In this document: one piece after another, positions 1 to 64,000 of the stretch
Layout of the letters: every line of letters begins with the position of its first letter
How positions within the stretch are numbered: position 1 is the first letter of the stretch
Source of the DNA: Leucoraja ocellata
Taxonomy: Eukaryota
Direction: 5' to 3'
Length of the DNA: 64,000 nt
Assembly: GCA_036785375.1 (NCBI GenBank)
Contig: JAWMAR010000030.1
Coordinates: forward strand, 2,480,001-2,544,000
Notes under the pieces: model-generated
The model's input: the letters and a program-made list of their open reading frames with translations, nothing else
Told to the model about the DNA's origin: nothing
Database searches by the model: none
Position numbers and translations under genes: made by a program

Positions 1-165
1 GCTCTCACTCGGCACTCGGGCTCCTCTTCTACCTTTTTCCTTTCTTCCCCCCTCCCCCCACCCTACATCACTCTGAAGAAGGGTTTTGGCCCGAAACGTT
101 GCCTATTTCCTTCGCTCTTTAGATGCTGCTGCACCGCTGAGTTTCTCTAGCACTTTTGTCTACCT
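1..165 (+). mobile_element. Penelope-like element 3' terminus with hammerhead-like core
   Basis: Pyrimidine-rich tract, then CTGAAGAAGGGTTTTGGCCCGAAACGTT (73-100) and the family arm gatgctgctgcaccgctgagtttct. Confidence 0.65.
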
Positions 166-475
166 GGCTGGACTCCCATTCTCGGGTCTGAAGAAGAGTC
201 CCGTCCTAAAACATTACCAGTCTATTTTCTCCAGCCTGACCCGCTAAGTTACTCCAGCATTTTGTGTCCATCTTTGGTATAAACCAACATCTGCAGTTAT
301 TATAGTCGGGTCTCCGAGCATTGATTGCAATACTTACATAGTTGTAGAGTTCATGGTAATCTTTCTTTCATCGCCATTCCACGTTGAGATTGGCCAAATT
401 AACAGAGCTCCAGCTAAAGGAGAAATAACCCTGCACCTTGTCACTAAAGTATTAATATCTTCCTTTCCTTTGCAG

Positions 476-592
476 AAATTTGAAGACTACCTTTTTGGTG
501 AAGTGGAGCTGAACACGGTCCATATCTCCCAGAGGTTCTCAGCTGACAGTTCTGGCTTTTATTCTTCTTCAGGATCCATCAACTTTTCTTAA
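476..592 (+). CDS. ASCC1: Last coding exon of ASC-1 complex subunit 1 (C-terminus of 2H phosphoesterase domain)
   Basis: Polypyrimidine tract and acceptor tcctttcctttgcAG at 474-475, then KFEDYLFGEVELNTVHISQRFSADSSGFYSSSGSINFS*. This resembles the recalled human ASCC1 C-terminus (..FENFYFGSLKLNSIHISQRFTVDSFGNYASCGQIDFS*), including the HIS motif. Confidence 0.92.
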   Translation, partial: KFEDYLFGEVELNTVHISQRFSADSSGFYSSSGSINFS

Positions 593-1292
593 AGAGTGTG
601 GAATTGTTGAGCCCTGACTGACAAGATATGTGCAGAATCACATTGCACCCCCATCTCCACCCAAAATATAACGACAATAGATACGTCTGCTCAACTTGGA
701 AACCACCGCAGAATAGACTCGAGTGATGCTTAATTGCAAATGAACCAGTGTTTCAATTTGATCCCCTTTTAACCCCCTTTTTCAGAAGCAATGATTGAAT
801 TGTTATGACTTCTTAGCCTTGGGATGAGATGCTGACGTTGTGCAATGGAGTACTCTTGCATGTGACAGAATCAGGTGCTCCCAGGTCATAGGCAACAGAG
901 TCAGATGGTTGGTAGAGATCCCTGTTCTTGACTTCAGCATTGGTCCTCCGCAGGATATGTCCTATTGTTCCATCTGGCAATTTTCCATCCCCTTGCCAAT
1001 CATCGTGTGCTGTCTCGGGCAGATTGCCATATTTGTGCTGACATGTGTCACCACAGACCTGCTCGCTCATACACCTTTTGTAGATGAACCATGAGGCCAG
1101 CAGGCAGAGGAGATATCCATGGTCACTCCAGCCCTAGAAGCGAGAGGCCAGCTTGCTGACATTCTGCTCCACCTTGCCCTCTGATTGCGGTGAATGGTCT
1201 CAGTCTGTCAAACATTCACAGGGAATATTTGGTTGCAACATGTTGCGGTAAGTTAATAGTGGAACAGAGCAGATGTGCTTTATCATGTAACG

Positions 1293-1298
1293 AATAAA
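1293..1298 (+). terminator. Candidate ASCC1 polyadenylation signal
   Basis: First AATAAA I found after the ASCC1 stop codon, with a T/GT-rich stretch at about 1352-1380. Confidence 0.4.
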
Positions 1299-2817
1299 TC
1301 ATCACACGCAGCCAAAGCCTGACGTGCCCAGCAATTCCCTGCAGAATATAGTCTGTTTGGATTGTTTTTTTCTTTCCTTGCCTTACAACAGGCACAGTTG
1401 AAAATCTAGGGTAAAATGCAGGAAGTAGCCATTTGATAAATGCAGCATTATGCAGCCCTGGAGGCTATTCATCGCACCAGGCTCTGATTGCTCATTGGTG
1501 AGCTGTTAATTAATCTCATTCCTTGGCTCTTTTCCTAAATCTCTGTAAATATTTTCCCTTGAAATATTTATCTTGTTCTGCGTTGAATGTTGCTATTGGA
1601 TTTGCCCTTTAGACACTGTATTCTAGTTCACAATAACAAGCAAAACCTATAAAGGTTGCTTGTGGCTTTTATTTATTTTACCTCTTGCCTTCGGTTACTG
1701 ACAGTTAGCTGTTGCTCTGTCAAAGCTATCTATGATTTTAAGCACTTTTGCTCCAGGTTTTCCAGTCTCCTACCTATGTTAGGCATCTTATGAATATATA
1801 GTGCGCAGGAAGAAACTACAGATGCTGGTTTACATCAAGAATAGACACCGAAAGCTGGAGTAAGTCAGCAGGTAGGGCAGCATCTCTGGAGAAAAGGAAT
1901 AGGTGACGTTTTGTGTTGAGTCCCTTCTTCAGACTCAAATATATCTATATATATATAGAGAGAGAGGTATAAATATGTGTGTGTGTGTGTATATAGATAT
2001 ATACGGATTGAATATATAGATGCAATTGTGTATGGAGAAAACAGAAGTAATTAAATGGTGAGTATTTTTCAACCAGCAAGTCTACACAAAATGTAGACAC
2101 AACCAAAATGTCTATACATGGAAACATAGAAAATAGGTGCAAGAGTAGGCCATTCGGCCCTTCGAGCCTGCACTGCCATTCAATATGATCATGGCTGATC
2201 ATCGAACTCAGTATCCACTATTTAACTATTTAAGTTATCTAAGCACCGTTACCCCAACTAACCTCACTCCTCCCACCCCACCAAAGATCCCATTTGCCAG
2301 GACTACACAATGCATAGTACTAACAATAAGATCTATAATTGTAATGGAAACGCAATGGAGATTGCAAATGTTGGAATCTGGAGCAAAAAAATAACTGCTG
2401 GTGATCTCAGCAGGTCAAGCAGGATCTGTGGAGGCAAAAGGATAGCCGATGTTTTGTGATGTGATCCTGCATCACCATTGAGCATGAAGGGTAGGTGTAA
2501 AGAGGTGAGAGGGAGGGGCTGGCTCACCTTTCCTATAAACCTTTGAGCACCTTGTGGGTGTATGTTAAGGAAATTAATGTGCCAGCATCTTAAACATTAA
2601 ATCAAATTTCTGAGAAGCTGAAAGCTTTTTGCCCTTTTGTGTAAACCAGCATCTGCCGAACCTTGTTTCTACAAGCTGAAAAAAACTCCCAGTTTTTCTA
2701 CATTGGGTTAGAATTTATTCACCATGGAGAATTTGTTAAAACATCCCTTTCTAGACCAACAGGCTTAATTTCTTTTAACTGGACCATCCAATGGTAAGAA
2801 AATAATCGATGTTCAGT

Positions 2818-3095
2818 GTGGCACAGTAGAGCAATGGTAGAGTTGCTGCCTTACAGCAGGGACGTGGGTTCAATCCTGACATTGGGTGCTGTCTGTATGG
2901 AGTTTCTGCATTCTCCCTGTGACCTGCGTGGGTTTTCTCTGGGTGCTCCGGTTTCCAAAGACGTGTAAGTTTATTGGCTTCTGTAAATTGCCCCCCCTTG
3001 CCTGTAGGATAGAACTAGTGTGCGGGTGATCATTGGTCGGCATGGATTTGACGGGCCGAAGGGCCTGTTTTCACTGTATTTTTAAACGAAACTAA
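2818..3095 (+). mobile_element. V-SINE (HE1-like)
   Basis: tRNA-like head with GGTTCAATCC B-box, V-domain (ttctccctgtgacctgcgtgggttttctc) and a gggccgaagggcctgttt tail. Confidence 0.75.
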
Positions 3096-3631
3096 AATTA
3101 AAAATCCTTCTGCAATAAAATGAAAAAGCTCAACATGTGAAATGGAATTTGTGGAGAAAGAAACAAGGGTTAATGCAGCAGGCTGGGAACCCCTTGTCAG
3201 AACTGATAACTATTGGAGAAGCAGAGAATAGGTTTTAAGAAATTCAAGAAGTGGTCATGAGGGAGGAAAGTACAAAGAGCAGCCTTTGTGGAAAGAAAGA
3301 GATTTCATGACAAAAGGCCTGATGCTTCAAGGCCAAAGAGAGGTGTATTGAAACACGTCTTAAACAGCAAGAACACTATTACCAGCAGCTCAATTCTAAA
3401 AAAGTGAGAACTGTGCTTTAATCTGAAAGTGCTGAATGCATTCTCAAGTGAGGAGTTTAATCAAAAGATGATGCTGTGTATTATGACTTTTTATTGAGCC
3501 TGATTGGAACAGTAGGTATTCAGTGACGAAGGGGGATAGAAAATTAAAATGGTAAATGATCAGAAGCTTGGGGACAAACTGAATAGGGGAGTTCAACAAA
3601 CTAATTACCGGAGGAGGATGAAGGGCGATGT

Positions 3632-3980
3632 TTAAGGTCATGAGAGGAGTAAATAGGGTAAATGCACAGATTTACCCAGAGTAGGGGGAATCAAAAACCA
3701 GAGGACGCTGGTTTAAGTTAAGGAGGGAAAGATTGAACAGGAACCTGAGGAGCAACATTTTTTACACAAAGGGTGGGAGTTAAATGGAATGAGCTGCTGG
3801 AGGAGGAAGTTGAGGCAGGTACTATCACAATGTTTAAAAAAAAAAACATTTGGAGAGGTGCGTGGATAAAACAGGTTTGGAGGGATATGGGCCAAATGCA
3901 GTTAGGTGGGGCTAGTGTAGATGTGACATGTGGGCAAGTTGGACTGAAGGGCCTGTGTCCATGCTGTACTATGCTATGAC
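3632..3980 (+). mobile_element. CR1/HER1-like LINE 3' fragment
   Basis: Decayed ORF2 C-terminus and 3'UTR (gaagggcctgtgtccatgctgtac..ctatgac). Confidence 0.65.
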
Positions 3981-6498
3981 GACTTTCACAATGTGAGCAG
4001 TTAATGCACTAAGTTAGTGCAGATAAATTGCTGTATGATGGGGAATTGAAATGGCTGAGGTGGCCCCAATAAGTTGTCCTTGCTCTCTGTCTGGTTCTTT
4101 GGCGATGTAGATGGGTGCATCCCACAATAGCCTGCAGTTGCATTTCATGTAGTTGGAATCATGGAAATTACACCAAGGAAATTATACCTCAAAAAAACTT
4201 GGTTCTTTGATCATTGCAAAAATGGCAGAAAAGTGCCAGAGGGAGTGTGCAATAAAGAGCCATGTGCCCATGGATATTACTGTAATGGCACATTGCTCAC
4301 AAGCTCATCGGTGGACACTGGACGTGTTCATTTTGCAATTACTATCCATGCTGCAATTCTTCACTTTGTCTTTAAATACTTTTTCCTATCTCTGGCTTCC
4401 TATCGTTCACTATCAATCATATAAATCTTGCCACTGGCGACATCTGAAACCCACTCCCTTAACCCCTCCACCTCACTACCACTCCTCATTTAAGACCTTC
4501 CCTAAAATCCCATTGTGGTCTCTTCTTGATGTATGGTTCTCGAGCATGCAAGACCAAGCAGGTAGATGGATGAGTGCATTATTAAGGGAGTACCCCAGCA
4601 TCAGATATGCTGTCCTTCAGAGTAGATGCTTAACCCTGATCCTACCTGTTCCCTGAGGATGCAAAAATTCCAAGAGACTATTTCAAAGTGCACGGATGTT
4701 ACTCCCAGATTCCTGACAGATATTCATCCGTCAACTAATAACAAAATGCAAGCTGCTGTTAGTGGGAATTTGAAGTGTGAAAATTATTTGACACATTTCG
4801 CGATCCGAAACATCACCTTATCTAGGGATGTTGCCTGACCCACTGAGGTACTCCAGCACTTTGTGTCCCTTTTGTCCATTTAACCAGCATCTGCGGTTCT
4901 TTGCTTCTACCTTGTTTTGGTGCTGTTCCTCGGAAGTGTCTTGGGAGGAACAATTATGTTGAAGCTGCTGTACAAATCAGTTTGATGTTGGTTTTTTGGG
5001 ATTGAGGCAAGTTTGAGGGCCAGAGACCAAGTTGGGAATCGCAAGTACATGGCTCATTCTGGTATGTGGCATTCTTTATCTTGAGAGCTCCAGTGTCTAA
5101 TTGCTTGGCGACAATGTGTGCCTTAATGATGCATTTGAATTGCAAAACTCCACCAAGAGTTGGCTCTGCAATGGTGCATCTGGTGCCAGGTGCTGTGAAA
5201 CCACAAAGAACTGCAGATGCCCGTTAATGCACAAAAGGGCACAAAGTGCTGGAGTACCTCAGTGGGTCTGGCAGCATCCCTGTGGAGAACATGGATAAGG
5301 TGATGTTTCTTCAAAAGCCTGACGCCAAGAAGAGATGGGAATTTAAGGAAGGTCTTAAATGAGTCGTAGTGAGGTGGCTGGGATTAGGGAGTGAAGGGCT
5401 GGGGATGGTTTTGCAGCACCAGGCACCAGATGTACAGAGAGTCGGCTGAGCCCATGCCATCTTGTTGAACAATACAGTCATTTTCATCCCTCTGGCTCTT
5501 TCCCTGTCGCACTTCAAACCATTCTTCTTTCTGCCTTCCTAATTGTTGCAAACCGATCAATCCGTGTCTGCTCACCTTACATGCAGGGATTGAAGATACT
5601 ATATCCACTCTCCTTGGACAGATTTACCTTTGCTTCTTGCTTTGGTTTTTTGTCCTTCCCTTGCTCTTGAGCCTTCCATTAACAGGAGCGGCGTATACCC
5701 ATCGACATTGAGCTTTCCGATTTTCATCCACATACCTATTTATCTGGGTCTCCTCGCCCTTGGCGTACCTCACCTATCCACCCCCCTACCTGTTTCCATC
5801 TGCCCGTTATCCCTTCCTTATCAGCTTCCACCCATCACCCACCAGCCTCTATTCCCTTCCCCTTCCTCTCCCCTGCCTGGCTCCATCTGTTCATTTTTTC
5901 CTTTGTTTCCATCTACCATCAGCTTCTGTCTCAACACTCTCTGCCACAAATCTGGTTCCACCTGCCGCCAACCAGCCTGTGCCTCACCCCTCCCGCTCAC
6001 TTCTACACCACAGCTACATTCCCTCAACACTCCCAGTCCTGATGCAGGCTCTTGACTTGAAACAGCATCACCCCTTTGCATCCACAGATATTTCTGACCT
6101 GCTGAGTTCTTCCTGCAGTTTATTTTATTTTTTTCTCCCTCTGTGTTTTAACTCAACCAGTATTAATCTTGTATAACCCTCCCATCCTTCTTTGAACACA
6201 GCAGAACTGTCCTGGCTGCTACATTTTAATCTTCTCCCTAACATCCTGCATCCTTGGAACCCTTCCAGTGAATATTTGCTGTACCTTCTCTAGAATCGCT
6301 GTATGCTTCCTACAGTTAAGGGACTACAATTGGCTGCAATCTGACAGTTGTGGCCTTTCTAGAAAAGATCGGGAGTGACAATTATTTTTTTTCAGCGGAT
6401 AAGGTAATCTTTGAAGTGATGTATAGTCTTTCTGCTGACTGGTTAGCGTGCAACAAAAGCTTTTCACTGTACATGTGACAATAAACTAAACTCACCTC

Positions 6499-6700
6499 AA
6501 GGTGTACAAAAATGCTGGAGAAACTCAGCGAGTAAGGCAGCATCTATGGAGAGAAGGAATAGGCGACGTTTCGGGAAAAGAGTCTCGACCCGAAACGTCA
6601 CCTATTCCTTCTCTCTGTAGATGTCGCCTCAACCGCTGAGTTTCTCCAGCATTTTTGTACACCTTTGATTTTTCCAGCATCTGCAGTGCTTTCTTAAACA
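6499..6700. mobile_element. Penelope-derived fold-back hairpin element
   Basis: Inverted arms aaggtgtacaaaaatgctggagaaactcagc.. and ..gctgagtttctccagcatttttgtacacctt, joined within the hammerhead-like stem II region. Confidence 0.7.
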
Positions 6701-7574
6701 TCAACCCATTTGTTAATCGGTGAAGTTACTACAACTGGTTCTGTTCCTGCCACTTCACTGACAAATGCTGGCCTACCCCCTTCCCCATAGCATGCAGGGA
6801 AGTAAGAGCTGCATTTTAATGTGTTCAACCCCAAGGGCGGAAAATTAAAACTCGGCAAATTGACAGTGTGTCAGGAAGCTGGCTCCTACGCACCGACTTC
6901 TGGATTTAATTCCAGTGTTCAGCAGTGTGTGAACCTCTGGAGGGACGGCTTGCCAGTTTCAATATTGCTATTCTGTCAGTCGCAAGGATATTAAGTTTTT
7001 TTTATAGTTTAGTGGAGTGTTCACAATTCGATAAGTCTCCAGGAACTCACCAGTGGAGAGCAAGATGAGAACATGGCCGGAACTGAGGACGCAAAGGCGA
7101 TACAAGCAAACGTGTGAATGGAGTGCTGACATCTGCCATCTACCAACCTCTGTGAAAGCCTCTGTCGTGGTCCTTGTGCTGAGCAGTTAATGTGCGTCTA
7201 CTGGATCTGCACAAGGGAGCTTTAATCATATTGAATATAACCATGCCATACTGCAGACCTTTCCCCTCTGCAGCCCTTTATCAATCTTTTCCCTGCTTCC
7301 ACATTCACTCCTGCCCTTCCTCCGTTCACTTCTTGCACTGGACAGTGCTTTGGCCATTTTTATTCCCATCGCCCATTTGGACTGAGATGTCCAGTGGTAT
7401 CAGCTGCTCGCTGACTTTAGCTCCACGTGAGAGGAGCACTTGGGAAGTCACATCTGGCCTGCAGCATCTCTGCTTCATGGAGATATCAGGCCACCAGTGT
7501 GGGGGAAGGCTCAGGATGTCAAGGCATTTGCAGCCTGTTGGAATGAGATCTGCTATCAAGTTGCTCTGGTAGAA

Positions 7575-7931
7575 TAAGATTGTTAAGGGCTTGGACACAC
7601 TAGAGGCAGGAAACATGTTCCCGGTGTTGGGGGAGTCCAGAACCAGGGGCCACAGTTTAAGAATAAGGAGTAAGCCATTTGGAACGGAGACGAAACACTT
7701 TTTCTCACAGAGAGTGGTGAGTCTGTGGAATTCTCTTGCCTCAGAGGGCGGTGGAGGCCGATTCTCTGGATGCTTTCAAGAGAGAGATAGATAGGGCTCT
7801 TAAAAATTGCGGAGTCGGGGGATATGGGGAGAAGGCAGGAACGGGGTACTGATGGGGATGATCAGCCAAAGGCGGTGCTGGCTTGAAGGGCCAAAAGGCC
7901 TACTCCTGCACCTATTGTCTATTGTCTATTG
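7575..7931 (+). mobile_element. CR1-like LINE 3' end
   Basis: Translates as LEAGNMFPVLGESRTRGHSLRI..FFSQRVVSLWNSL and ends in a (ctattgt)n tail. Confidence 0.8.
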
Positions 7932-8304
7932 AAACTCAGCGGGACAGGCAGCATATCCCACTGAGTTACTCCAGCTTTTAGTGTCTATCTTTGGTTTAAA
8001 CCAGCATCTGCAGTTCCTTCCTACACATTTTGTCGGCTCTGGTAGACAGGGTTTACCAGCGGCTATAAATATCACCAGGTTATAATTTGTTCTGCCAGAA
8101 CTCAAGGCTCACAGAGCAACAAATACTGAACACTTAAAAACTGAACTAGCACCTCACACAAAATGTTCCAAACACTGCACAAGCAATGACATAAGGTGCT
8201 ACATGAAATTACCAAATATTATATGATGGAAATGGTACACAGTTCTATAAACAGATTTGACATCTGTAGTCTCTACCTCACGCAGATTTAAACTTTAATT
8301 GTAG

Positions 8305-8582
8305 GTTAGATGTACAGCGTGGAAATAGGCCCTTCAGCCCATTGAGTCCTTGCCGACCAATGATCACTGTACACTAGTTTTATCCTACACACTAGGGACA
8401 ATTTCTAGAAGCCAATTGACCTATAAATTTGCGCATCTGTGGAGTGTCGGAGGAAATCTGAGCACCCGGAGAAAACCTACGCAGTCACAGGGAGAATGTA
8501 CAAACTCCATACAGGCAGCACCTGTAGACAGGATCAAACCCGGGACTCTGGCGCTGTAAGGCAGCAACTCTGCCACTGTGCT
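8305..8582 (-). mobile_element. V-SINE
   Basis: Reverse complement of the SINE head, V-domain and tail. Confidence 0.7.
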
Positions 8583-9728
8583 GTCCTGTAGTCTATGACA
8601 TACAATGACACATAACTCTCCCTGAGTTAGTGGAGAGAGGGAAGCAGAGCTAGCATTACAAGTCCATGGCCATTCATCAGATGTCATCTGACCTGTTGGG
8701 AATTTCCAGCATTTTCTGTTTTATTTCACACGTGTGGCATCTGAATTATTTTTGCTTGCATCAACTCACTGAAAATGTGTTGATAACATTTGTCAGAACC
8801 CAACCTGTCAGGCCCTGATATCATTGAAAACTGCATGTGTGGTTGAGAATGGTGAAGATGGGCAGGACAGTTGGAGACAGCTACGACTTGGGCAGTCAAC
8901 GCACAGGGCAGATACAAGAACATACATTCAAGGACCAGGATACTGCTGGAGTGACAGATGTCTGGCAGGGGCTTCAGCTGCACCCTGTGTGCTTGGCCCT
9001 GGCACAATTGTTGGTGAAGGTAAGAATTTGAAGGGATGGGAAGTGGCTTTTTGCACATGTTGTGGGAAGAACCTGCAATGTTATGGCCTGATGTAACCAA
9101 CCTGTTCTAATCTCTCCTTGTTCATGGAATTGTTTAAAGAAATTAGGTTCCTCCGGCACGTCCAGTTTCTTAACCCCGTACAGTGTTGCTCAGAATATGT
9201 AAAAAATTGCAGAAATGACCCATATCATAGATATCTGCAGTAGCCGGCTCTGCCAATCAATAAGGTCATGTCTGGACTGTGCCTCATCTACTTTCCTGGC
9301 TGATCGTAATATTCCCAATGCATCCACAGTGGTCTGCAACACAAGGTTTACAATCCTCTTGTGGGAAGAAAATTATCCTCGTCTCAGTCCTAAATGGCCA
9401 ACCGTTCTATGCCAAGACTCTGGGCACCGAGCAACTGAATCAACCTCTCGGCATTAACTCTGTCTTCCACACTCACCATTCCAGTTCCTGCCTCCACCAT
9501 CTGCTCAGCATCTCTTGTGATGAATGAGTCATCGGGTGACAACCCAACCTCCTTGTCTGTGCCCAACCAAAGAACATGCTTGGTGCCTCTCTTGAAAGGA
9601 ACTTGAAAGAACCATTTGGACTTTTATGAGCCATTTCACTCGTTAATGGTTGGAATTAACTAGTGAAATGGCTCCGACACAAATATGATACGATCCATAT
9701 CTCCTAACCTCCGTTTTTCTAATTCAAT

Positions 9729-10018
9729 AGTTTAGTTTAGAGATACAGCGTAGAAACAGGCCCTTTGACCCACTGAGTCCACACCTACCAGCGATCCCCG
9801 TACGCAAGCATTATCCCACACACTAGGAACAATTTACAATTTTACAGAAGCCATGTAACCTACAAACCTGGAGTGTGGGTGAAAAGTGGAGCACCCGGAG
9901 AAAACACACATGGTCACGGGGAGAACGTACAAACTCCATACAGACAGCAACCATAGTCAGGATCTATGTACAGTGGCGCTGTAAGGCAGCAACTCGACCA
10001 CTGCGCCACTGTGCTGCC
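9729..10018 (-). mobile_element. V-SINE
   Basis: (gttta)n tail, V-domain and tRNA-like head on the minus strand. Confidence 0.75.
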
Positions 10019-10626
10019 CTAGCGTATATAGGGTATAGTGTAACCGTATCCCTAGATAATAAGGATCATAGTATTGCATTTATATTAACATATACCCCTG
10101 TTACATCCTCCATGAATGAAGGACACAGTCTCTCCAAAGTTCATGATTCTAGAACGATCTTGCAGAACTGCCTAAAATATTGTCTTCATTACCACTGTAG
10201 AGTCAACATCAATTAATTCCTTGCAGTATTTAACTACTTGTGCATAATAAACTCTGCTGAAAATCTCTATCAAGGCCATTGGAGCCAATGATTGCCTGGA
10301 GCTGCCTCCATATCCACAGCCGTTGTAAAGCAAGTCCCTTTCCAGCACTCCGCTAGTCTTTTCAGTTTGATGTTTACCGGAATCAATTATTAAGATTTAA
10401 ATTATAAGAGAATATTGGCAGGAAGGGGGGGGAAACTAAAAAGATTGTGCCTGAAGTAATTTGAAGTATTCTCTGCGCTGCACCAAAGGATGACAGCCAC
10501 AAGCAGAAATATTATGTTCCACTTAAAACAACATAATTATTATGCATCTCCTTGGCCTGGTGAATGGCAGTGAGGTCATTGGTTTAGGTACACGACCCAT
10601 GGGAGTAGGTTACTAATAGAGCACAT

Positions 10627-11240
10627 TTTGGCCCATTGGCCTTCATCAGTCAGAGTATTGAGTATAGAAGTTGGGAGGTCATGCTGCAGTTGTATCAGAC
10701 GTTGGTGAGACCACATTTAGAGCATTGTGTTCAGTTCTGGGCACCATGTTATAGGAAAGATATTGTCAAGCTTTAAAAGGTTCAGAGAAGATTTATGAGG
10801 ATGTTGCCAGGACTAAAGGGTCTGAGCTATAGGGAGAGGTTGAGTAGGCTGGGTCTTTATTCCTTGGAGCACAGGACGATGAGGGAGGAACAACTTGGGT
10901 AGATGCACAGAGTCTCTTGCCCAGAGTAGAGGAATCGAGGATCAGAGGACAGAGGTTCAAGGTGAAGGGGAAAAAGATTTAATAGGAATCTGAGGGGTAG
11001 CTTTTTCACACAAAGGGTTGTGGGTCTATGGAACAAGCTGCCAGAGGAGGTAGTTGAGGCAGGGACTATTCCAACGTTTAAGAAACTGTTAGACAGGTAC
11101 ATGGATAGGACAGGTTTGGAGGGATTTGGACCAAACACAGGCAGGTGAGACTAGTGTAGCTGGGACATGTTGGCCGTCGTGGGCAAGTTGGGCTGAAGGG
11201 CCTGTTTCCACACTGTATCACTCTATAACGCTATGACTGA
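10627..11240 (+). mobile_element. CR1/HER1-like LINE 3' fragment
   Basis: Decayed LVRPHLEHCVQFWAP region through to a 3'UTR shared with the SINE tail. Confidence 0.8.
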
Positions 11241-12851
11241 GAGCTCCACACTATGACAGGGTCACACTTCAAGTGAGGCATTCAATTCTTTAGAAAATGA
11301 TGAATCAATTTCCACCCCTACAACCCTGGATTTTGTTACAGAGACAGATCCTGATTGTCTTACTGTCAGAGTGAGGCCCAAATACACTTGGAGGAACAGC
11401 ACCTCATACTGCTCGGGCAGCTTACAACCCAGCAGTATGAATATTGATTTATCTAATCATATCTCTAGTCATAAGGTCATAAATATTAGGAGCCGAATTA
11501 GGCCATTCGGCCCATCAAGTCTACTCCACCATTCAATCATGACTAATCTATCTCCCTCCTAACCCTAATCTCATGCCTTCTTCCCATAACCTCTGGCACC
11601 CGTGCTAATCTGGAATCTATCTGTCCCTGCTTTAAAAATATCCATGAACTTGCTCCACAGCCTTCCTCTCTCTCAGCCTGAAGAAGGGTCTTGACATCCA
11701 TTCCTTCTCTCCAGCGATGCTCCCACTGAGTTACTCCAGCGTTTTGTGTCTATCTCATGTCAGTGCCAGCCGTTACCTGCCGTTTCTCCGTATCCTTGTA
11801 CACTGTAGGCAAGCACAAAACTTTCCAAACTTTCTGAAACCTCACGATTCTACTTGCACATGTCCCAAGGTGCTTCATAGGAGTGTTAATTAGGCAAACC
11901 TTGGCACTGAGCCATCTGTTGTCATTTGGCTTTTACAAGCAAAGTTAATTGCAACTTTTGTTCTGTAAAAGGACCAACCCCATGGCAATAGGCACAAGGT
12001 AGTTGATCTGCTCTGCATGGATCAGTCTGTCTAATATCACTGACATTGACAAAGTGCTTGTGTCGAACGTAAATTGGATTATATATTTGTTTCCAGGGCT
12101 CTACAGGAGAGACCTCAATTAAAGATTACTCTCTAACAGTACAACCCTGTCTAGTGTGGGAGCTGCGGATTTCAGGATATGAGATGCTCAGATGGAAGAA
12201 AGAGCTCAATAAACAGACAGAAAAGAATTAAGGCAACGAGAAGAAGTATTGGAAGGATTTGAGGAACATTTAATTGATAAATCTGAAAAGCTGGAACTTC
12301 ATCACATTTACAAAGAACATTTTATCGAATCTTAGAAATGTACTGCACAGATACAGGCCCATTCAGCCCGATGAAAGGGTCTTGACCCGAAACGTCACCT
12401 ATTCCCTTTCTCCAGCGATGTTGCTTGACCCATTGAGTTACTCCAGCTTTATATGTCCATCTTTGGTTTATACCAGCAACTGCAGTTCCTCCCCACTCAT
12501 TCAGCCCACTTCATCCATGCTGACTGATGCCTGCCCCATAGCAGAAGCCTCCTCACCGTGTGGGCTAGAAACTGGAAGTATCCCGAGCTAATTCTGCTCC
12601 CTCCATCATCTACTGCAACAAGTGATGGCTCCCACTGATTGCCGCCGGAACCCTGTGTCCTTTCCAGGACGGACGATGACAGCGATGTGAACATTTGAAA
12701 CATTGGAAGATGGACACAAAAGAAGAAGACTGATGCCGATCTATTGTAAACCCATCTTCCACAAATTAGGCTCATACCTCTCTGCACATTTCATCTCAAA
12801 GTGTCTGCTTCCACTCCCATCTTTGGCAGCTTCTTGCACGTTACCACCTTA

Positions 12852-13368
12852 AGGGCCTGTCCCACTTTCACGACTTAATTCTTTCATCTTCAAATCCATT
12901 GTTAAAACGCATTTGTACTCCCTGGCTTTTGACCATGCCTGAGGCTTTGCTTCTGTTTGTGGTGTTTTTGATGTTTCTTTATTTTACATGTCTTTTCCTA
13001 CTATTTCTTTTGATTGTTATTTTTGGTGTGTATTAACTTTTTTGTCAATGATTAGTGATGTACAGCACTTTGTTGCAGCTATGTTTGTTTTTAAAGTGCT
13101 CTATAAATAAAATTATTATTAAAATTATTATTATCCCGACCATTTTTTTACTCGTGGACATTTTTTATAGGGCTGGAAAAGACGTCCCGACTTACCTGAT
13201 GCCCCGAGTACCTACGGCTGGCACAACGAGCCGCTACGATACATCTACGAACTCCTACGACCACCTGCGGACTTGTTACGAACATTTTGCGAGTTTGAAT
13301 CAAGAGAGAATCTCGGGACAAAAACTCGGGAGTATTTGTGAATAACTCGTGTAAGTGGGACAGGCCCT
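12852..13368. mobile_element. MITE (probably PIF/Harbinger-type) with a nested LINE 3' tail
   Basis: TIRs AGGGCCTGTCCCACTT(t)CACGA and TCGTG(t)AAGTGGGACAGGCCCT, flanked by TTA and TGA. About 12881-13133 is an L2-like 3' end with an AATAAA(ATT)n tail. Confidence 0.7.
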
Positions 13369-13689
13369 TGACTCTGTGTGAGAAACTTGCTCCTTAGCTC
13401 CTCTTCAATTTTCGCAATTCTCACATTAAACCTGCTCCCTCAACTTCAAAACTCCCCTGCTCTGGAGAAAAAAATCTGGCTCTCCATACTATGTATGCTC
13501 CTCTATAAGGCCACACTGCAGCCTCCTATGTTCCTGTAAGAACAAAACCAGCTAATCCAATTTCTCCTAATAACCACAGTGCCCCATTACAAGGTGAGTC
13601 TCTTCTGCACTATTGCTTCAATATCCTTTATCTTGGGGGCCAGAACTGTACACAACACTCCAAGTGCAGTCCAAGCAACGTTTTGTGCA

Positions 13690-13882
13690 TGTGGTAGGAA
13701 AGAACTGCAGATGCTGGTTTAAACCGAAGACAGACACAAAAATGCTCGAGTAACTCAGTGGGGCAGGCAACATCTCTGGATAGAACAAGTCTGAAGAAGG
13801 GTCTCGACCTGAAAAGCCACCCATTCCTTCTATCCCGAGATGCCGCCTGTCCCGCTGAGTTACTCCAGCATTTTGTGTCTGT
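13690..13882. mobile_element. Penelope-derived hairpin element
   Basis: Inverted arms, with CTGAAGAAGGGTCTCGACCTGAAA at 13791. Confidence 0.7.
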
Positions 13883-14729
13883 CTAATGGTTTGTACCTGT
13901 CATTTCTGCAAGCCTGGAGCTGTGTATCTGAAATTGGGATTAGTCTCAATTGCACTATTCAGCTATCATAGACATGATGGCTCCAATTGCCACATTAAAA
14001 AAAAAATCCCTACGATTCTTTTCCTAGCCATTATTTCTCCAGCTATTCCTGCACCATCTTCCTTGTCAAAAACTCTAAATGCATTCATTTCCATTGCCAA
14101 CATCCTCCCAGAAGCAACTACACAACAAGAACACTAATCTCTTAGTGCAAAGTATATGTTTGTGTTGGGTGTTATCTGTTGTTTTTGTATAGCGTGGATT
14201 TTTGAATGAATGTTAAGAGATTTGCCGTGCGAAGATTCACTAATTGATCAATTTCAGTTGAAGTTTACAGAAATCCCGATCCAATGTCGTTCGGTGCCAA
14301 GAGCACATTGCATTTCTTGGCAAAAAGGCTATGTGTTCAACAACATGATCATAATTTGTATTACAATCGGAAACTCTGCTCAGTCTTGGGATTTTTGCCA
14401 TGCTTTTAAATCTTAAATCAAGACGGCACCATTTTCAAGCTTCCTTTACAAGCTTTTCGAGCTCCTTTTAAGCTCTAAGTAAAGGGCGGAAATTGGTTTT
14501 GCAAGGACGATGTTACGTGGTCTAACAATTGCTGCAGCTGTCATTAGGCAGGTAAAAGATTAGCTCTGCTTTCCTGAAGGATAATATATTAAATTATACA
14601 GTGCTCTGATCAGGCTACACCATGAGTGCTGTGTTCATTGGGTATCACTGATACTGGAGCATCATTTAAGCCATGGGGGCAATGTGTAGATCAGTGTAGA
14701 GTGACAGTTTTGAAACAGTCACACTGAGT

Positions 14730-15225
14730 CCAGCTTCAAGTTTCTGGGTCAACATCTCTGATGACCTCTCTTGGACCCACAATACCTCAACTCTGGTCAA
14801 GAAGGCTCACCAGCGTCTCTTCTTCCTGAGGAGACTGAAGAAGGTCCATCTGTCTCCTCAGATTCTGGTGAACTTCTACCGCTGCAACATCGAGAGCATC
14901 CTTACCAACTGTATCACAGTATGGTATGGCAACTGCTCTGTCTCCGACCGGAAAGCACTGAAGAGGGTGGCGAAAACTGTCCAACGCATCACTGGTTCCT
15001 CACTCCCATTGAGTCTGTCTAAAGCAAGCGCTGTCTGCGGAGGGCGCTCAGCATCACCAAGGACTGCTCTCACCCCAGCAACAGACTGTTTACCTTCCTA
15101 CCATCCGGGAGGCGCTACAGGTCTCTCCGTTGCCGGACCAGCAGGTCCAGGAACAGCTTCTTCCCTGCGGCTGTTACATTACTCAACACTGTACCTCGGT
15201 GACTGCCAATCACCCCCCCCCCCCC
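14730..15225 (+). mobile_element. Rex1/Babar-type LINE 3' fragment
   Basis: Translates as ..KKAHQRLFFLRRLKK..NFYRCNIESILTNCITVWYGNCSVSDRKALKRV.., and ends in a cactgtacctcggt tail. Confidence 0.8.
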
Positions 15226-16692
15226 CTAATTCTACTCCTATCACTTATGAACATGGAAATTCCCTACTATTGCAACTCTATTACTCTTTTAGCCATTTCC
15301 TCCTCTAACTCCCATTGACTACAGAGTTATTTGCTCACGGGATATTTTACAAGATGGGGCCTCGGTTTAATGTCTCATTGAAAAGGTGGCACCTCCAACA
15401 CTATAGAGCCTCCTCGTTGAATGCACTGAAATATCCAAGATGCAAGAAGCAATCATGAAGACGATTAAGTTGTGATCTTTTACTGCTCGCCTTGCCCTGA
15501 AAGCATTCATTTGTGTTAAGCTATATAACACAGGCATCTCCTCCTTTATCAAAGTGGCCATGCTTTGTGACTGAGCCTGAATAGCCAGCCAGCAATTTAT
15601 GACGGTGGAAGGCAACACAGTCAAGTCCTAATCATTCTTAGTTCCAAGCCCACAAATATATTATTTTATTCCAGTCACAAATCACAAGCAGAAAGAAGGC
15701 ATTTTTTTGGAAATGTAGGAGCTTGACCTATCTCTAAATCACAGCGCCCTGCAGAAGGACAACTCGACAGCCACCAGTTTTTCGACACAGTCCCCAGTCA
15801 ATAGTGCGTACGTGATCAACTGTTCGTTGTAAAGTGCCCAGAGAACAGTGGCAAACACGATTCAACAAGGAATAAGCTTGGATAACCTTGGGCTTCATTG
15901 TTGCTGTGGGAGGGAGACTTGCTTGCAAGCTCTGTAACAATGGACAGTCAATGTGAATTAAAGACAAGGAAATTGTTCAGCCTGAGAACAAAGATTGACA
16001 ATGCAATCACCAGATTCACTGCCCTTGGGCAGTGCCGAGATGTAAGTACTTTGTCCCCTAAACAATGCAGCAAATTCCCAGGAATAGTTTGATGTGGAGT
16101 ACTTCTGCAGTTCAAATAACAAATCTGATATTCATAGATCTACTTTGCTCGGCTGGGGGTTTAGCAGAGTGTTAGGCTGGTGGTGGAATAACTTGTTTTT
16201 GAGGTACTCATACAACATCTCGTATTTACATAGCATCTATGTAGCATCCTAAAACTTGTTTAAACATTTCTGGAGCGCATTAACTGCAGAAGTAATTTCC
16301 AAACAAAATTTAACAATAAGCCCCCTGGTCTTGTATTATGTATAATAAATTTAAAAAAAAACATATATATATATATATATATATAGTGTCATATATTACA
16401 TTGTATATGTTATTATTTTATATATTATACTGTACATAATGCAAGATAAGGGTTATAGGCTTATATGGCTTGTTGCTTATTGTTCAATATTGTTTCGAGT
16501 GCATTTACATGGCACCTTTCAGAGCTTAGACAATAAAGTCACACAATGCTTAATATACATTATTGGCACGTGGACAATATTGCTGCCATTTTGTACACGG
16601 CAAACATTCACAAATAGCAATGACATAATAAACAAATTCCTGCGTGGCTATCATCAGGTTAGAGTAAATTCTGTGGTTTTTGATACCTTAAT

Positions 16693-17500
16693 ATGGATAA
16701 GGTTATCCATTTTGGTGGCAAAAACGGGAAAGCAGACTATTATCTAAATGGTGGCCGATTGGGAAAGGGGGAGATGCAGCGAGACCTGGGTGTCATGGTA
16801 CACCAGTCATTGAAGGTAGGCATGCAGGTGCAGCAAGCAGTAAAGAAAGCGAATGGTATGTTAGCTTTCATTGCAAAAGGATTTGAGTATAGGAGCAGGG
16901 AGGTTCTACTGCAGTTGTACAGGGTCTTGGTGAGACCACACCTGGAGTATTGCGTACAGTTTTGGTCTCCAAATCTGAGGAAGGACATTATTGCCATAGA
17001 GGGAGTGCAGAGACGGTTCACCAGACTGATTCCTGGGATGTCAGGACTGTCTTATGAAGAAAGACTGGATAGACTTGGTTTATACTCTCTAGAATTTAGG
17101 AGATTGAGAGGGGATCTTATAGAAACGTACAAAATTCTTAAGGTGTTGGACAGGCTAGATGCAGGAAGATTGTTCCCGATGTTAGGGAAGTCCAGGACAA
17201 GGGGTCACAGCTTAAGGATAAGGGGGGAATCCTTTAAAACCGAGATGAGAAGAACTTTTTTTCACACAGAGAGTGGTGAATCTCTGGAACTCTCTGCCAC
17301 AGAGGGTAGTTGAGGCCAGTTCATTGGCTATATTTAAGAGGGAGTTAGATGTGGCCCTTGTGGCTAAGGGGATCAGGGGGTATGGAGAGAAGGCAGGTAC
17401 GGGATACTGAGTTGGATGATCAGCCATGATCATATTGAATGGCGGTGCAGGCTCGAAGGGCCGAATGGCCTACTCCTGCACCTAATTTCTATGTTTCTAT
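16693..17500 (+). mobile_element. Young CR1-like LINE, 5'-truncated
   Basis: 206-aa ORF2 C-terminus (RDLGV..LYRVLVRPHLEYCVQFWSP..RRLRGDLIETYKI..RTRGHSL), then 3'UTR with a ctatgttt tail. Confidence 0.9.
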
Positions 17501-17580
17501 ACTTTCTAAAGTGCTTCACAGCTAATTGAGAACTGTTTGTAGTGCAGTTACTTTTCCAATGGAAGAAAATTAAACATTTT

Positions 17581-17738
17581 CACTCCAAAGCCATACAGGT
17601 TTGTAGGTTAATTGGCTTGGTGTATGTGTAAATTGTCCCTAGTGTGTGTAGGATAGTGTTAATGTGCGGGGATCGCTGGTCGGCGCGGACTCGGTGGGCC
17701 AAAGTGCATGTGTCTTTGCTATATCTCTAAACTAAATG
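17581..17738 (+). mobile_element. 5'-truncated V-SINE with 14-bp TSD
   Basis: AAATTAAACATTTT at both 17567-17580 and 17739-17752. Confidence 0.8.
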
Positions 17739-18799
17739 AAATTAAACATTTTATTTTCAGACCTCCTTAATCCAACAACCCAGTGAGATGAAAGAGCCGT
17801 GCATGATAATGTACAACTCTAACTGCTTCTGGATAATATATTGTCCAGGACACGGTCTAATTATGCGCAGTCCTCCACAGCAGATGGGATAATATTTAAA
17901 TATAAAACATAAAGCCAATGGTACTCATTTCTGATCAATGTCCCGTTTTTAAAACATTTTAGAGTTTTTGAGTTAGTGACTAAGATCAGAATCTTTCGGC
18001 TATGCAGCGGTGTAACCCAATGCCTATGAAAGTTACCACAGCATGAATGAGCATCAATGTAATGCTACCTTAAATCAAGTCTTCATCTATGCCATTGTAT
18101 ACCAGCGTGAATCAACATCCATGCCAGCACGAGTCAGCACCTAAAAAGATGAAGTGCAATTTGCAGGGCAAAATCTCCAAGCATATCCATGTAATATTAA
18201 ACATGTTATAATGAGATTCTAAATATTGCATTGTTTTAGTTGGAATATCAAGTGGTGTTCACCTCCTGGTCTCACCTCCCGCCATTTTGCTTCCAGATGA
18301 CACAGAGTGAGCACTTTGCAAGTGGGTGAGCCCATTCCTCCCGTAGTCACCTCTGAAGGCTGGTGAGAAGAGGAAAGTCTTGTTCCAGTGGCTCTAGTCA
18401 GTCAAGCTACACATTGACACAATATCAATTATTTAGATCCTCTCTCTCCATATTTACATATTCCTGACTTAGCTGGAGTATTTCAATAAGAGTGGCGAGC
18501 ATGTCCATTGCTATAGATAGCGGTGGAGATAGATAGGTTCTTGTTTGGTAAAGACTTCAGAGGTTACAGGGAGAAGGCAGAAGAATGGGATTAAGAGGGA
18601 AAGATAGATCAGCTATGATTGAATGGTGGAGCAGACTCATCGGCCTAATTCTGCGCCTATATCATGTTGTTGTGGTCTGAACCATGATGTAAATAGCTTT
18701 CAAAGATATATTATAAGAATTAATTACTCACCATTCACAATCAACATGACATGATATGTAATATCATATAACATCATATGATTATACACTGTGGAGGCA

Positions 18800-19240
18800 T
18801 CGTGGCACTGCTTGTGGAGCTGCTGCTTCACGGCACTAGAGACCTGGGTTCAATCCTGACCTTGGGTGGTATCTGTGTGTGGTTTGCACATTCTCCCTGT
18901 GATCATGTGGATTTCCTCCGGGTGCTCTGGTTTTCCCCCACAACCCAAAGGCCTGCAGGTTTGCAGGTTATTGCCCCTGTCCCACTTAGGAAACCTGAAT
19001 GGAAACCTCTGGAGACTTTGCGCCCCACCCAAGGTTTCCGTGCGGTTCCCGGAGGTTTTTGTCAGTCTCCCTACCTGCTTCCACTACCTGCAACCTCCGG
19101 CAACCACCTGCAACCTCCGGGAACCGCACGGAAACCTTGGGTGGGGCGCAAAGTCCCCAGAGGTTTCGGTTCAGGTTTCCTAAGTGGGACAGGGGCATAA
19201 GTTGAGTGCTGCAAATTGCCCCTCGTGTGTAGGTAGGTGA
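18800..19240 (+). mobile_element. V-SINE interrupted by a MITE
   Basis: SINE head and V-domain at 18800-18970, resuming after 19200. Confidence 0.65.
18972..19197. mobile_element. Palindromic MITE (about 85-bp TIRs; Harbinger-like)
   Basis: TGCCCCTGTCCCACTTAGGAAACCTGAA.. and ..TTCAGGTTTCCTAAGTGGGACAGGGGCA, flanked by TAT and TAA. Confidence 0.85.
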
Positions 19241-20654
19241 ATGGCAAAACTGTGGGGAGTCGATGACAATAATGGAGAAAATAAAGTTGAGATATTAGTG
19301 AAGGACGAAGATAGACCCAAAAAACTGGAGTAACTCAGCGGGACAGGCAGCATCCGGTAGTTGGTGGTCAGTATGGACTTGATGGGCCAAAGGGCCTGTT
19401 TCTATGCTGTATCTCTCTAAGATAGTCAAAATAAAAAGAACCATTGCAATATTTACAATATAATTTAGATATTTTTTTGTGTTACATGGATATTGGAGAG
19501 TTTGTCCTAAAATTTGTACTTCAGTATTTATCCGTTTGTGTTTGTGTTTTCTGCTGACTCGTGCTGTGGCATGTAATGGCATAAGGTGCTGACTCATGCT
19601 GGTGTACAATGGCACAGAATTTGACTCTCACTGAGGCATGGCAACTGATTCATGATGTGGTAACGTTGGTGGGCGTCGAGTTGTCCTGCTGTTCAGCTGA
19701 AAGATCATGATGCTGAAAATGTTGCATTGCGCTGACCTATGCTGGAGCACAGTTACAACGTCACAGTTACATCCTGGAATATAATGGTGTAGGGCCTGGC
19801 TTGTGCTGGGTGACAATTTAGTGTCTGTCTGAGTGTGTGGTGCATGTGTATGTGTGCAAAGAATATGTCTCAACAAAAGGGTTTACAGGGCTATGGGCAA
19901 AAGGCAGGCAAATGGAACCAAACCACTGACTTCATCAGTTCAAACATGATGGGCCAAAGAGTCTGTTTCTGTTCTGTACAGATCTATGGCTCTATGTATG
20001 TGTCATGAGTATATATTTAGAGTTATAAGAGTCATAGAGCCATCCAGCATGGAAACAGGTCCCACCCCCAGCTTGTCCATGCAACCAAGATATCTGACAG
20101 GGAGAGATGGGGTGTTATCACATACATATCTGAATACATGTGTATGTGTGTTTACATGTATGTGTGTTTAAGCATTTGTGATTGTGTGTATGTGCGTGTA
20201 ACTGCTTTCATAACCTGTATGTATAAATATATCCGACTGAATAGTGTGTACATGTACTTGTATGTAGGAAAACTGCAGATGCTGGTTTACAGGTTTAGGG
20301 CGAGACCCTTCTTCAGACTGAGAGTCAGGGGAGAGGAAGACACAGAGATATGGCAGGGTGTGAAAACGAGACATCAAAGGGGATGGAGGTCAAGGATAAT
20401 GTAGAATAGATCATTGTTAATATGTATGTAAATGTGTATATGCAAGATGTATGTATGTGTAGTTTCATAATATGCACATTGACGATGTATGTGTGTAGGT
20501 ATATGAGCAATAATTGTGTTTCTATGTATTGGTGATAGATACGTGGGGATGCATGTGTATATATTATAGATTTCTGGGTTTGTGTGTGTGTGTCAAGTGA
20601 GCTGGGATGTGCGGATGGGCTTGTGGCGCAGACTCACAGCGCCTCAGATGAAGG

Positions 20655-20751
20655 AGAGGGGGTGGGGAGTGTGATTGGAAATATAATCAGCTCGCATTTC
20701 ACAGCAGCCAAGCTGCGGGATAAGTCGCATCAGTGCGGCCTGGCTGGGAAC
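20655..20751 (+). promoter_or_regulatory. Candidate SPOCK2 proximal promoter/5'UTR (or acceptor for an upstream non-coding exon)
   Basis: Local CpG enrichment, GGGGGTGGGG (20658-20667), ATTGG reverse CCAAT (20674-20678) and a TATA-like ATATAAT (20681-20687). The sequence catttcacAG at about 20695-20704 could instead be a splice acceptor. Confidence 0.35.
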
Positions 20752-20931
20752 ATGTTGCGGGCAGTAAACTTGCTGCTGACCCCCCTGCTGCTGCTGCTGG
20801 CGGCGGCGGCGGAGGACAAGGAGAGTCCGGAGAAAGGGGGCAAGAAGGGGAATTTCTTGGAGGATGAGGAATGGCTGGCAAGTGTCTCCCCGTACAGCAC
20901 GCAGATCAGAAACTGGAACCGATTCCGAGAC
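20752..20931 (+). CDS. SPOCK2: Testican (SPARC/osteonectin, cwcv and kazal-like proteoglycan) first coding exon: signal peptide and N-terminal testican motif
   Basis: MLRAVNLLLTPLLLLLAAAAEDKESPEKGGKKGNFLEDEEWLASVSPYSTQIRNWNRFRD, then donor GTGAGT at 20932 (phase 0). Matches the recalled SPOCK2 GNFMEDEQWLSSISQYSGKIKHWNRFRD. ASCC1 lies upstream on the same strand, as in human. Confidence 0.92.
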
Positions 20932-21288
20932 GTGAGTTTTCGCAGAAGCCGAATTGTTGCAATTTTAAAATACCGCAGAGGGGATGAAAAATAACAAATG
21001 ACTGGTGATGTGCGGGGGCTGGGCATAGTGTAGGGGGTTGCAAGGAAAATGATCTTTATATTTGCTTCTCTACACCTGTCGTCCCAGTGAAGACATTGCA
21101 CCATAGTTTACCCTGGGCTTCCGACTGGGGTACATTGCTGATCGATTCTAATCGATTTGGTGATCAATTCTGTCAGATTAGCAGTTGTGAAAACGTATGT
21201 CTCACCTCCTGCGGCAGTAAAATGTTCTGCATATTTTGTATGAGGATATTTATTTTCCCCGAAATGCGTGGGTTCTGGGGATGAATAA

Positions 21289-21674
21289 NNNNNNNNNNNN
21301 NNNNNNNNNNNNNNNNNNNNNNNNNNNNNNNNNNNNNNNNNNNNNNNNNNNNNNNNNNNNNNNNNNNNNNNNNNNNNNNNNNNNNNNNNNNNNNNNNNNN
21401 NNNNNNNNNNNNNNNNNNNNNNNNNNNNNNNNNNNNNNNNNNNNNNNNNNNNNNNNNNNNNNNNNNNNNNNNNNNNNNNNNNNNNNNNNNNNNNNNNNNN
21501 NNNNNNNNNNNNNNNNNNNNNNNNNNNNNNNNNNNNNNNNNNNNNNNNNNNNNNNNNNNNNNNNNNNNNNNNNNNNNNNNNNNNNNNNNNNNNNNNNNNN
21601 NNNNNNNNNNNNNNNNNNNNNNNNNNNNNNNNNNNNNNNNNNNNNNNNNNNNNNNNNNNNNNNNNNNNNNNNNN
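21289..21674. other. Assembly gap (386 N)
   Basis: Run of N. Confidence 1.
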
Positions 21675-21957
21675 GCAGTGGACAAGAAGGAGCATTCACA
21701 GGGGAGGGAGGGAGGGGCACTGAAAGATTCTGGCAACCAGGAATTCCTCACTAATCTGCGTCAATGGATGGTCCACCACGCAAATCTCATCATGGGCCCC
21801 GTCCGTATATTTTTATCCCCCACCCCCAAATCCAACATTAATTATTGGCCAGGATAGGTTGAGTCGGGCTGTAGAGAGGCTGAATGGCCGGAGCAAATGT
21901 TCCCAGAGGTTGAATCTGTATCCAGGATTGTGGTTGATTTGAGTCCCCTCTGGTTTT

Positions 21958-22131
21958 GAGGATAGACACAAAAAGCTGGAGTAACTCAGCGGGTCAGGCA
22001 GCATCTCTGGGGGAGGGGGGGGGAATATTTGACATCTTTTCACCTATTCCTTCTCTCCAGTGATGCTGCCCGACCCGCTGAGTTTCTCCAGCATTTTGTG
22101 TCTATCTTCGGTATAAACCAGCATCTGCAGC
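21958..22131. mobile_element. Penelope-derived hairpin element
   Basis: gatagacacaaaaagctggagtaactcagcggg.. paired with ..cccgctgagtttctccagcattttgtgtctatc. Confidence 0.7.
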
Positions 22132-23179
22132 TCAACCCCACGCACCAGTTTTGAGGATGCCTGTGGGTGAATCAACATGGGGTGGCTGCATCACAGACAG
22201 AGTGTGATCTTGGTCCTTTGGCAAGAAGGGCCAAGATGATTGGCGATCAGAGCTCAGAAAGCATATGTCATGAGGATACATACTCGCACTCACACTCTCT
22301 CTCTCACACACACACACATACGGTGATCACATGGAAACAAACACGTGTATTTTTTTGAAGACTCTAGAAACTGCAGATGCTGAAAATCTTGAACACAAAG
22401 TGCTGGAGAAAGATAGGGGTCTGGCAGCATCTGCGGAGGCACATCATCTTTGCTGTACCATATGCAGCTGTGCTTTCACCAGCATGGCCCCTTAATTAGA
22501 TACCCACCCGTCCAACCTGTTTCTTCTTTGAGAAGCTGCATTAAATCTCCATCTTTGGACAAGGCCTTGGCCATCAGTCCATTATGGAGATGGGAATCGG
22601 GGTCTTTTGTTCAACGTGGCTCCTGGGAAGCAAGACTAACATTTTGAACAACTCTAAACTTGGGATGGTACTGGAAATGTGGTGACACATGCACACTGCC
22701 TCAGTGCAAACCACTATCTTACAAGCTTGCCCTTGCTTATGATTGTGTCTGATGCATAGTAAGATTGTTACTGAACTGTATTGCACTGAACTTTTGGATA
22801 GGTATATAGATATGCAGGGAATGGAGGGATATGGATAATGTGGGGGGCAACTTATTTACACAGAGGGTGGTGAGGAACTGGAACACGAGTGCCTGGAACG
22901 GCATTGAAGAGGCTTTTGGATAGGTACATGGATATACAGGGAATGGAAGGATATGGATTGTGTGCAGGTAGATAAGAGATGGTTGTGGCATCATGTTCGG
23001 CACAGACATTGTGGGCCGAAGGGCCAGTTCTTGTGCTGTTATAACTATACAAATAAAATAATCTCACACCACCTACAGTAGATACACGTGACAATAAAAT
23101 ACCATGAAAGCATTGATTGAAGCACCACTTGGTGGATTGTGCCATCCACAGTCAATCGATTCTGACCCAACCCAACCCA

Positions 23180-23396
23180 CGACAGATGGCACAATGGGCT
23201 AAGTGTTCGGCTGGCGACCGGAAGGTAGCCGGTTCGAATCCCGCTTGGAGTGCATACTGTCGTTGTGTCCTTGGGGCAAGACACTTCACCCACCTTTGCC
23301 TGTGTGTAAATGTAATGTAATTATGTGAAGCACTTTGGGGTCAATGCAAGTTGACTAAAAATGTGCTATATAAATAAGATTATTATTATTATTATA
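23180..23396 (+). mobile_element. tRNA-derived CORE-like SINE with L2-type tail
   Basis: A-box TGGCACAATGG, B-box GGTTCGAATCC, CORE-like gtgtccttggggcaagacactt, and tail aagcactttg..gtgctatataaataag(att)n. Confidence 0.75.
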
Positions 23397-26270
23397 AGCC
23401 TGAGGTCTTGTGATGATTTTGTTGACCACCCAGAGCTAACCCCAAATTGTGTTTGGGTGGTTTGGCCTCAGTGGTAGATCACACGTTGAAGGACAATGGA
23501 CAGTCCCAATGCCTGGGACATGGACAGTCAGACCTGCACACAACCAGTGCATTTATTTATAGAGCCAGCCTGGCCCATCCCAGCCTGAACCCAAGGGCAT
23601 ACATTTTTTCACATATCTCCTTACAATGTAGGAGACCGTTTGGCCCATCAAGTCTATGTTGGGCCTGGGAGTAGGCCCCATCGGTTCCACAACAACACTT
23701 GTCTTCTCAGTAACCTATTCTCTCTCCACATCCCCTGTTCCTCCCACCATCCACCCTCTCCTGAGGTAACTTATTGCCAACAATTAACTTGTCAATCACC
23801 AGTCTTCGGGTTGTGGGAGGGAACAGAGCATCCGGTAAATTCCATGCAGTTACGAGGAGAACATGCAAACTTCACACAGCCAGTTCTGGAAATCAGGCTT
23901 CATCCCAAGCCAATGATTTGACCCTCAACCAACCCAAACCTCATAACAGAATTGCTGACCTAAAACGCCATCAGTCCATTCCCTCCGCAGATGCTGCCTG
24001 ATCTGCTGAGTTCTTCCAGTACTTTGATTTTTGTTCAAGGTCCCACCATCTGCAGTTTCATGGGTTTCCTACGGCCGTTTCTTCCTTTGTGAGGACATTA
24101 CTAAACAAAACTGCTGAAAGTACACAATGGTTCAGTTATCACCAGTACCTTGCTTGGTGCATTGGGGCATGAGACCCTGCCCATTGCCTTTAGAAACGGT
24201 GACTGCTCTGCAGTGTATCACCAGCGTTTTTTTGCACACTGGCTGCGTTTGATAGCAACCTAACTGTAAAGAGGTAAGCATATTTTTAAAAAGTATTGTA
24301 TTTATAAAGTCGTTTTGATGAGCTTGGGACATTGCAGGGAGCTTGAGGCCAATGGGATGTCTTTGAAGTGCAGTTGTTGTTGTAACATGCTCTCAAAGTG
24401 AAACAAAGGAAGTTCCGTCAAATAACAATATGGTTTGGACTGCGGAGTGTTGTTGTGACAATGATGTCTCTTCCCCTTTATCTTGAAACCAACATGTCTA
24501 TCTTCGGTTTAAACCCACATTTGCTATTCCTTCCTACTCATTTTGTCTGCTCCACTGCAAATCTCCACAAGGTATGCCTACTCTGAAGACATCTCCTCCT
24601 CCTCTCTCCGACAAGCTCTGCAACATCCTCTCTGGCTGCTCCCCCTCTGTGATTCCACCGGTTCTAAATCATTTGATCTATATATCTCTACATCACCATC
24701 TGTATCTCCTGTTTCCCTTTCCCCTGACTCTCAGTCTGAAGAAGGGTCTCGACCTGAAATTCTTTTTCTCCAGAGATGCTGCCTGACCCGCTGAGTTACT
24801 CCAGCTTTTTTTAGATTAAACCAGCATCTGCAGTTCCTACATGATAGGAACAGTTAAGGACTAGAAACAACAGATAGTGGATGTGTTGCTAATCCAGGGT
24901 CAATTTTCCAACTTCAGCATTGATTCACCTAAAGATTAGGAATGCAATTCAAATCTTTTGGATTGGGGTAGGGAAAATGCTATGTTGGTTTAGCACGGAC
25001 TTTGAAGGGACCTATTTAAACGGCCAAATAGCCTCTTCTCAGTGTGGTTTACATTCCGACTGATTTTCAGTTGCCAGGGTAACCGCTGGGAAAGATCAAT
25101 AGTGAGGTTTGTATAATTGTCATCTGTACCATCAGCAGAACAATGAGATTTTTAGTTGCTGCAGCTTAACAAGCCTGTGAACACAAACATACACAGATAA
25201 TATATAATAATCAAAAACACAGTAACCAAGCATGTGTAGGAAGGACCTACTGATGCTGGTTTATTCTGAAGATAGACATAGACACAAAGACTCAGTGGGT
25301 CTGGAGAAAAGGAAAGGGTGATGTTTTGGGTCAGAACCCTTCTTCGAAGTAATTATTATTACAGTGCAAAGGTCCACTGGCACCAGGGGGTGTGAAGTTG
25401 AGACATACAGTTCTGCTCAACTTCATACTCAGTGGTGTGATGGGCAGTCTATGGTGCTCCATGTGGATGCAAAAGACACCATTGCAAGTTCTGATTGACT
25501 ATCAGTGATGCTCGGTGGGTGGGGTCAGTGCAACTCACCTCGTTACTCAGCGCATGCTAATTGCCTTTGCTGCACAGCAGAGTTTCAGAGGCAGTGAAAC
25601 TGCTGGTTCCTCAATCGAAGGTAGAGGAACTCGACCATCTAGTTGCCCAGCTGAGTGCAGGAATAGTACCTCGAGACACAAGGAACTGCAGATGCTGGTC
25701 CAGGCCACAAAGTGCTGGAGTAATTCAGCAAGTCAGGCAGCGTCTCTGGAAGACATGGATAGGCGCCATTTCGGGCCAGGAAACATCACCTATCCATGTC
25801 CTCCAGAGATGCTGCCCAATCTGCTGTTATTCCAGAACTTTATGAAGTTTTTAGGGATACATTCTACCCTTCTACGCTCAGCATTGCAACAAGGCTCAAG
25901 CTTAAAATTACAATAGATTTGTACTTAAATGTCCCGGACAGAATATTGTGTTAAAAGTCTCCTACACCAACATCTTTAACCTCCAAACCTTGTTTATACA
26001 CAAGTTAGTGGTTGAAGATGTCTCATCACTGGTCCATTATTGCGGAGCAGATGCAGTGATCTTTGTTATAAAGGTGCTGCTCATGATCTCAGCAGCTCAG
26101 TGCACTTTACTACTCATGAAGTGGTTTGAAAATGCAGGTTGACAAGGCAAGCGGCCTGTACCTGGTGCGATGGATCATGGAGACCAAGGATGAGTTTTCC
26201 TTTCCTCATCCCCTCAGACTCTCAATGGCTTGGCCAGAGATGCAATGGATAATGCGTCTAACTACAGATT

Positions 26271-26578
26271 GGGGTGGCACGGTGGCACAACGGTTGAGTT
26301 GCTGCCTTACAGCACCAGAGACCCGGGTTCGATCCTGACTACGAGTGCTGTCTATACGGAGTTTGTCCGTTCTCCCCGTGAGCTGCGTGGGGTTTCTGCA
26401 GGATTTCCGGTTTTCTCCCACACTCCAAAGCCCTACAGGTTTGTAGGCTAATTGGCTTGGTCTAATTGTAAATTGTCCCTAGTGTGTGTCGGATAGTGTT
26501 ATTGTACAGGGACCGCTGGTCGGCGCAGACTCGGTGGGCCGAAGGGCCTATTTCCGCGCTGTATCTCTAAACTAAACC
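26271..26578 (+). mobile_element. Full-length V-SINE
   Basis: ggtggcacggtggcacaacggttgag..GGTTCGATCC..V-domain..gggccgaagggcctatttccgcgctgtatctctaaactaaac. Confidence 0.85.
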
Positions 26579-27878
26579 AAATTAAACATTTTATTTTCAG
26601 ACCTCCTTAATCCAGAACCTGTGACGAGCCTGATAATGTACAACTCTAACTGCTTCTGGATGGATGATATATTGTCCAGGACACGGTCTCATTATGTGCA
26701 GTCCTCCACAGCAGATGGGATCATATTTAAATATAAAACATAAAGCCAATGCTACTCATTTCTGATCAATGTATCATTTTTATAACATTTTAGAGTTTTT
26801 GAGTTAGTGACTCTAAGATCAGAATCTTTCAGCTGTGCAACGGTGTAACCCAATGCCTATGAAAGTTACCACTTGCATGAATCAGCATCAATGTAACACT
26901 ACGTCAATGCAAGCCTTTATCTGTGCCATTGTATACCAGCGTGAATCACCGTCCATGCCATCTCTAAACTAAACTAAGCTCTCTCATGTCTGCTCCCTGC
27001 ACAACTGCCAAGTCTCTGCCTCCAAGCAAGCACCCTCTCAGCAGACCTACGTTTCCTGCATGCAATTAGTTGCATTCGAGATGCGCTACTGAGTGAGTGC
27101 GGCTTGGCTGCAAGCACTTAACTTACAAATCTTTGTGACAAGAGCTATTCCCAGAGCTCCACCATCCTGACACAACCCTGGAAATTACTGAGGCTGATGT
27201 TAATAGAAGAACACTTAACTCATTTGTGTGGCAATCTCCCACTTGCTAGCTTAATGGGAAGCACATTGTAAATATTAAGAGGGTCTACTGCTTGTCATCT
27301 GTGGTTCATTGGGTAGCATCGGGGCCAGGTTGTGTTTCAGAAGACATGAGCACATTATCTCGCCTCATGATCCAGTATTGTACATCTGCCGTGCTGCTCT
27401 GCCAGAGATGCTTCCTATCGACAGAGTATTTAACTGGAGTCCCGGCTATCCTCTCGGGTAGATGGATGGACCTGTATTAACAAATGTTTGGAGGTAATTC
27501 TCGCTCGTGATCTGACAATCATAGCTCGACGGTCTACAGCAATAACAGAATGAAGGAAGGAACTGCAGATGCTGGTTTATACCAATGGTCGACACCAAAT
27601 GCTGGAATAACTCAGCAGGTCAGTCAACATCTCTGGAGAAAAAGGATGGGTAGAGAAGGGTTCCGACCTGAAACGTCACCCATTCCTTCTCTCCAGAGAT
27701 GCTGCCTGACCCGCCGAGCTACTCCAGTATTTTGTGTCCACCTTCATCAGTAAAATGGGTGTCCTGGCCACTTTCAAGTTGCTGTATATGAAAGTGGGTG
27801 CTGTAGTTTCTTGGGTAGACACAAAACGCTGGAGTAACTCAGCGGGTCAGGCAGCATCTCTGGAGAGAAGGAATGGGT

Positions 27879-27906
27879 GACGTTTCGGGTCGAGACCCTT
27901 CTTCAG
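27879..27906 (-). ncRNA. Minimal hammerhead-ribozyme-like motif (best-preserved copy)
   Basis: Minus strand reads CUGAAGA-A-GGGU-CUCG-ACCC-GAAA-CGUC. It has the conserved core boxes, a 4-bp stem II and a palindromic ACGU helix III ending in GUC. Activity is not shown. Confidence 0.55.
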
Positions 27907-30900
27907 ACCGATCCCGTTTCTTCACCTATCTCAAAGACACGCAGGTTCGTAACTAAGCAAGACGCCGTATATTGCCCTGAGTATGTAGGTGAGGGGTAAA
28001 GTCTGGGGGAGATGATGAGAATCTGAGAAAATAATATAGGTTAGTGTAGAATCGGCATAAATGGGTGTTTGACAATCAGATTTAACGGGGTGGAAAGCCT
28101 GTTTTCATGTGTGACTGATTCTATGAATCTTGCAGTATTTAAATGAGGTGAGGTGTTCCATTGACACATTGATAGCTCCTCGGGCTATAACATATTCTGG
28201 GTCATCCTCAGATCACCAGTGGTGCCATGTTTAATGTGGAGCTTTTATTAATTAAAATAGTGGAGGATGGCAAATGACTGTGTATGCCACAAGTGTCATT
28301 ATTTGCTGCTCCCATGAAGCAAATAATAGCGAACAATAACAGTAAAAATGGAATAATAACAGAAAAACTGGAAGAACTCAGCCAGGCAAGCAGCAGTTGT
28401 TGAAGGTGAAACCAGTCAACGTTTCAGGTCGCAGATGTCTCCGAGGAGTCTTCACAGTAAATGTGACTTTCATTAAATTTACTGAGCCCTTTGGTTGTAG
28501 CAGCACAGAGCTGTGCAAGATCCTAGAGGATCCCACGGGCGCGTGAGAGAGTGAGGGGGCAGGGGGTTCGTCTAAACTTGTGTAATGTTGAAAAACTTGA
28601 AGGTGGCAGTTCAGTCGCATCAGATTTTCTCATGAAAAATGAATGCAATTTCAGCCACAAATCTAAAATGGTGACCTCCTGTTGTCATCCATAATACTGT
28701 GCCAGGCATTATTCACTTGCCAACAGTCCACAAACTGCAAGAAATACATGGATCTCTATTGTAATTTTCACTTTATTTCAGCACCATACAGTAGCTGGTA
28801 TACAACAGCGACCTCACGTTAAAACGCAACCAGGCCTCTTCCGCTCCTCAGTGGAAGCAAGTCATCGCTAAGAAGAAGAAGTGAAGATGATTCTCAATTA
28901 AGAGCGATGTTTAAGAGAAAGCACTTTCTAAACCCATGAGGGTTTGTGGGTTAATTGGCCTGTACATTGTCCCTAGTGTGTAGGGAGTAGATGAGGAAGG
29001 TGGGATGTCATGGAACAAGTGTGAACGGGTGATGGATGGTCGGAGTGGACCGAGGGGCTTGTGTCCATGCCGTATCTCCAAACTAACAGGACAGCAGGCA
29101 CACGGGAACACCATCAGTAACAGGCTCCCGTTCAAATCACAAACCCCCCCTGAGTTGGAAATATATTGTCATTCATTCATTAGACTGGAGCTCAGCATGT
29201 AACAGCATCTTGAGGCAACTTCCTCATATCGACGGCAGAACTCATGAAGATGCTTCAGCACCACTTTCCCAAAGGGGTGGCCAAGCTTGCAGCGAAGCCC
29301 AAATCCCATGAATGAAAATTAAAAAAGACTACTTTACAGTAAATGTCAATGTTATTTCCAATATCCACTTAGAGGAACAGAAATACTTGCATTGTCTGTC
29401 TGAAGTATCACCAGTGGTGAAGAAAGGCACAAAATGCTGGAGTAACTCAGTCGGGACAGGTAGCATCTCTGGAGAAAAGGAATGGGTGACGTTTCTGATC
29501 GAGACCCTTCTTCAGTGTGAGTTCTGTTCAGTCTCAATGATTGTGGTTGGATAGGTAAAGTAGCCATTTTTTTTTATTATGCAGGAAAAACCCATACCAA
29601 TTATGTAACTGATTTTGCTTCTATGTGAGATTTGTTTCCAGAGAAGGGGAATGGTGTTTACATTGAACATAGAACAGGTCCCCATGCCGAACATGATGCC
29701 ATGTTAAACCAATCTTGTCTGGTGTACCATAGTTGGTACACATGATATAGTCTACATGGTGCCACAGGATATTTAGCATGTCAGGAGTTTACTGTAATAT
29801 CTCATCTTGGACGATGTCTCCAGAGAATGTAGATAATTCATTTCTTGCTGGGAACTGGCAGAAATACTAGAGGCGTATAGGACATTTTAAATAGCAAGTC
29901 ATTGTGAATTGAAATATTTGACCTGAAATGTCAATGGAAGCAGATCCATTTGTCAAAAAACAAGGGGAGAAATATTTTAAAATGTTGTCGAGCTATGAGG
30001 AAGATCTGAGTATTGGGACTGTTGGAGATACTGGCCGATGCTGGTTTACAAAAAAAAAAGCCACAAAGTGCTAGAGTAACTCTGTGGGTCAGGCAGCATC
30101 GCTGGAGAATATAGACAGATGACGTTTCAAGTCGGACCCCTCCTTCAGATTGGGGAAGGGTCCCAACCTGAAACATCACCTGCCCATATTCTCCAGAGAT
30201 GCTGTCTGACCCACTGAGTTACTCCAACACTTTGTGTCTTCATTTAGGGAAATGGGACTGATTGTGGAAAACTCTGACAAATATGAGCTTCCTTCTCCCC
30301 TCCCACAAGTTGGCTGCCGATCCTCAGAAACAATAATATTTGCACTTGTATAGCTCTGTTGGCTCTTGGTTTCTAAATACAATGATTCTTCAAACTAGCA
30401 CTCCCCTGATGCGGTCTCTGATTATGGATTGTTGGATTAGAATTGCAATACCTTGAGAGAAACCCTCCATCTTAACCTCAGAAGAGGTGACCAGTTTGCT
30501 GCTATCACTATTCTCAGTGGCAAACCGGCAGTCGTACACTTGAACCTGGCACTTCCCCAGTGTGTATGTCAAGGTAATTTAAGAGCCAATATATTTGGGA
30601 AGGGAAGGGGATTCTGCCAGTGAATGTATCCTTCTGCAATTGTCCTTCCCTGTTGGGCATCAACGGGTTGTACAGGCTGTCAGGTCCCCGTGGTTGTTCT
30701 CATCTTCATGAGTTGGGCAGTCAGGAGTAATCATTAGTTTTCGTTGCAAATCCATGTCGTATTATTCTTGGACTCCATCATTTGTGGAGCTGATCCTCCA
30801 AGGTCACCTGCGATTTTGCTGCCTCTGCACCAATGCAGCAATCCCTCTACAACAACGTGAAGAAAACCTTTGGATTTCTTAAAATAACGTGCGCTAAAGG

Positions 30901-31785
30901 GCACAGCAGTGCTTTGTTCCCCACTGCCACCGGGGTCTGATGTTTTGGAAATGTGCCGCAGGCAAGCAGCTGTGCCTGTTGTTGCCGCCCCCATTGTCTC
31001 GGCCACTTCCATAGCAACGGGGTTGTACAGGCTCAACGCCACAAGCAGAGGCTCGATCTCAGCTGAAGCTGCAGCGAGCGACTCCCTAAACTCACACGAA
31101 GGAACGGACAACACTTTGGTGTTTTCACAATCTGGTGTCCTGAGAATGAACACAATTTCAGCCACGCATCTAAAATGGTGATCGCCTGGTGCCATTCACA
31201 ATGCTGTGCCAGGCGCTATTCACATGGTAACATGCGTGGATCTTCATTGCAATTTTCAGCACCATAAATACAGTGACTGAAATACGACAGCTACCCCACG
31301 TTAAAACACATGTATACAGGCTCCTTCCGCTCCTCAGTGGAAGCAAGGCATTCTCAATCCCAATGGAAAAGACGAGAAGATGGTTCCAAGGAGCCTTGTG
31401 ATGTGTGATGATGTTGTATTGTAGGAAACGCTGCAACCAATTCACAGCAAACTCCCCTTAACAAGAACGGGCTAAATGCTCAGATTCCACCATTGTCTTG
31501 CCCACATCACCACCCCGTCAGATTCTATCTCCACCCTTCTCCCCTCCTTCTGACTCATCTGCAAAATACCACAGGTGGAGAATAAAATACAGATGCTGGA
31601 AGCTTGAAATAAGGACAAAAGGTGCTGGAGATGTGTCTGGCTAGTTGTTTTACACAGAGGGTGGTGGGTGCCTCGAATGCACTGCCATGGTTGTGGTGGT
31701 GGTGGCGGTAGATGCAATAGTGGTGTTTAAGAGGCTTTTGGAAAGGCACATGGATAAGCAGGGAATCGGGGGGCATAGATCGTGT

Positions 31786-32280
31786 AGTTTAGAGACACAG
31801 CACGGAAACAGGCCCTTCGGCCCACCAGGTCCGTGCCGACCAGCGATCACCCCGCACATGGACACCATCCTACACACACTAGGGACAATTTTTACATTTA
31901 CCAAGCCAATTAACCTACAAACCTGTACGTCTTTGGAGGGTGGGAGGAAACCGAAGATCTCGGAGAAAACCCACGCAGGTCACGGGGAGAACGTACAAAC
32001 TCCATACATACAGCACCCGTATTCGGGATCGAACCCGGTTTTGCGTGCTTTCTCTGTGGAGTTTTCACATTCTCCCTGTGAGTGAGTGGGTTTCCTCCAG
32101 TTTCCTCCCACATCCCAAAGATGGGCGGGTTTGTAAATTGATTGGCGTCTGTAAATTGTCCCTGGTGTGTAGGGATTGGATGAGAAAAGGAGGGATAACA
32201 TCGAACTAGTGTGAATGGGGGATTGGTGGTCGGCATGGATTCAGTGGGCCGAAAGGCCTGTTTCCTTGTCGTATCTATCA
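31786..32280. mobile_element. Two V-SINE copies in inverted (divergent) arrangement
   Basis: A minus copy at about 31786-32040 abuts a plus copy at about 32050-32280. Confidence 0.7.
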
Positions 32281-33552
32281 ATGATGTAATGATTCAATCA
32301 TGGGGGAATAGACTGGGTGAATGCACAGAGAGTTTTACCCAGGGGAAGGGAATCAAATTACATGGGTTTAAGGTGAGAGGGGCAAGATTTAATAGGAAGC
32401 TAAGGGGCAACATTTTCACTCAGAGGGAGACTATTGTGCTGCAGCAAGTAAGAATTTAATTGTCCTATCTGGAACATACGACAATAGAACACTCTTGACT
32501 CTTTGAGTATATGGAATGAACTGCCAGAGGAGGTAGTTGAGGCTGGTACTATAACAGCATTTAAAAGACACTTGGATATGTACATGGATAAGAAAGGTTT
32601 AGAGGGATATGGTGGGCAGGTGGGACTAGTGTAGGGATGCATCTTGTTCATGGACGAGTTAGCCAAAGGGCCTGATTCCGTGTTGTATAACTATGATTCA
32701 ATATATACCAGCAGTACTTCATTGATTGTAAAGAGCTCCAGGATTTCCTGAAAGGAATGTGAAGAGCACAGCAGGTAAACCTGCACCGATGGCTAAAACA
32801 AGAGCTTTACAGGCAAGATGAACTCTGAAACCTCCTCAGATGGTCGCAACAGGGGGTATTTTCAAACACAGAGGAGGTAGTTGAGGCTGGGATTATTTCA
32901 ACGTTTAAGAAACAGTTAGACAGGTATATGGATAGGACAAGTTTGGAGGGATATGGACCAAACGCAGGCTGGTGGGATTAGTGCAGCTGGGACATGTGTG
33001 GGTAAGTTGGACTGAAGGGCCTGTTTCCACACTGTATCACTCTCATGACTCTATAACTATGACACACCTCCGCCTCCAGAATTTATCTTGCGTCACAGTG
33101 AGCCTTGGTGGGCCGGTGAGTGCCCCCCGAAGTCAGCGTTGCAGTTCCAGAGGCAGCTGACGTGGCCGGCATCTCCCATTGATCCGGGCTCCTGTGACAA
33201 TCAGCGTGCAGCAACAGCATTGCACACAGCAGCTAATTACTTTTCTTCAACCACATTAGTGTCTGCACCTAATTGTCTGTAATACTGCTGCAGGAGATTT
33301 AATTAAATTGTCTTTCACCTGCATAAATTTGCAATTTTCAATACCATTGAGTTAAATTGTTTTTGAACAATGTACTCTCCCACAGGCCACAGCCATCTAA
33401 TCATTTGCTTTCATGTGACACAAGGTGCTTACCAAGGAGCCAGAGGGCCATATTTGATTATTAAATCTGTGTTTGCGTTAATTCCTGTGTATCCCACACA
33501 CCTCACACTAACATACCTTGATGTTTTCACAGATAGACAGACACACAGTGCT

Positions 33553-33742
33553 GGGTTAGCCCAGCAGGTCAGGGTTAGCCCAGCAGGTCAGGGTTAGCCC
33601 AGCAGGTCAGGGTTAGCCCAGCAGGTCAGGGTTAGCCCAGCAGGTCAGGGTTAGCCCAGCAGGTCGGGGTTAGCCCAGCAGGTCAGGGTTAGCCCAGCAG
33701 GTCAGGGTTAGCCCAGCAGGTCAGGGCTAGCCCAGCAGATCA
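33553..33742 (+). repeat. 19-bp minisatellite, 10 copies, inside a Penelope-derived hairpin arm
   Basis: (GGGTTAGCCCAGCAGGTCA)x10 with few variants. Confidence 0.95.
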
Positions 33743-34589
33743 GGCAGCATCTCTGGAGAAAACGGAATAGATGACGTTTTGTGTCAGAACCTTCGTCAGA
33801 CGTCTGAAGAAGGATTCCGACCCAGAATGTCACCTATTCCTTTTTTCCTTTTAATCCAGAGATGCTGCCTGACCCGCTGGGCTACTCCAGCTCTGTGTGT
33901 GTCTGTATTCCGTATGAACCAGCATCTGCAGTTCCTTCCTAAACCCTTGATGTTTTCACTGCAGTTGACGGAAGGAAAGTTCCAACATATTCCACAGTAC
34001 ATTTTGGAGTGTAATCAATGTTGTTCTGCAGGAAATGGAGCCAATAATTTATGAGTAGGAAACTCTCACAGTAAGAAGTCAGATAATGAAGAAGGGTCCT
34101 GACCCGAATCTCCGCTAGTCCATTCCTCCCACCGATGCTGCCTCATCCGCTGAGTTCCTCCAGCACTCTGTGTCTAGATTCCAACGTCTGCAGTTACTTG
34201 TGTCTCTCATCAGGTAATGTAGTGATGTTGGCTGAGCTTTCAATAGTTCAGAATATTAGCAAGTATTCCCACACTCTTATGGAACAATTGAACCCATTGT
34301 GTGTGTAGGATAGTGTTAGTGTGCGGGATTCGCTGGTTGGCGCATACCCGGTGGGCCGAAGGGCCTGTTTCTGCGTTGTATCTCCAAACTAAACTAGCGA
34401 TTGATGTAGATCGAATGGCTCATTGAGTCTGTACTTGCACTTTGTAAAGCAGTCTTGATAGTTCCAACCTTGTTTATTTTTCCCCAAGGGAAACTGTTGC
34501 ATTCATCAGTGAAGGGAGACAAGGCTTTGAGACGAGAGTCTCATTTGAAGACTTATTTGGAAGTCTTTCCCTCTGGCTCTTCGGCACAT

Positions 34590-34965
34590 CTTGGCATTGG
34601 CTTCTCTAGAGGTTGTGAGTTCAAGACCCACTCCTAGACTTGAGGATAGAAGTCAGGCCTCCAGTGCTGCTCTTGCTGAGGGTGTTACCATCTGGGTGAA
34701 ATATTATTTACCAACACGAGTGGCTGTAAAAATCCCCATGCCAACATTTCAGGAAAGAGCAGAGGAGTGTAGCGATGAATGCTATCCATTAATCAACATC
34801 ACCAAAACGATATTTAATCATTATTACTCTTTTATTTGTGCATAAATTGTTGTGACGAGCTCTCCCCATTACTAATTGTCTGAAACCTTGCCACAGGAAA
34901 TCTAATTAGCTCATTGGCTGTGATACCGTTTGGAAAGTTGCTATGTATACGCAAGTCTCTTTTCC
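34590..34965 (+). mobile_element. Ancient DeuSINE (SacSINE1-like) remnant
   Basis: Decayed similarity to the recalled Deu-domain consensus: tgtaaaaatccccatgccaacatttcaggaaagagcagaggag..caacatcaccaaaac..tcattggctgtga. Confidence 0.45.
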
Positions 34966-37900
34966 AATAGTGTGGCGGAGTTTCCCCCTCAATCACTGTC
35001 AGAAATCCATTGAATTCTGGCCCTTCCAGTTCACAAGTGATGGATTACGCGGTGAGCCAAGGCTGAGATCCAGATACTGACGATCTGATTAACTCGCTAA
35101 TAAAACCACCGCAGTTAAAATCCCACCCTCGTCTCCAGAAAATAGAGACTTGGCATGGCAGCAAGTGGGATTAAAGGTGCAGCAAGCCAAGCACGAGGTG
35201 GAGAGGCAAAGATAGATCAGATGGTCCGAAGAAGGTTCTCCACCCGAAAGGTCACCTATTCCTTTTCTTCAGAGATGCTGCCTGACCCACAGAGTTACTC
35301 CAGTGTGTCTATCCTCAGATGGCTGATACATGCCTAGCAACAACAAAGGGATCTCCATACCACCTTCATTAATGCTTGTGAGGAACTTCTCCCTGGGGTT
35401 TGCGAGGTACCTGGGTTTTCAGGCAGCTAAGATTGGAGACATCTCAATGTTAATGGCCATACTCCAGATTTGTCTTCCACCTTGGAAGGAAATGCATTGC
35501 AACATGCATCAACGCTATAGAGAGATTATACCAGATCATGCAAAAGCAAACACCCAGTTCTCACTGCTGCTTTGGGATTCACATTTACGTAATCCTGGGC
35601 AGAATTGCCATTTCTCTCAAAGTGTGGAAGGGCTCACCAGAATCTTCAAATTCCCTTTAACTTTCGACGTGCCCCTGTGAGCTATTCCTCCACAACCAGT
35701 GGAAGAAACTGAGCCAAAGAATATCCAGAGTGTGAAATCTCCCTTCAATTCTTGGCGACACCACACTTTGTTACTATTGACCAAACCTATTGGGGATAGA
35801 ATGGTTTTGTTTTGAATACTGCAAATCTGAAATAAAACCAAGAATGTTGGAAACACTCAGCAGATCAGACAGCATCTATGGAACGAGAAACAAAGTTAAC
35901 ATTTCAGGTTGATGATGAAGGGTCTCAGACTATTAAACCATTAAACTATTTCTCCTTCCGCAGATGCTGCCCAGCCTGCTGAGTGTTTCCACATATTTTT
36001 AGTTTGAGAAACGACCCTAGTAATTTAAGGGAGAATCTTTTTTTTTTAAGACAAAAGAAGATACTTGATGCTCATTCCCTTGAGAAATTAAATTCTAAGT
36101 CATGACCAGTGTTAAATGTCATAGGCACACATTACTCGATATCTCAATGCACACCACATCTAATGAGTTACTGTAAGGCGCAATTCCTTCAGCTTTGAGC
36201 AGTCACTGCATCCATTCTGGCCACAGCTAGAACCTAGAATAAATAAACAGGGGAGTGGTCAGTTAGGCTACTTTTTGTGGACTTGATTGTCCAAGCAATG
36301 GTGACCCTCAAGAAGTGAGAAGAAATTCAGCTCTACACAAAGTGGTGGAGAGACTCAGTGGATCAGGCAGCGTCTGTGGAGGGAGTGAACCGGCGATGTT
36401 CGGCTTGAGGGATCTTCTTCAGACGGGTGGTCAAGATTCTAGTCAGTCAATCAATCTGAAGAAGTGTCCCGTCCTGAAACGTCACCTGTCCATTCCCTCC
36501 GCAGATGCAGCCTGACCACTGAGTTCCTCCAACACTTTGTGTTTGTTCAAGATTCCAGCCTCTGCAGTTCCTTTTATCACTGCTAATTAAACTCCTGTGA
36601 TAGTTCAGTTACGGACAATGGCAATTATCAGACCGAGAAGACATAAATGAAATCACCATCGCTCTTGCGGTTGGAGGCTGCTGTTCAACCATTACTTTAA
36701 TGGTCAGTTTATTGGCGATTTCGTAAGCGTTTCTATATTAATAATTGAAGATCTCCTTGACCTTGGTTATGCTCAAGAGGAACGCTCTGCCTGATTGTAT
36801 GGCTTACAGCTCAAGGTGAAAGCAACACTAGTTTAAAACAGAACGAGACCTGGCTTCTTCATCAAAGATTAATTTCCAAAGTCTATTTCTTGTGGCTCCC
36901 TGCTGATGCGCAGAGCAGTGACATCAAGCCACATCAGGCAGGAACACTCCAGCCTTCTGTTATGGAAGTAGATGCATTTTATTTAATGGTCTGGGCACCT
37001 CGAGTGTGAAATGAGGAAGGTTGTTCTCTCATGCGGGTGGTTTGCAAACCCAGAGAACCTGTAGCTGCACAAGCAAGTGACTATAATTGTCAAGATTATC
37101 AAGTCATGAGTAGGGGGAGACATAATCTGCTTCGAAGTAAATGGCGGGACAGGTATGAGGGGCAGAATGGCCTACTGACTGACTGGATAGCACACAAAAA
37201 AAAAGCTTTTCACTGTACCTCAGTACATGTGACAATAGTAAACAAAACTAACTTGAAGAGCCATCGCAATATTAGATCTAAGCTACTTCGGATTGAAGCC
37301 AGGAAGAGGTGGATTCTCTCCCTGAAAGGTTTCCGGGGAATGCTGGGGCACTGAAGAGTGAGTAGATAGGTTTTTGCCAGGTGAATGTGGATTAATTGGG
37401 ATAGAATTGAATGGTGGAGAAGGGTTAGCAGTAGGGCTGAGGGACTGAATGGCCTCCTGATTCATAATCTGATCGAGGCTCTGGCAACAAGCATGATGAT
37501 GGCATATAGTTTGATTCACATGAATGGAATTGAATAGATCTTAAATATAATTCCAGAGGACAAAATCCACCCACAGCAAACTATGTGGCATTTTTTTGTA
37601 TGGATGACATTGTTTTTTTACCACATGCAGACTGATGAAATCGTTGTGATCTCGTTGCAACTTTACCTTATTTTGTTCCGTTCCCCCGTCTATTGAACCA
37701 ACCCTGGCCAAGCTTCTGCGGGGCCTGAACTTGCCACCACAGGGCTCCTGCCTGAAGGCAAGAGAGTTACTCATCTGCCCAAGGCTCCTTGTTCTAGTCA
37801 TAGACAGACAGGGAGATGGGCCGTTCCCCCCATCTAATCCACACCAACCCGCCAGCACCCCTTCATGCAAATCATAGTTTCATTCTTTCGAATATCCAAT

Positions 37901-38425
37901 GTAAATTCCCTCCAGATTCTGCCACACACACGCGCACTTCAGCCGGTGAATCCACCAACCTGCACGTATGTGACAAGAGGGAGGAGTCTGGAACACCCTG
38001 CTATCACAGGGAGAACTTAACCAATTCTGTACAGGCGGCAGCAGAGGTCAGGATTGAACCGGGGTCACTAGGGCTGTGAGGCAGCAGCTCTACTGGCTGC
38101 AGCACGGTGCAGTCTCATGTCCTCGACAGAGGAGTGGATGGCCTCCTCTCATATGGTCCAGGCACCTCCTCGGCAACAAGGTGTTGTTTAACGCCAGCCT
38201 GTGCTAGTGTGTCCGTGCTTGCTGCAGAGCCAAGTCTAGATCTTGACCCGTTGAAGGTCAGGCCGCAGTTTGGTCCTCCACTCTCATGGGCACTTCACTC
38301 TCAAGTGGCACAAGTGTGGGCTTTCGTGCTTCAAAGGGATAATTTCCTATGAGATTGGGTTCTGGTCCTGGTTTGCATTGAATGGATTACTGATACAGTG
38401 TTTGGTTTAGTGTCAATTTATTTCA

Positions 38426-38508
38426 CACTAACATACTAATTGCATTTTTTTTCCATTTTTCTTTCCCATGCTCTCTCTCTCGCTCTCTCCATCTCGGTTG
38501 CTCCTCAG
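38426..38508 (+). promoter_or_regulatory. Microexon 3' splice-site region: branch-point-like motifs, pyrimidine tract and UGC
   Basis: CACTAAC (38426-38432) and TACTAAT (38434-38440), a CT-rich tract, and TGC at 38499-38501 just upstream of the AG. Confidence 0.6.
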
Positions 38509-38517
38509 GAAGTGGAG
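38509..38517 (+). CDS. SPOCK2: 9-nt microexon encoding EVE
   Basis: Long pyrimidine tract, then ctcctcAG|GAAGTGGAG|GTTAGT. Phase 0/0. It gives ..NRFRD-EVE-DDYI.., as recalled for SPOCK2/3. Confidence 0.88.
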
Positions 38518-38598
38518 GTTAGTAGTAGTTTTATTTTCTACATCGTTGAATTTGGGGTTACCATTGACTCATTGATGTTTATTATAAATACTCCGGCA

Positions 38599-38918
38599 TT
38601 TAGTTTAGTTTAGAGATCCAGCTCGGAAACAGGCCCTTCGGCCCACCGGGTCCGTGCCGACCAGCGATCCCCGCACATTAACACTATCCTACACCCACCA
38701 GGGACAATTTTTACATTTACCAAGCCAATCAACCTACAAACCTGTGCGTCTTTGGAGTGTGGGAGGAAACCGAAGATCTCGGAGAAAACCCACGCAGGTC
38801 ACGGGGAGAACGTACAAAACTCCGTACAAGCAGCACCCGTAGCCGGGATCGAACCTGGGTCTCTGGCACTGCATTCGCTGTAAGGCAGCAACTCTACCGC
38901 TGCACCACCGTGACTGCC
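38599..38918 (-). mobile_element. Full-length V-SINE about 80 nt downstream of the microexon
   Basis: (tttag)n tail, V-domain and head on the minus strand. Confidence 0.85.
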
Positions 38919-39212
38919 TGGTATCTTGCCGGTTCATTTATCATATTTATAGGCCCTGTTTTATTTAGATTATCTGTTATTTCTTTCGATTACCTATTAG
39001 TTTGATAATTTGTTCCATTAAAAATACTAAATATAATGTAGCAGAAGGGAGAAATGGAACCTGATTTAGATTTAATATCAAAATGGAGACATTTGAAAGA
39101 ATTGCATATTTAATATTTTCATAGAAGCAGGTCATTTAGCCCATCAAGTCGCAGAGAAATGCCATCAGTCTAATTCCACGACCTTTTTCCTGTAATCTAT
39201 CCTATCTCAAAG

Positions 39213-40345
39213 ATACATGGAAAAAGGTGCGGGAGTAGATCATTCGGCCCTTCGAGCCAGGTGATTAACCATTCAATGTGATCATGGTTAATAACCTATA
39301 ATCAGTACCTTGTTCCTGCCTTCTCTCCCTTGATTCCACTAGCCCTAAGATCTCTATCTAACTCTCTTTTGAATGCATCCAGTGAATCGGCCTCCACTGC
39401 CTTCTGAGGCAGAGAATTCCACAAATTCACAACTCGCTGGATGAAAACGTTTTTCCTCATCTCAATTGTAAATGGCCTACTCCTTATTCTTAAACTCCGG
39501 TTCTGGACTCCCCCAACTTCGGGAACATGTTTCCTGCATCTATTGTGTCCAATCCCTTCATAATTTTATATGTTTCTATAAGATCCCCTCTCTTCCTTTT
39601 ACATTCCAGTGAATATAAGCTCAGTCATTCCATTCTTTCATCATATGATAGTCCCGCCATCCCGGGAATTAACCTCGTGAATCTACCCTGCTCAATAGCA
39701 TGAATGTCCTTCCTCAAATTAGGAGACTAAAACTGCACACAATACTCCAGGTGCAGTCCTCACCAGGGCCCTGTACAACTGCAGAAGGACCTATACTCAA
39801 ATCCTCTCGTTATGAAGGCCAACGCATCCAATCCACAAGAACTGATCCAGTATTTATAGAACATTGAGAAATGGTCACCAATGCGTCCACGATTTCTAGA
39901 GCCACCTCCTTAAGTACCCTGGGATGCAGACCATCAGGCCCTGGGGATTTATCAGCCTTCAGTCCCATCAGTCTACCGAACACCATTTCCTGAGTAATGT
40001 GAATTTCCTTCAGTTTCCCTGGCACCCTAGGTCCGCTGTCCCCTAGTACATCTGGGAGATTGTATGTGTCTTCCTTGGTGACAGAACCAAAGTCTGAAGA
40101 AGGGTTTCGGCCCAAACCGTTGCCCATTTCATTAGCTCCATAAATGCTGCTGCACCCGCTGAGTTTCTCCAGCATTTCTGTCTACCTTCGATTTTCCAGC
40201 ATCTGCAGTTCCTTCTTAAATACCTGTTCAACTTGTCTGCTATTTCCTTGTTCCCCATAATAAATTCACCTGTTTCTGTCTTCAAGGGACCCACATTGGT
40301 CTTAACTGATGTTTTCCTTTTCACATACCTAAAGAAGCTTTTCAT
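39213..40345 (-). mobile_element. CR1-like LINE with internal deletion and a nested Penelope terminus (about 40092-40220)
   Basis: Minus-strand 3'UTR and ORF2 pieces (LKADKSPGPDGLHPRVLKEVALEIVDAL; KSFFRYVKRK..NVGPLKTETGE). Confidence 0.85.
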
Positions 40346-40426
40346 GTGTTTTAACAACACACCCTTACTGATTCTCCGACCACCCACTGACACTCTGGGC
40401 AATTTACAATTGCCGATTCACTTTCA

Positions 40427-40685
40427 GGTGAGGAGGCAAAGATTTAATGGGAACCATTTTGTAGAAATGGTAGTGGATGTATGGAACGAGCTGCCGGGGG
40501 AGGTAGTTGAGGCAGGCACTATCGCAGCATTTAAGAAACATTTAGACAGGTATATGGATAGGACAGGTTTGGAGGGATATGGGCCAAATGCAGGCAGGTG
40601 GGACTAGAGTAGATGGGACATGTTGGTCGGTGTGGGCAAGTTGGGCCGAATGGGGACTGTTTCCACACTGTATGACTCTATGACA
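40427..40685 (+). mobile_element. CR1/HER1-like 3' end
   Basis: VWNELPGEVVEAGTIAAFKKHLDRYM followed by 3'UTR. Confidence 0.75.
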
Positions 40686-43600
40686 CTTAACAATGGTAGG
40701 TTCCTGTAAAATGCTGCAGGGCAGGTGGTAGAAGCAGATGTGATATCAGCATTTAAGTGGCATTAGACAGGGACAAGAACCGACAGCAATGGAGGAACGT
40801 AAATGATGAGCAGGCAGATTAGGTTACTTTAAATTGCCACTATGGTTGGCACAGGCATGGTGATCTGAAATGCCCATGGTTTCTTGTGCTGTAGTGTCTC
40901 CGGAACTGGTGTACTACAATGCTGCCAATTATATTTTGCACACTGTATCTTCCCCTTTGTTCTCACTCTTGCACTGACGTTTGGCCTGATTGCATTTCTG
41001 CATTGTCCATCTGATGTACAGCTCTTCACTGGGCATTGGTGCATGTGGTAACGATAAATCTGAACCTGAACCTTATGTTCTATATTTAAGACATAGATTC
41101 TGGATGAACAAAGGGGTGAACTGTTACTGTGGATAGGCAGGAAAGTTAACTTGTACATCGGGGAGATTTGCAGGCAAGAGGGAAACTAGGCAGTGGTGAA
41201 TGACGAGGAAATGGAAAGCACTGTAAGAAAATAGCATTCATCCAAGTGGGGCAAAAAAGTGGTGAATCATATGTAACCCATAGACATGCAGAATAATGTG
41301 ATGGGGAGATGATTGAAACCTAAGAAACACATAATAAATGGGAAGATACTGGTTAGAGATAGAGCATGGAAACAGGCACTTCAAAAGAGTAAATAGAAAT
41401 GACCTAGTTCCCTACGCAAAGCATAAAAACTAAGGATATAGCTTTGAAGTAGCTGGTTGAAGGACTAGAGAGGAGATAAGGAAGTCGTTTCACTTGGGAG
41501 ATGATTAGAGTCTGTAACTCACCACTGATCAGGCAGTAGAAGCAGAAACCCATATCACGTTTAGATGGTGTTTGGAGAAATGAATTTCCCAGAGAGACTT
41601 GGCTTGCTGAGAGGTTAAAGAAAGGACTTCCAGAACATGGAGCCGAGTTTAAAAGATTTCTGGTGCAGGAGCTTCTTCTTATCGAGTCCCACACACAAGA
41701 TTAGACGTTGTTCAGCCAGAGCTGAGCACACGACTTGGCATCAGCATAGAATGGTGTCTGTCTTGTGCTTCTTATGCTTGGTGGTGGAAAGATTGGTGAA
41801 AACAGGGCCGCGACGTGAACGCTCTTTCCTTGACCTTGCTCCTTGCAGGAGCTCATAGTGCAATAGGTGGTTATATTATGCAGTAAAGCTGGGGGAATTA
41901 GCCCGAGTGGGGCTTTGTGTTACCCTGTTGCTGTTGAAGTTGCAAAGTTCAACCTGGCTACTTATGTTCCTTGCCTCCTGCATCCTATTTCCCAGAGATG
42001 GGATCCCCAGTCACCACTGATGTCTGTCCCCGCATCACTGCAGTCCTCTCGAGGCATTGGCTTGCTGTGTTCATGCATTCCACTTGTGCCTTCCTCCCAG
42101 GGACCTCTTGAAGGGTTTACCAACCCAATGCAAAGATGCCCTCAGCTACTTCTCCCAGTCCCAATATTGAACAAGCCTGCAGTCTAGTAATGACTGTTGC
42201 TGCAATATCTCATGCAGATTAAAAAAGGAGCCATATCAATAATACAAAATGATAGCCAATTTAAGAACAGGTGGTGTAATGTAGGGTTATGGAAAACGGA
42301 ATAGACTAACTTGAGACCACTTTGTTGAAGCTATGGCTCGTGTGGGATCTGAACTGTACACCTGCCATTTACCCATCATCTCTTCATCATTTGATGTTAG
42401 TTTTAACATCCACAATTGCCATTCAGGGAATCCAGTACCAAACATCTACTGTGTAGGAAGGAACTGCAGATGCTGGTTTAAACCAAAGCTGGAGTAACTC
42501 AGTGGGACAGACAACTTCTTTGGTGAGAAGGAATGGCTGGCATTTCGTCTTGACTCAAACGTCACTCATTCCTTCTCTCCGGAGCTGCTGCCTGTCCCGC
42601 TGAGTTACTTCAGCTGTAACTTGTGTCCAAACTTCTACCACCAGACAGCTGTGCCTGTGATGGGCCGGGCTGAATCCACCGCTCTCTGCAGCCTGTGCGT
42701 TGCAATTGCCATACCAGGCCATGATACAACCAGTCAGGGTACGTTCTGCAGTGCATTCATAGCTGTGTTATTTAGTCATGGGATCTGCACAGGGTATTTA
42801 TTTCCATCCACGCAGCCCTGGAGAAGGCCGTGGTGAACCACTTTCTGAAACCAAAGTGTATTTAAAAAGGAAGTCATGATCTGGTCTCAAGAGTGGGATA
42901 TTTGTTATACTGATTGTATTGGGAAGGGTGATTATAGGGTGATGGGTTGTATATATGACTAAGAGATACTGTGTAGTATACGAGGGGTTTTTCTTTTTTC
43001 TTTTTTTCTCTCTTTTTTTTATGGCTTTGTAAATATTTGATTAGTGTATAAATATAAATAATTTGGTGTACATATAGCTGCTAAATTTGTATAAGAAAAT
43101 TATAAGCAGTTGAATAAGCGGTGGGAATTAATAAGCTTTGGCTTCTTCCTGCTCCGTTTTGGACACATATGATTTCATTTATTTATAAATATTTCTTTAT
43201 GACACTTTCTAAATTGTGTTTTTTGTATGCTGTTTCACACTTGCTTTTTATTCTTTTATTTTGTTCGAAAAATAAAGAATGAAATAAAAAATAAAATAAG
43301 TGTGTCCTCATTCAGGGGATTATTCTGTGAGTTTCTGCTGATGATGGCTTTATCAGCCAGCATTCACTGAGTAACTGCACCAAAACGGGTCAGTTATCAG
43401 CTCTGCGGTGCCTGGCGGGTTCTCCACAGATAGGACTGGGATCAATAAACACACTTTTCCAAAGAGTTGTCTCGACCTGGAGGCCCACTGAAGGAACAAT
43501 GCAAGCACTCCGGGCCCACCAGCAGTGCTGGTTCTCAGAAGCAGAGTCAATAATATTGATGAATGAAACACTGCCAAGTACCACTGCTTGGAAAGAGTAT

Positions 43601-44046
43601 GCGGCAATATTGGCACGCACGCAAGCGATTTTTTTTGGGTTCTGCCATTTGAACAGGGTAACGCACCCACTATTTCAAGAATTTAATTTAAATTATTTTA
43701 ATTAAGTTAGAGTATTTAAATTTAAAAAATGTCTAATAAAGTCCGAAAGGTCTTGTCCTGAAAGATCACCCATTCCTTCCCTCCAGAGATGCTGCCTGTC
43801 CCGCTGGGTTACTCCAGCATATCTTTGGCGTAAACCAGCATCTGAAGTTCCTTCCTCCATTGTTCCCCAGACCTGTTTTGCCCCTACCCTGAAGGCAGTG
43901 ACAATTTTTGTTTGACTCCAGCCATGCATTAGAGAAATGTTTATCAAAAATTGGACAAATGATGTAAAGAGAGGTTAAGTCAGCAGTAACAACTTTGCGC
44001 CCAGATTTTCAATGACTTTTGTGTATACTTTGATGGTAAAGATGGT

Positions 44047-44280
44047 AAGGGCACAGCAGTAGTTGCCTACAACGTCAAAGATGCGGGTTCGATCCTGACT
44101 ACAGGTGCTATTTGTTCTCCCTGTGACCTGTGTGATTTTTCTCCGGGATCTCCAGTTTCCTCCCACACTCCAAAGACATACGGGTTTGAGGGCTAATTGG
44201 CTTGGTGTAATTGTAACTTGTCTCCGGTATGTGTAAGAACGGGATTGCTGTTTCATCGCTGTAAACTAAACTAAACTAAA
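44047..44280 (+). mobile_element. V-SINE, degraded
   Basis: GGTTCGATCC box, V-domain and (taaac)n tail. Confidence 0.65.
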
Positions 44281-45282
44281 GATACTTTTTATAAATGCAG
44301 GTCCTTGGTGTAAACTTGCTTAGTGTCCTTACACAACAAAATAGGAACAGCCAGGTAGCTCCAAACAGCTGTGTTTAAGAAGGAACTGCAGATGCTGGAA
44401 AATCCAAGGTACACAAAAATACTGGAGAAACTCCGCGGGTGTTTCCCAAGGGTTTCGGCCTGAAAAGTTGCTCCATAGATGCTGCTGCACCCGCTGAGTT
44501 TCTCCAGTATTTTAGTGTAGCTCTCAACAGCTGCAAGGTGATTTGTAACTTTAATTTTTTTTAGTTGGTTATTAAGGTTTCTAAATTTCGAAAATCAACT
44601 TTCTTCCTAAAAGATCTGTGCAAGTATCCAAGCACGGTGCGGGCACAATCATCGATGCTCTTCACAAAGCTTGATCGAGCCCGTTTAGCTGGCTGCCGTA
44701 CACGTTTGTTTCTCCTTGCACTGCAGCGCTGAAGCTCATTGTAAATAGACTCTGACTACATTTATTGCACTTAAAAGATAATTAACCTTAGGCCTCAAAT
44801 TACGCTGTGCAAATAATAGCTCAATGGATGCTTGACCCTGTTCATTTCAATTCCCCCCCCAGCCAGTTAGTTTAACAGAGTGAATTGGTTTACTTAAGGC
44901 CAATCAGCACTGTTGAAGTTTGCTGAAGCATATACCTGTTGCTATTGACATAACATGGTTTCAGGTGCAACATCGATGAAGTGTTGTGGACTTATCGACA
45001 AAGCATGGTTTAAGTTGCCGGTATCGCCTGGGACTGGTTCTCTGCTTCACCTTTCCACCCATTTAATTAGCCGTTTGGTGCCGAATGCCCAAGAGGTTAT
45101 CTCCAATCTTCTCTGGCCCACACGACCATTGCCTTTGCTATCTCAGCCCTCAGCTCCCTCTCCTCCACCTAACTCCACACTGTCTCATGATTCAGAACCA
45201 ACGGCAGAGATAGAGTCGCCATTGTAGATGGGAGTGTCTCTGGGAGTTGGGAACAGTTGTTGACAACCACCGCCTAAGATCT

Positions 45283-45870
45283 GTCATAAGGTCATAAGGA
45301 ATAGGAGTAGAATTCGACCATTCTGCCTATCAAGTCTATCAAGTCATTGCCATTCAATCGTGGCTGATCTATCTCTCCCTCCCTCCTAACTACATTCTCC
45401 AGCCTTCTCCCCACAACCTCTGACACCTGTACTAATCAAGAATCTATCTATCTCTACCTTAAAAATATCCACTGACTTGGCAAAGAATTCCACAGATTTA
45501 CCACCCTCTGACTAAAGAAATTGCTCCTCATCTCCTTCCTAAAAGATCGTCCTTTCATTTTGATTCCTCTAGTCCTAGACTCTCCCACTAGTGGAAACAT
45601 CCTCTCCACATCCACCCTATCCAAGCCTTTCACTATTCTGTTTGTTTCAATGAGGTCCCTCCTCATTCTTCTAAGTTCCAGCGAGGACAGGCCCAGTTCC
45701 AACAAACGCTCATTATAGGTGAACCTACTCATTCCTGGGAAGTCTTGTAAACCTCCTCTGGACCCTCTCCACGGCCAGCACATCCTTCCTCAGATATGGT
45801 GCCCAAAGTGGCTCACAATATTCCAAGTGCAGCCTTACCAGCGCCTTAAAGATCCTCAGCATTACATCCC
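45283..45870 (-). mobile_element. CR1-like LINE 3' fragment
   Basis: LELRRMRRDLIET..GESRTRG..FFSQRVVNLWNSLP on the minus strand. Confidence 0.8.
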
Positions 45871-46476
45871 TGTGCACTTGAGATGTACCCGCTGATACAA
45901 TCTATATAGTCATGAAACAATTGTTTATTTTCAATAGTGCTGAGAAAATTATCGACCACAAGTCTTTCGTCCTACTATTTTTGAGCCTATTTCTGAGCCT
46001 ACTCCTATTTCTGAAGACGGCTCTCGACCCGAAACGTTGCCTATTTCCTTCGCTCCATAGATGCTGCCTCACCCGCTGAGTTTCTCCAGCATTTTTGTCT
46101 ACCTTCGATTTTCCAGCATCTGCAGTTCCTTCTTAAACAAAAGCTATTTTTGATCTGTTGTTTCAGTGGGTAGAAAGATATTCAGATAATTGCAGCATAT
46201 CAGGATGTTCGAGAGACAGCGCAAGACCCAGAGTCATTGTCAGTGCTTTATTGGCACACGTCAGGGGAAATTAATTTTACAACTAACTCCACGAATAGAC
46301 AGGGCAGCCGCCTGCAAACCTCCACATAACAACGACAGTCCAACAATAACTCATTATTGCTGAGACCTAATGGTCTTTCATCCTTTCAAAGCTCTAGGTA
46401 GGAACTTGAGGAGGGACGTTCTGTTTAAACGATGATGATTTTGTTTGTGTTTTAATAGTTTTCTTCTCTTGTGTAG

Positions 46477-46522
46477 GATGATTACATCCGGACATGGGAT
46501 CAGCATCAGGCCTTCGATGAGG
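46477..46522 (+). CDS. SPOCK2: 46-nt coding exon DDYIRTWDQHQAFDE (phase 0 to 1)
   Basis: ttttcttctcttgtgtAG|GATGATTACATCCGGACATGGGATCAGCATCAGGCCTTCGATGAGG|GTGAGT. Homologous to SPOCK2 DDYIKSWEDNQQGDE and SPOCK3 DDYFRTWSPGKPFDQ. Confidence 0.92.
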
Positions 46523-47669
46523 GTGAGTTTTTCCATCGAGGCTTTTCTTTTTTGTGAGACTGGGAGTTTCAAACTGAGTTGTTTCATTAGATGATTTAGT
46601 GTTTCTGTAACTCTGTCTCAATTCCATCCATGGACACTCACGCTGTCCCAATTTCCAGCCCATTTTCCCTCTCTTCCTATTTACTTCCCTCGCCTTTTAT
46701 TTCCCTTTCTCTCCCTCTATATCTGTGAGCTTTCTAAATGAAATTAGTTTGCTTTTTTGTTTCAACAGGACTTGAGCCTTCTGCTTGCAATTCAGATATC
46801 ATTTAATACCAAGGTGATAGTGAGCAAAGCAAAGGTCATTGTTAGCCCAGGGTCAGTAGGTACCAAACTCACCTCAGAAGGAAGTGAGATCCAGTCCCTC
46901 ACCAAATATATAGGTGTATGTTTATAATTTATATATATATGGGCTGTTAGTCTGTGAGAGGGAGAGAAAGGCTGACCTGCTGAGTTACTCCAGATTTTTG
47001 TGTATTAATCATATGGGGAGAAGGCAGGAACGGGGTACTGATTGTGGATGATCAGCCATGATTACATTGAATGGCGGTGCTGTCTCGAAGGGCCGAATGG
47101 CCTACTCCTGCACCTATTGTCTATTGTCTATTGTCTATCATATTGAATGGCGGTGCTGTATCGAAGGGCCGAATGGCCTACTCCTGCACCTATTGTCTAT
47201 TGTTTCCATGAATCAGGGGGGTTCCGTCTGAGAGGGGAGTGGAGAGAATGGCAGAGACTGAAGAATAACCTTGAGCATGGGCAGGGACAGAGCAGGGCAC
47301 TGTGTCCTTCCTCTGTCAGTCAGTAGGCTACTTCTAGGCTCAACGGAGATTAACGGAGAACAAACAGTTGAGGTGAATGAGTGGTGTCAGCTGGCTACTG
47401 GGCCGTGTCATGTAGCCTGGTGTTGGTACAGCTGTCAGCCATCAGCTGTAAGCATGTGTGAAATAAATCAGCTGAGCTGCCAGAGATGGGAGATTATGCC
47501 CGAGTGCTGGAGCCCCTGGGAACATTGAAGGCAGCACAGAGACAGAGCAGCTGAAGCATACATTGAATTTGTTGCAGAGACGCAGACTGACGCAGACATG
47601 CTGGGAGAACAGGGTTTTATCAATTTTAACAACACTTTAACAACTTCAAGGCTCCATCCAAGAACTCAA

Positions 47670-48197
47670 ACAGTCCAGGTGAGGCAGAGGTTCACTTGCA
47701 CCTTCTCCATCCTCATCTACTGTATCCGCTGTTCCAGGTGTCAACTTCTCTACATCGGCGAGACTAAGCGCAGGCTCGGCGATCGTTTCGCTGAACTCCT
47801 CCGCTCAGTCTGTCTTAACCAACCTGATCTCCCGGTGGCCCAGCTCTTCAACTCCCACTCCCATTCCCAATCTGACCTTTCTGTCCTGGGCCTCCTCCAT
47901 TGTCAGAGTGAGGTCCAGCGCAAATTGGAGGAACAGCACCTCATATTTGGCTTGGGCTAGTTTATACCCCAGCGGTATGAACATTGACTTTAGATAGCCC
48001 TTGCTTTCTCTCTCTCCATCCTCTCCCCCTTCCCAGTTCTCCCACTAGTCTTACTGTCTCCACCTCCATTCTATCTTTGTCCTGCCCCTGCCCTGACATC
48101 ATTCTGAAGAAGGGTCCCGACCTGAAACGTCACCCATTCCTTCTCTCCAGAGATGCTGCCTCACCCACTGAGTTACTCCAGCATTTTGTGTACACCT
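47670..48197 (+). mobile_element. Penelope-like retroelement 3' part: GIY-YIG endonuclease remnant and terminus with hammerhead-like core
   Basis: QVRQRFTCT..LIYCIRCSRCQLLYIGETKRRLGDRFAE..PVAQLFN..E.QHLIF.LG, then a pyrimidine tract and CTGAAGAAGGGTCCCGACCTGAAACGTC at 48104-48131. Confidence 0.85.
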
Positions 48198-48249
48198 AGG
48201 CTTTATCAATGCTGGTTTAACCAGGTTAGGATTCCTTAAAACTGGACCA

Positions 48250-48482
48250 CATAGACAAAAAAAAGCTGGTGTAACTCAGCGGGTCAGGCAGCATCTCTGG
48301 AGAAAATGAATAGGTGACGTTGCGGGTCGGGACCCTTCTTCAGACTAACTACTGAAAACAGTCTGAAGAAGGGTCTCGACCCGAAATGTCATCTATTCCT
48401 TTTCTCCATTCTCCAGAGATGCTGACTGACTCGCTGAGTTACTCCAGCTTTTTGTGTCTATCTTCTGTTTAAACCAGCATCC
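48250..48482. mobile_element. Penelope-derived hairpin with a hammerhead-like core on each strand
   Basis: ..gacccttcttcagac [spacer] gtctgaagaagggtctcgacccgaaatgtc.. Confidence 0.75.
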
Positions 48483-49189
48483 TTCCTGCACTATAGACCG
48501 CGTACCAGGAGTCAGTCTTCCTGAGCTCCATGAATTTTCTACATATCTGATAATGAACTGTGGGGGCCCAGCATGTTTAACATATTATGAAAAGCACCTT
48601 GGTGCTATTTTTATTGTTGGTTTTAGTTTGCTAATAACGCCACTCAACACATCAGCGTTTCAGATATGTGGCAATGTCAACCAGTATAAAGTGAACATGT
48701 CAGGTCACCGCATCTAAAGAGACATTGAAATAATACAGAATGGGGGCAAGTCAAGTTGAGTGGATCATTATATGCATGTGTACAGTGAAGTGTAGATACA
48801 ATGAACATCTAGCTTGCAGCAGCATCACAGGCAAGTAGACTCAACCAGCACGCAAAACATTAATTATGAATTATCTATAAATTCTACAAGGCAGTGAAAA
48901 GAAAAAGACTGTGCAAAAACAAGACATTCAGAAGTGCAAAGCGCAGTTAGAAAACAAGTCCATGGTGGTGCAAAGGTGGTCCATAATGCTCGGTTGCTGA
49001 GGTAGGATTAGGGTTGTGCAGTAAAATGGAGAACCAAGGAACTGATAATGCTGGAACCTTAAGCAAAACACAGTGCTGGAGGATCTCGGCGGATCCGGCA
49101 GCATCTGCGGAAGAAGTGAAAGCACATTCCCGTCGCAGATGCTGCCTGACCCACTGAGTTACTCCAGCACTTTGTGTTTTGCTTTGGGT

Positions 49190-49500
49190 TGTGCAGGTCA
49201 GTTCAAAAACTTGATGGTTAGAGAAACGTAGCTGCTCTTGAACCTGGTGATGTGGGACTTCAGGCATCTGTACCTCCTGTGCGATGGTAGCAGTGAGAAG
49301 AGGAACGGCCCGAATGGTGGGGATTCTGTATGAGAGATGCAGCCGTCTTGAGGCAGCACCTCGTGTAGATGCTATCGATGGTGGGAAGGTTGGAATGGGG
49401 TGAGTCCACCACTCTGCAGCCTCTGTACATTGGAATTGCCGTTGCAGGTCATGATACGACCAATGAGGTCCCACGGTACATCTGCAGAAGTTTGGTAGAT
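49190..49500 (-). mobile_element. Rex1/Babar-like LINE remnant
   Basis: Decayed reverse complement resembling 14870-15170. Confidence 0.55.
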
Positions 49501-49755
49501 GCCAGAGTAGACTTTAATTTGTTTTTGTTTAGTTCAGATTCAGATTCAGATTCAGATTCAACTTTAATTGTCATTGTCAGTGTACAGTACAGAGACAACG
49601 AAATGCAGTTAGCATCTCCCTGGAAGAGCGACATAGAATATGATTTCAATAAATAAATCTGTTTACATGCATACAGTCATAGACTTCTTTTTTCCTGTGG
49701 GAGGAGTGTCCGGGGGGGAGGGGGGGGGGTGATTGGCAGTCACCGAGGTACATTG

Positions 49756-50045
49756 TTTAGAGATACAGTGCGGAAACTGTCCTTTTGGCCCACCGAGTCT
49801 GTGCCAACCAGCGACCACCCCATGCACTAGCACTCTCCCACACACTAGAGACAATTTTCAATTTTACAGAACCCATTAACCTACAAATGTATACGTCTTT
49901 GGCATGCGACTGGAAGCCGAAGCACCCGGAGGAAACCCATGCGGTCACAGGGAGAGCGTACAAACTCCATACCAACAGCACCCGCAGTCAGGACCGCAAC
50001 CGGGTGCTGTAAGGAAGCAACTCGACCGCTGCGCCACAGTGCCAC
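49756..50045 (-). mobile_element. V-SINE
   Basis: Tail, V-domain and head on the minus strand. Confidence 0.7.
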
Positions 50046-52319
50046 TCCTTCTATTTTGTATCACCTTGTGAAGAAGGGTTCTGACCCAAAATGTCTATCC
50101 ATGCTGCCTGACCCAGTGAGTAACTCACGATTCACAGATCCTTGTGCCTCTTGCATTATATTCTGTTGCTCTGTAACACCACCTAATGAAGAATTGATGC
50201 AATTACTAGCCTATGATTATACAGTTTCAAACCCAGGTGAATTTGATAACATAACAAAGAATGTAATAAGTAGTAAAGCTAATAGATATTCGGAGATGTG
50301 GGACAAACTTGGATTGTTTTTTCTGGAGTGTAGGAGGTTGAGAGAGACCTCAGAAATATATAACGTAGATAGTCAGAATGTGCAGGAAGGAACTGCAGAT
50401 GCTGGTTTAATCCGAAGATAGACACAAAAAACTGGAGTAACTCAGCGGATCAGACAGCATCTCTGGCGGGAAGGAATGGGTGACGTTTCGGATCGGGACC
50501 TTCGTCAGAACCTTTTTTCTCAGTGGAAATGTCAAAGATCAAGGGAAGAGGGAGAAAGTTTAAGGGAACTTTGCAGAGCAAGTTTTGATAAGGAGAGTGG
50601 TGCGTACATGGAACACGCTGGTGATGGAGGCTGATAAGAGTGGCATTGAAGAGGCTTTTAGATAGGCACCGGGACATGCAGTGAATAGAGGCAGAGAGGA
50701 TTAGTTTATCTTGGCTTCATGTTCGGTACAGACATTGTGGGCCTGTTCCTGTGTTGTTCTCTCCTATGTTCTTTAGGTTAGTTGAAGGACCTCCTGCTGC
50801 GTCACCCAATGCAGCACGGCCCTGAGCCTTTGATAATCAGGCAGCCTTGGGTCTAATTGTTGCTCTCCTCAAGGACACCAAACATAGCACTCTTTCAGTT
50901 GTTGGAAGGAACTGCAGATGCTGGTTTAAACCGAAGATAGACGCAAAATGCTGGAGCAACTCAGCGGGACATGCTCCATCTCTGGAGAGAAGACGTTTCG
51001 GGTCATTCACACTGCTAAACCCCAACTCATGTTGTAGAGATAGTGCGTTACTTCTGCTTTCTGGTTAACCTACACCCAATAACTGGACAGTTCGGATTTA
51101 ACCCCTTGAATGTCGCCCATTCCTTCTATCCAGAGATGCTGCCTGCCTGTCCCCGCTGAGTTAGTCCGGCATTTTGTGTCTCTCTTTAGCACACTTGCAG
51201 TCCTGGGCTCACAAACCAATCTGTGAGTCCAGGAGTCTCCGCACTTGAAAGTTGTAGCGGAGATGATCAATGAGATGAGATACGGGTGAATCCCACACAC
51301 TGACAAGCTTGAAGAAGACGTGTGTGGATTGCACAAGCAAAGCAGTTAACAGTTGGTAGACGTGACCCAGCCAGTAACTCGTGGTGGTAAACTGTTCATT
51401 TTTATCTGACTTTATCCAGTGGATTTGAGAATCCCTGTGGCAAGAACAGTCCGAGGCAGACATCAATAATATGCTACCTTGCTTCTTGCGTGCAGGTCCA
51501 ACACGCTAAAGATTTCTGATGTAATTGAATAGATATGGTCGTGCGCACTGAGCAAAAACAGTGAGACAACAGTGTGAGTTGCCTCTTAAGTCCCAACTCA
51601 GGGGCCACAGTGATTTTATTTGCTGCCAGGTTCTGTGAATATGCATGTTGGCAACAAGGCAGATAAGAAAGTGCTTCATTCTTTATTGTTATTGATCTTA
51701 GGGCCTGCAGCCCAATAAATTAATTTTGTAGGAAGGAACTGCAGATGTTGGTTTAAACCGAAGATAGACACAAAAAGCTGGAGTAACTCAGCGGGACAGG
51801 CAGCATCTCAGGAAAAAGAGTCTCGACCCGAGACGTCTCCCTTTCCTTACTCCAGGGATACTGTCTGTCCCGCTGAGTTACTCCAGCACATTTTTTTGTG
51901 TTAAATCCAACCCCAATCTGTTCTCTGTGCTAAAGGAACTCGGTGACTGGCACTGTTCCTCCAGCACTTTGTGTTTTGCTCAAGATTCCAGCATCTGCAG
52001 TTCCTTCGGCCCATTTCTGTTTTCTTATGCGTCATAAAAATTCCCACAGCACAGTTTTGAAAAGAGGAGGCCAGGCTCTGTTCACTGTTGTCCTGGCTGA
52101 TAATTATCTTCCAAGGAACAGCAGTGAAACCAGTTATCACAGTCCTCTCCTCTAGTTACAAATTGTCTGATATCTCCCATATTATTAACACTGACCTCAA
52201 TGCAGAAGTAGGGTGTTGGTTGTAATTTGGATTACTGAATATGAAAGGCGCTATGGAAATGCAAACTCAATATGTTCCAAGAGAAAGTCTTCTGGATTAT
52301 AATACCATGTTGATACACG

Positions 52320-53062
52320 ATTTGAGTTTAGGAGCAAGGAGGTCCTTCTGCAGTTGTACAGGGCCCCGGTGAGACCACACCTGGTCTCCTAATCTGAGGA
52401 AGGACATTATTACTATTGAGGGAGTGCAACGTAGGTTCACAAGGTTAATTCTCGGGATGGCGGGAATGACATATGATGAAAGAATGGGTCGAATTGGGAA
52501 TTAGAAGGATGAGCGGGTATCTTATAGAAACATATAAAATTCTTAAGGGATTGGACAGGCTAGATGCAGGAAAAATGTTCCCCATGTTGAAGGAGTCCAG
52601 AACCAGGGGTCACAGTTTAAGAATAAGGGGTAGGCCATTTAGGACTGAGATGAGGAAAATCCTTTTCACCCAGAGAGTAGTGAATCTGTGGAATTCACTG
52701 CCACAGAAGGCAGTGTATGTCAAATAATTTGATGTTTTCAAGAGAGTTAGATTTAACTCTCGAGAGTTAGATTTAACTCTCTAAGTGTCTGAAGAAGAGT
52801 TTTGGCCCGAAACGTCGCCTATTTCCTTCGCTCCATAGATGCTGCCGCACCCGCTGAGTTTCTCCAGCATTTTTGTCTACCTTCGATTTTCCAGCATCTG
52901 CAGTTCCTTCTTGAACAACGTTAGATTTAGCTCGTAGGGCTAACGGAATTAAGGGATATGGGAGAAAAGCACGAATTTTGGATGGCCAGCCATGATCATA
53001 TCAAATGGCGGTGCTGGCTCGAAGGGCCGAATGGCCTACTCCACCTATTTTCTGTTTCTATG
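52320..53062 (+). mobile_element. CR1-like LINE 3' fragment with a nested Penelope terminus (about 52785-52918)
   Basis: YLIETYKILKGLDRLDAGKMFP..RTRGHSL. The insert is flanked by a repeated gttagattta. Confidence 0.85.
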
Positions 53063-53549
53063 ACTTCAATCCTGCAAGACCTTCATCAACAACAGGCCCA
53101 CATCAATAAGAAAGACTCCTAATTGACCTTGCTAGTTTAGCCAGGGTGAACATTAACTTATTATATGACCCTGGCAATAATATGTTCCATGAGAGTATTA
53201 AGAGTGCTCTGGTACTTTTGAAAATCGAACCTGTGTAAAATTAGTGTAAATTTGGAAAAGCAAAGTTGCATTGCTCAGTGCACTTTGGGATATCCCAGAG
53301 CACTTTGAAGGTAATTAAATACTTTTGAGATGCAGAGACTCGTACAGCCTGAATTACAGCAGGATGTTTGCAGACCAGCAAGCTCCTACACTGAACAACA
53401 TGGCAATGACCAGACTGTCTGTATTCAGTACATTAATTTTGAGATAAATGCTGACTGGGATAACCAGAATTTAAAAAAAAACAAAACCCTGCAGATGCTG
53501 ATTAATCTGAAACAAAAACAGAAATGCTGGAAGTACTCGGTAGATCTTC

Positions 53550-54252
53550 CAGGTGAGACAGAGGTTCACGTGCACCTCATCTACTGCATCTCCGGTGTTC
53601 CAGATGTGTCCTCCTCCACATCAGCGTGACCATTTTCTGAACATCAGCATCGCGAAGGCAAAGGTTTCCGGATCTCCCAGTTGCTGATCATTTTAACACC
53701 TCTTCCCATTCCCACACTGACCTTTCTGTCCTGGGCCTCCTCCATTGCCAGAGTGAGGCCACTTGCAAATTGGAGGAACAGCACCTCATATTCCACATGG
53801 ATAGCTTATAACTGAACACTGAATTGTCCAATTTTAGGTAATTACAACCCCCCCCTCATTCCATTCTTTTCTCATCTCCCCAGGGCCCCTCCTGTACTTG
53901 CATCTATTTCTCCCTTCCCCCTTTCTTCCCACCTACTTCCTTTCCTCTCAATTCACAACTCTTCAAATCTTTTGTTTCACACCTTCTATCTTTTCAGCTC
54001 TGCCCTTTGTCCAACCACCTGGCTAACAAATAACCCCCTCACCTGTATCAACCTGCCTGCCTGCCTGCCAACATTTGTCTTACCTCTCCACTCTTCCAAC
54101 TTTCTTCTCCCCCCCCACCCCTCCTCCCCCTTATCTGAAGAAGAGTCCCATCCCAAAACAACACCTACCCATGTTCTCCAGAGCTGCTGCCTTTACCATT
54201 CATTTACTCCAGCACTTTGACTTTTATTTTGGAAACCAGTATCTGCAGTTCA
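53550..54252 (+). mobile_element. Second, older Penelope GIY-YIG fragment and terminus
   Basis: Paralogous to 47670-48197 (caggtgagacagaggttcac..ctgggcctcctccattgccagagtgaggcc..ttggaggaacagcacctcatatt). Confidence 0.8.
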
Positions 54253-56464
54253 TTGTTTTTTTCCCAAGAACAGAAATGTTTCAGAATATGGAAGTGTCTT
54301 AGCCCAAATCCAGCTGTCCTCTCAGACAGTGGAAGATACAGGAATTGCAGATGCTGCAATCTTGCATGGGCTCTGCAGGTCAGGCAGTATCTCTGGAGGA
54401 CGGGGTTTAGACAAACCCTACTTCAAAAACCCACACGGTCACAGGGAGGACATGCAAACTCTGCAGAGAGAGCACCAGAGGCCAAGATGGGAACCAGAGT
54501 CACTGAAGCGGTACTGCCAAATGAAGCTTCACCTTTCTGAGTCACAGAGTCATACAGCCCTTCGGTCCTAATACGGAAACAGGCCCTTCAACCCAACCCA
54601 TCCATGCCGACCAAGATGCCCTGCTTAAGCTGGTGCCATTTGCCTGTGTTTTGCCTTTATCCCTCCAAACCCTTCCTATCTAAGTATCTGTCCAAGTGCG
54701 TTTCAAATGTTATTATACTATCTGCCTCTACTACCTGCTCTGGCATCTTGATCCACATACCCACCGCTCTCTGAGTGAGACCAGCCGTTTAGAAAGCTTC
54801 GAGAAGAGAGGCGGTTGACTCATGTAGTTGTAATGTGGCAAACACAGCAGCCAATTTGTGTGATGCCAACCAGCCAACTTTTAATAAAAAGGATAAATAT
54901 TAGCCAAGATATTGGAGAAGAACTTCCTGTTCTTTTTTTTTTAATGGTGTTGTGGTGAGGGTATGTAACTCAATTAGTGTTTTATCCAAATGAGTTCACC
55001 CCCTGCTATGTAGTATTTCTTCGGTAATGCAGTGGGAACAACGGACTGGATTTTGTGATGTGGGTCCCTGGAATAGGAATCAACTCCATCGTGTGTCTCG
55101 GTCACTTGAGTGGCTACCAGATGATAACGCTGCTGAGGACCTGAAATGGTCTTCAGTTTCTGACGTGCTGAGGGATATATTCCTTCAGACAGCACAGGGA
55201 TATGGAAAGATGCATTAAATATCTACAATCTCTCGGATGGGAAATATATTCCCAGCAACTCTGCCATTAGTGAGCATTTAATGATTATTTAATGAAATCA
55301 TTAAAGGTTTTAGACTACAGTTTCTCTCTGGCTTTTAGGCAGCTTCTATGTTTAGTGTAATGCTTTTTGGACCAGCAACAGTCCAACTTGGCTACAGACG
55401 GAGAGCTAATGTGCTTTAGGAAAATACACTGCGGTGATAGACTATCCAGGGGAGTTTAATAACAAGTCTGTGACCCTACAGTGCCTTTCAGCCACTTAAT
55501 AGGCATGAAAATGGGTTGGGGAAAAACTGACCATGGACAAAGAACGAGGTGTTAAGACTAACAATTTGGTCAGGAGGATTGGTTGCAAGTAGTAAGGAGA
55601 AAGATGGAGAGATTTAGCTCAAGATTCCAGCATCTGCAGTTCTGTGTATCTCACTGAAAGATATAGTTACTGGACCAGGTCCATAGCAGGTAGTCAGCAT
55701 CAGGGATAAACCTGCCTTCACCTTGTCTTCAGGCTGACTGCCTGTGGTAGTGACAGGTGTCCATCACAGTGTTGATGGAAGTAAACACAAAATAAATGTC
55801 TCTGGCAAGAGATGCTGCCTGTCCTGCTGAGTTACTCCAGCTTTTTGTGTCTATCTTCGGTTTAAACCAGCATCTGTAGTTCCTCCCTACACAAAGTAAT
55901 GGGTAAACACCCCCCCCCCCCCCCCCCCCCCCCCTCCCCCTCCTTTCTATTGCATTCAATTCTTGTGGGAAGAAACAACATTTTGTTAGCGTTCCTAATG
56001 ACCTCGGGCTCTGCAGCGGTGAAGCAGGTAGTGCCGCTGCATCACAGCTCCAGTGACTGGGGTTGAACCCTGACCTCCGCTGGTGTCTGTGTGCATTTAG
56101 CAAGTTCTCCCTGTGACTCCATGGGTTCCTCTCACATCCTAAAGGCATGCAAGGTTCAATGGGTCAATGATGCCAAGTGCTAACACAGTGAAATTCATCT
56201 TCTTACAAAGAGCCCAAGAGAGTAATGCCACACTGTGTTGAAATACCGTTGCAATTGGTTCGACAATTCCCCCCACAATATAATGTAGATGTTGAGAAAA
56301 TCAGGGGGGGGGGGGGGATGGGGGGGGGGTTAATGAGCATTTGAGAGGGAAAATGCTACATGGAAATAAGTAGAGAAGGAGGAATGTTGAGATTGCTCGG
56401 AGAGCTGGCATGTTCTCAATGGGCTGAATGGCCTCCTCTATCGGAAATACGAAACCGTGTACTT

Positions 56465-56782
56465 TTAGTTTAGAGATACAGCTCGGAAACAGGCCCTTCA
56501 GCCCACTGAGTCCGCACCAGCCAGCGATCCCCGCACATTAACACAAGCCTACACACACACACACACACACTAGGGACAATTTTACATTTATACCAAGCCA
56601 ATTAACCTACAAACCTGTACGTCTTTGGAGCGTGGGAGGAAACCGAAGATCTCGGAGAAAACCCACGCAGGTCATGGGGAGAAGGTACAAACTCCGTACA
56701 GACAAGCACCCATAGTCAGGATCGAACCCGTGTCTCTGGCGCTGTAAGGTAGCAGCTCTACCGCCATGCCACCGTGCCACCC
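56465..56782 (-). mobile_element. Full-length V-SINE with internal (CA)n
   Basis: Near-consensus copy on the minus strand. Confidence 0.85.
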
Positions 56783-57331
56783 TATGTACACTAGTCTTTA
56801 TTGAATCATGTACTTGGATACCCAGGTCACTCCGTACCTCAGTCCTCTCTGTTCTCTCACCATGTGTTTTATTTTCCCTGCTGTAATGTACAATGTCACA
56901 TTCACCATATTACGCTCCATTCGCCGCATCTTAGCTCAGTTACTTAACCAATCTGCGTATCTTGGTAGCTTCGTTACAACAACTTGACATCTTACTTGCC
57001 AGTGACCTGATGAACCAGACTTGTGTAATCTACTCCAGCATTTTCTCCCGGGTTGGATCTCAACAGCCGCGTGTAATACTGACAACTCCCGGCTCACCCC
57101 TGGGGTATTGGCAATTCCCTTTACGCACCAGTGGTTTCACTGCAAAACAAGGCTGACCTTAAGAACTGCTCACTCCCTCAGGGGGGTTTCACCATGACTT
57201 GAAGCATCACATAGAAAAAGTGTGGTAAAATTGTCCGTGGGGTAAAGCGCTCTGTCCCTTGCAGCAACGCAGTGACACTCAGAGGTATAAAACAACACGA
57301 GGAAAGTGAGAATGAAAAGCTCAGAGCGTAA

Positions 57332-57843
57332 GCCATAGAGGGAGTACAGAGAAGGTTCACCAGACTGATTCCTGGGATGTCAGGACTTTCATATGAAGAA
57401 AGACTGGATAGACTCGGCTTGTACTCGCTAGAATTTAGAAGATTGAGGGGGGATCTTATAGAAACTTACAAAATTCTTAAGGGGTTGGACAGGCTAGATG
57501 CAGGAAGATTATTCCCGATGTTGGGGAAGTCCAGAACAAGGGGTCACAGTTTAAGATTAAGGGGGAAGTCTTTTAGGACCGAGATGAGGAAAACATTTTC
57601 CACACGGAGAGTGGTGAATCTCTGGAATTATCTGCCAGAGAAGTTGGTTGAGGCCTGTTCATTGGCTATATTTAAGAGGGAGTTAGATGTGGCCCTTGTG
57701 GCTAAAGGGATCAGGGGGTATGGAGAGAAGGCAGGTACGGGATACTGAGTTGAATGATCAGCCATGATCATATTGAATGGCGAATGGTGCAGGCTCGAAG
57801 GGCCGAATGGCCTCTACTCCTGCACCTATTTTCTATGTTTCTA
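57332..57843 (+). mobile_element. Young CR1-like LINE 3' end
   Basis: Open ORF2 C-terminus, highly similar to 16990-17500. Confidence 0.9.
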
Positions 57844-58575
57844 AGACAAATCTATAAAGAAGCTTAGGTGCAACTTATTGAGGGTGGTGAAAATGTGGAA
57901 ACCATTATCATGTGAGATGTGTGCATCGGTGCGTTTGAAGGGGCAGTACATGAGAGGGAGACGGAATGACTGTCCTCCTGATTACTTTTTATCTTTGTAA
58001 GCCTCATTGTCACCTTCCCCTGGCTAACAATGATCTATTCTACGTTTTCCTTGTCCTCCTCCTTTGATCTCTCGCTTTCACACCTTACCCTTCCATATCT
58101 CTGCGTCTCCCTCTCCCTTGACTCTCAGTCTGAGAAGGGCCTCGACCCGAAAGATTACCCATTCCTTCTCTCCAGAGATGCTGCTGCCTGTCCCACTGAG
58201 TTATTCCAGCGTAATGTGTCTACCTTTATATAAAATGCCAGAGCAGGTAGAGTCGTATGGAGCTCTGTCATTGGTATGGGTTAGATGGGCTGAAAGGTCT
58301 GTTTCTGTGTCAGAAAACAACGCAGCGCTGTCTTGTTAATGGGAGCGATTGGGGAGGTCGGGGGGGGGGGGGGCCTTGTGCATCCACAGTCACAGAATTT
58401 CTACTGGCTGAGAACCTTTGTCAGTGGCTGCTTTGTATCCAGTTAACGAAGGTCTTAGAATGAGGACCGCAAAACTTGGTGTTCCTCAAAGGACCTTGGC
58501 TCCACCCCCAACCCATGATATAGTAGCGTCTTCAGTCAACCCAGAGAATGTTGAGCCAGGCAGGGATATGATTAG

Positions 58576-58764
58576 GTTACACAGAAAAGCTGGAGGAAAC
58601 TCAGCGGGTGCAGCAGCATCTATGGAGCGAAGGAAATAGGCAACGTTTCGGGCCGAAACGTTGCCTATTTCCTTCGCTCCATAGATGCTGCTGCACCCGC
58701 TGAGTTTCTCCAGCTTTTCTGTGTAACCTTCGATTCTCCAGCATCTGCAGTTCCCTCTTAAACA
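58576..58764. mobile_element. Penelope-derived hairpin with 15-bp TSD
   Basis: Near-perfect palindrome. CAGGGATATGATTAG at both 58561-58575 and 58765-58779. Confidence 0.85.
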
Positions 58765-58857
58765 CAGGGATATGATTAGTATTTATCCCTGGGGCAATAG
58801 GTGATCTGGTTAGCAAGGTGAGGTATACACGTGACATGATTAACCCAAGCTAAACCT

Positions 58858-58871
58858 GTTGCTATGGCAAC
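58858..58871. promoter_or_regulatory. RFX X-box-like palindrome
   Basis: GTTGCTATGGCAAC matches the RFX consensus GTTGCCATGGCAAC with one substitution. Confidence 0.4.
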
Positions 58872-59097
58872 GTGTGTTGACCTCTGGAGCTCGATAGGCT
58901 TTTGATTAGTAAGGGTGTCAAAAGGTTATGGGGAGAGACAGGAGAATGGGGTTGGTGAGGGGGAAATAGATTCACCAAGTATGAATGGCAGAGCAGACTC
59001 AATGGGCCAAATTGGCCTAATTCTGTTCCAAATGTCACTTGATATTATATGTAAGATGAACTACAGCATGTCTGGGAAAAATCGAAGGGCTTAGACA

Positions 59098-59297
59098 NNN
59101 NNNNNNNNNNNNNNNNNNNNNNNNNNNNNNNNNNNNNNNNNNNNNNNNNNNNNNNNNNNNNNNNNNNNNNNNNNNNNNNNNNNNNNNNNNNNNNNNNNNN
59201 NNNNNNNNNNNNNNNNNNNNNNNNNNNNNNNNNNNNNNNNNNNNNNNNNNNNNNNNNNNNNNNNNNNNNNNNNNNNNNNNNNNNNNNNNNNNNNNNN
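59098..59297. other. Assembly gap (200 N)
   Basis: Run of N. Confidence 1.
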
Positions 59298-59832
59298 GGG
59301 GGGGGGGGGAAATCAGCAACTTGTTGTTTGGTCCCTCCACATTTTCCAAAAAACACATAGTCACAGAAACTGGCCAGTCACCCCAACTTGACCATGTTGA
59401 CCAAGATGCCACATTTTCACCAGTTGCACCCGCCCACATTTAGCCCATATCCTTCTAAACCTTTCCTATCCGCGTTCCAAAGATGCTGCCTGTCCCGCTG
59501 AGTTACTGATATTTTTCTATGTTATATTCCATGTCTTTAGCCATTCATCTAGGGTGGGAGATTGCAACCTTCACGTGGTCCGCCCTGTTTCGACTAATGC
59601 AATCAACCCGGCGTGCACAATCAAACAAGATCAAATAGAACAAGTTGTCCTAGGTTGTGTACGCCATATGCCAGAAGAAGAAGCCATTCATCTAACCTTG
59701 CTGATGCCTTTCCACATCTTTCTCAATATCCGCATTGCCTCCCAGCACTCTTATCATTAATAAGCCTAGAAAAATTTGCATTTGATCCCTTCTAACAAAT
59801 TCATGATGAGAGCTCATGAACAGAGGAATGGA

Positions 59833-60131
59833 GGTCAAGGTTTAAGAATAAGGGGTAGGCGATTTAGAACTGAGATGAGGAAAAACGTTTTCACCCAGAG
59901 AGTTGTAAACCGATGGAATTCTCTGCCACAGAAGGTGGTGGAGACTAATTCACTGGATGTTTAATTATAGAGTTAGATTTACCTCGAAAGGAATCAAGGG
60001 ATATGGGGGAAAAAAGCAGGGACGGGTACTGATTTGGGATGATCAGCCATGATCATATTGAATGGCGGTGCTGGCTCGAAGGACCGAATGGCCTACTCCT
60101 GTACCTATTTTCTATGTTTTTACGTTTCTAT
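59833..60131 (+). mobile_element. CR1-like LINE 3' end
   Basis: LRIRGRRFRTEMRKNVFTQRVVNRWNSLP followed by 3'UTR. Confidence 0.8.
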
Positions 60132-61313
60132 GTGGTGAGCTCCAGCACTCATCACTGCAGGAAGACATTGCTTTTAACAGAGATTACCAAGACAAGGCCA
60201 CATGATGGGGTTGGGGCTGGAAACAAGGATAAGGCTTGAAATTCTAAGAACAGCTTCACCTGTTAGATTTAAAACAATATATAAAAGCTACCTTCCTGAT
60301 TGAACCTTATGGTTGCTTGTGTGAAAATATTGCTACGCTTAAAATTAAATTGTATTTGCCACCGAGGAATATTCTGTACTCCCAGTCAATTGCTTCATGC
60401 AGCTTTGAACTTGAAAGCACATTACTAAATCATTTTTAAATGCAATCGCTCACCTTGGATCTGCTTGCTCCTCGGACAATCACGCGAGTTAACATTACAA
60501 TCATGCACTGCAAGACACCTCTTAAATCTCTAGCCTCCTGCAGTGACAATGCAGCGTTGGTTAACAAGCCAACTCCCCGATATGTTACAAAAACACACTT
60601 AATGAAAGGGTTCGCGCAAGAATTAATCAGAACATATTTTATTAAAAAAAAACAAATTAAGTGGAAGGTCAGGCTTAAGGGATGAAGTGGATAAGCACTT
60701 GTTTCCTTTCGTGCCAGGTACAGTGGGCCAAATAATTGTCCACCCATTCAATACTATTTAAGTTCTAAAATCCTCTAGTTTATGCTCAGCCTTCGGGGAT
60801 CCTTTTCGGAGGTCCGTAGGATCATAGCAATTCTGGTGCACGACTTGTGCTTTGTTACAAAGCAAATTAGTTTGTCTGAAGATAATTGAGGTCACTAATG
60901 GGGTTGCATCAGCTGAGACATTCAACCAAGGCCTCTGCTGCCAATGTACAATATTGGCTGCCACACGCAACAAATCTGGATGCCATTCAGACATCAGGCT
61001 GGTAGCATGAATGGGACATAAAGACCAACTTGAATAATTGAGCTGAACCACTTCCCTGTGATATTTTATAACGTTACCCGAATGCCCAACCATCGATATC
61101 CTGGTTTCACAGCTGACCAGATCAATAGCTGACCTGGTCACAGCTGACCAGATCGGCTCGAAGGGCCGAATGGCCTACTCCTGCACCTATTTTCTACGTT
61201 TCTATGTTTCTAATACTGTGGCTGCAAATAAGGATCTGAGGCAGTGTATCCTGTAGTAAATAAACTCGCCTTCTGACACCTGAAAGCCTTCCCTGCATTC
61301 ACAAGATACATGT

Positions 61314-61496
61314 TCAAGAAGGAACTGCAGATGCTGGAAAATCGAAGGTAGACAAAATTGCTGTAGAAACTCAGCGGGTGCGGCAGCATCTATGGAGCGA
61401 AGGAAATAGGCAACGTTTCGGAACGAAACCGTTGCCTATTTCCTTCGCTCCATAGATGCTGCCGCACCTGCTGAGTTTCTCCAGTAATTTTGTGTA
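61314..61496. mobile_element. Penelope-derived hairpin with 18-bp TSD
   Basis: CATTCACAAG(A/C)TACATGT at both 61296-61313 and 61497-61514. Confidence 0.85.
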
Positions 61497-62992
61497 CATT
61501 CACAAGCTACATGTCAGGAGCACGACAAATCTACTTATCTATTTTATCTTAAAGTAACTTAATAATCACATTTAGCTGTGGAATCCACCAAGAACACAAT
61601 GCAGCAATAATCTTGGTTGTTCCTTCCAGCCTTGAAGCAAAGGCTCTAATTTTAAAGATAATACTTGAATTTGAACTAAAAACTGAAAGAGGGTTGAAGA
61701 AGGGTCTCGACCAGAAACGTCGCCTATTCCTTTTCTCCAGAGAAGCTGTCTGAACTGCTGAGGTACTCCAGCTTTTTGTGTCTCTCTTCGGTTTAAACCA
61801 GCACCTGCAGTTCCTTCCCGCACTGAGAGATGGTTTATGTGTTCCAACAATTATTTGGATCGTCAAATGTTAAAGTAACAACTTTCCCAGCCAGAATGAT
61901 GTCGATTTTTTTTTCATTCCATAATACATCGATGCAGTGTATCTGAGCTACAGAGCCCGAGTTCACAACTCGTGGATTCTTGAAGGAAGTGCTTGCACCC
62001 TCACTCAACCAACAGGTAAAATTGTGCTTTGAATTTAAAGTATTTTCCTGGTTTCAAGCCGCCAACCCTTGCCTTGCTTTAGTAATCTCTATTAAATGTC
62101 CCTGAACTTCCTGCAGTGATCATGTTCATACATTCAGAAGTGATAGGAGCAGAATTAGCCCATTCGGCCCATCAAGTCTACTCCGCCATTCAATCATGGC
62201 TGATCTATCTATCCCTCTTCTGCCATCTCCCCATGTCCCCTGACACCCTCACTGATCAAACCGTACTGATCAGTACTGGAGTCCAGTACACCACTATTTT
62301 CCTTCATGTAACTGGAGTTCAACTCATGAAGAAGAGCCTCGACCAGAAACGTCGCCCATTCATTCTCTCCAGAGATGCTGCCTCACCCGCTGAGTTACTC
62401 CAGCTTTTTGTGTCTACCTAGGCTTCAGCTCAGCTCTATGACTGCAGTAAGCAGCAGCATCAACTAAAGCTCGTTGATTGAGCCGGTCTAAACTGTTCTA
62501 AAAGGCAGCAGGCTATAAAAGGTTTAAAGTTGGATTACATGAACAAACTAGGGGAATTGAAAATTGAAAGGAATGCTTTCGTCATGTAATTTGCTCCATA
62601 ATCTGTTTTATTTAACAGGATTAGAGCATCTGGGAACCTAAAGACTTGGATGATAGTCCACTGACAACAGACTATTTGGAGTCAGTTAACAATGAGCACA
62701 CAGACGGGGTAAAAATTCACTACTGAATGGAGTTCCCTTTCCCATTTTGTATGGGGAATATGAGGCTGTAAATAAGCTGCAATGCAATCATTAATATCAT
62801 GGCCCATTCTTGTAAACAACCTTCACACATTGATAGGAAGGGTTTTAGTTCCTCTGTTTGAGAGATCGCAACTAATATAACGCAACTCCCCACAAACCTA
62901 CTTTTCCTTCGCATCGTACTTTTTTTTTGTGAACAAAAATCTAGAATTTAAAATTAACATCTAACCAAGCATAAAATTAGCCATTCGCCTGT

Positions 62993-63912
62993 GGGTGGCA
63001 CCGTGGTGTAGATGTAGAGTTGCTCCCTTACAGCGTATTCAGCACCAGGGATCCGGGTTTGATCCTGACTACGGGTGCTGTCTGTACAGAGTTTGTACAT
63101 TCTCTCCGTGACCATGTGGGTTTTCTCCGAGATATCCGGTTTCCTCCCACACTCCCACAGGTGGTGCCAGCAATGGCTGCCTCGCCAACAGTCTGTCTGT
63201 CATTTCCCTCTTTTGTTTTAATTTTTTCCGTATCGTATCTCAGTCCGCACTGCGGCCTAACATCGAGGAGTTGGCGGCCTTTGTTGGTGATCGATTTAGA
63301 GAGCTTCACTGCGGTCGCCTGTGGACTTACCATCACGGAGCACGCTATCCCTTTGCCAGAGGTTGACCTCGGAGCTCCAACCGTGGATGCGTGCGCACGT
63401 TAACATCACGGAGCCCGCGGTCTCTGGTCAGCAACTTTGGGAATTCCAAGCCGTGGGAGTTTCGACCGCCGCAACGTGGGAGTTTCGATCTTTCCGACGC
63501 GGGGGCTTCGACCGCAGGCTGCAGGAGCTTCGATTGCCTCGATGGATGGTTCGTCTGCCCGACCACGGGAGAATAAAGAGGAAGAAGATTGGACTTTCTT
63601 GCCTTCCATCACAATGAGGAATGTTGGGAATCCACTGTGATGGATGTTTACGTTAACTTTTATGTAGTTGTGTGTCTTGTTGCTTTTTTTTCCCGTATGG
63701 TCATTCACATATCACTGTACCTTAATTGGTACATGCGACATTAAAAGACCTTTGAAACTCCAAAGACGTACAGGTTTGTAGGTTAAATGACTTGGTATAA
63801 GTGTAAATTGTCCCCAGTGTGTATAGGATAGTGTTGGTGAGCAGGGATTGCTGGTCGGTGGGACTGAACAGGTCAAAGGGCCTGTTTCCGTGCTGCATCT
63901 CAAAACTAAACT
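62993..63912 (+). mobile_element. V-SINE split by an approximately 600-bp unclassified insertion (about 63160-63755)
   Basis: The SINE breaks at cctcccacactcc and resumes at actccaaagacgtacagg. Confidence 0.75.
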
Positions 63913-64000
63913 AGTCATCTCCAATTTCTATCCATCCCTGCAAGTAGAAGTATTTCCCAACTGCATTGATTCCATTAATCAATAAAAATAGCTATTCACT

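Follow-up and report, generated by a model that had tools for sequence, protein, structure and literature searches.

Minimal hammerhead motifs in the pLTR of a Penelope-like element of Leucoraja ocellata and the decay of its inserted copies

A stretch of 64,000 nucleotides of Leucoraja ocellata (contig JAWMAR010000030.1 of assembly GCA_036785375.1, hereafter the window) carries many copies of a short repeat that resembles a hammerhead ribozyme, a large part of them within a SPOCK-family gene. Do these copies form a ribozyme system that acts on host transcripts, or are they what a known mobile element has left behind? A first-pass annotation, made from the letters alone, proposed a heavily amplified ribozyme-bearing retroelement system, with many copies transcribed inside the SPOCK2 pre-mRNA. 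We conclude that the repeat is, in all probability, the pLTR of an endonuclease-bearing Penelope-like element (PLE) with the minimal hammerhead typical of that class, and that the window copies are decaying leftovers which probably do not cut host RNA.

The hammerhead motif

We begin by considering the anatomy of the motif, in which a minimal type I hammerhead is borne out. CUGANGA, GAAA and UH follow in order around helix II in all five subfamily consensuses and in four intact window copies. As in the metazoan PLE hammerheads of Cervera and De la Pena (2014, PMC4209133), this core comes with an unpaired base between A9 and G10.1, a G10.1-C11.1 pair and a palindromic 15.2-16.2 stretch without loop 3, and it is located in a pLTR whose copies are mostly solitary and truncated. 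The palindrome is ACGU in all five consensuses and permits a dimeric helix III, with a duplex energy of about -3 kcal/mol. In contrast to those published motifs, helix II here has 4 bp only and is without covariation; compensatory helix changes among families serve in that paper as supporting evidence, outside its descriptor. Helix I in the consensus has 2 bp only, one side varying between U-A and U-G, which is like D. virilis and shorter than the 4-5 bp of Schistosoma (PMC4209133). The extra A and the short stem I, at first listed as caveats, are not defects, since both are published for these motifs in the same paper.

With energies that ignore tertiary contacts and protein, helix I has a predicted probability of 0 and stem II of 0.00-0.21 across the five consensuses. 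The intact window copies also vary in detail, with G-U at 10.1-11.1 in the copy at 48104 and AUGU in helix III of the copy at 48363.

The element that carries the motif

The next question is "what element does the motif belong to?" The proposed Penelope link holds, as the motif lies within the terminal repeat (pLTR) of a Penelope-like element with a GIY-YIG endonuclease, and 30 genomic loci join endonuclease end, spacer, hammerhead, core end and tail. The layout is a GIY-YIG end, a pyrimidine spacer of 100-280 nt and the hammerhead, followed by the 3' end of the core about 90 nt past the hammerhead and an optional tail of about 38 nt; in full elements the ORF begins about 165 nt past the core. 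Both GIY-YIG remnants named in the first-pass annotation are confirmed, the second being frameshifted (about 53545-53840). The relevant segments of the window are as follows.

47661..47957, plus strand: what is left of the C-terminal GIY-YIG endonuclease in the Penelope-like ORF (PF01541 at E 0.005, which does not reach the curated cut-off)
47958..48192, plus strand: ORF end, pyrimidine-rich spacer, hammerhead (motif 48104-48131) and core 3' end
53545..54254, plus strand: older subfamily, with frameshifted GIY-YIG remnant, longer spacer and a broken hammerhead at 54135
11364..11766, plus strand: third endonuclease remnant (about 11364-11450), then pLTR with the hammerhead partly deleted
24495..24835, plus strand: tail into the ORF start region (M-P-T-L-K), then a pLTR copy (24732-24835) without helix III and cleavage site

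A single ORF that has a reverse transcriptase (RT) as well as a C-terminal GIY-YIG can be read from the broken copies L047, L048 and L053 (RVT_1 E 0.004, GIY-YIG E 0.0005; both weak and under cut-off). It contains DKG and YIDD motifs, and locus L053 shows a pLTR followed by N-terminal, RT and endonuclease regions; a PDB search with the RT piece gave no match. The RT-EN linker of L047, L048 and L049 has CX4CX2C, and a CX2-5CxxC linker motif marks the Neptune and Nematis clades (PMC8557442). Judged by these residues the linker appears to be of the Neptune/Nematis type. The likeness to such EN+ PLEs (Craig et al. 2021, PMC8557442; Arkhipova et al. 2013, PMC3846280) includes the RT with C-terminal GIY-YIG, the zinc-finger-like linker, partial pLTR tandems, an optional 30-40 bp tail at one end, an inverted 5'-truncated copy and target duplications. 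These duplications are 11-16 bp here and 8-10 bp in the rotifer elements, and no intron is found in the pLTR here.

PAc, a Poseidon element of Anolis (Frangieh et al. 2024, PMC11167929), differs in that its ORF begins inside the hammerhead, whereas the likely start codon here lies about 165 nt downstream, and in that its core has AUG where AAG is found here. The in-frame ATG at that distance is present in 21 of the 28 matched loci, 11 of which come from one amplified block. We have rejected a PAc-like start inside the hammerhead: the frame is closed by TGA in the common variants, and L053 gives it no support, a deletion covering the real start. Instead of a distinct ribozyme-driven retroelement system, the ordinary end of a Penelope-like element is obtained. 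It is a known kind of element, and neither a new kind nor a regulatory SPOCK ribozyme is shown.

Copies in the window

A profile search of the window finds 71-72 pLTR fragments spanning 70..62433 (41 plus, 30-31 minus), and the same search of the reversed decoy sequence gives 0 matches. The fragments make up 51 insertion units, among which 15 are simple head-to-head pairs. A strict hammerhead descriptor matches the window 4 times; in 30 Markov shuffles the mean is 0.17 and the maximum 1.

All 13 sites named in the first-pass annotation do carry the motif or a remnant of it. Intact motifs (core, four stem II pairs and helix III pair) are limited to four of them, at 73, 27879-27906 (minus), 48104 and 48363; the remaining nine are not intact. 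Four of these keep the core with a mismatched stem II (36456, 46011, 52789, 29488) and five have a broken core (13791, 24736, 40094, 30121, 48316). The minus-strand motif at 27879-27906 is the sole perfect one among the window copies. Representative copies are listed here.

27806..27909, minus strand: short pLTR copy with the perfect minimal hammerhead (core 27906-27879; helix I 3 bp)
51..166, plus strand: young-subfamily pLTR copy with intact core (73-100), UUYG loop, GUU site and a pyrimidine tract upstream
46010..46132, plus strand: solitary short copy that begins at the core and has a tail and a mismatched stem II
52787..52918, plus strand: solitary short copy that has a tail, a mismatched stem II and, at its flanks, a direct repeat of 14 nt

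The Rfam hammerhead families have no match in the window at E up to 1, and the Rfam miRNA and snoRNA matches there are fold-back pairs or other repeats.

Amplification, conservation and decay

The heavy amplification claimed for the repeat is borne out, with 63,497 exact matches to the 28-nt motif in the genome and 0 in the control. The published counts are about 9,000 in Xenopus and about 4,000 in coelacanth (PMC4209133), to be compared with an assembly that is large and has duplicated haplotype-like segments. The searched supplement text of that paper contains no shark or skate term, and our search of the open-access literature found neither a shark or skate PLE hammerhead nor start-site clustering.

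Is the ribozyme conserved in all these copies? Among the five subfamily consensuses, the core has 0 variable positions in 11 and the downstream part 18 in 60 (p about 0.03), and the invariant core would fit selection acting on the parent elements while active. Blocks downstream of it are equally invariant, and invariance alone is therefore no proof of ribozyme function. Of the two subfamilies first described, both exist, but in stem II they are set apart by a single one-sided change, from U-A to U-G, and by a different loop, not by covariation. Helix changes between subfamilies are one-sided only, with no compensatory ones, and the covariation of stem II that the annotation suggested looking for is absent from 14 window copies (score 0.262, shuffled 0.256).

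In the inserted copies, the expected excess of core conservation is not supported either, and 325 of them decay neutrally: G12 is changed in 26.3% (26.2% at other CpG G) and AAA/U16.1 in 7.1% (against 6.6%). One copy-level count has the core changed at 6.0% and the flank at 9.5% of non-CpG sites, in a set picked on its 5' core alignment, and the difference is gone without that selection. An amplified subfamily with a broken helix III was considered and rejected, as its 20 ACUU copies spread over several sub-variants and so reflect recurrent mutation. A search for a further family of hammerheads in which helix II is longer gives only 1 unrelated match, and no such family, among 67 descriptor matches in 1.08 Mb; a pattern with an 18-nt spacer has 94 matches genome-wide, mostly rearranged copies of the same family, against 20 in the control.

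The host gene and its RNA

We turn to the gene in which many of the copies lie.

20752-20931, plus strand: SPOCK-family first coding exon, the family being known from Kazal-like, SPARC_Ca_bdg and thyroglobulin exons of the duplicate

Between this exon and the assembly gap at 59098, where the window's gene copy ends, lie 49 of the 71 fragments. A structure search with the SPOCK exon returned SPARC-family chains only, and the Atlas had no usable match for it.

Could the intact copies be functional ribozymes that cleave host pre-mRNAs, that of SPOCK among them, through dimers of distant sense copies, and alter their output? The material for it exists: 3 of 12 motif-covering sense copies in the SPOCK region are intact, perfect motifs number tens of thousands genome-wide, the motif is borne by 13,778 of the 7,335,232 reads that one poly(A) run from a related organism contains, and dimer cleavage is reported for the PLE hammerhead class (PMC4209133; review PMC6765202). 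However, sense copies, intact ones included, are not depleted from the introns of six gene regions (143 sense and 149 antisense in all; 14 and 10 for intact copies; 87 and 93 for solitary ones), and the copies decay neutrally. The RNA reads of the related organism, in which most copies are degenerate, show neither a drop in depth nor a pile-up of ends, the poly(A) depth being flat across the cleavage site. The 2-bp helix I and the predicted alternative fold also speak against cutting, as do the low in vitro activity of these hammerheads, dimers included (PMC4209133), and the requirement of the PAc ribozyme for the element's protein (PMC11167929). We consider host cutting highly improbable, and the effect on the SPOCK pre-mRNA finds no support in strand bias or, for the related organism, in read depth. 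Hosts, then, do not purge sense copies from introns.

Copy ends and insertion

The ends of the copies tell where their templates began. The first base past the cleavage site is the start of 1 copy in 482, and of the 280 copies whose 5' core is intact, 194 have their end no more than about 6 nt upstream of the core. Among 62 perfect motifs, all 23 short copies start within this distance, while the upstream spacer is kept in 39 perfect young motifs, and short copies are not the majority everywhere. Copies running into the ORF share the same 5' edge (loci L144, L145, L148 and L152). Since the short copies begin 0-6 nt ahead of the core and hardly ever at the cleavage site, their templates are likely to have been uncut transcripts that start just before the core, as far as DNA ends can tell. 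Core and tail 3' ends that fit two internal RT start sites, the absence of RNA ends at the cleavage site and uncut RNA as template are shared with PAc (PMC11167929). An origin of inserted copies from uncut RNA is relevant to the role of the hammerhead in PLEs, which is an open question (PMC8557442).

Alternatively, the short copies might be a non-autonomous, retrozyme-like family that replicates via ribozyme-cut, circularised RNA. Animal non-LTR retrozymes (10.64898/2026.07.22.740005) are likewise pLTR-derived, non-coding short repeats with a type I hammerhead, present in the sole chondrichthyan sampled there, and the 90-130 nt unit at very high copy number, together with a unit of 92-94 nt that is in places joined head to tail in contigs of other organisms, would suit such a family. 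Unlike retrozymes, the copies here are not met in tandem arrays; head-to-head pairs dominate (68, against 7 same-orientation neighbor pairs, among 366 matches), and neither unit ends nor tandem joins fall at the cleavage site. The short copies also follow the same subfamilies as the endonuclease-bearing ones, and helices I and III are minimal. We give this alternative very little credence.

The fixed 5' edge itself may be explained in another way, as a strand-switch, endonuclease-resolution or splice-acceptor point at the TCAG-T-CTGA palindrome, with the motif perhaps kept for protein binding and not for catalysis. All subfamilies have a pyrimidine tract ending in CAG ahead of the core, the copy ends scatter over about 6 nt, helix I is where the intron of D. 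virilis ends (PMC4209133), and palindromes are known at inverted junctions (PMC3846280). Against it, the short copies are without a common upstream exon, and exact mirror junctions are few (5 of 130). An intron that would skip the stop, reaching from the end of the ORF to the CAG ahead of the core, was rejected: the spliced-junction pattern has one weak match genome-wide, no such joint is among the best-supported RNA joints, and the youngest subfamily is without a candidate donor. On balance this account of the edge is unlikely.

Returning to uncut transcripts as templates, we can outline how the copies may have been made. Before the core lies TCAGTC, which we take to be initiator-like by the Inr consensus. 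The upstream pLTR would drive transcription with a start 2-3 nt before the core at this site, a position read from DNA ends only; the sign of a cap-derived extra G is weak (26 of 58, where 31% would be expected; p 0.016, for a test picked post hoc). The protein of the element would nick the target and prime reverse transcription at the core end or the tail end, as in Anolis PAc. Priming on the 5' repeat would reach the 5' end of the RNA within 90-130 nt, run off there and so yield the short copies, priming on the 3' repeat would give long 5'-truncated copies, and a second, inverted event would give the head-to-head pairs. With its 2-bp helix I, a helix III that needs a partner and an alternative hairpin favored in prediction, the ribozyme is predicted to be off by default and would cut only when dimerized or when assisted by the protein of the element, and the inserted templates were probably mostly uncut.

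For these PLEs of cartilaginous fish, a capped start 2-3 nt before the core, a hairpin-silenced ribozyme and about a million short inserts as run-off cDNAs, internally primed on the uncut 5' repeat, are put forward together as a tentative picture, possible but somewhat doubtful. If true, the genome would be a natural record of the start and stop points of PLE reverse transcription. It would also be among the richest vertebrate stores of hammerhead motifs, tolerated by the host because they are silent without the element's protein.

Inverted pairs and recent movement

Three inverted pairs and one empty target site (all without strand) complete the features of the window.

48250..48483: inverted head-to-head pair of a minus copy, in whose core (48343-48316) A13 is altered, and a plus copy, whose core (48363-48390) is intact and has AUGU
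58567..58764: inverted head-to-head pair of 5'-truncated copies (fold-back)
61311..61503: inverted head-to-head pair with a flanking direct repeat
51632..51645: empty target site, filled in a near-identical duplicate region

In the duplicate region (G000:C30:2784470-2785030), an inverted element of about 550 bp has the same 14-bp sequence on both sides. The empty site in the window and this flanked insertion in the duplicate together indicate recent movement. A young, still-moving subfamily with fixed ends offers a convenient means to map PLE start sites and to test protein-assisted cleavage. Flanking repeats of at least 11 nt are found around 15 of 81 inverted units and 22 of 180 solo units, compared with 1-2% in shuffled pairs.

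Abundance and anatomy of the element

We begin by considering how many copies of the terminal repeat (pLTR) of this Penelope-like element (PLE) the window holds and what state they are in. A profile built from 120 of the 155 seed copies finds 72 fragments (41 on the plus and 31 on the minus strand; 71 at a slightly different cut-off), which group into 51 insertion units, and reversed decoys give no profile matches. All thirteen motif places named in the first-pass annotation are real, but only four are intact hammerheads; four have stem II mismatches and five have broken cores. A strict hammerhead descriptor gives 4 matches in the window vs a mean of 0.17 in 30 shuffles. For the genomic background, forty 10-kb stretches of large contigs (399,800 bases), with positions chosen independently of the element, contain 149 fragments; the motif is covered in 92 and intact in 18. 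Extrapolation from these stretches gives about 1.3 million fragments genome-wide, and on this basis the window has about three times the average fragment density. The exact 28-nt pattern of the motif has 63,497 genomic matches (control: 0), a count inflated by duplicated segments. The repeat is a real, very abundant family of an already known kind, the association of PLEs with hammerheads having been published. Our literature searches turned up no paper on this shark/skate PLE family, which may be recorded in Repbase, Dfam, the bioRxiv supplements or one supplement file of PMC4209133.

Using window 47660-48230 as the query, thirty loci of the element are found with a common layout: a GIY-YIG end, a pyrimidine-rich spacer, the hammerhead, an end of the core about 90 nt on and, in some copies, a tail of about 38 nt. 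In the longer copies, pieces of reverse transcriptase (RT) and endonuclease are present, along with the motifs DKG and YIDD and a linker of the form CX4CX2C, a type that marks Neptune/Nematis elements (PMC8557442). At one locus (L053) the pLTR precedes the ORF. The element has an ATG in frame with the ORF some 165 nt past the core. All five subfamily consensuses keep a further ATG, at model positions 54-56 (e.g., window 48153-48155), ahead of the likely ORF start. In the main subfamily it begins a short reading frame, which could act as an upstream ORF with a regulatory role.

The 5' edge of the copies

Among 482 copies with the 3' part, one begins at the base right after the cleavage site and 13 begin within positions 31-35, which is the background rate. 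Where the 5' core is intact (280 copies), 86 copies keep the spacer; the others, 120 solo and 74 inverted, stop no more than about 6 nt upstream. In the first 60 listed loci of one contig (C1), which hold 62 perfect motifs, 39 are flagged as long (two of these are really solo) and all 23 short ones begin 0-6 nt before C3. The six bases before the cut are free of G in 100 listed young copies, about five of which have unrelated flank there. Four ORF-reaching copies (L144, L145, L148, L152) begin at the same edge as the short copies, and loose ends cluster at this edge in other organisms. At the junction there is a weak excess of copies with an additional G (26/58 vs 31% expected, post hoc). Most simply, the RNA of the element would begin at this shared 5' edge, just before the core, and then be copied uncut. 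Such a start and template agree with findings on PAc, the Poseidon PLE of Anolis (PMC11167929), whose reverse transcription is initiated internally on uncut RNA and whose ribozyme depends on the protein, and with the internal pLTR promoter described for D. virilis (PMC2377424).

Ribozyme features of the motif

The motif has the anatomy of the published PLE minimal hammerheads (PMC4209133), down to an additional base following A9, the G10.1-C11.1 pair and the palindrome at 15.2-16.2; CUGAAGA is present 30 times in the alignment in the supplement of that paper. Clustering 241 copies on non-hammerhead columns gives six groups, of which a 14-copy deletion group is left out. The five remaining subfamily consensuses (mean divergence 4-19%) have upstream spacers widely different in length and sequence, and vary at 0/11 core, 2/14 stem, 3/8 free and 18/60 downstream positions (p about 0.03). 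This core invariance fits selection on the parent elements, but invariance of equal degree is seen in other blocks downstream. Both stem changes are one-sided and no compensatory change is found; stem II covariation, proposed as a check in the first-pass annotation, is not supported. Excess conservation of the core is likewise unsupported in the inserted copies, where decay is neutral: G12 is changed in 83/316 against 249/952 for other CpG G, and AAA/U16.1 in 90/1262 against 271/4125 for invariant flanking A/T. A separate count had the core better kept (6.0% vs 9.5%), but on copies selected for the 5' core. In folding, pairing of the purine-rich core to a pyrimidine run behind the cleavage site leaves stem II with a probability of 0.00-0.21, and the ribozyme is predicted by this modeling to be off by default.

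The duplicate of the window and recent retrotransposition

The window (G000:C30:2480001-2544000 of the 3.44-Gb assembly), whose repeats resemble those of a shark, skate or ray, has a second copy of its positions 1-59086 at about C30:2733000-2792433, with 97-98% identity. Its single SPOCK-family coding exon is at 20752-20931 (plus strand); the later exons (Kazal-like, SPARC_Ca_bdg, thyroglobulin) are found only past the duplicate, at C30:2795284-2811648. The SPOCK copy of the window, without these exons, runs out at a 200-N gap (59098) and probably stems from either an uncollapsed haplotype or partial duplication. Near-identical pairs are common among other genomic matches too, so both haplotypes are likely kept in the assembly.

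At the site matching window 51632-51645, the duplicate carries an inverted element of about 550 bp that contains two young hammerheads, is tailed at one end and is flanked by a 14-bp duplication. Such an insertion directly shows retrotransposition since the two copies diverged. Direct repeats of at least 11 nt flank 15/81 inverted and 22/180 solo units, compared with 1-2% for shuffled pairs. Among 366 matches, head-to-head pairs number 68 vs 7 same-orientation pairs. Four head-to-head pairs fold back into long hairpins that pick up scores from unrelated miRNA models:

6481-6689, head-to-head fold-back hairpin
21949-22131, head-to-head fold-back hairpin
58567-58736, head-to-head fold-back hairpin
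61328-61503, head-to-head fold-back hairpin

If transcribed, head-to-head pairs would give double-stranded RNA, a possible substrate for editing or silencing. About ten 19-nt units in tandem (33546-33735), within an inverted pair, appear to be derived from antisense pLTR sequence. Elsewhere, at least 11 contigs (L159, L161-L170; C1315, C2442, C1554, C784 and others) share an amplified block of over 3 kb (97-99% identity). The block includes both a tandem PLE junction whose hammerhead is broken and a short tandem repeat, and looks like satellite or segmental amplification.

Effect on host RNA

We turn our attention to six gene regions, with gene direction taken from exon matches and the stretches between matches assumed to lie within one gene. 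Fragments are 143 sense vs 149 antisense (p 0.77), or 87 vs 93 when inverted pairs are removed, and intact copies are 14 vs 10. A poly(A) run from another organism has 13,778 reads on the motif out of 7,335,232, equally split between the strands, and around the cleavage site the read depth is 6288/6517 before and 6259/6516 after, with no pile-up of read ends; as evidence on cleavage this is weak, the run coming from another species in which most copies are degenerate.

Other repeats and matches

A long near-perfect inverted repeat at 18973-19196, unrelated to the PLE and with a spurious MIR820 score, is possibly a MITE. A partial CPEB3-ribozyme match at 41806-41835 (minus strand; 23 bits vs a gathering score of 35, E 0.11) is probably due to chance. 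Open frames at 14700-15308 and 16684-17313, with many SINE-like repeats nearby, resemble pieces of RT from other LINE families.
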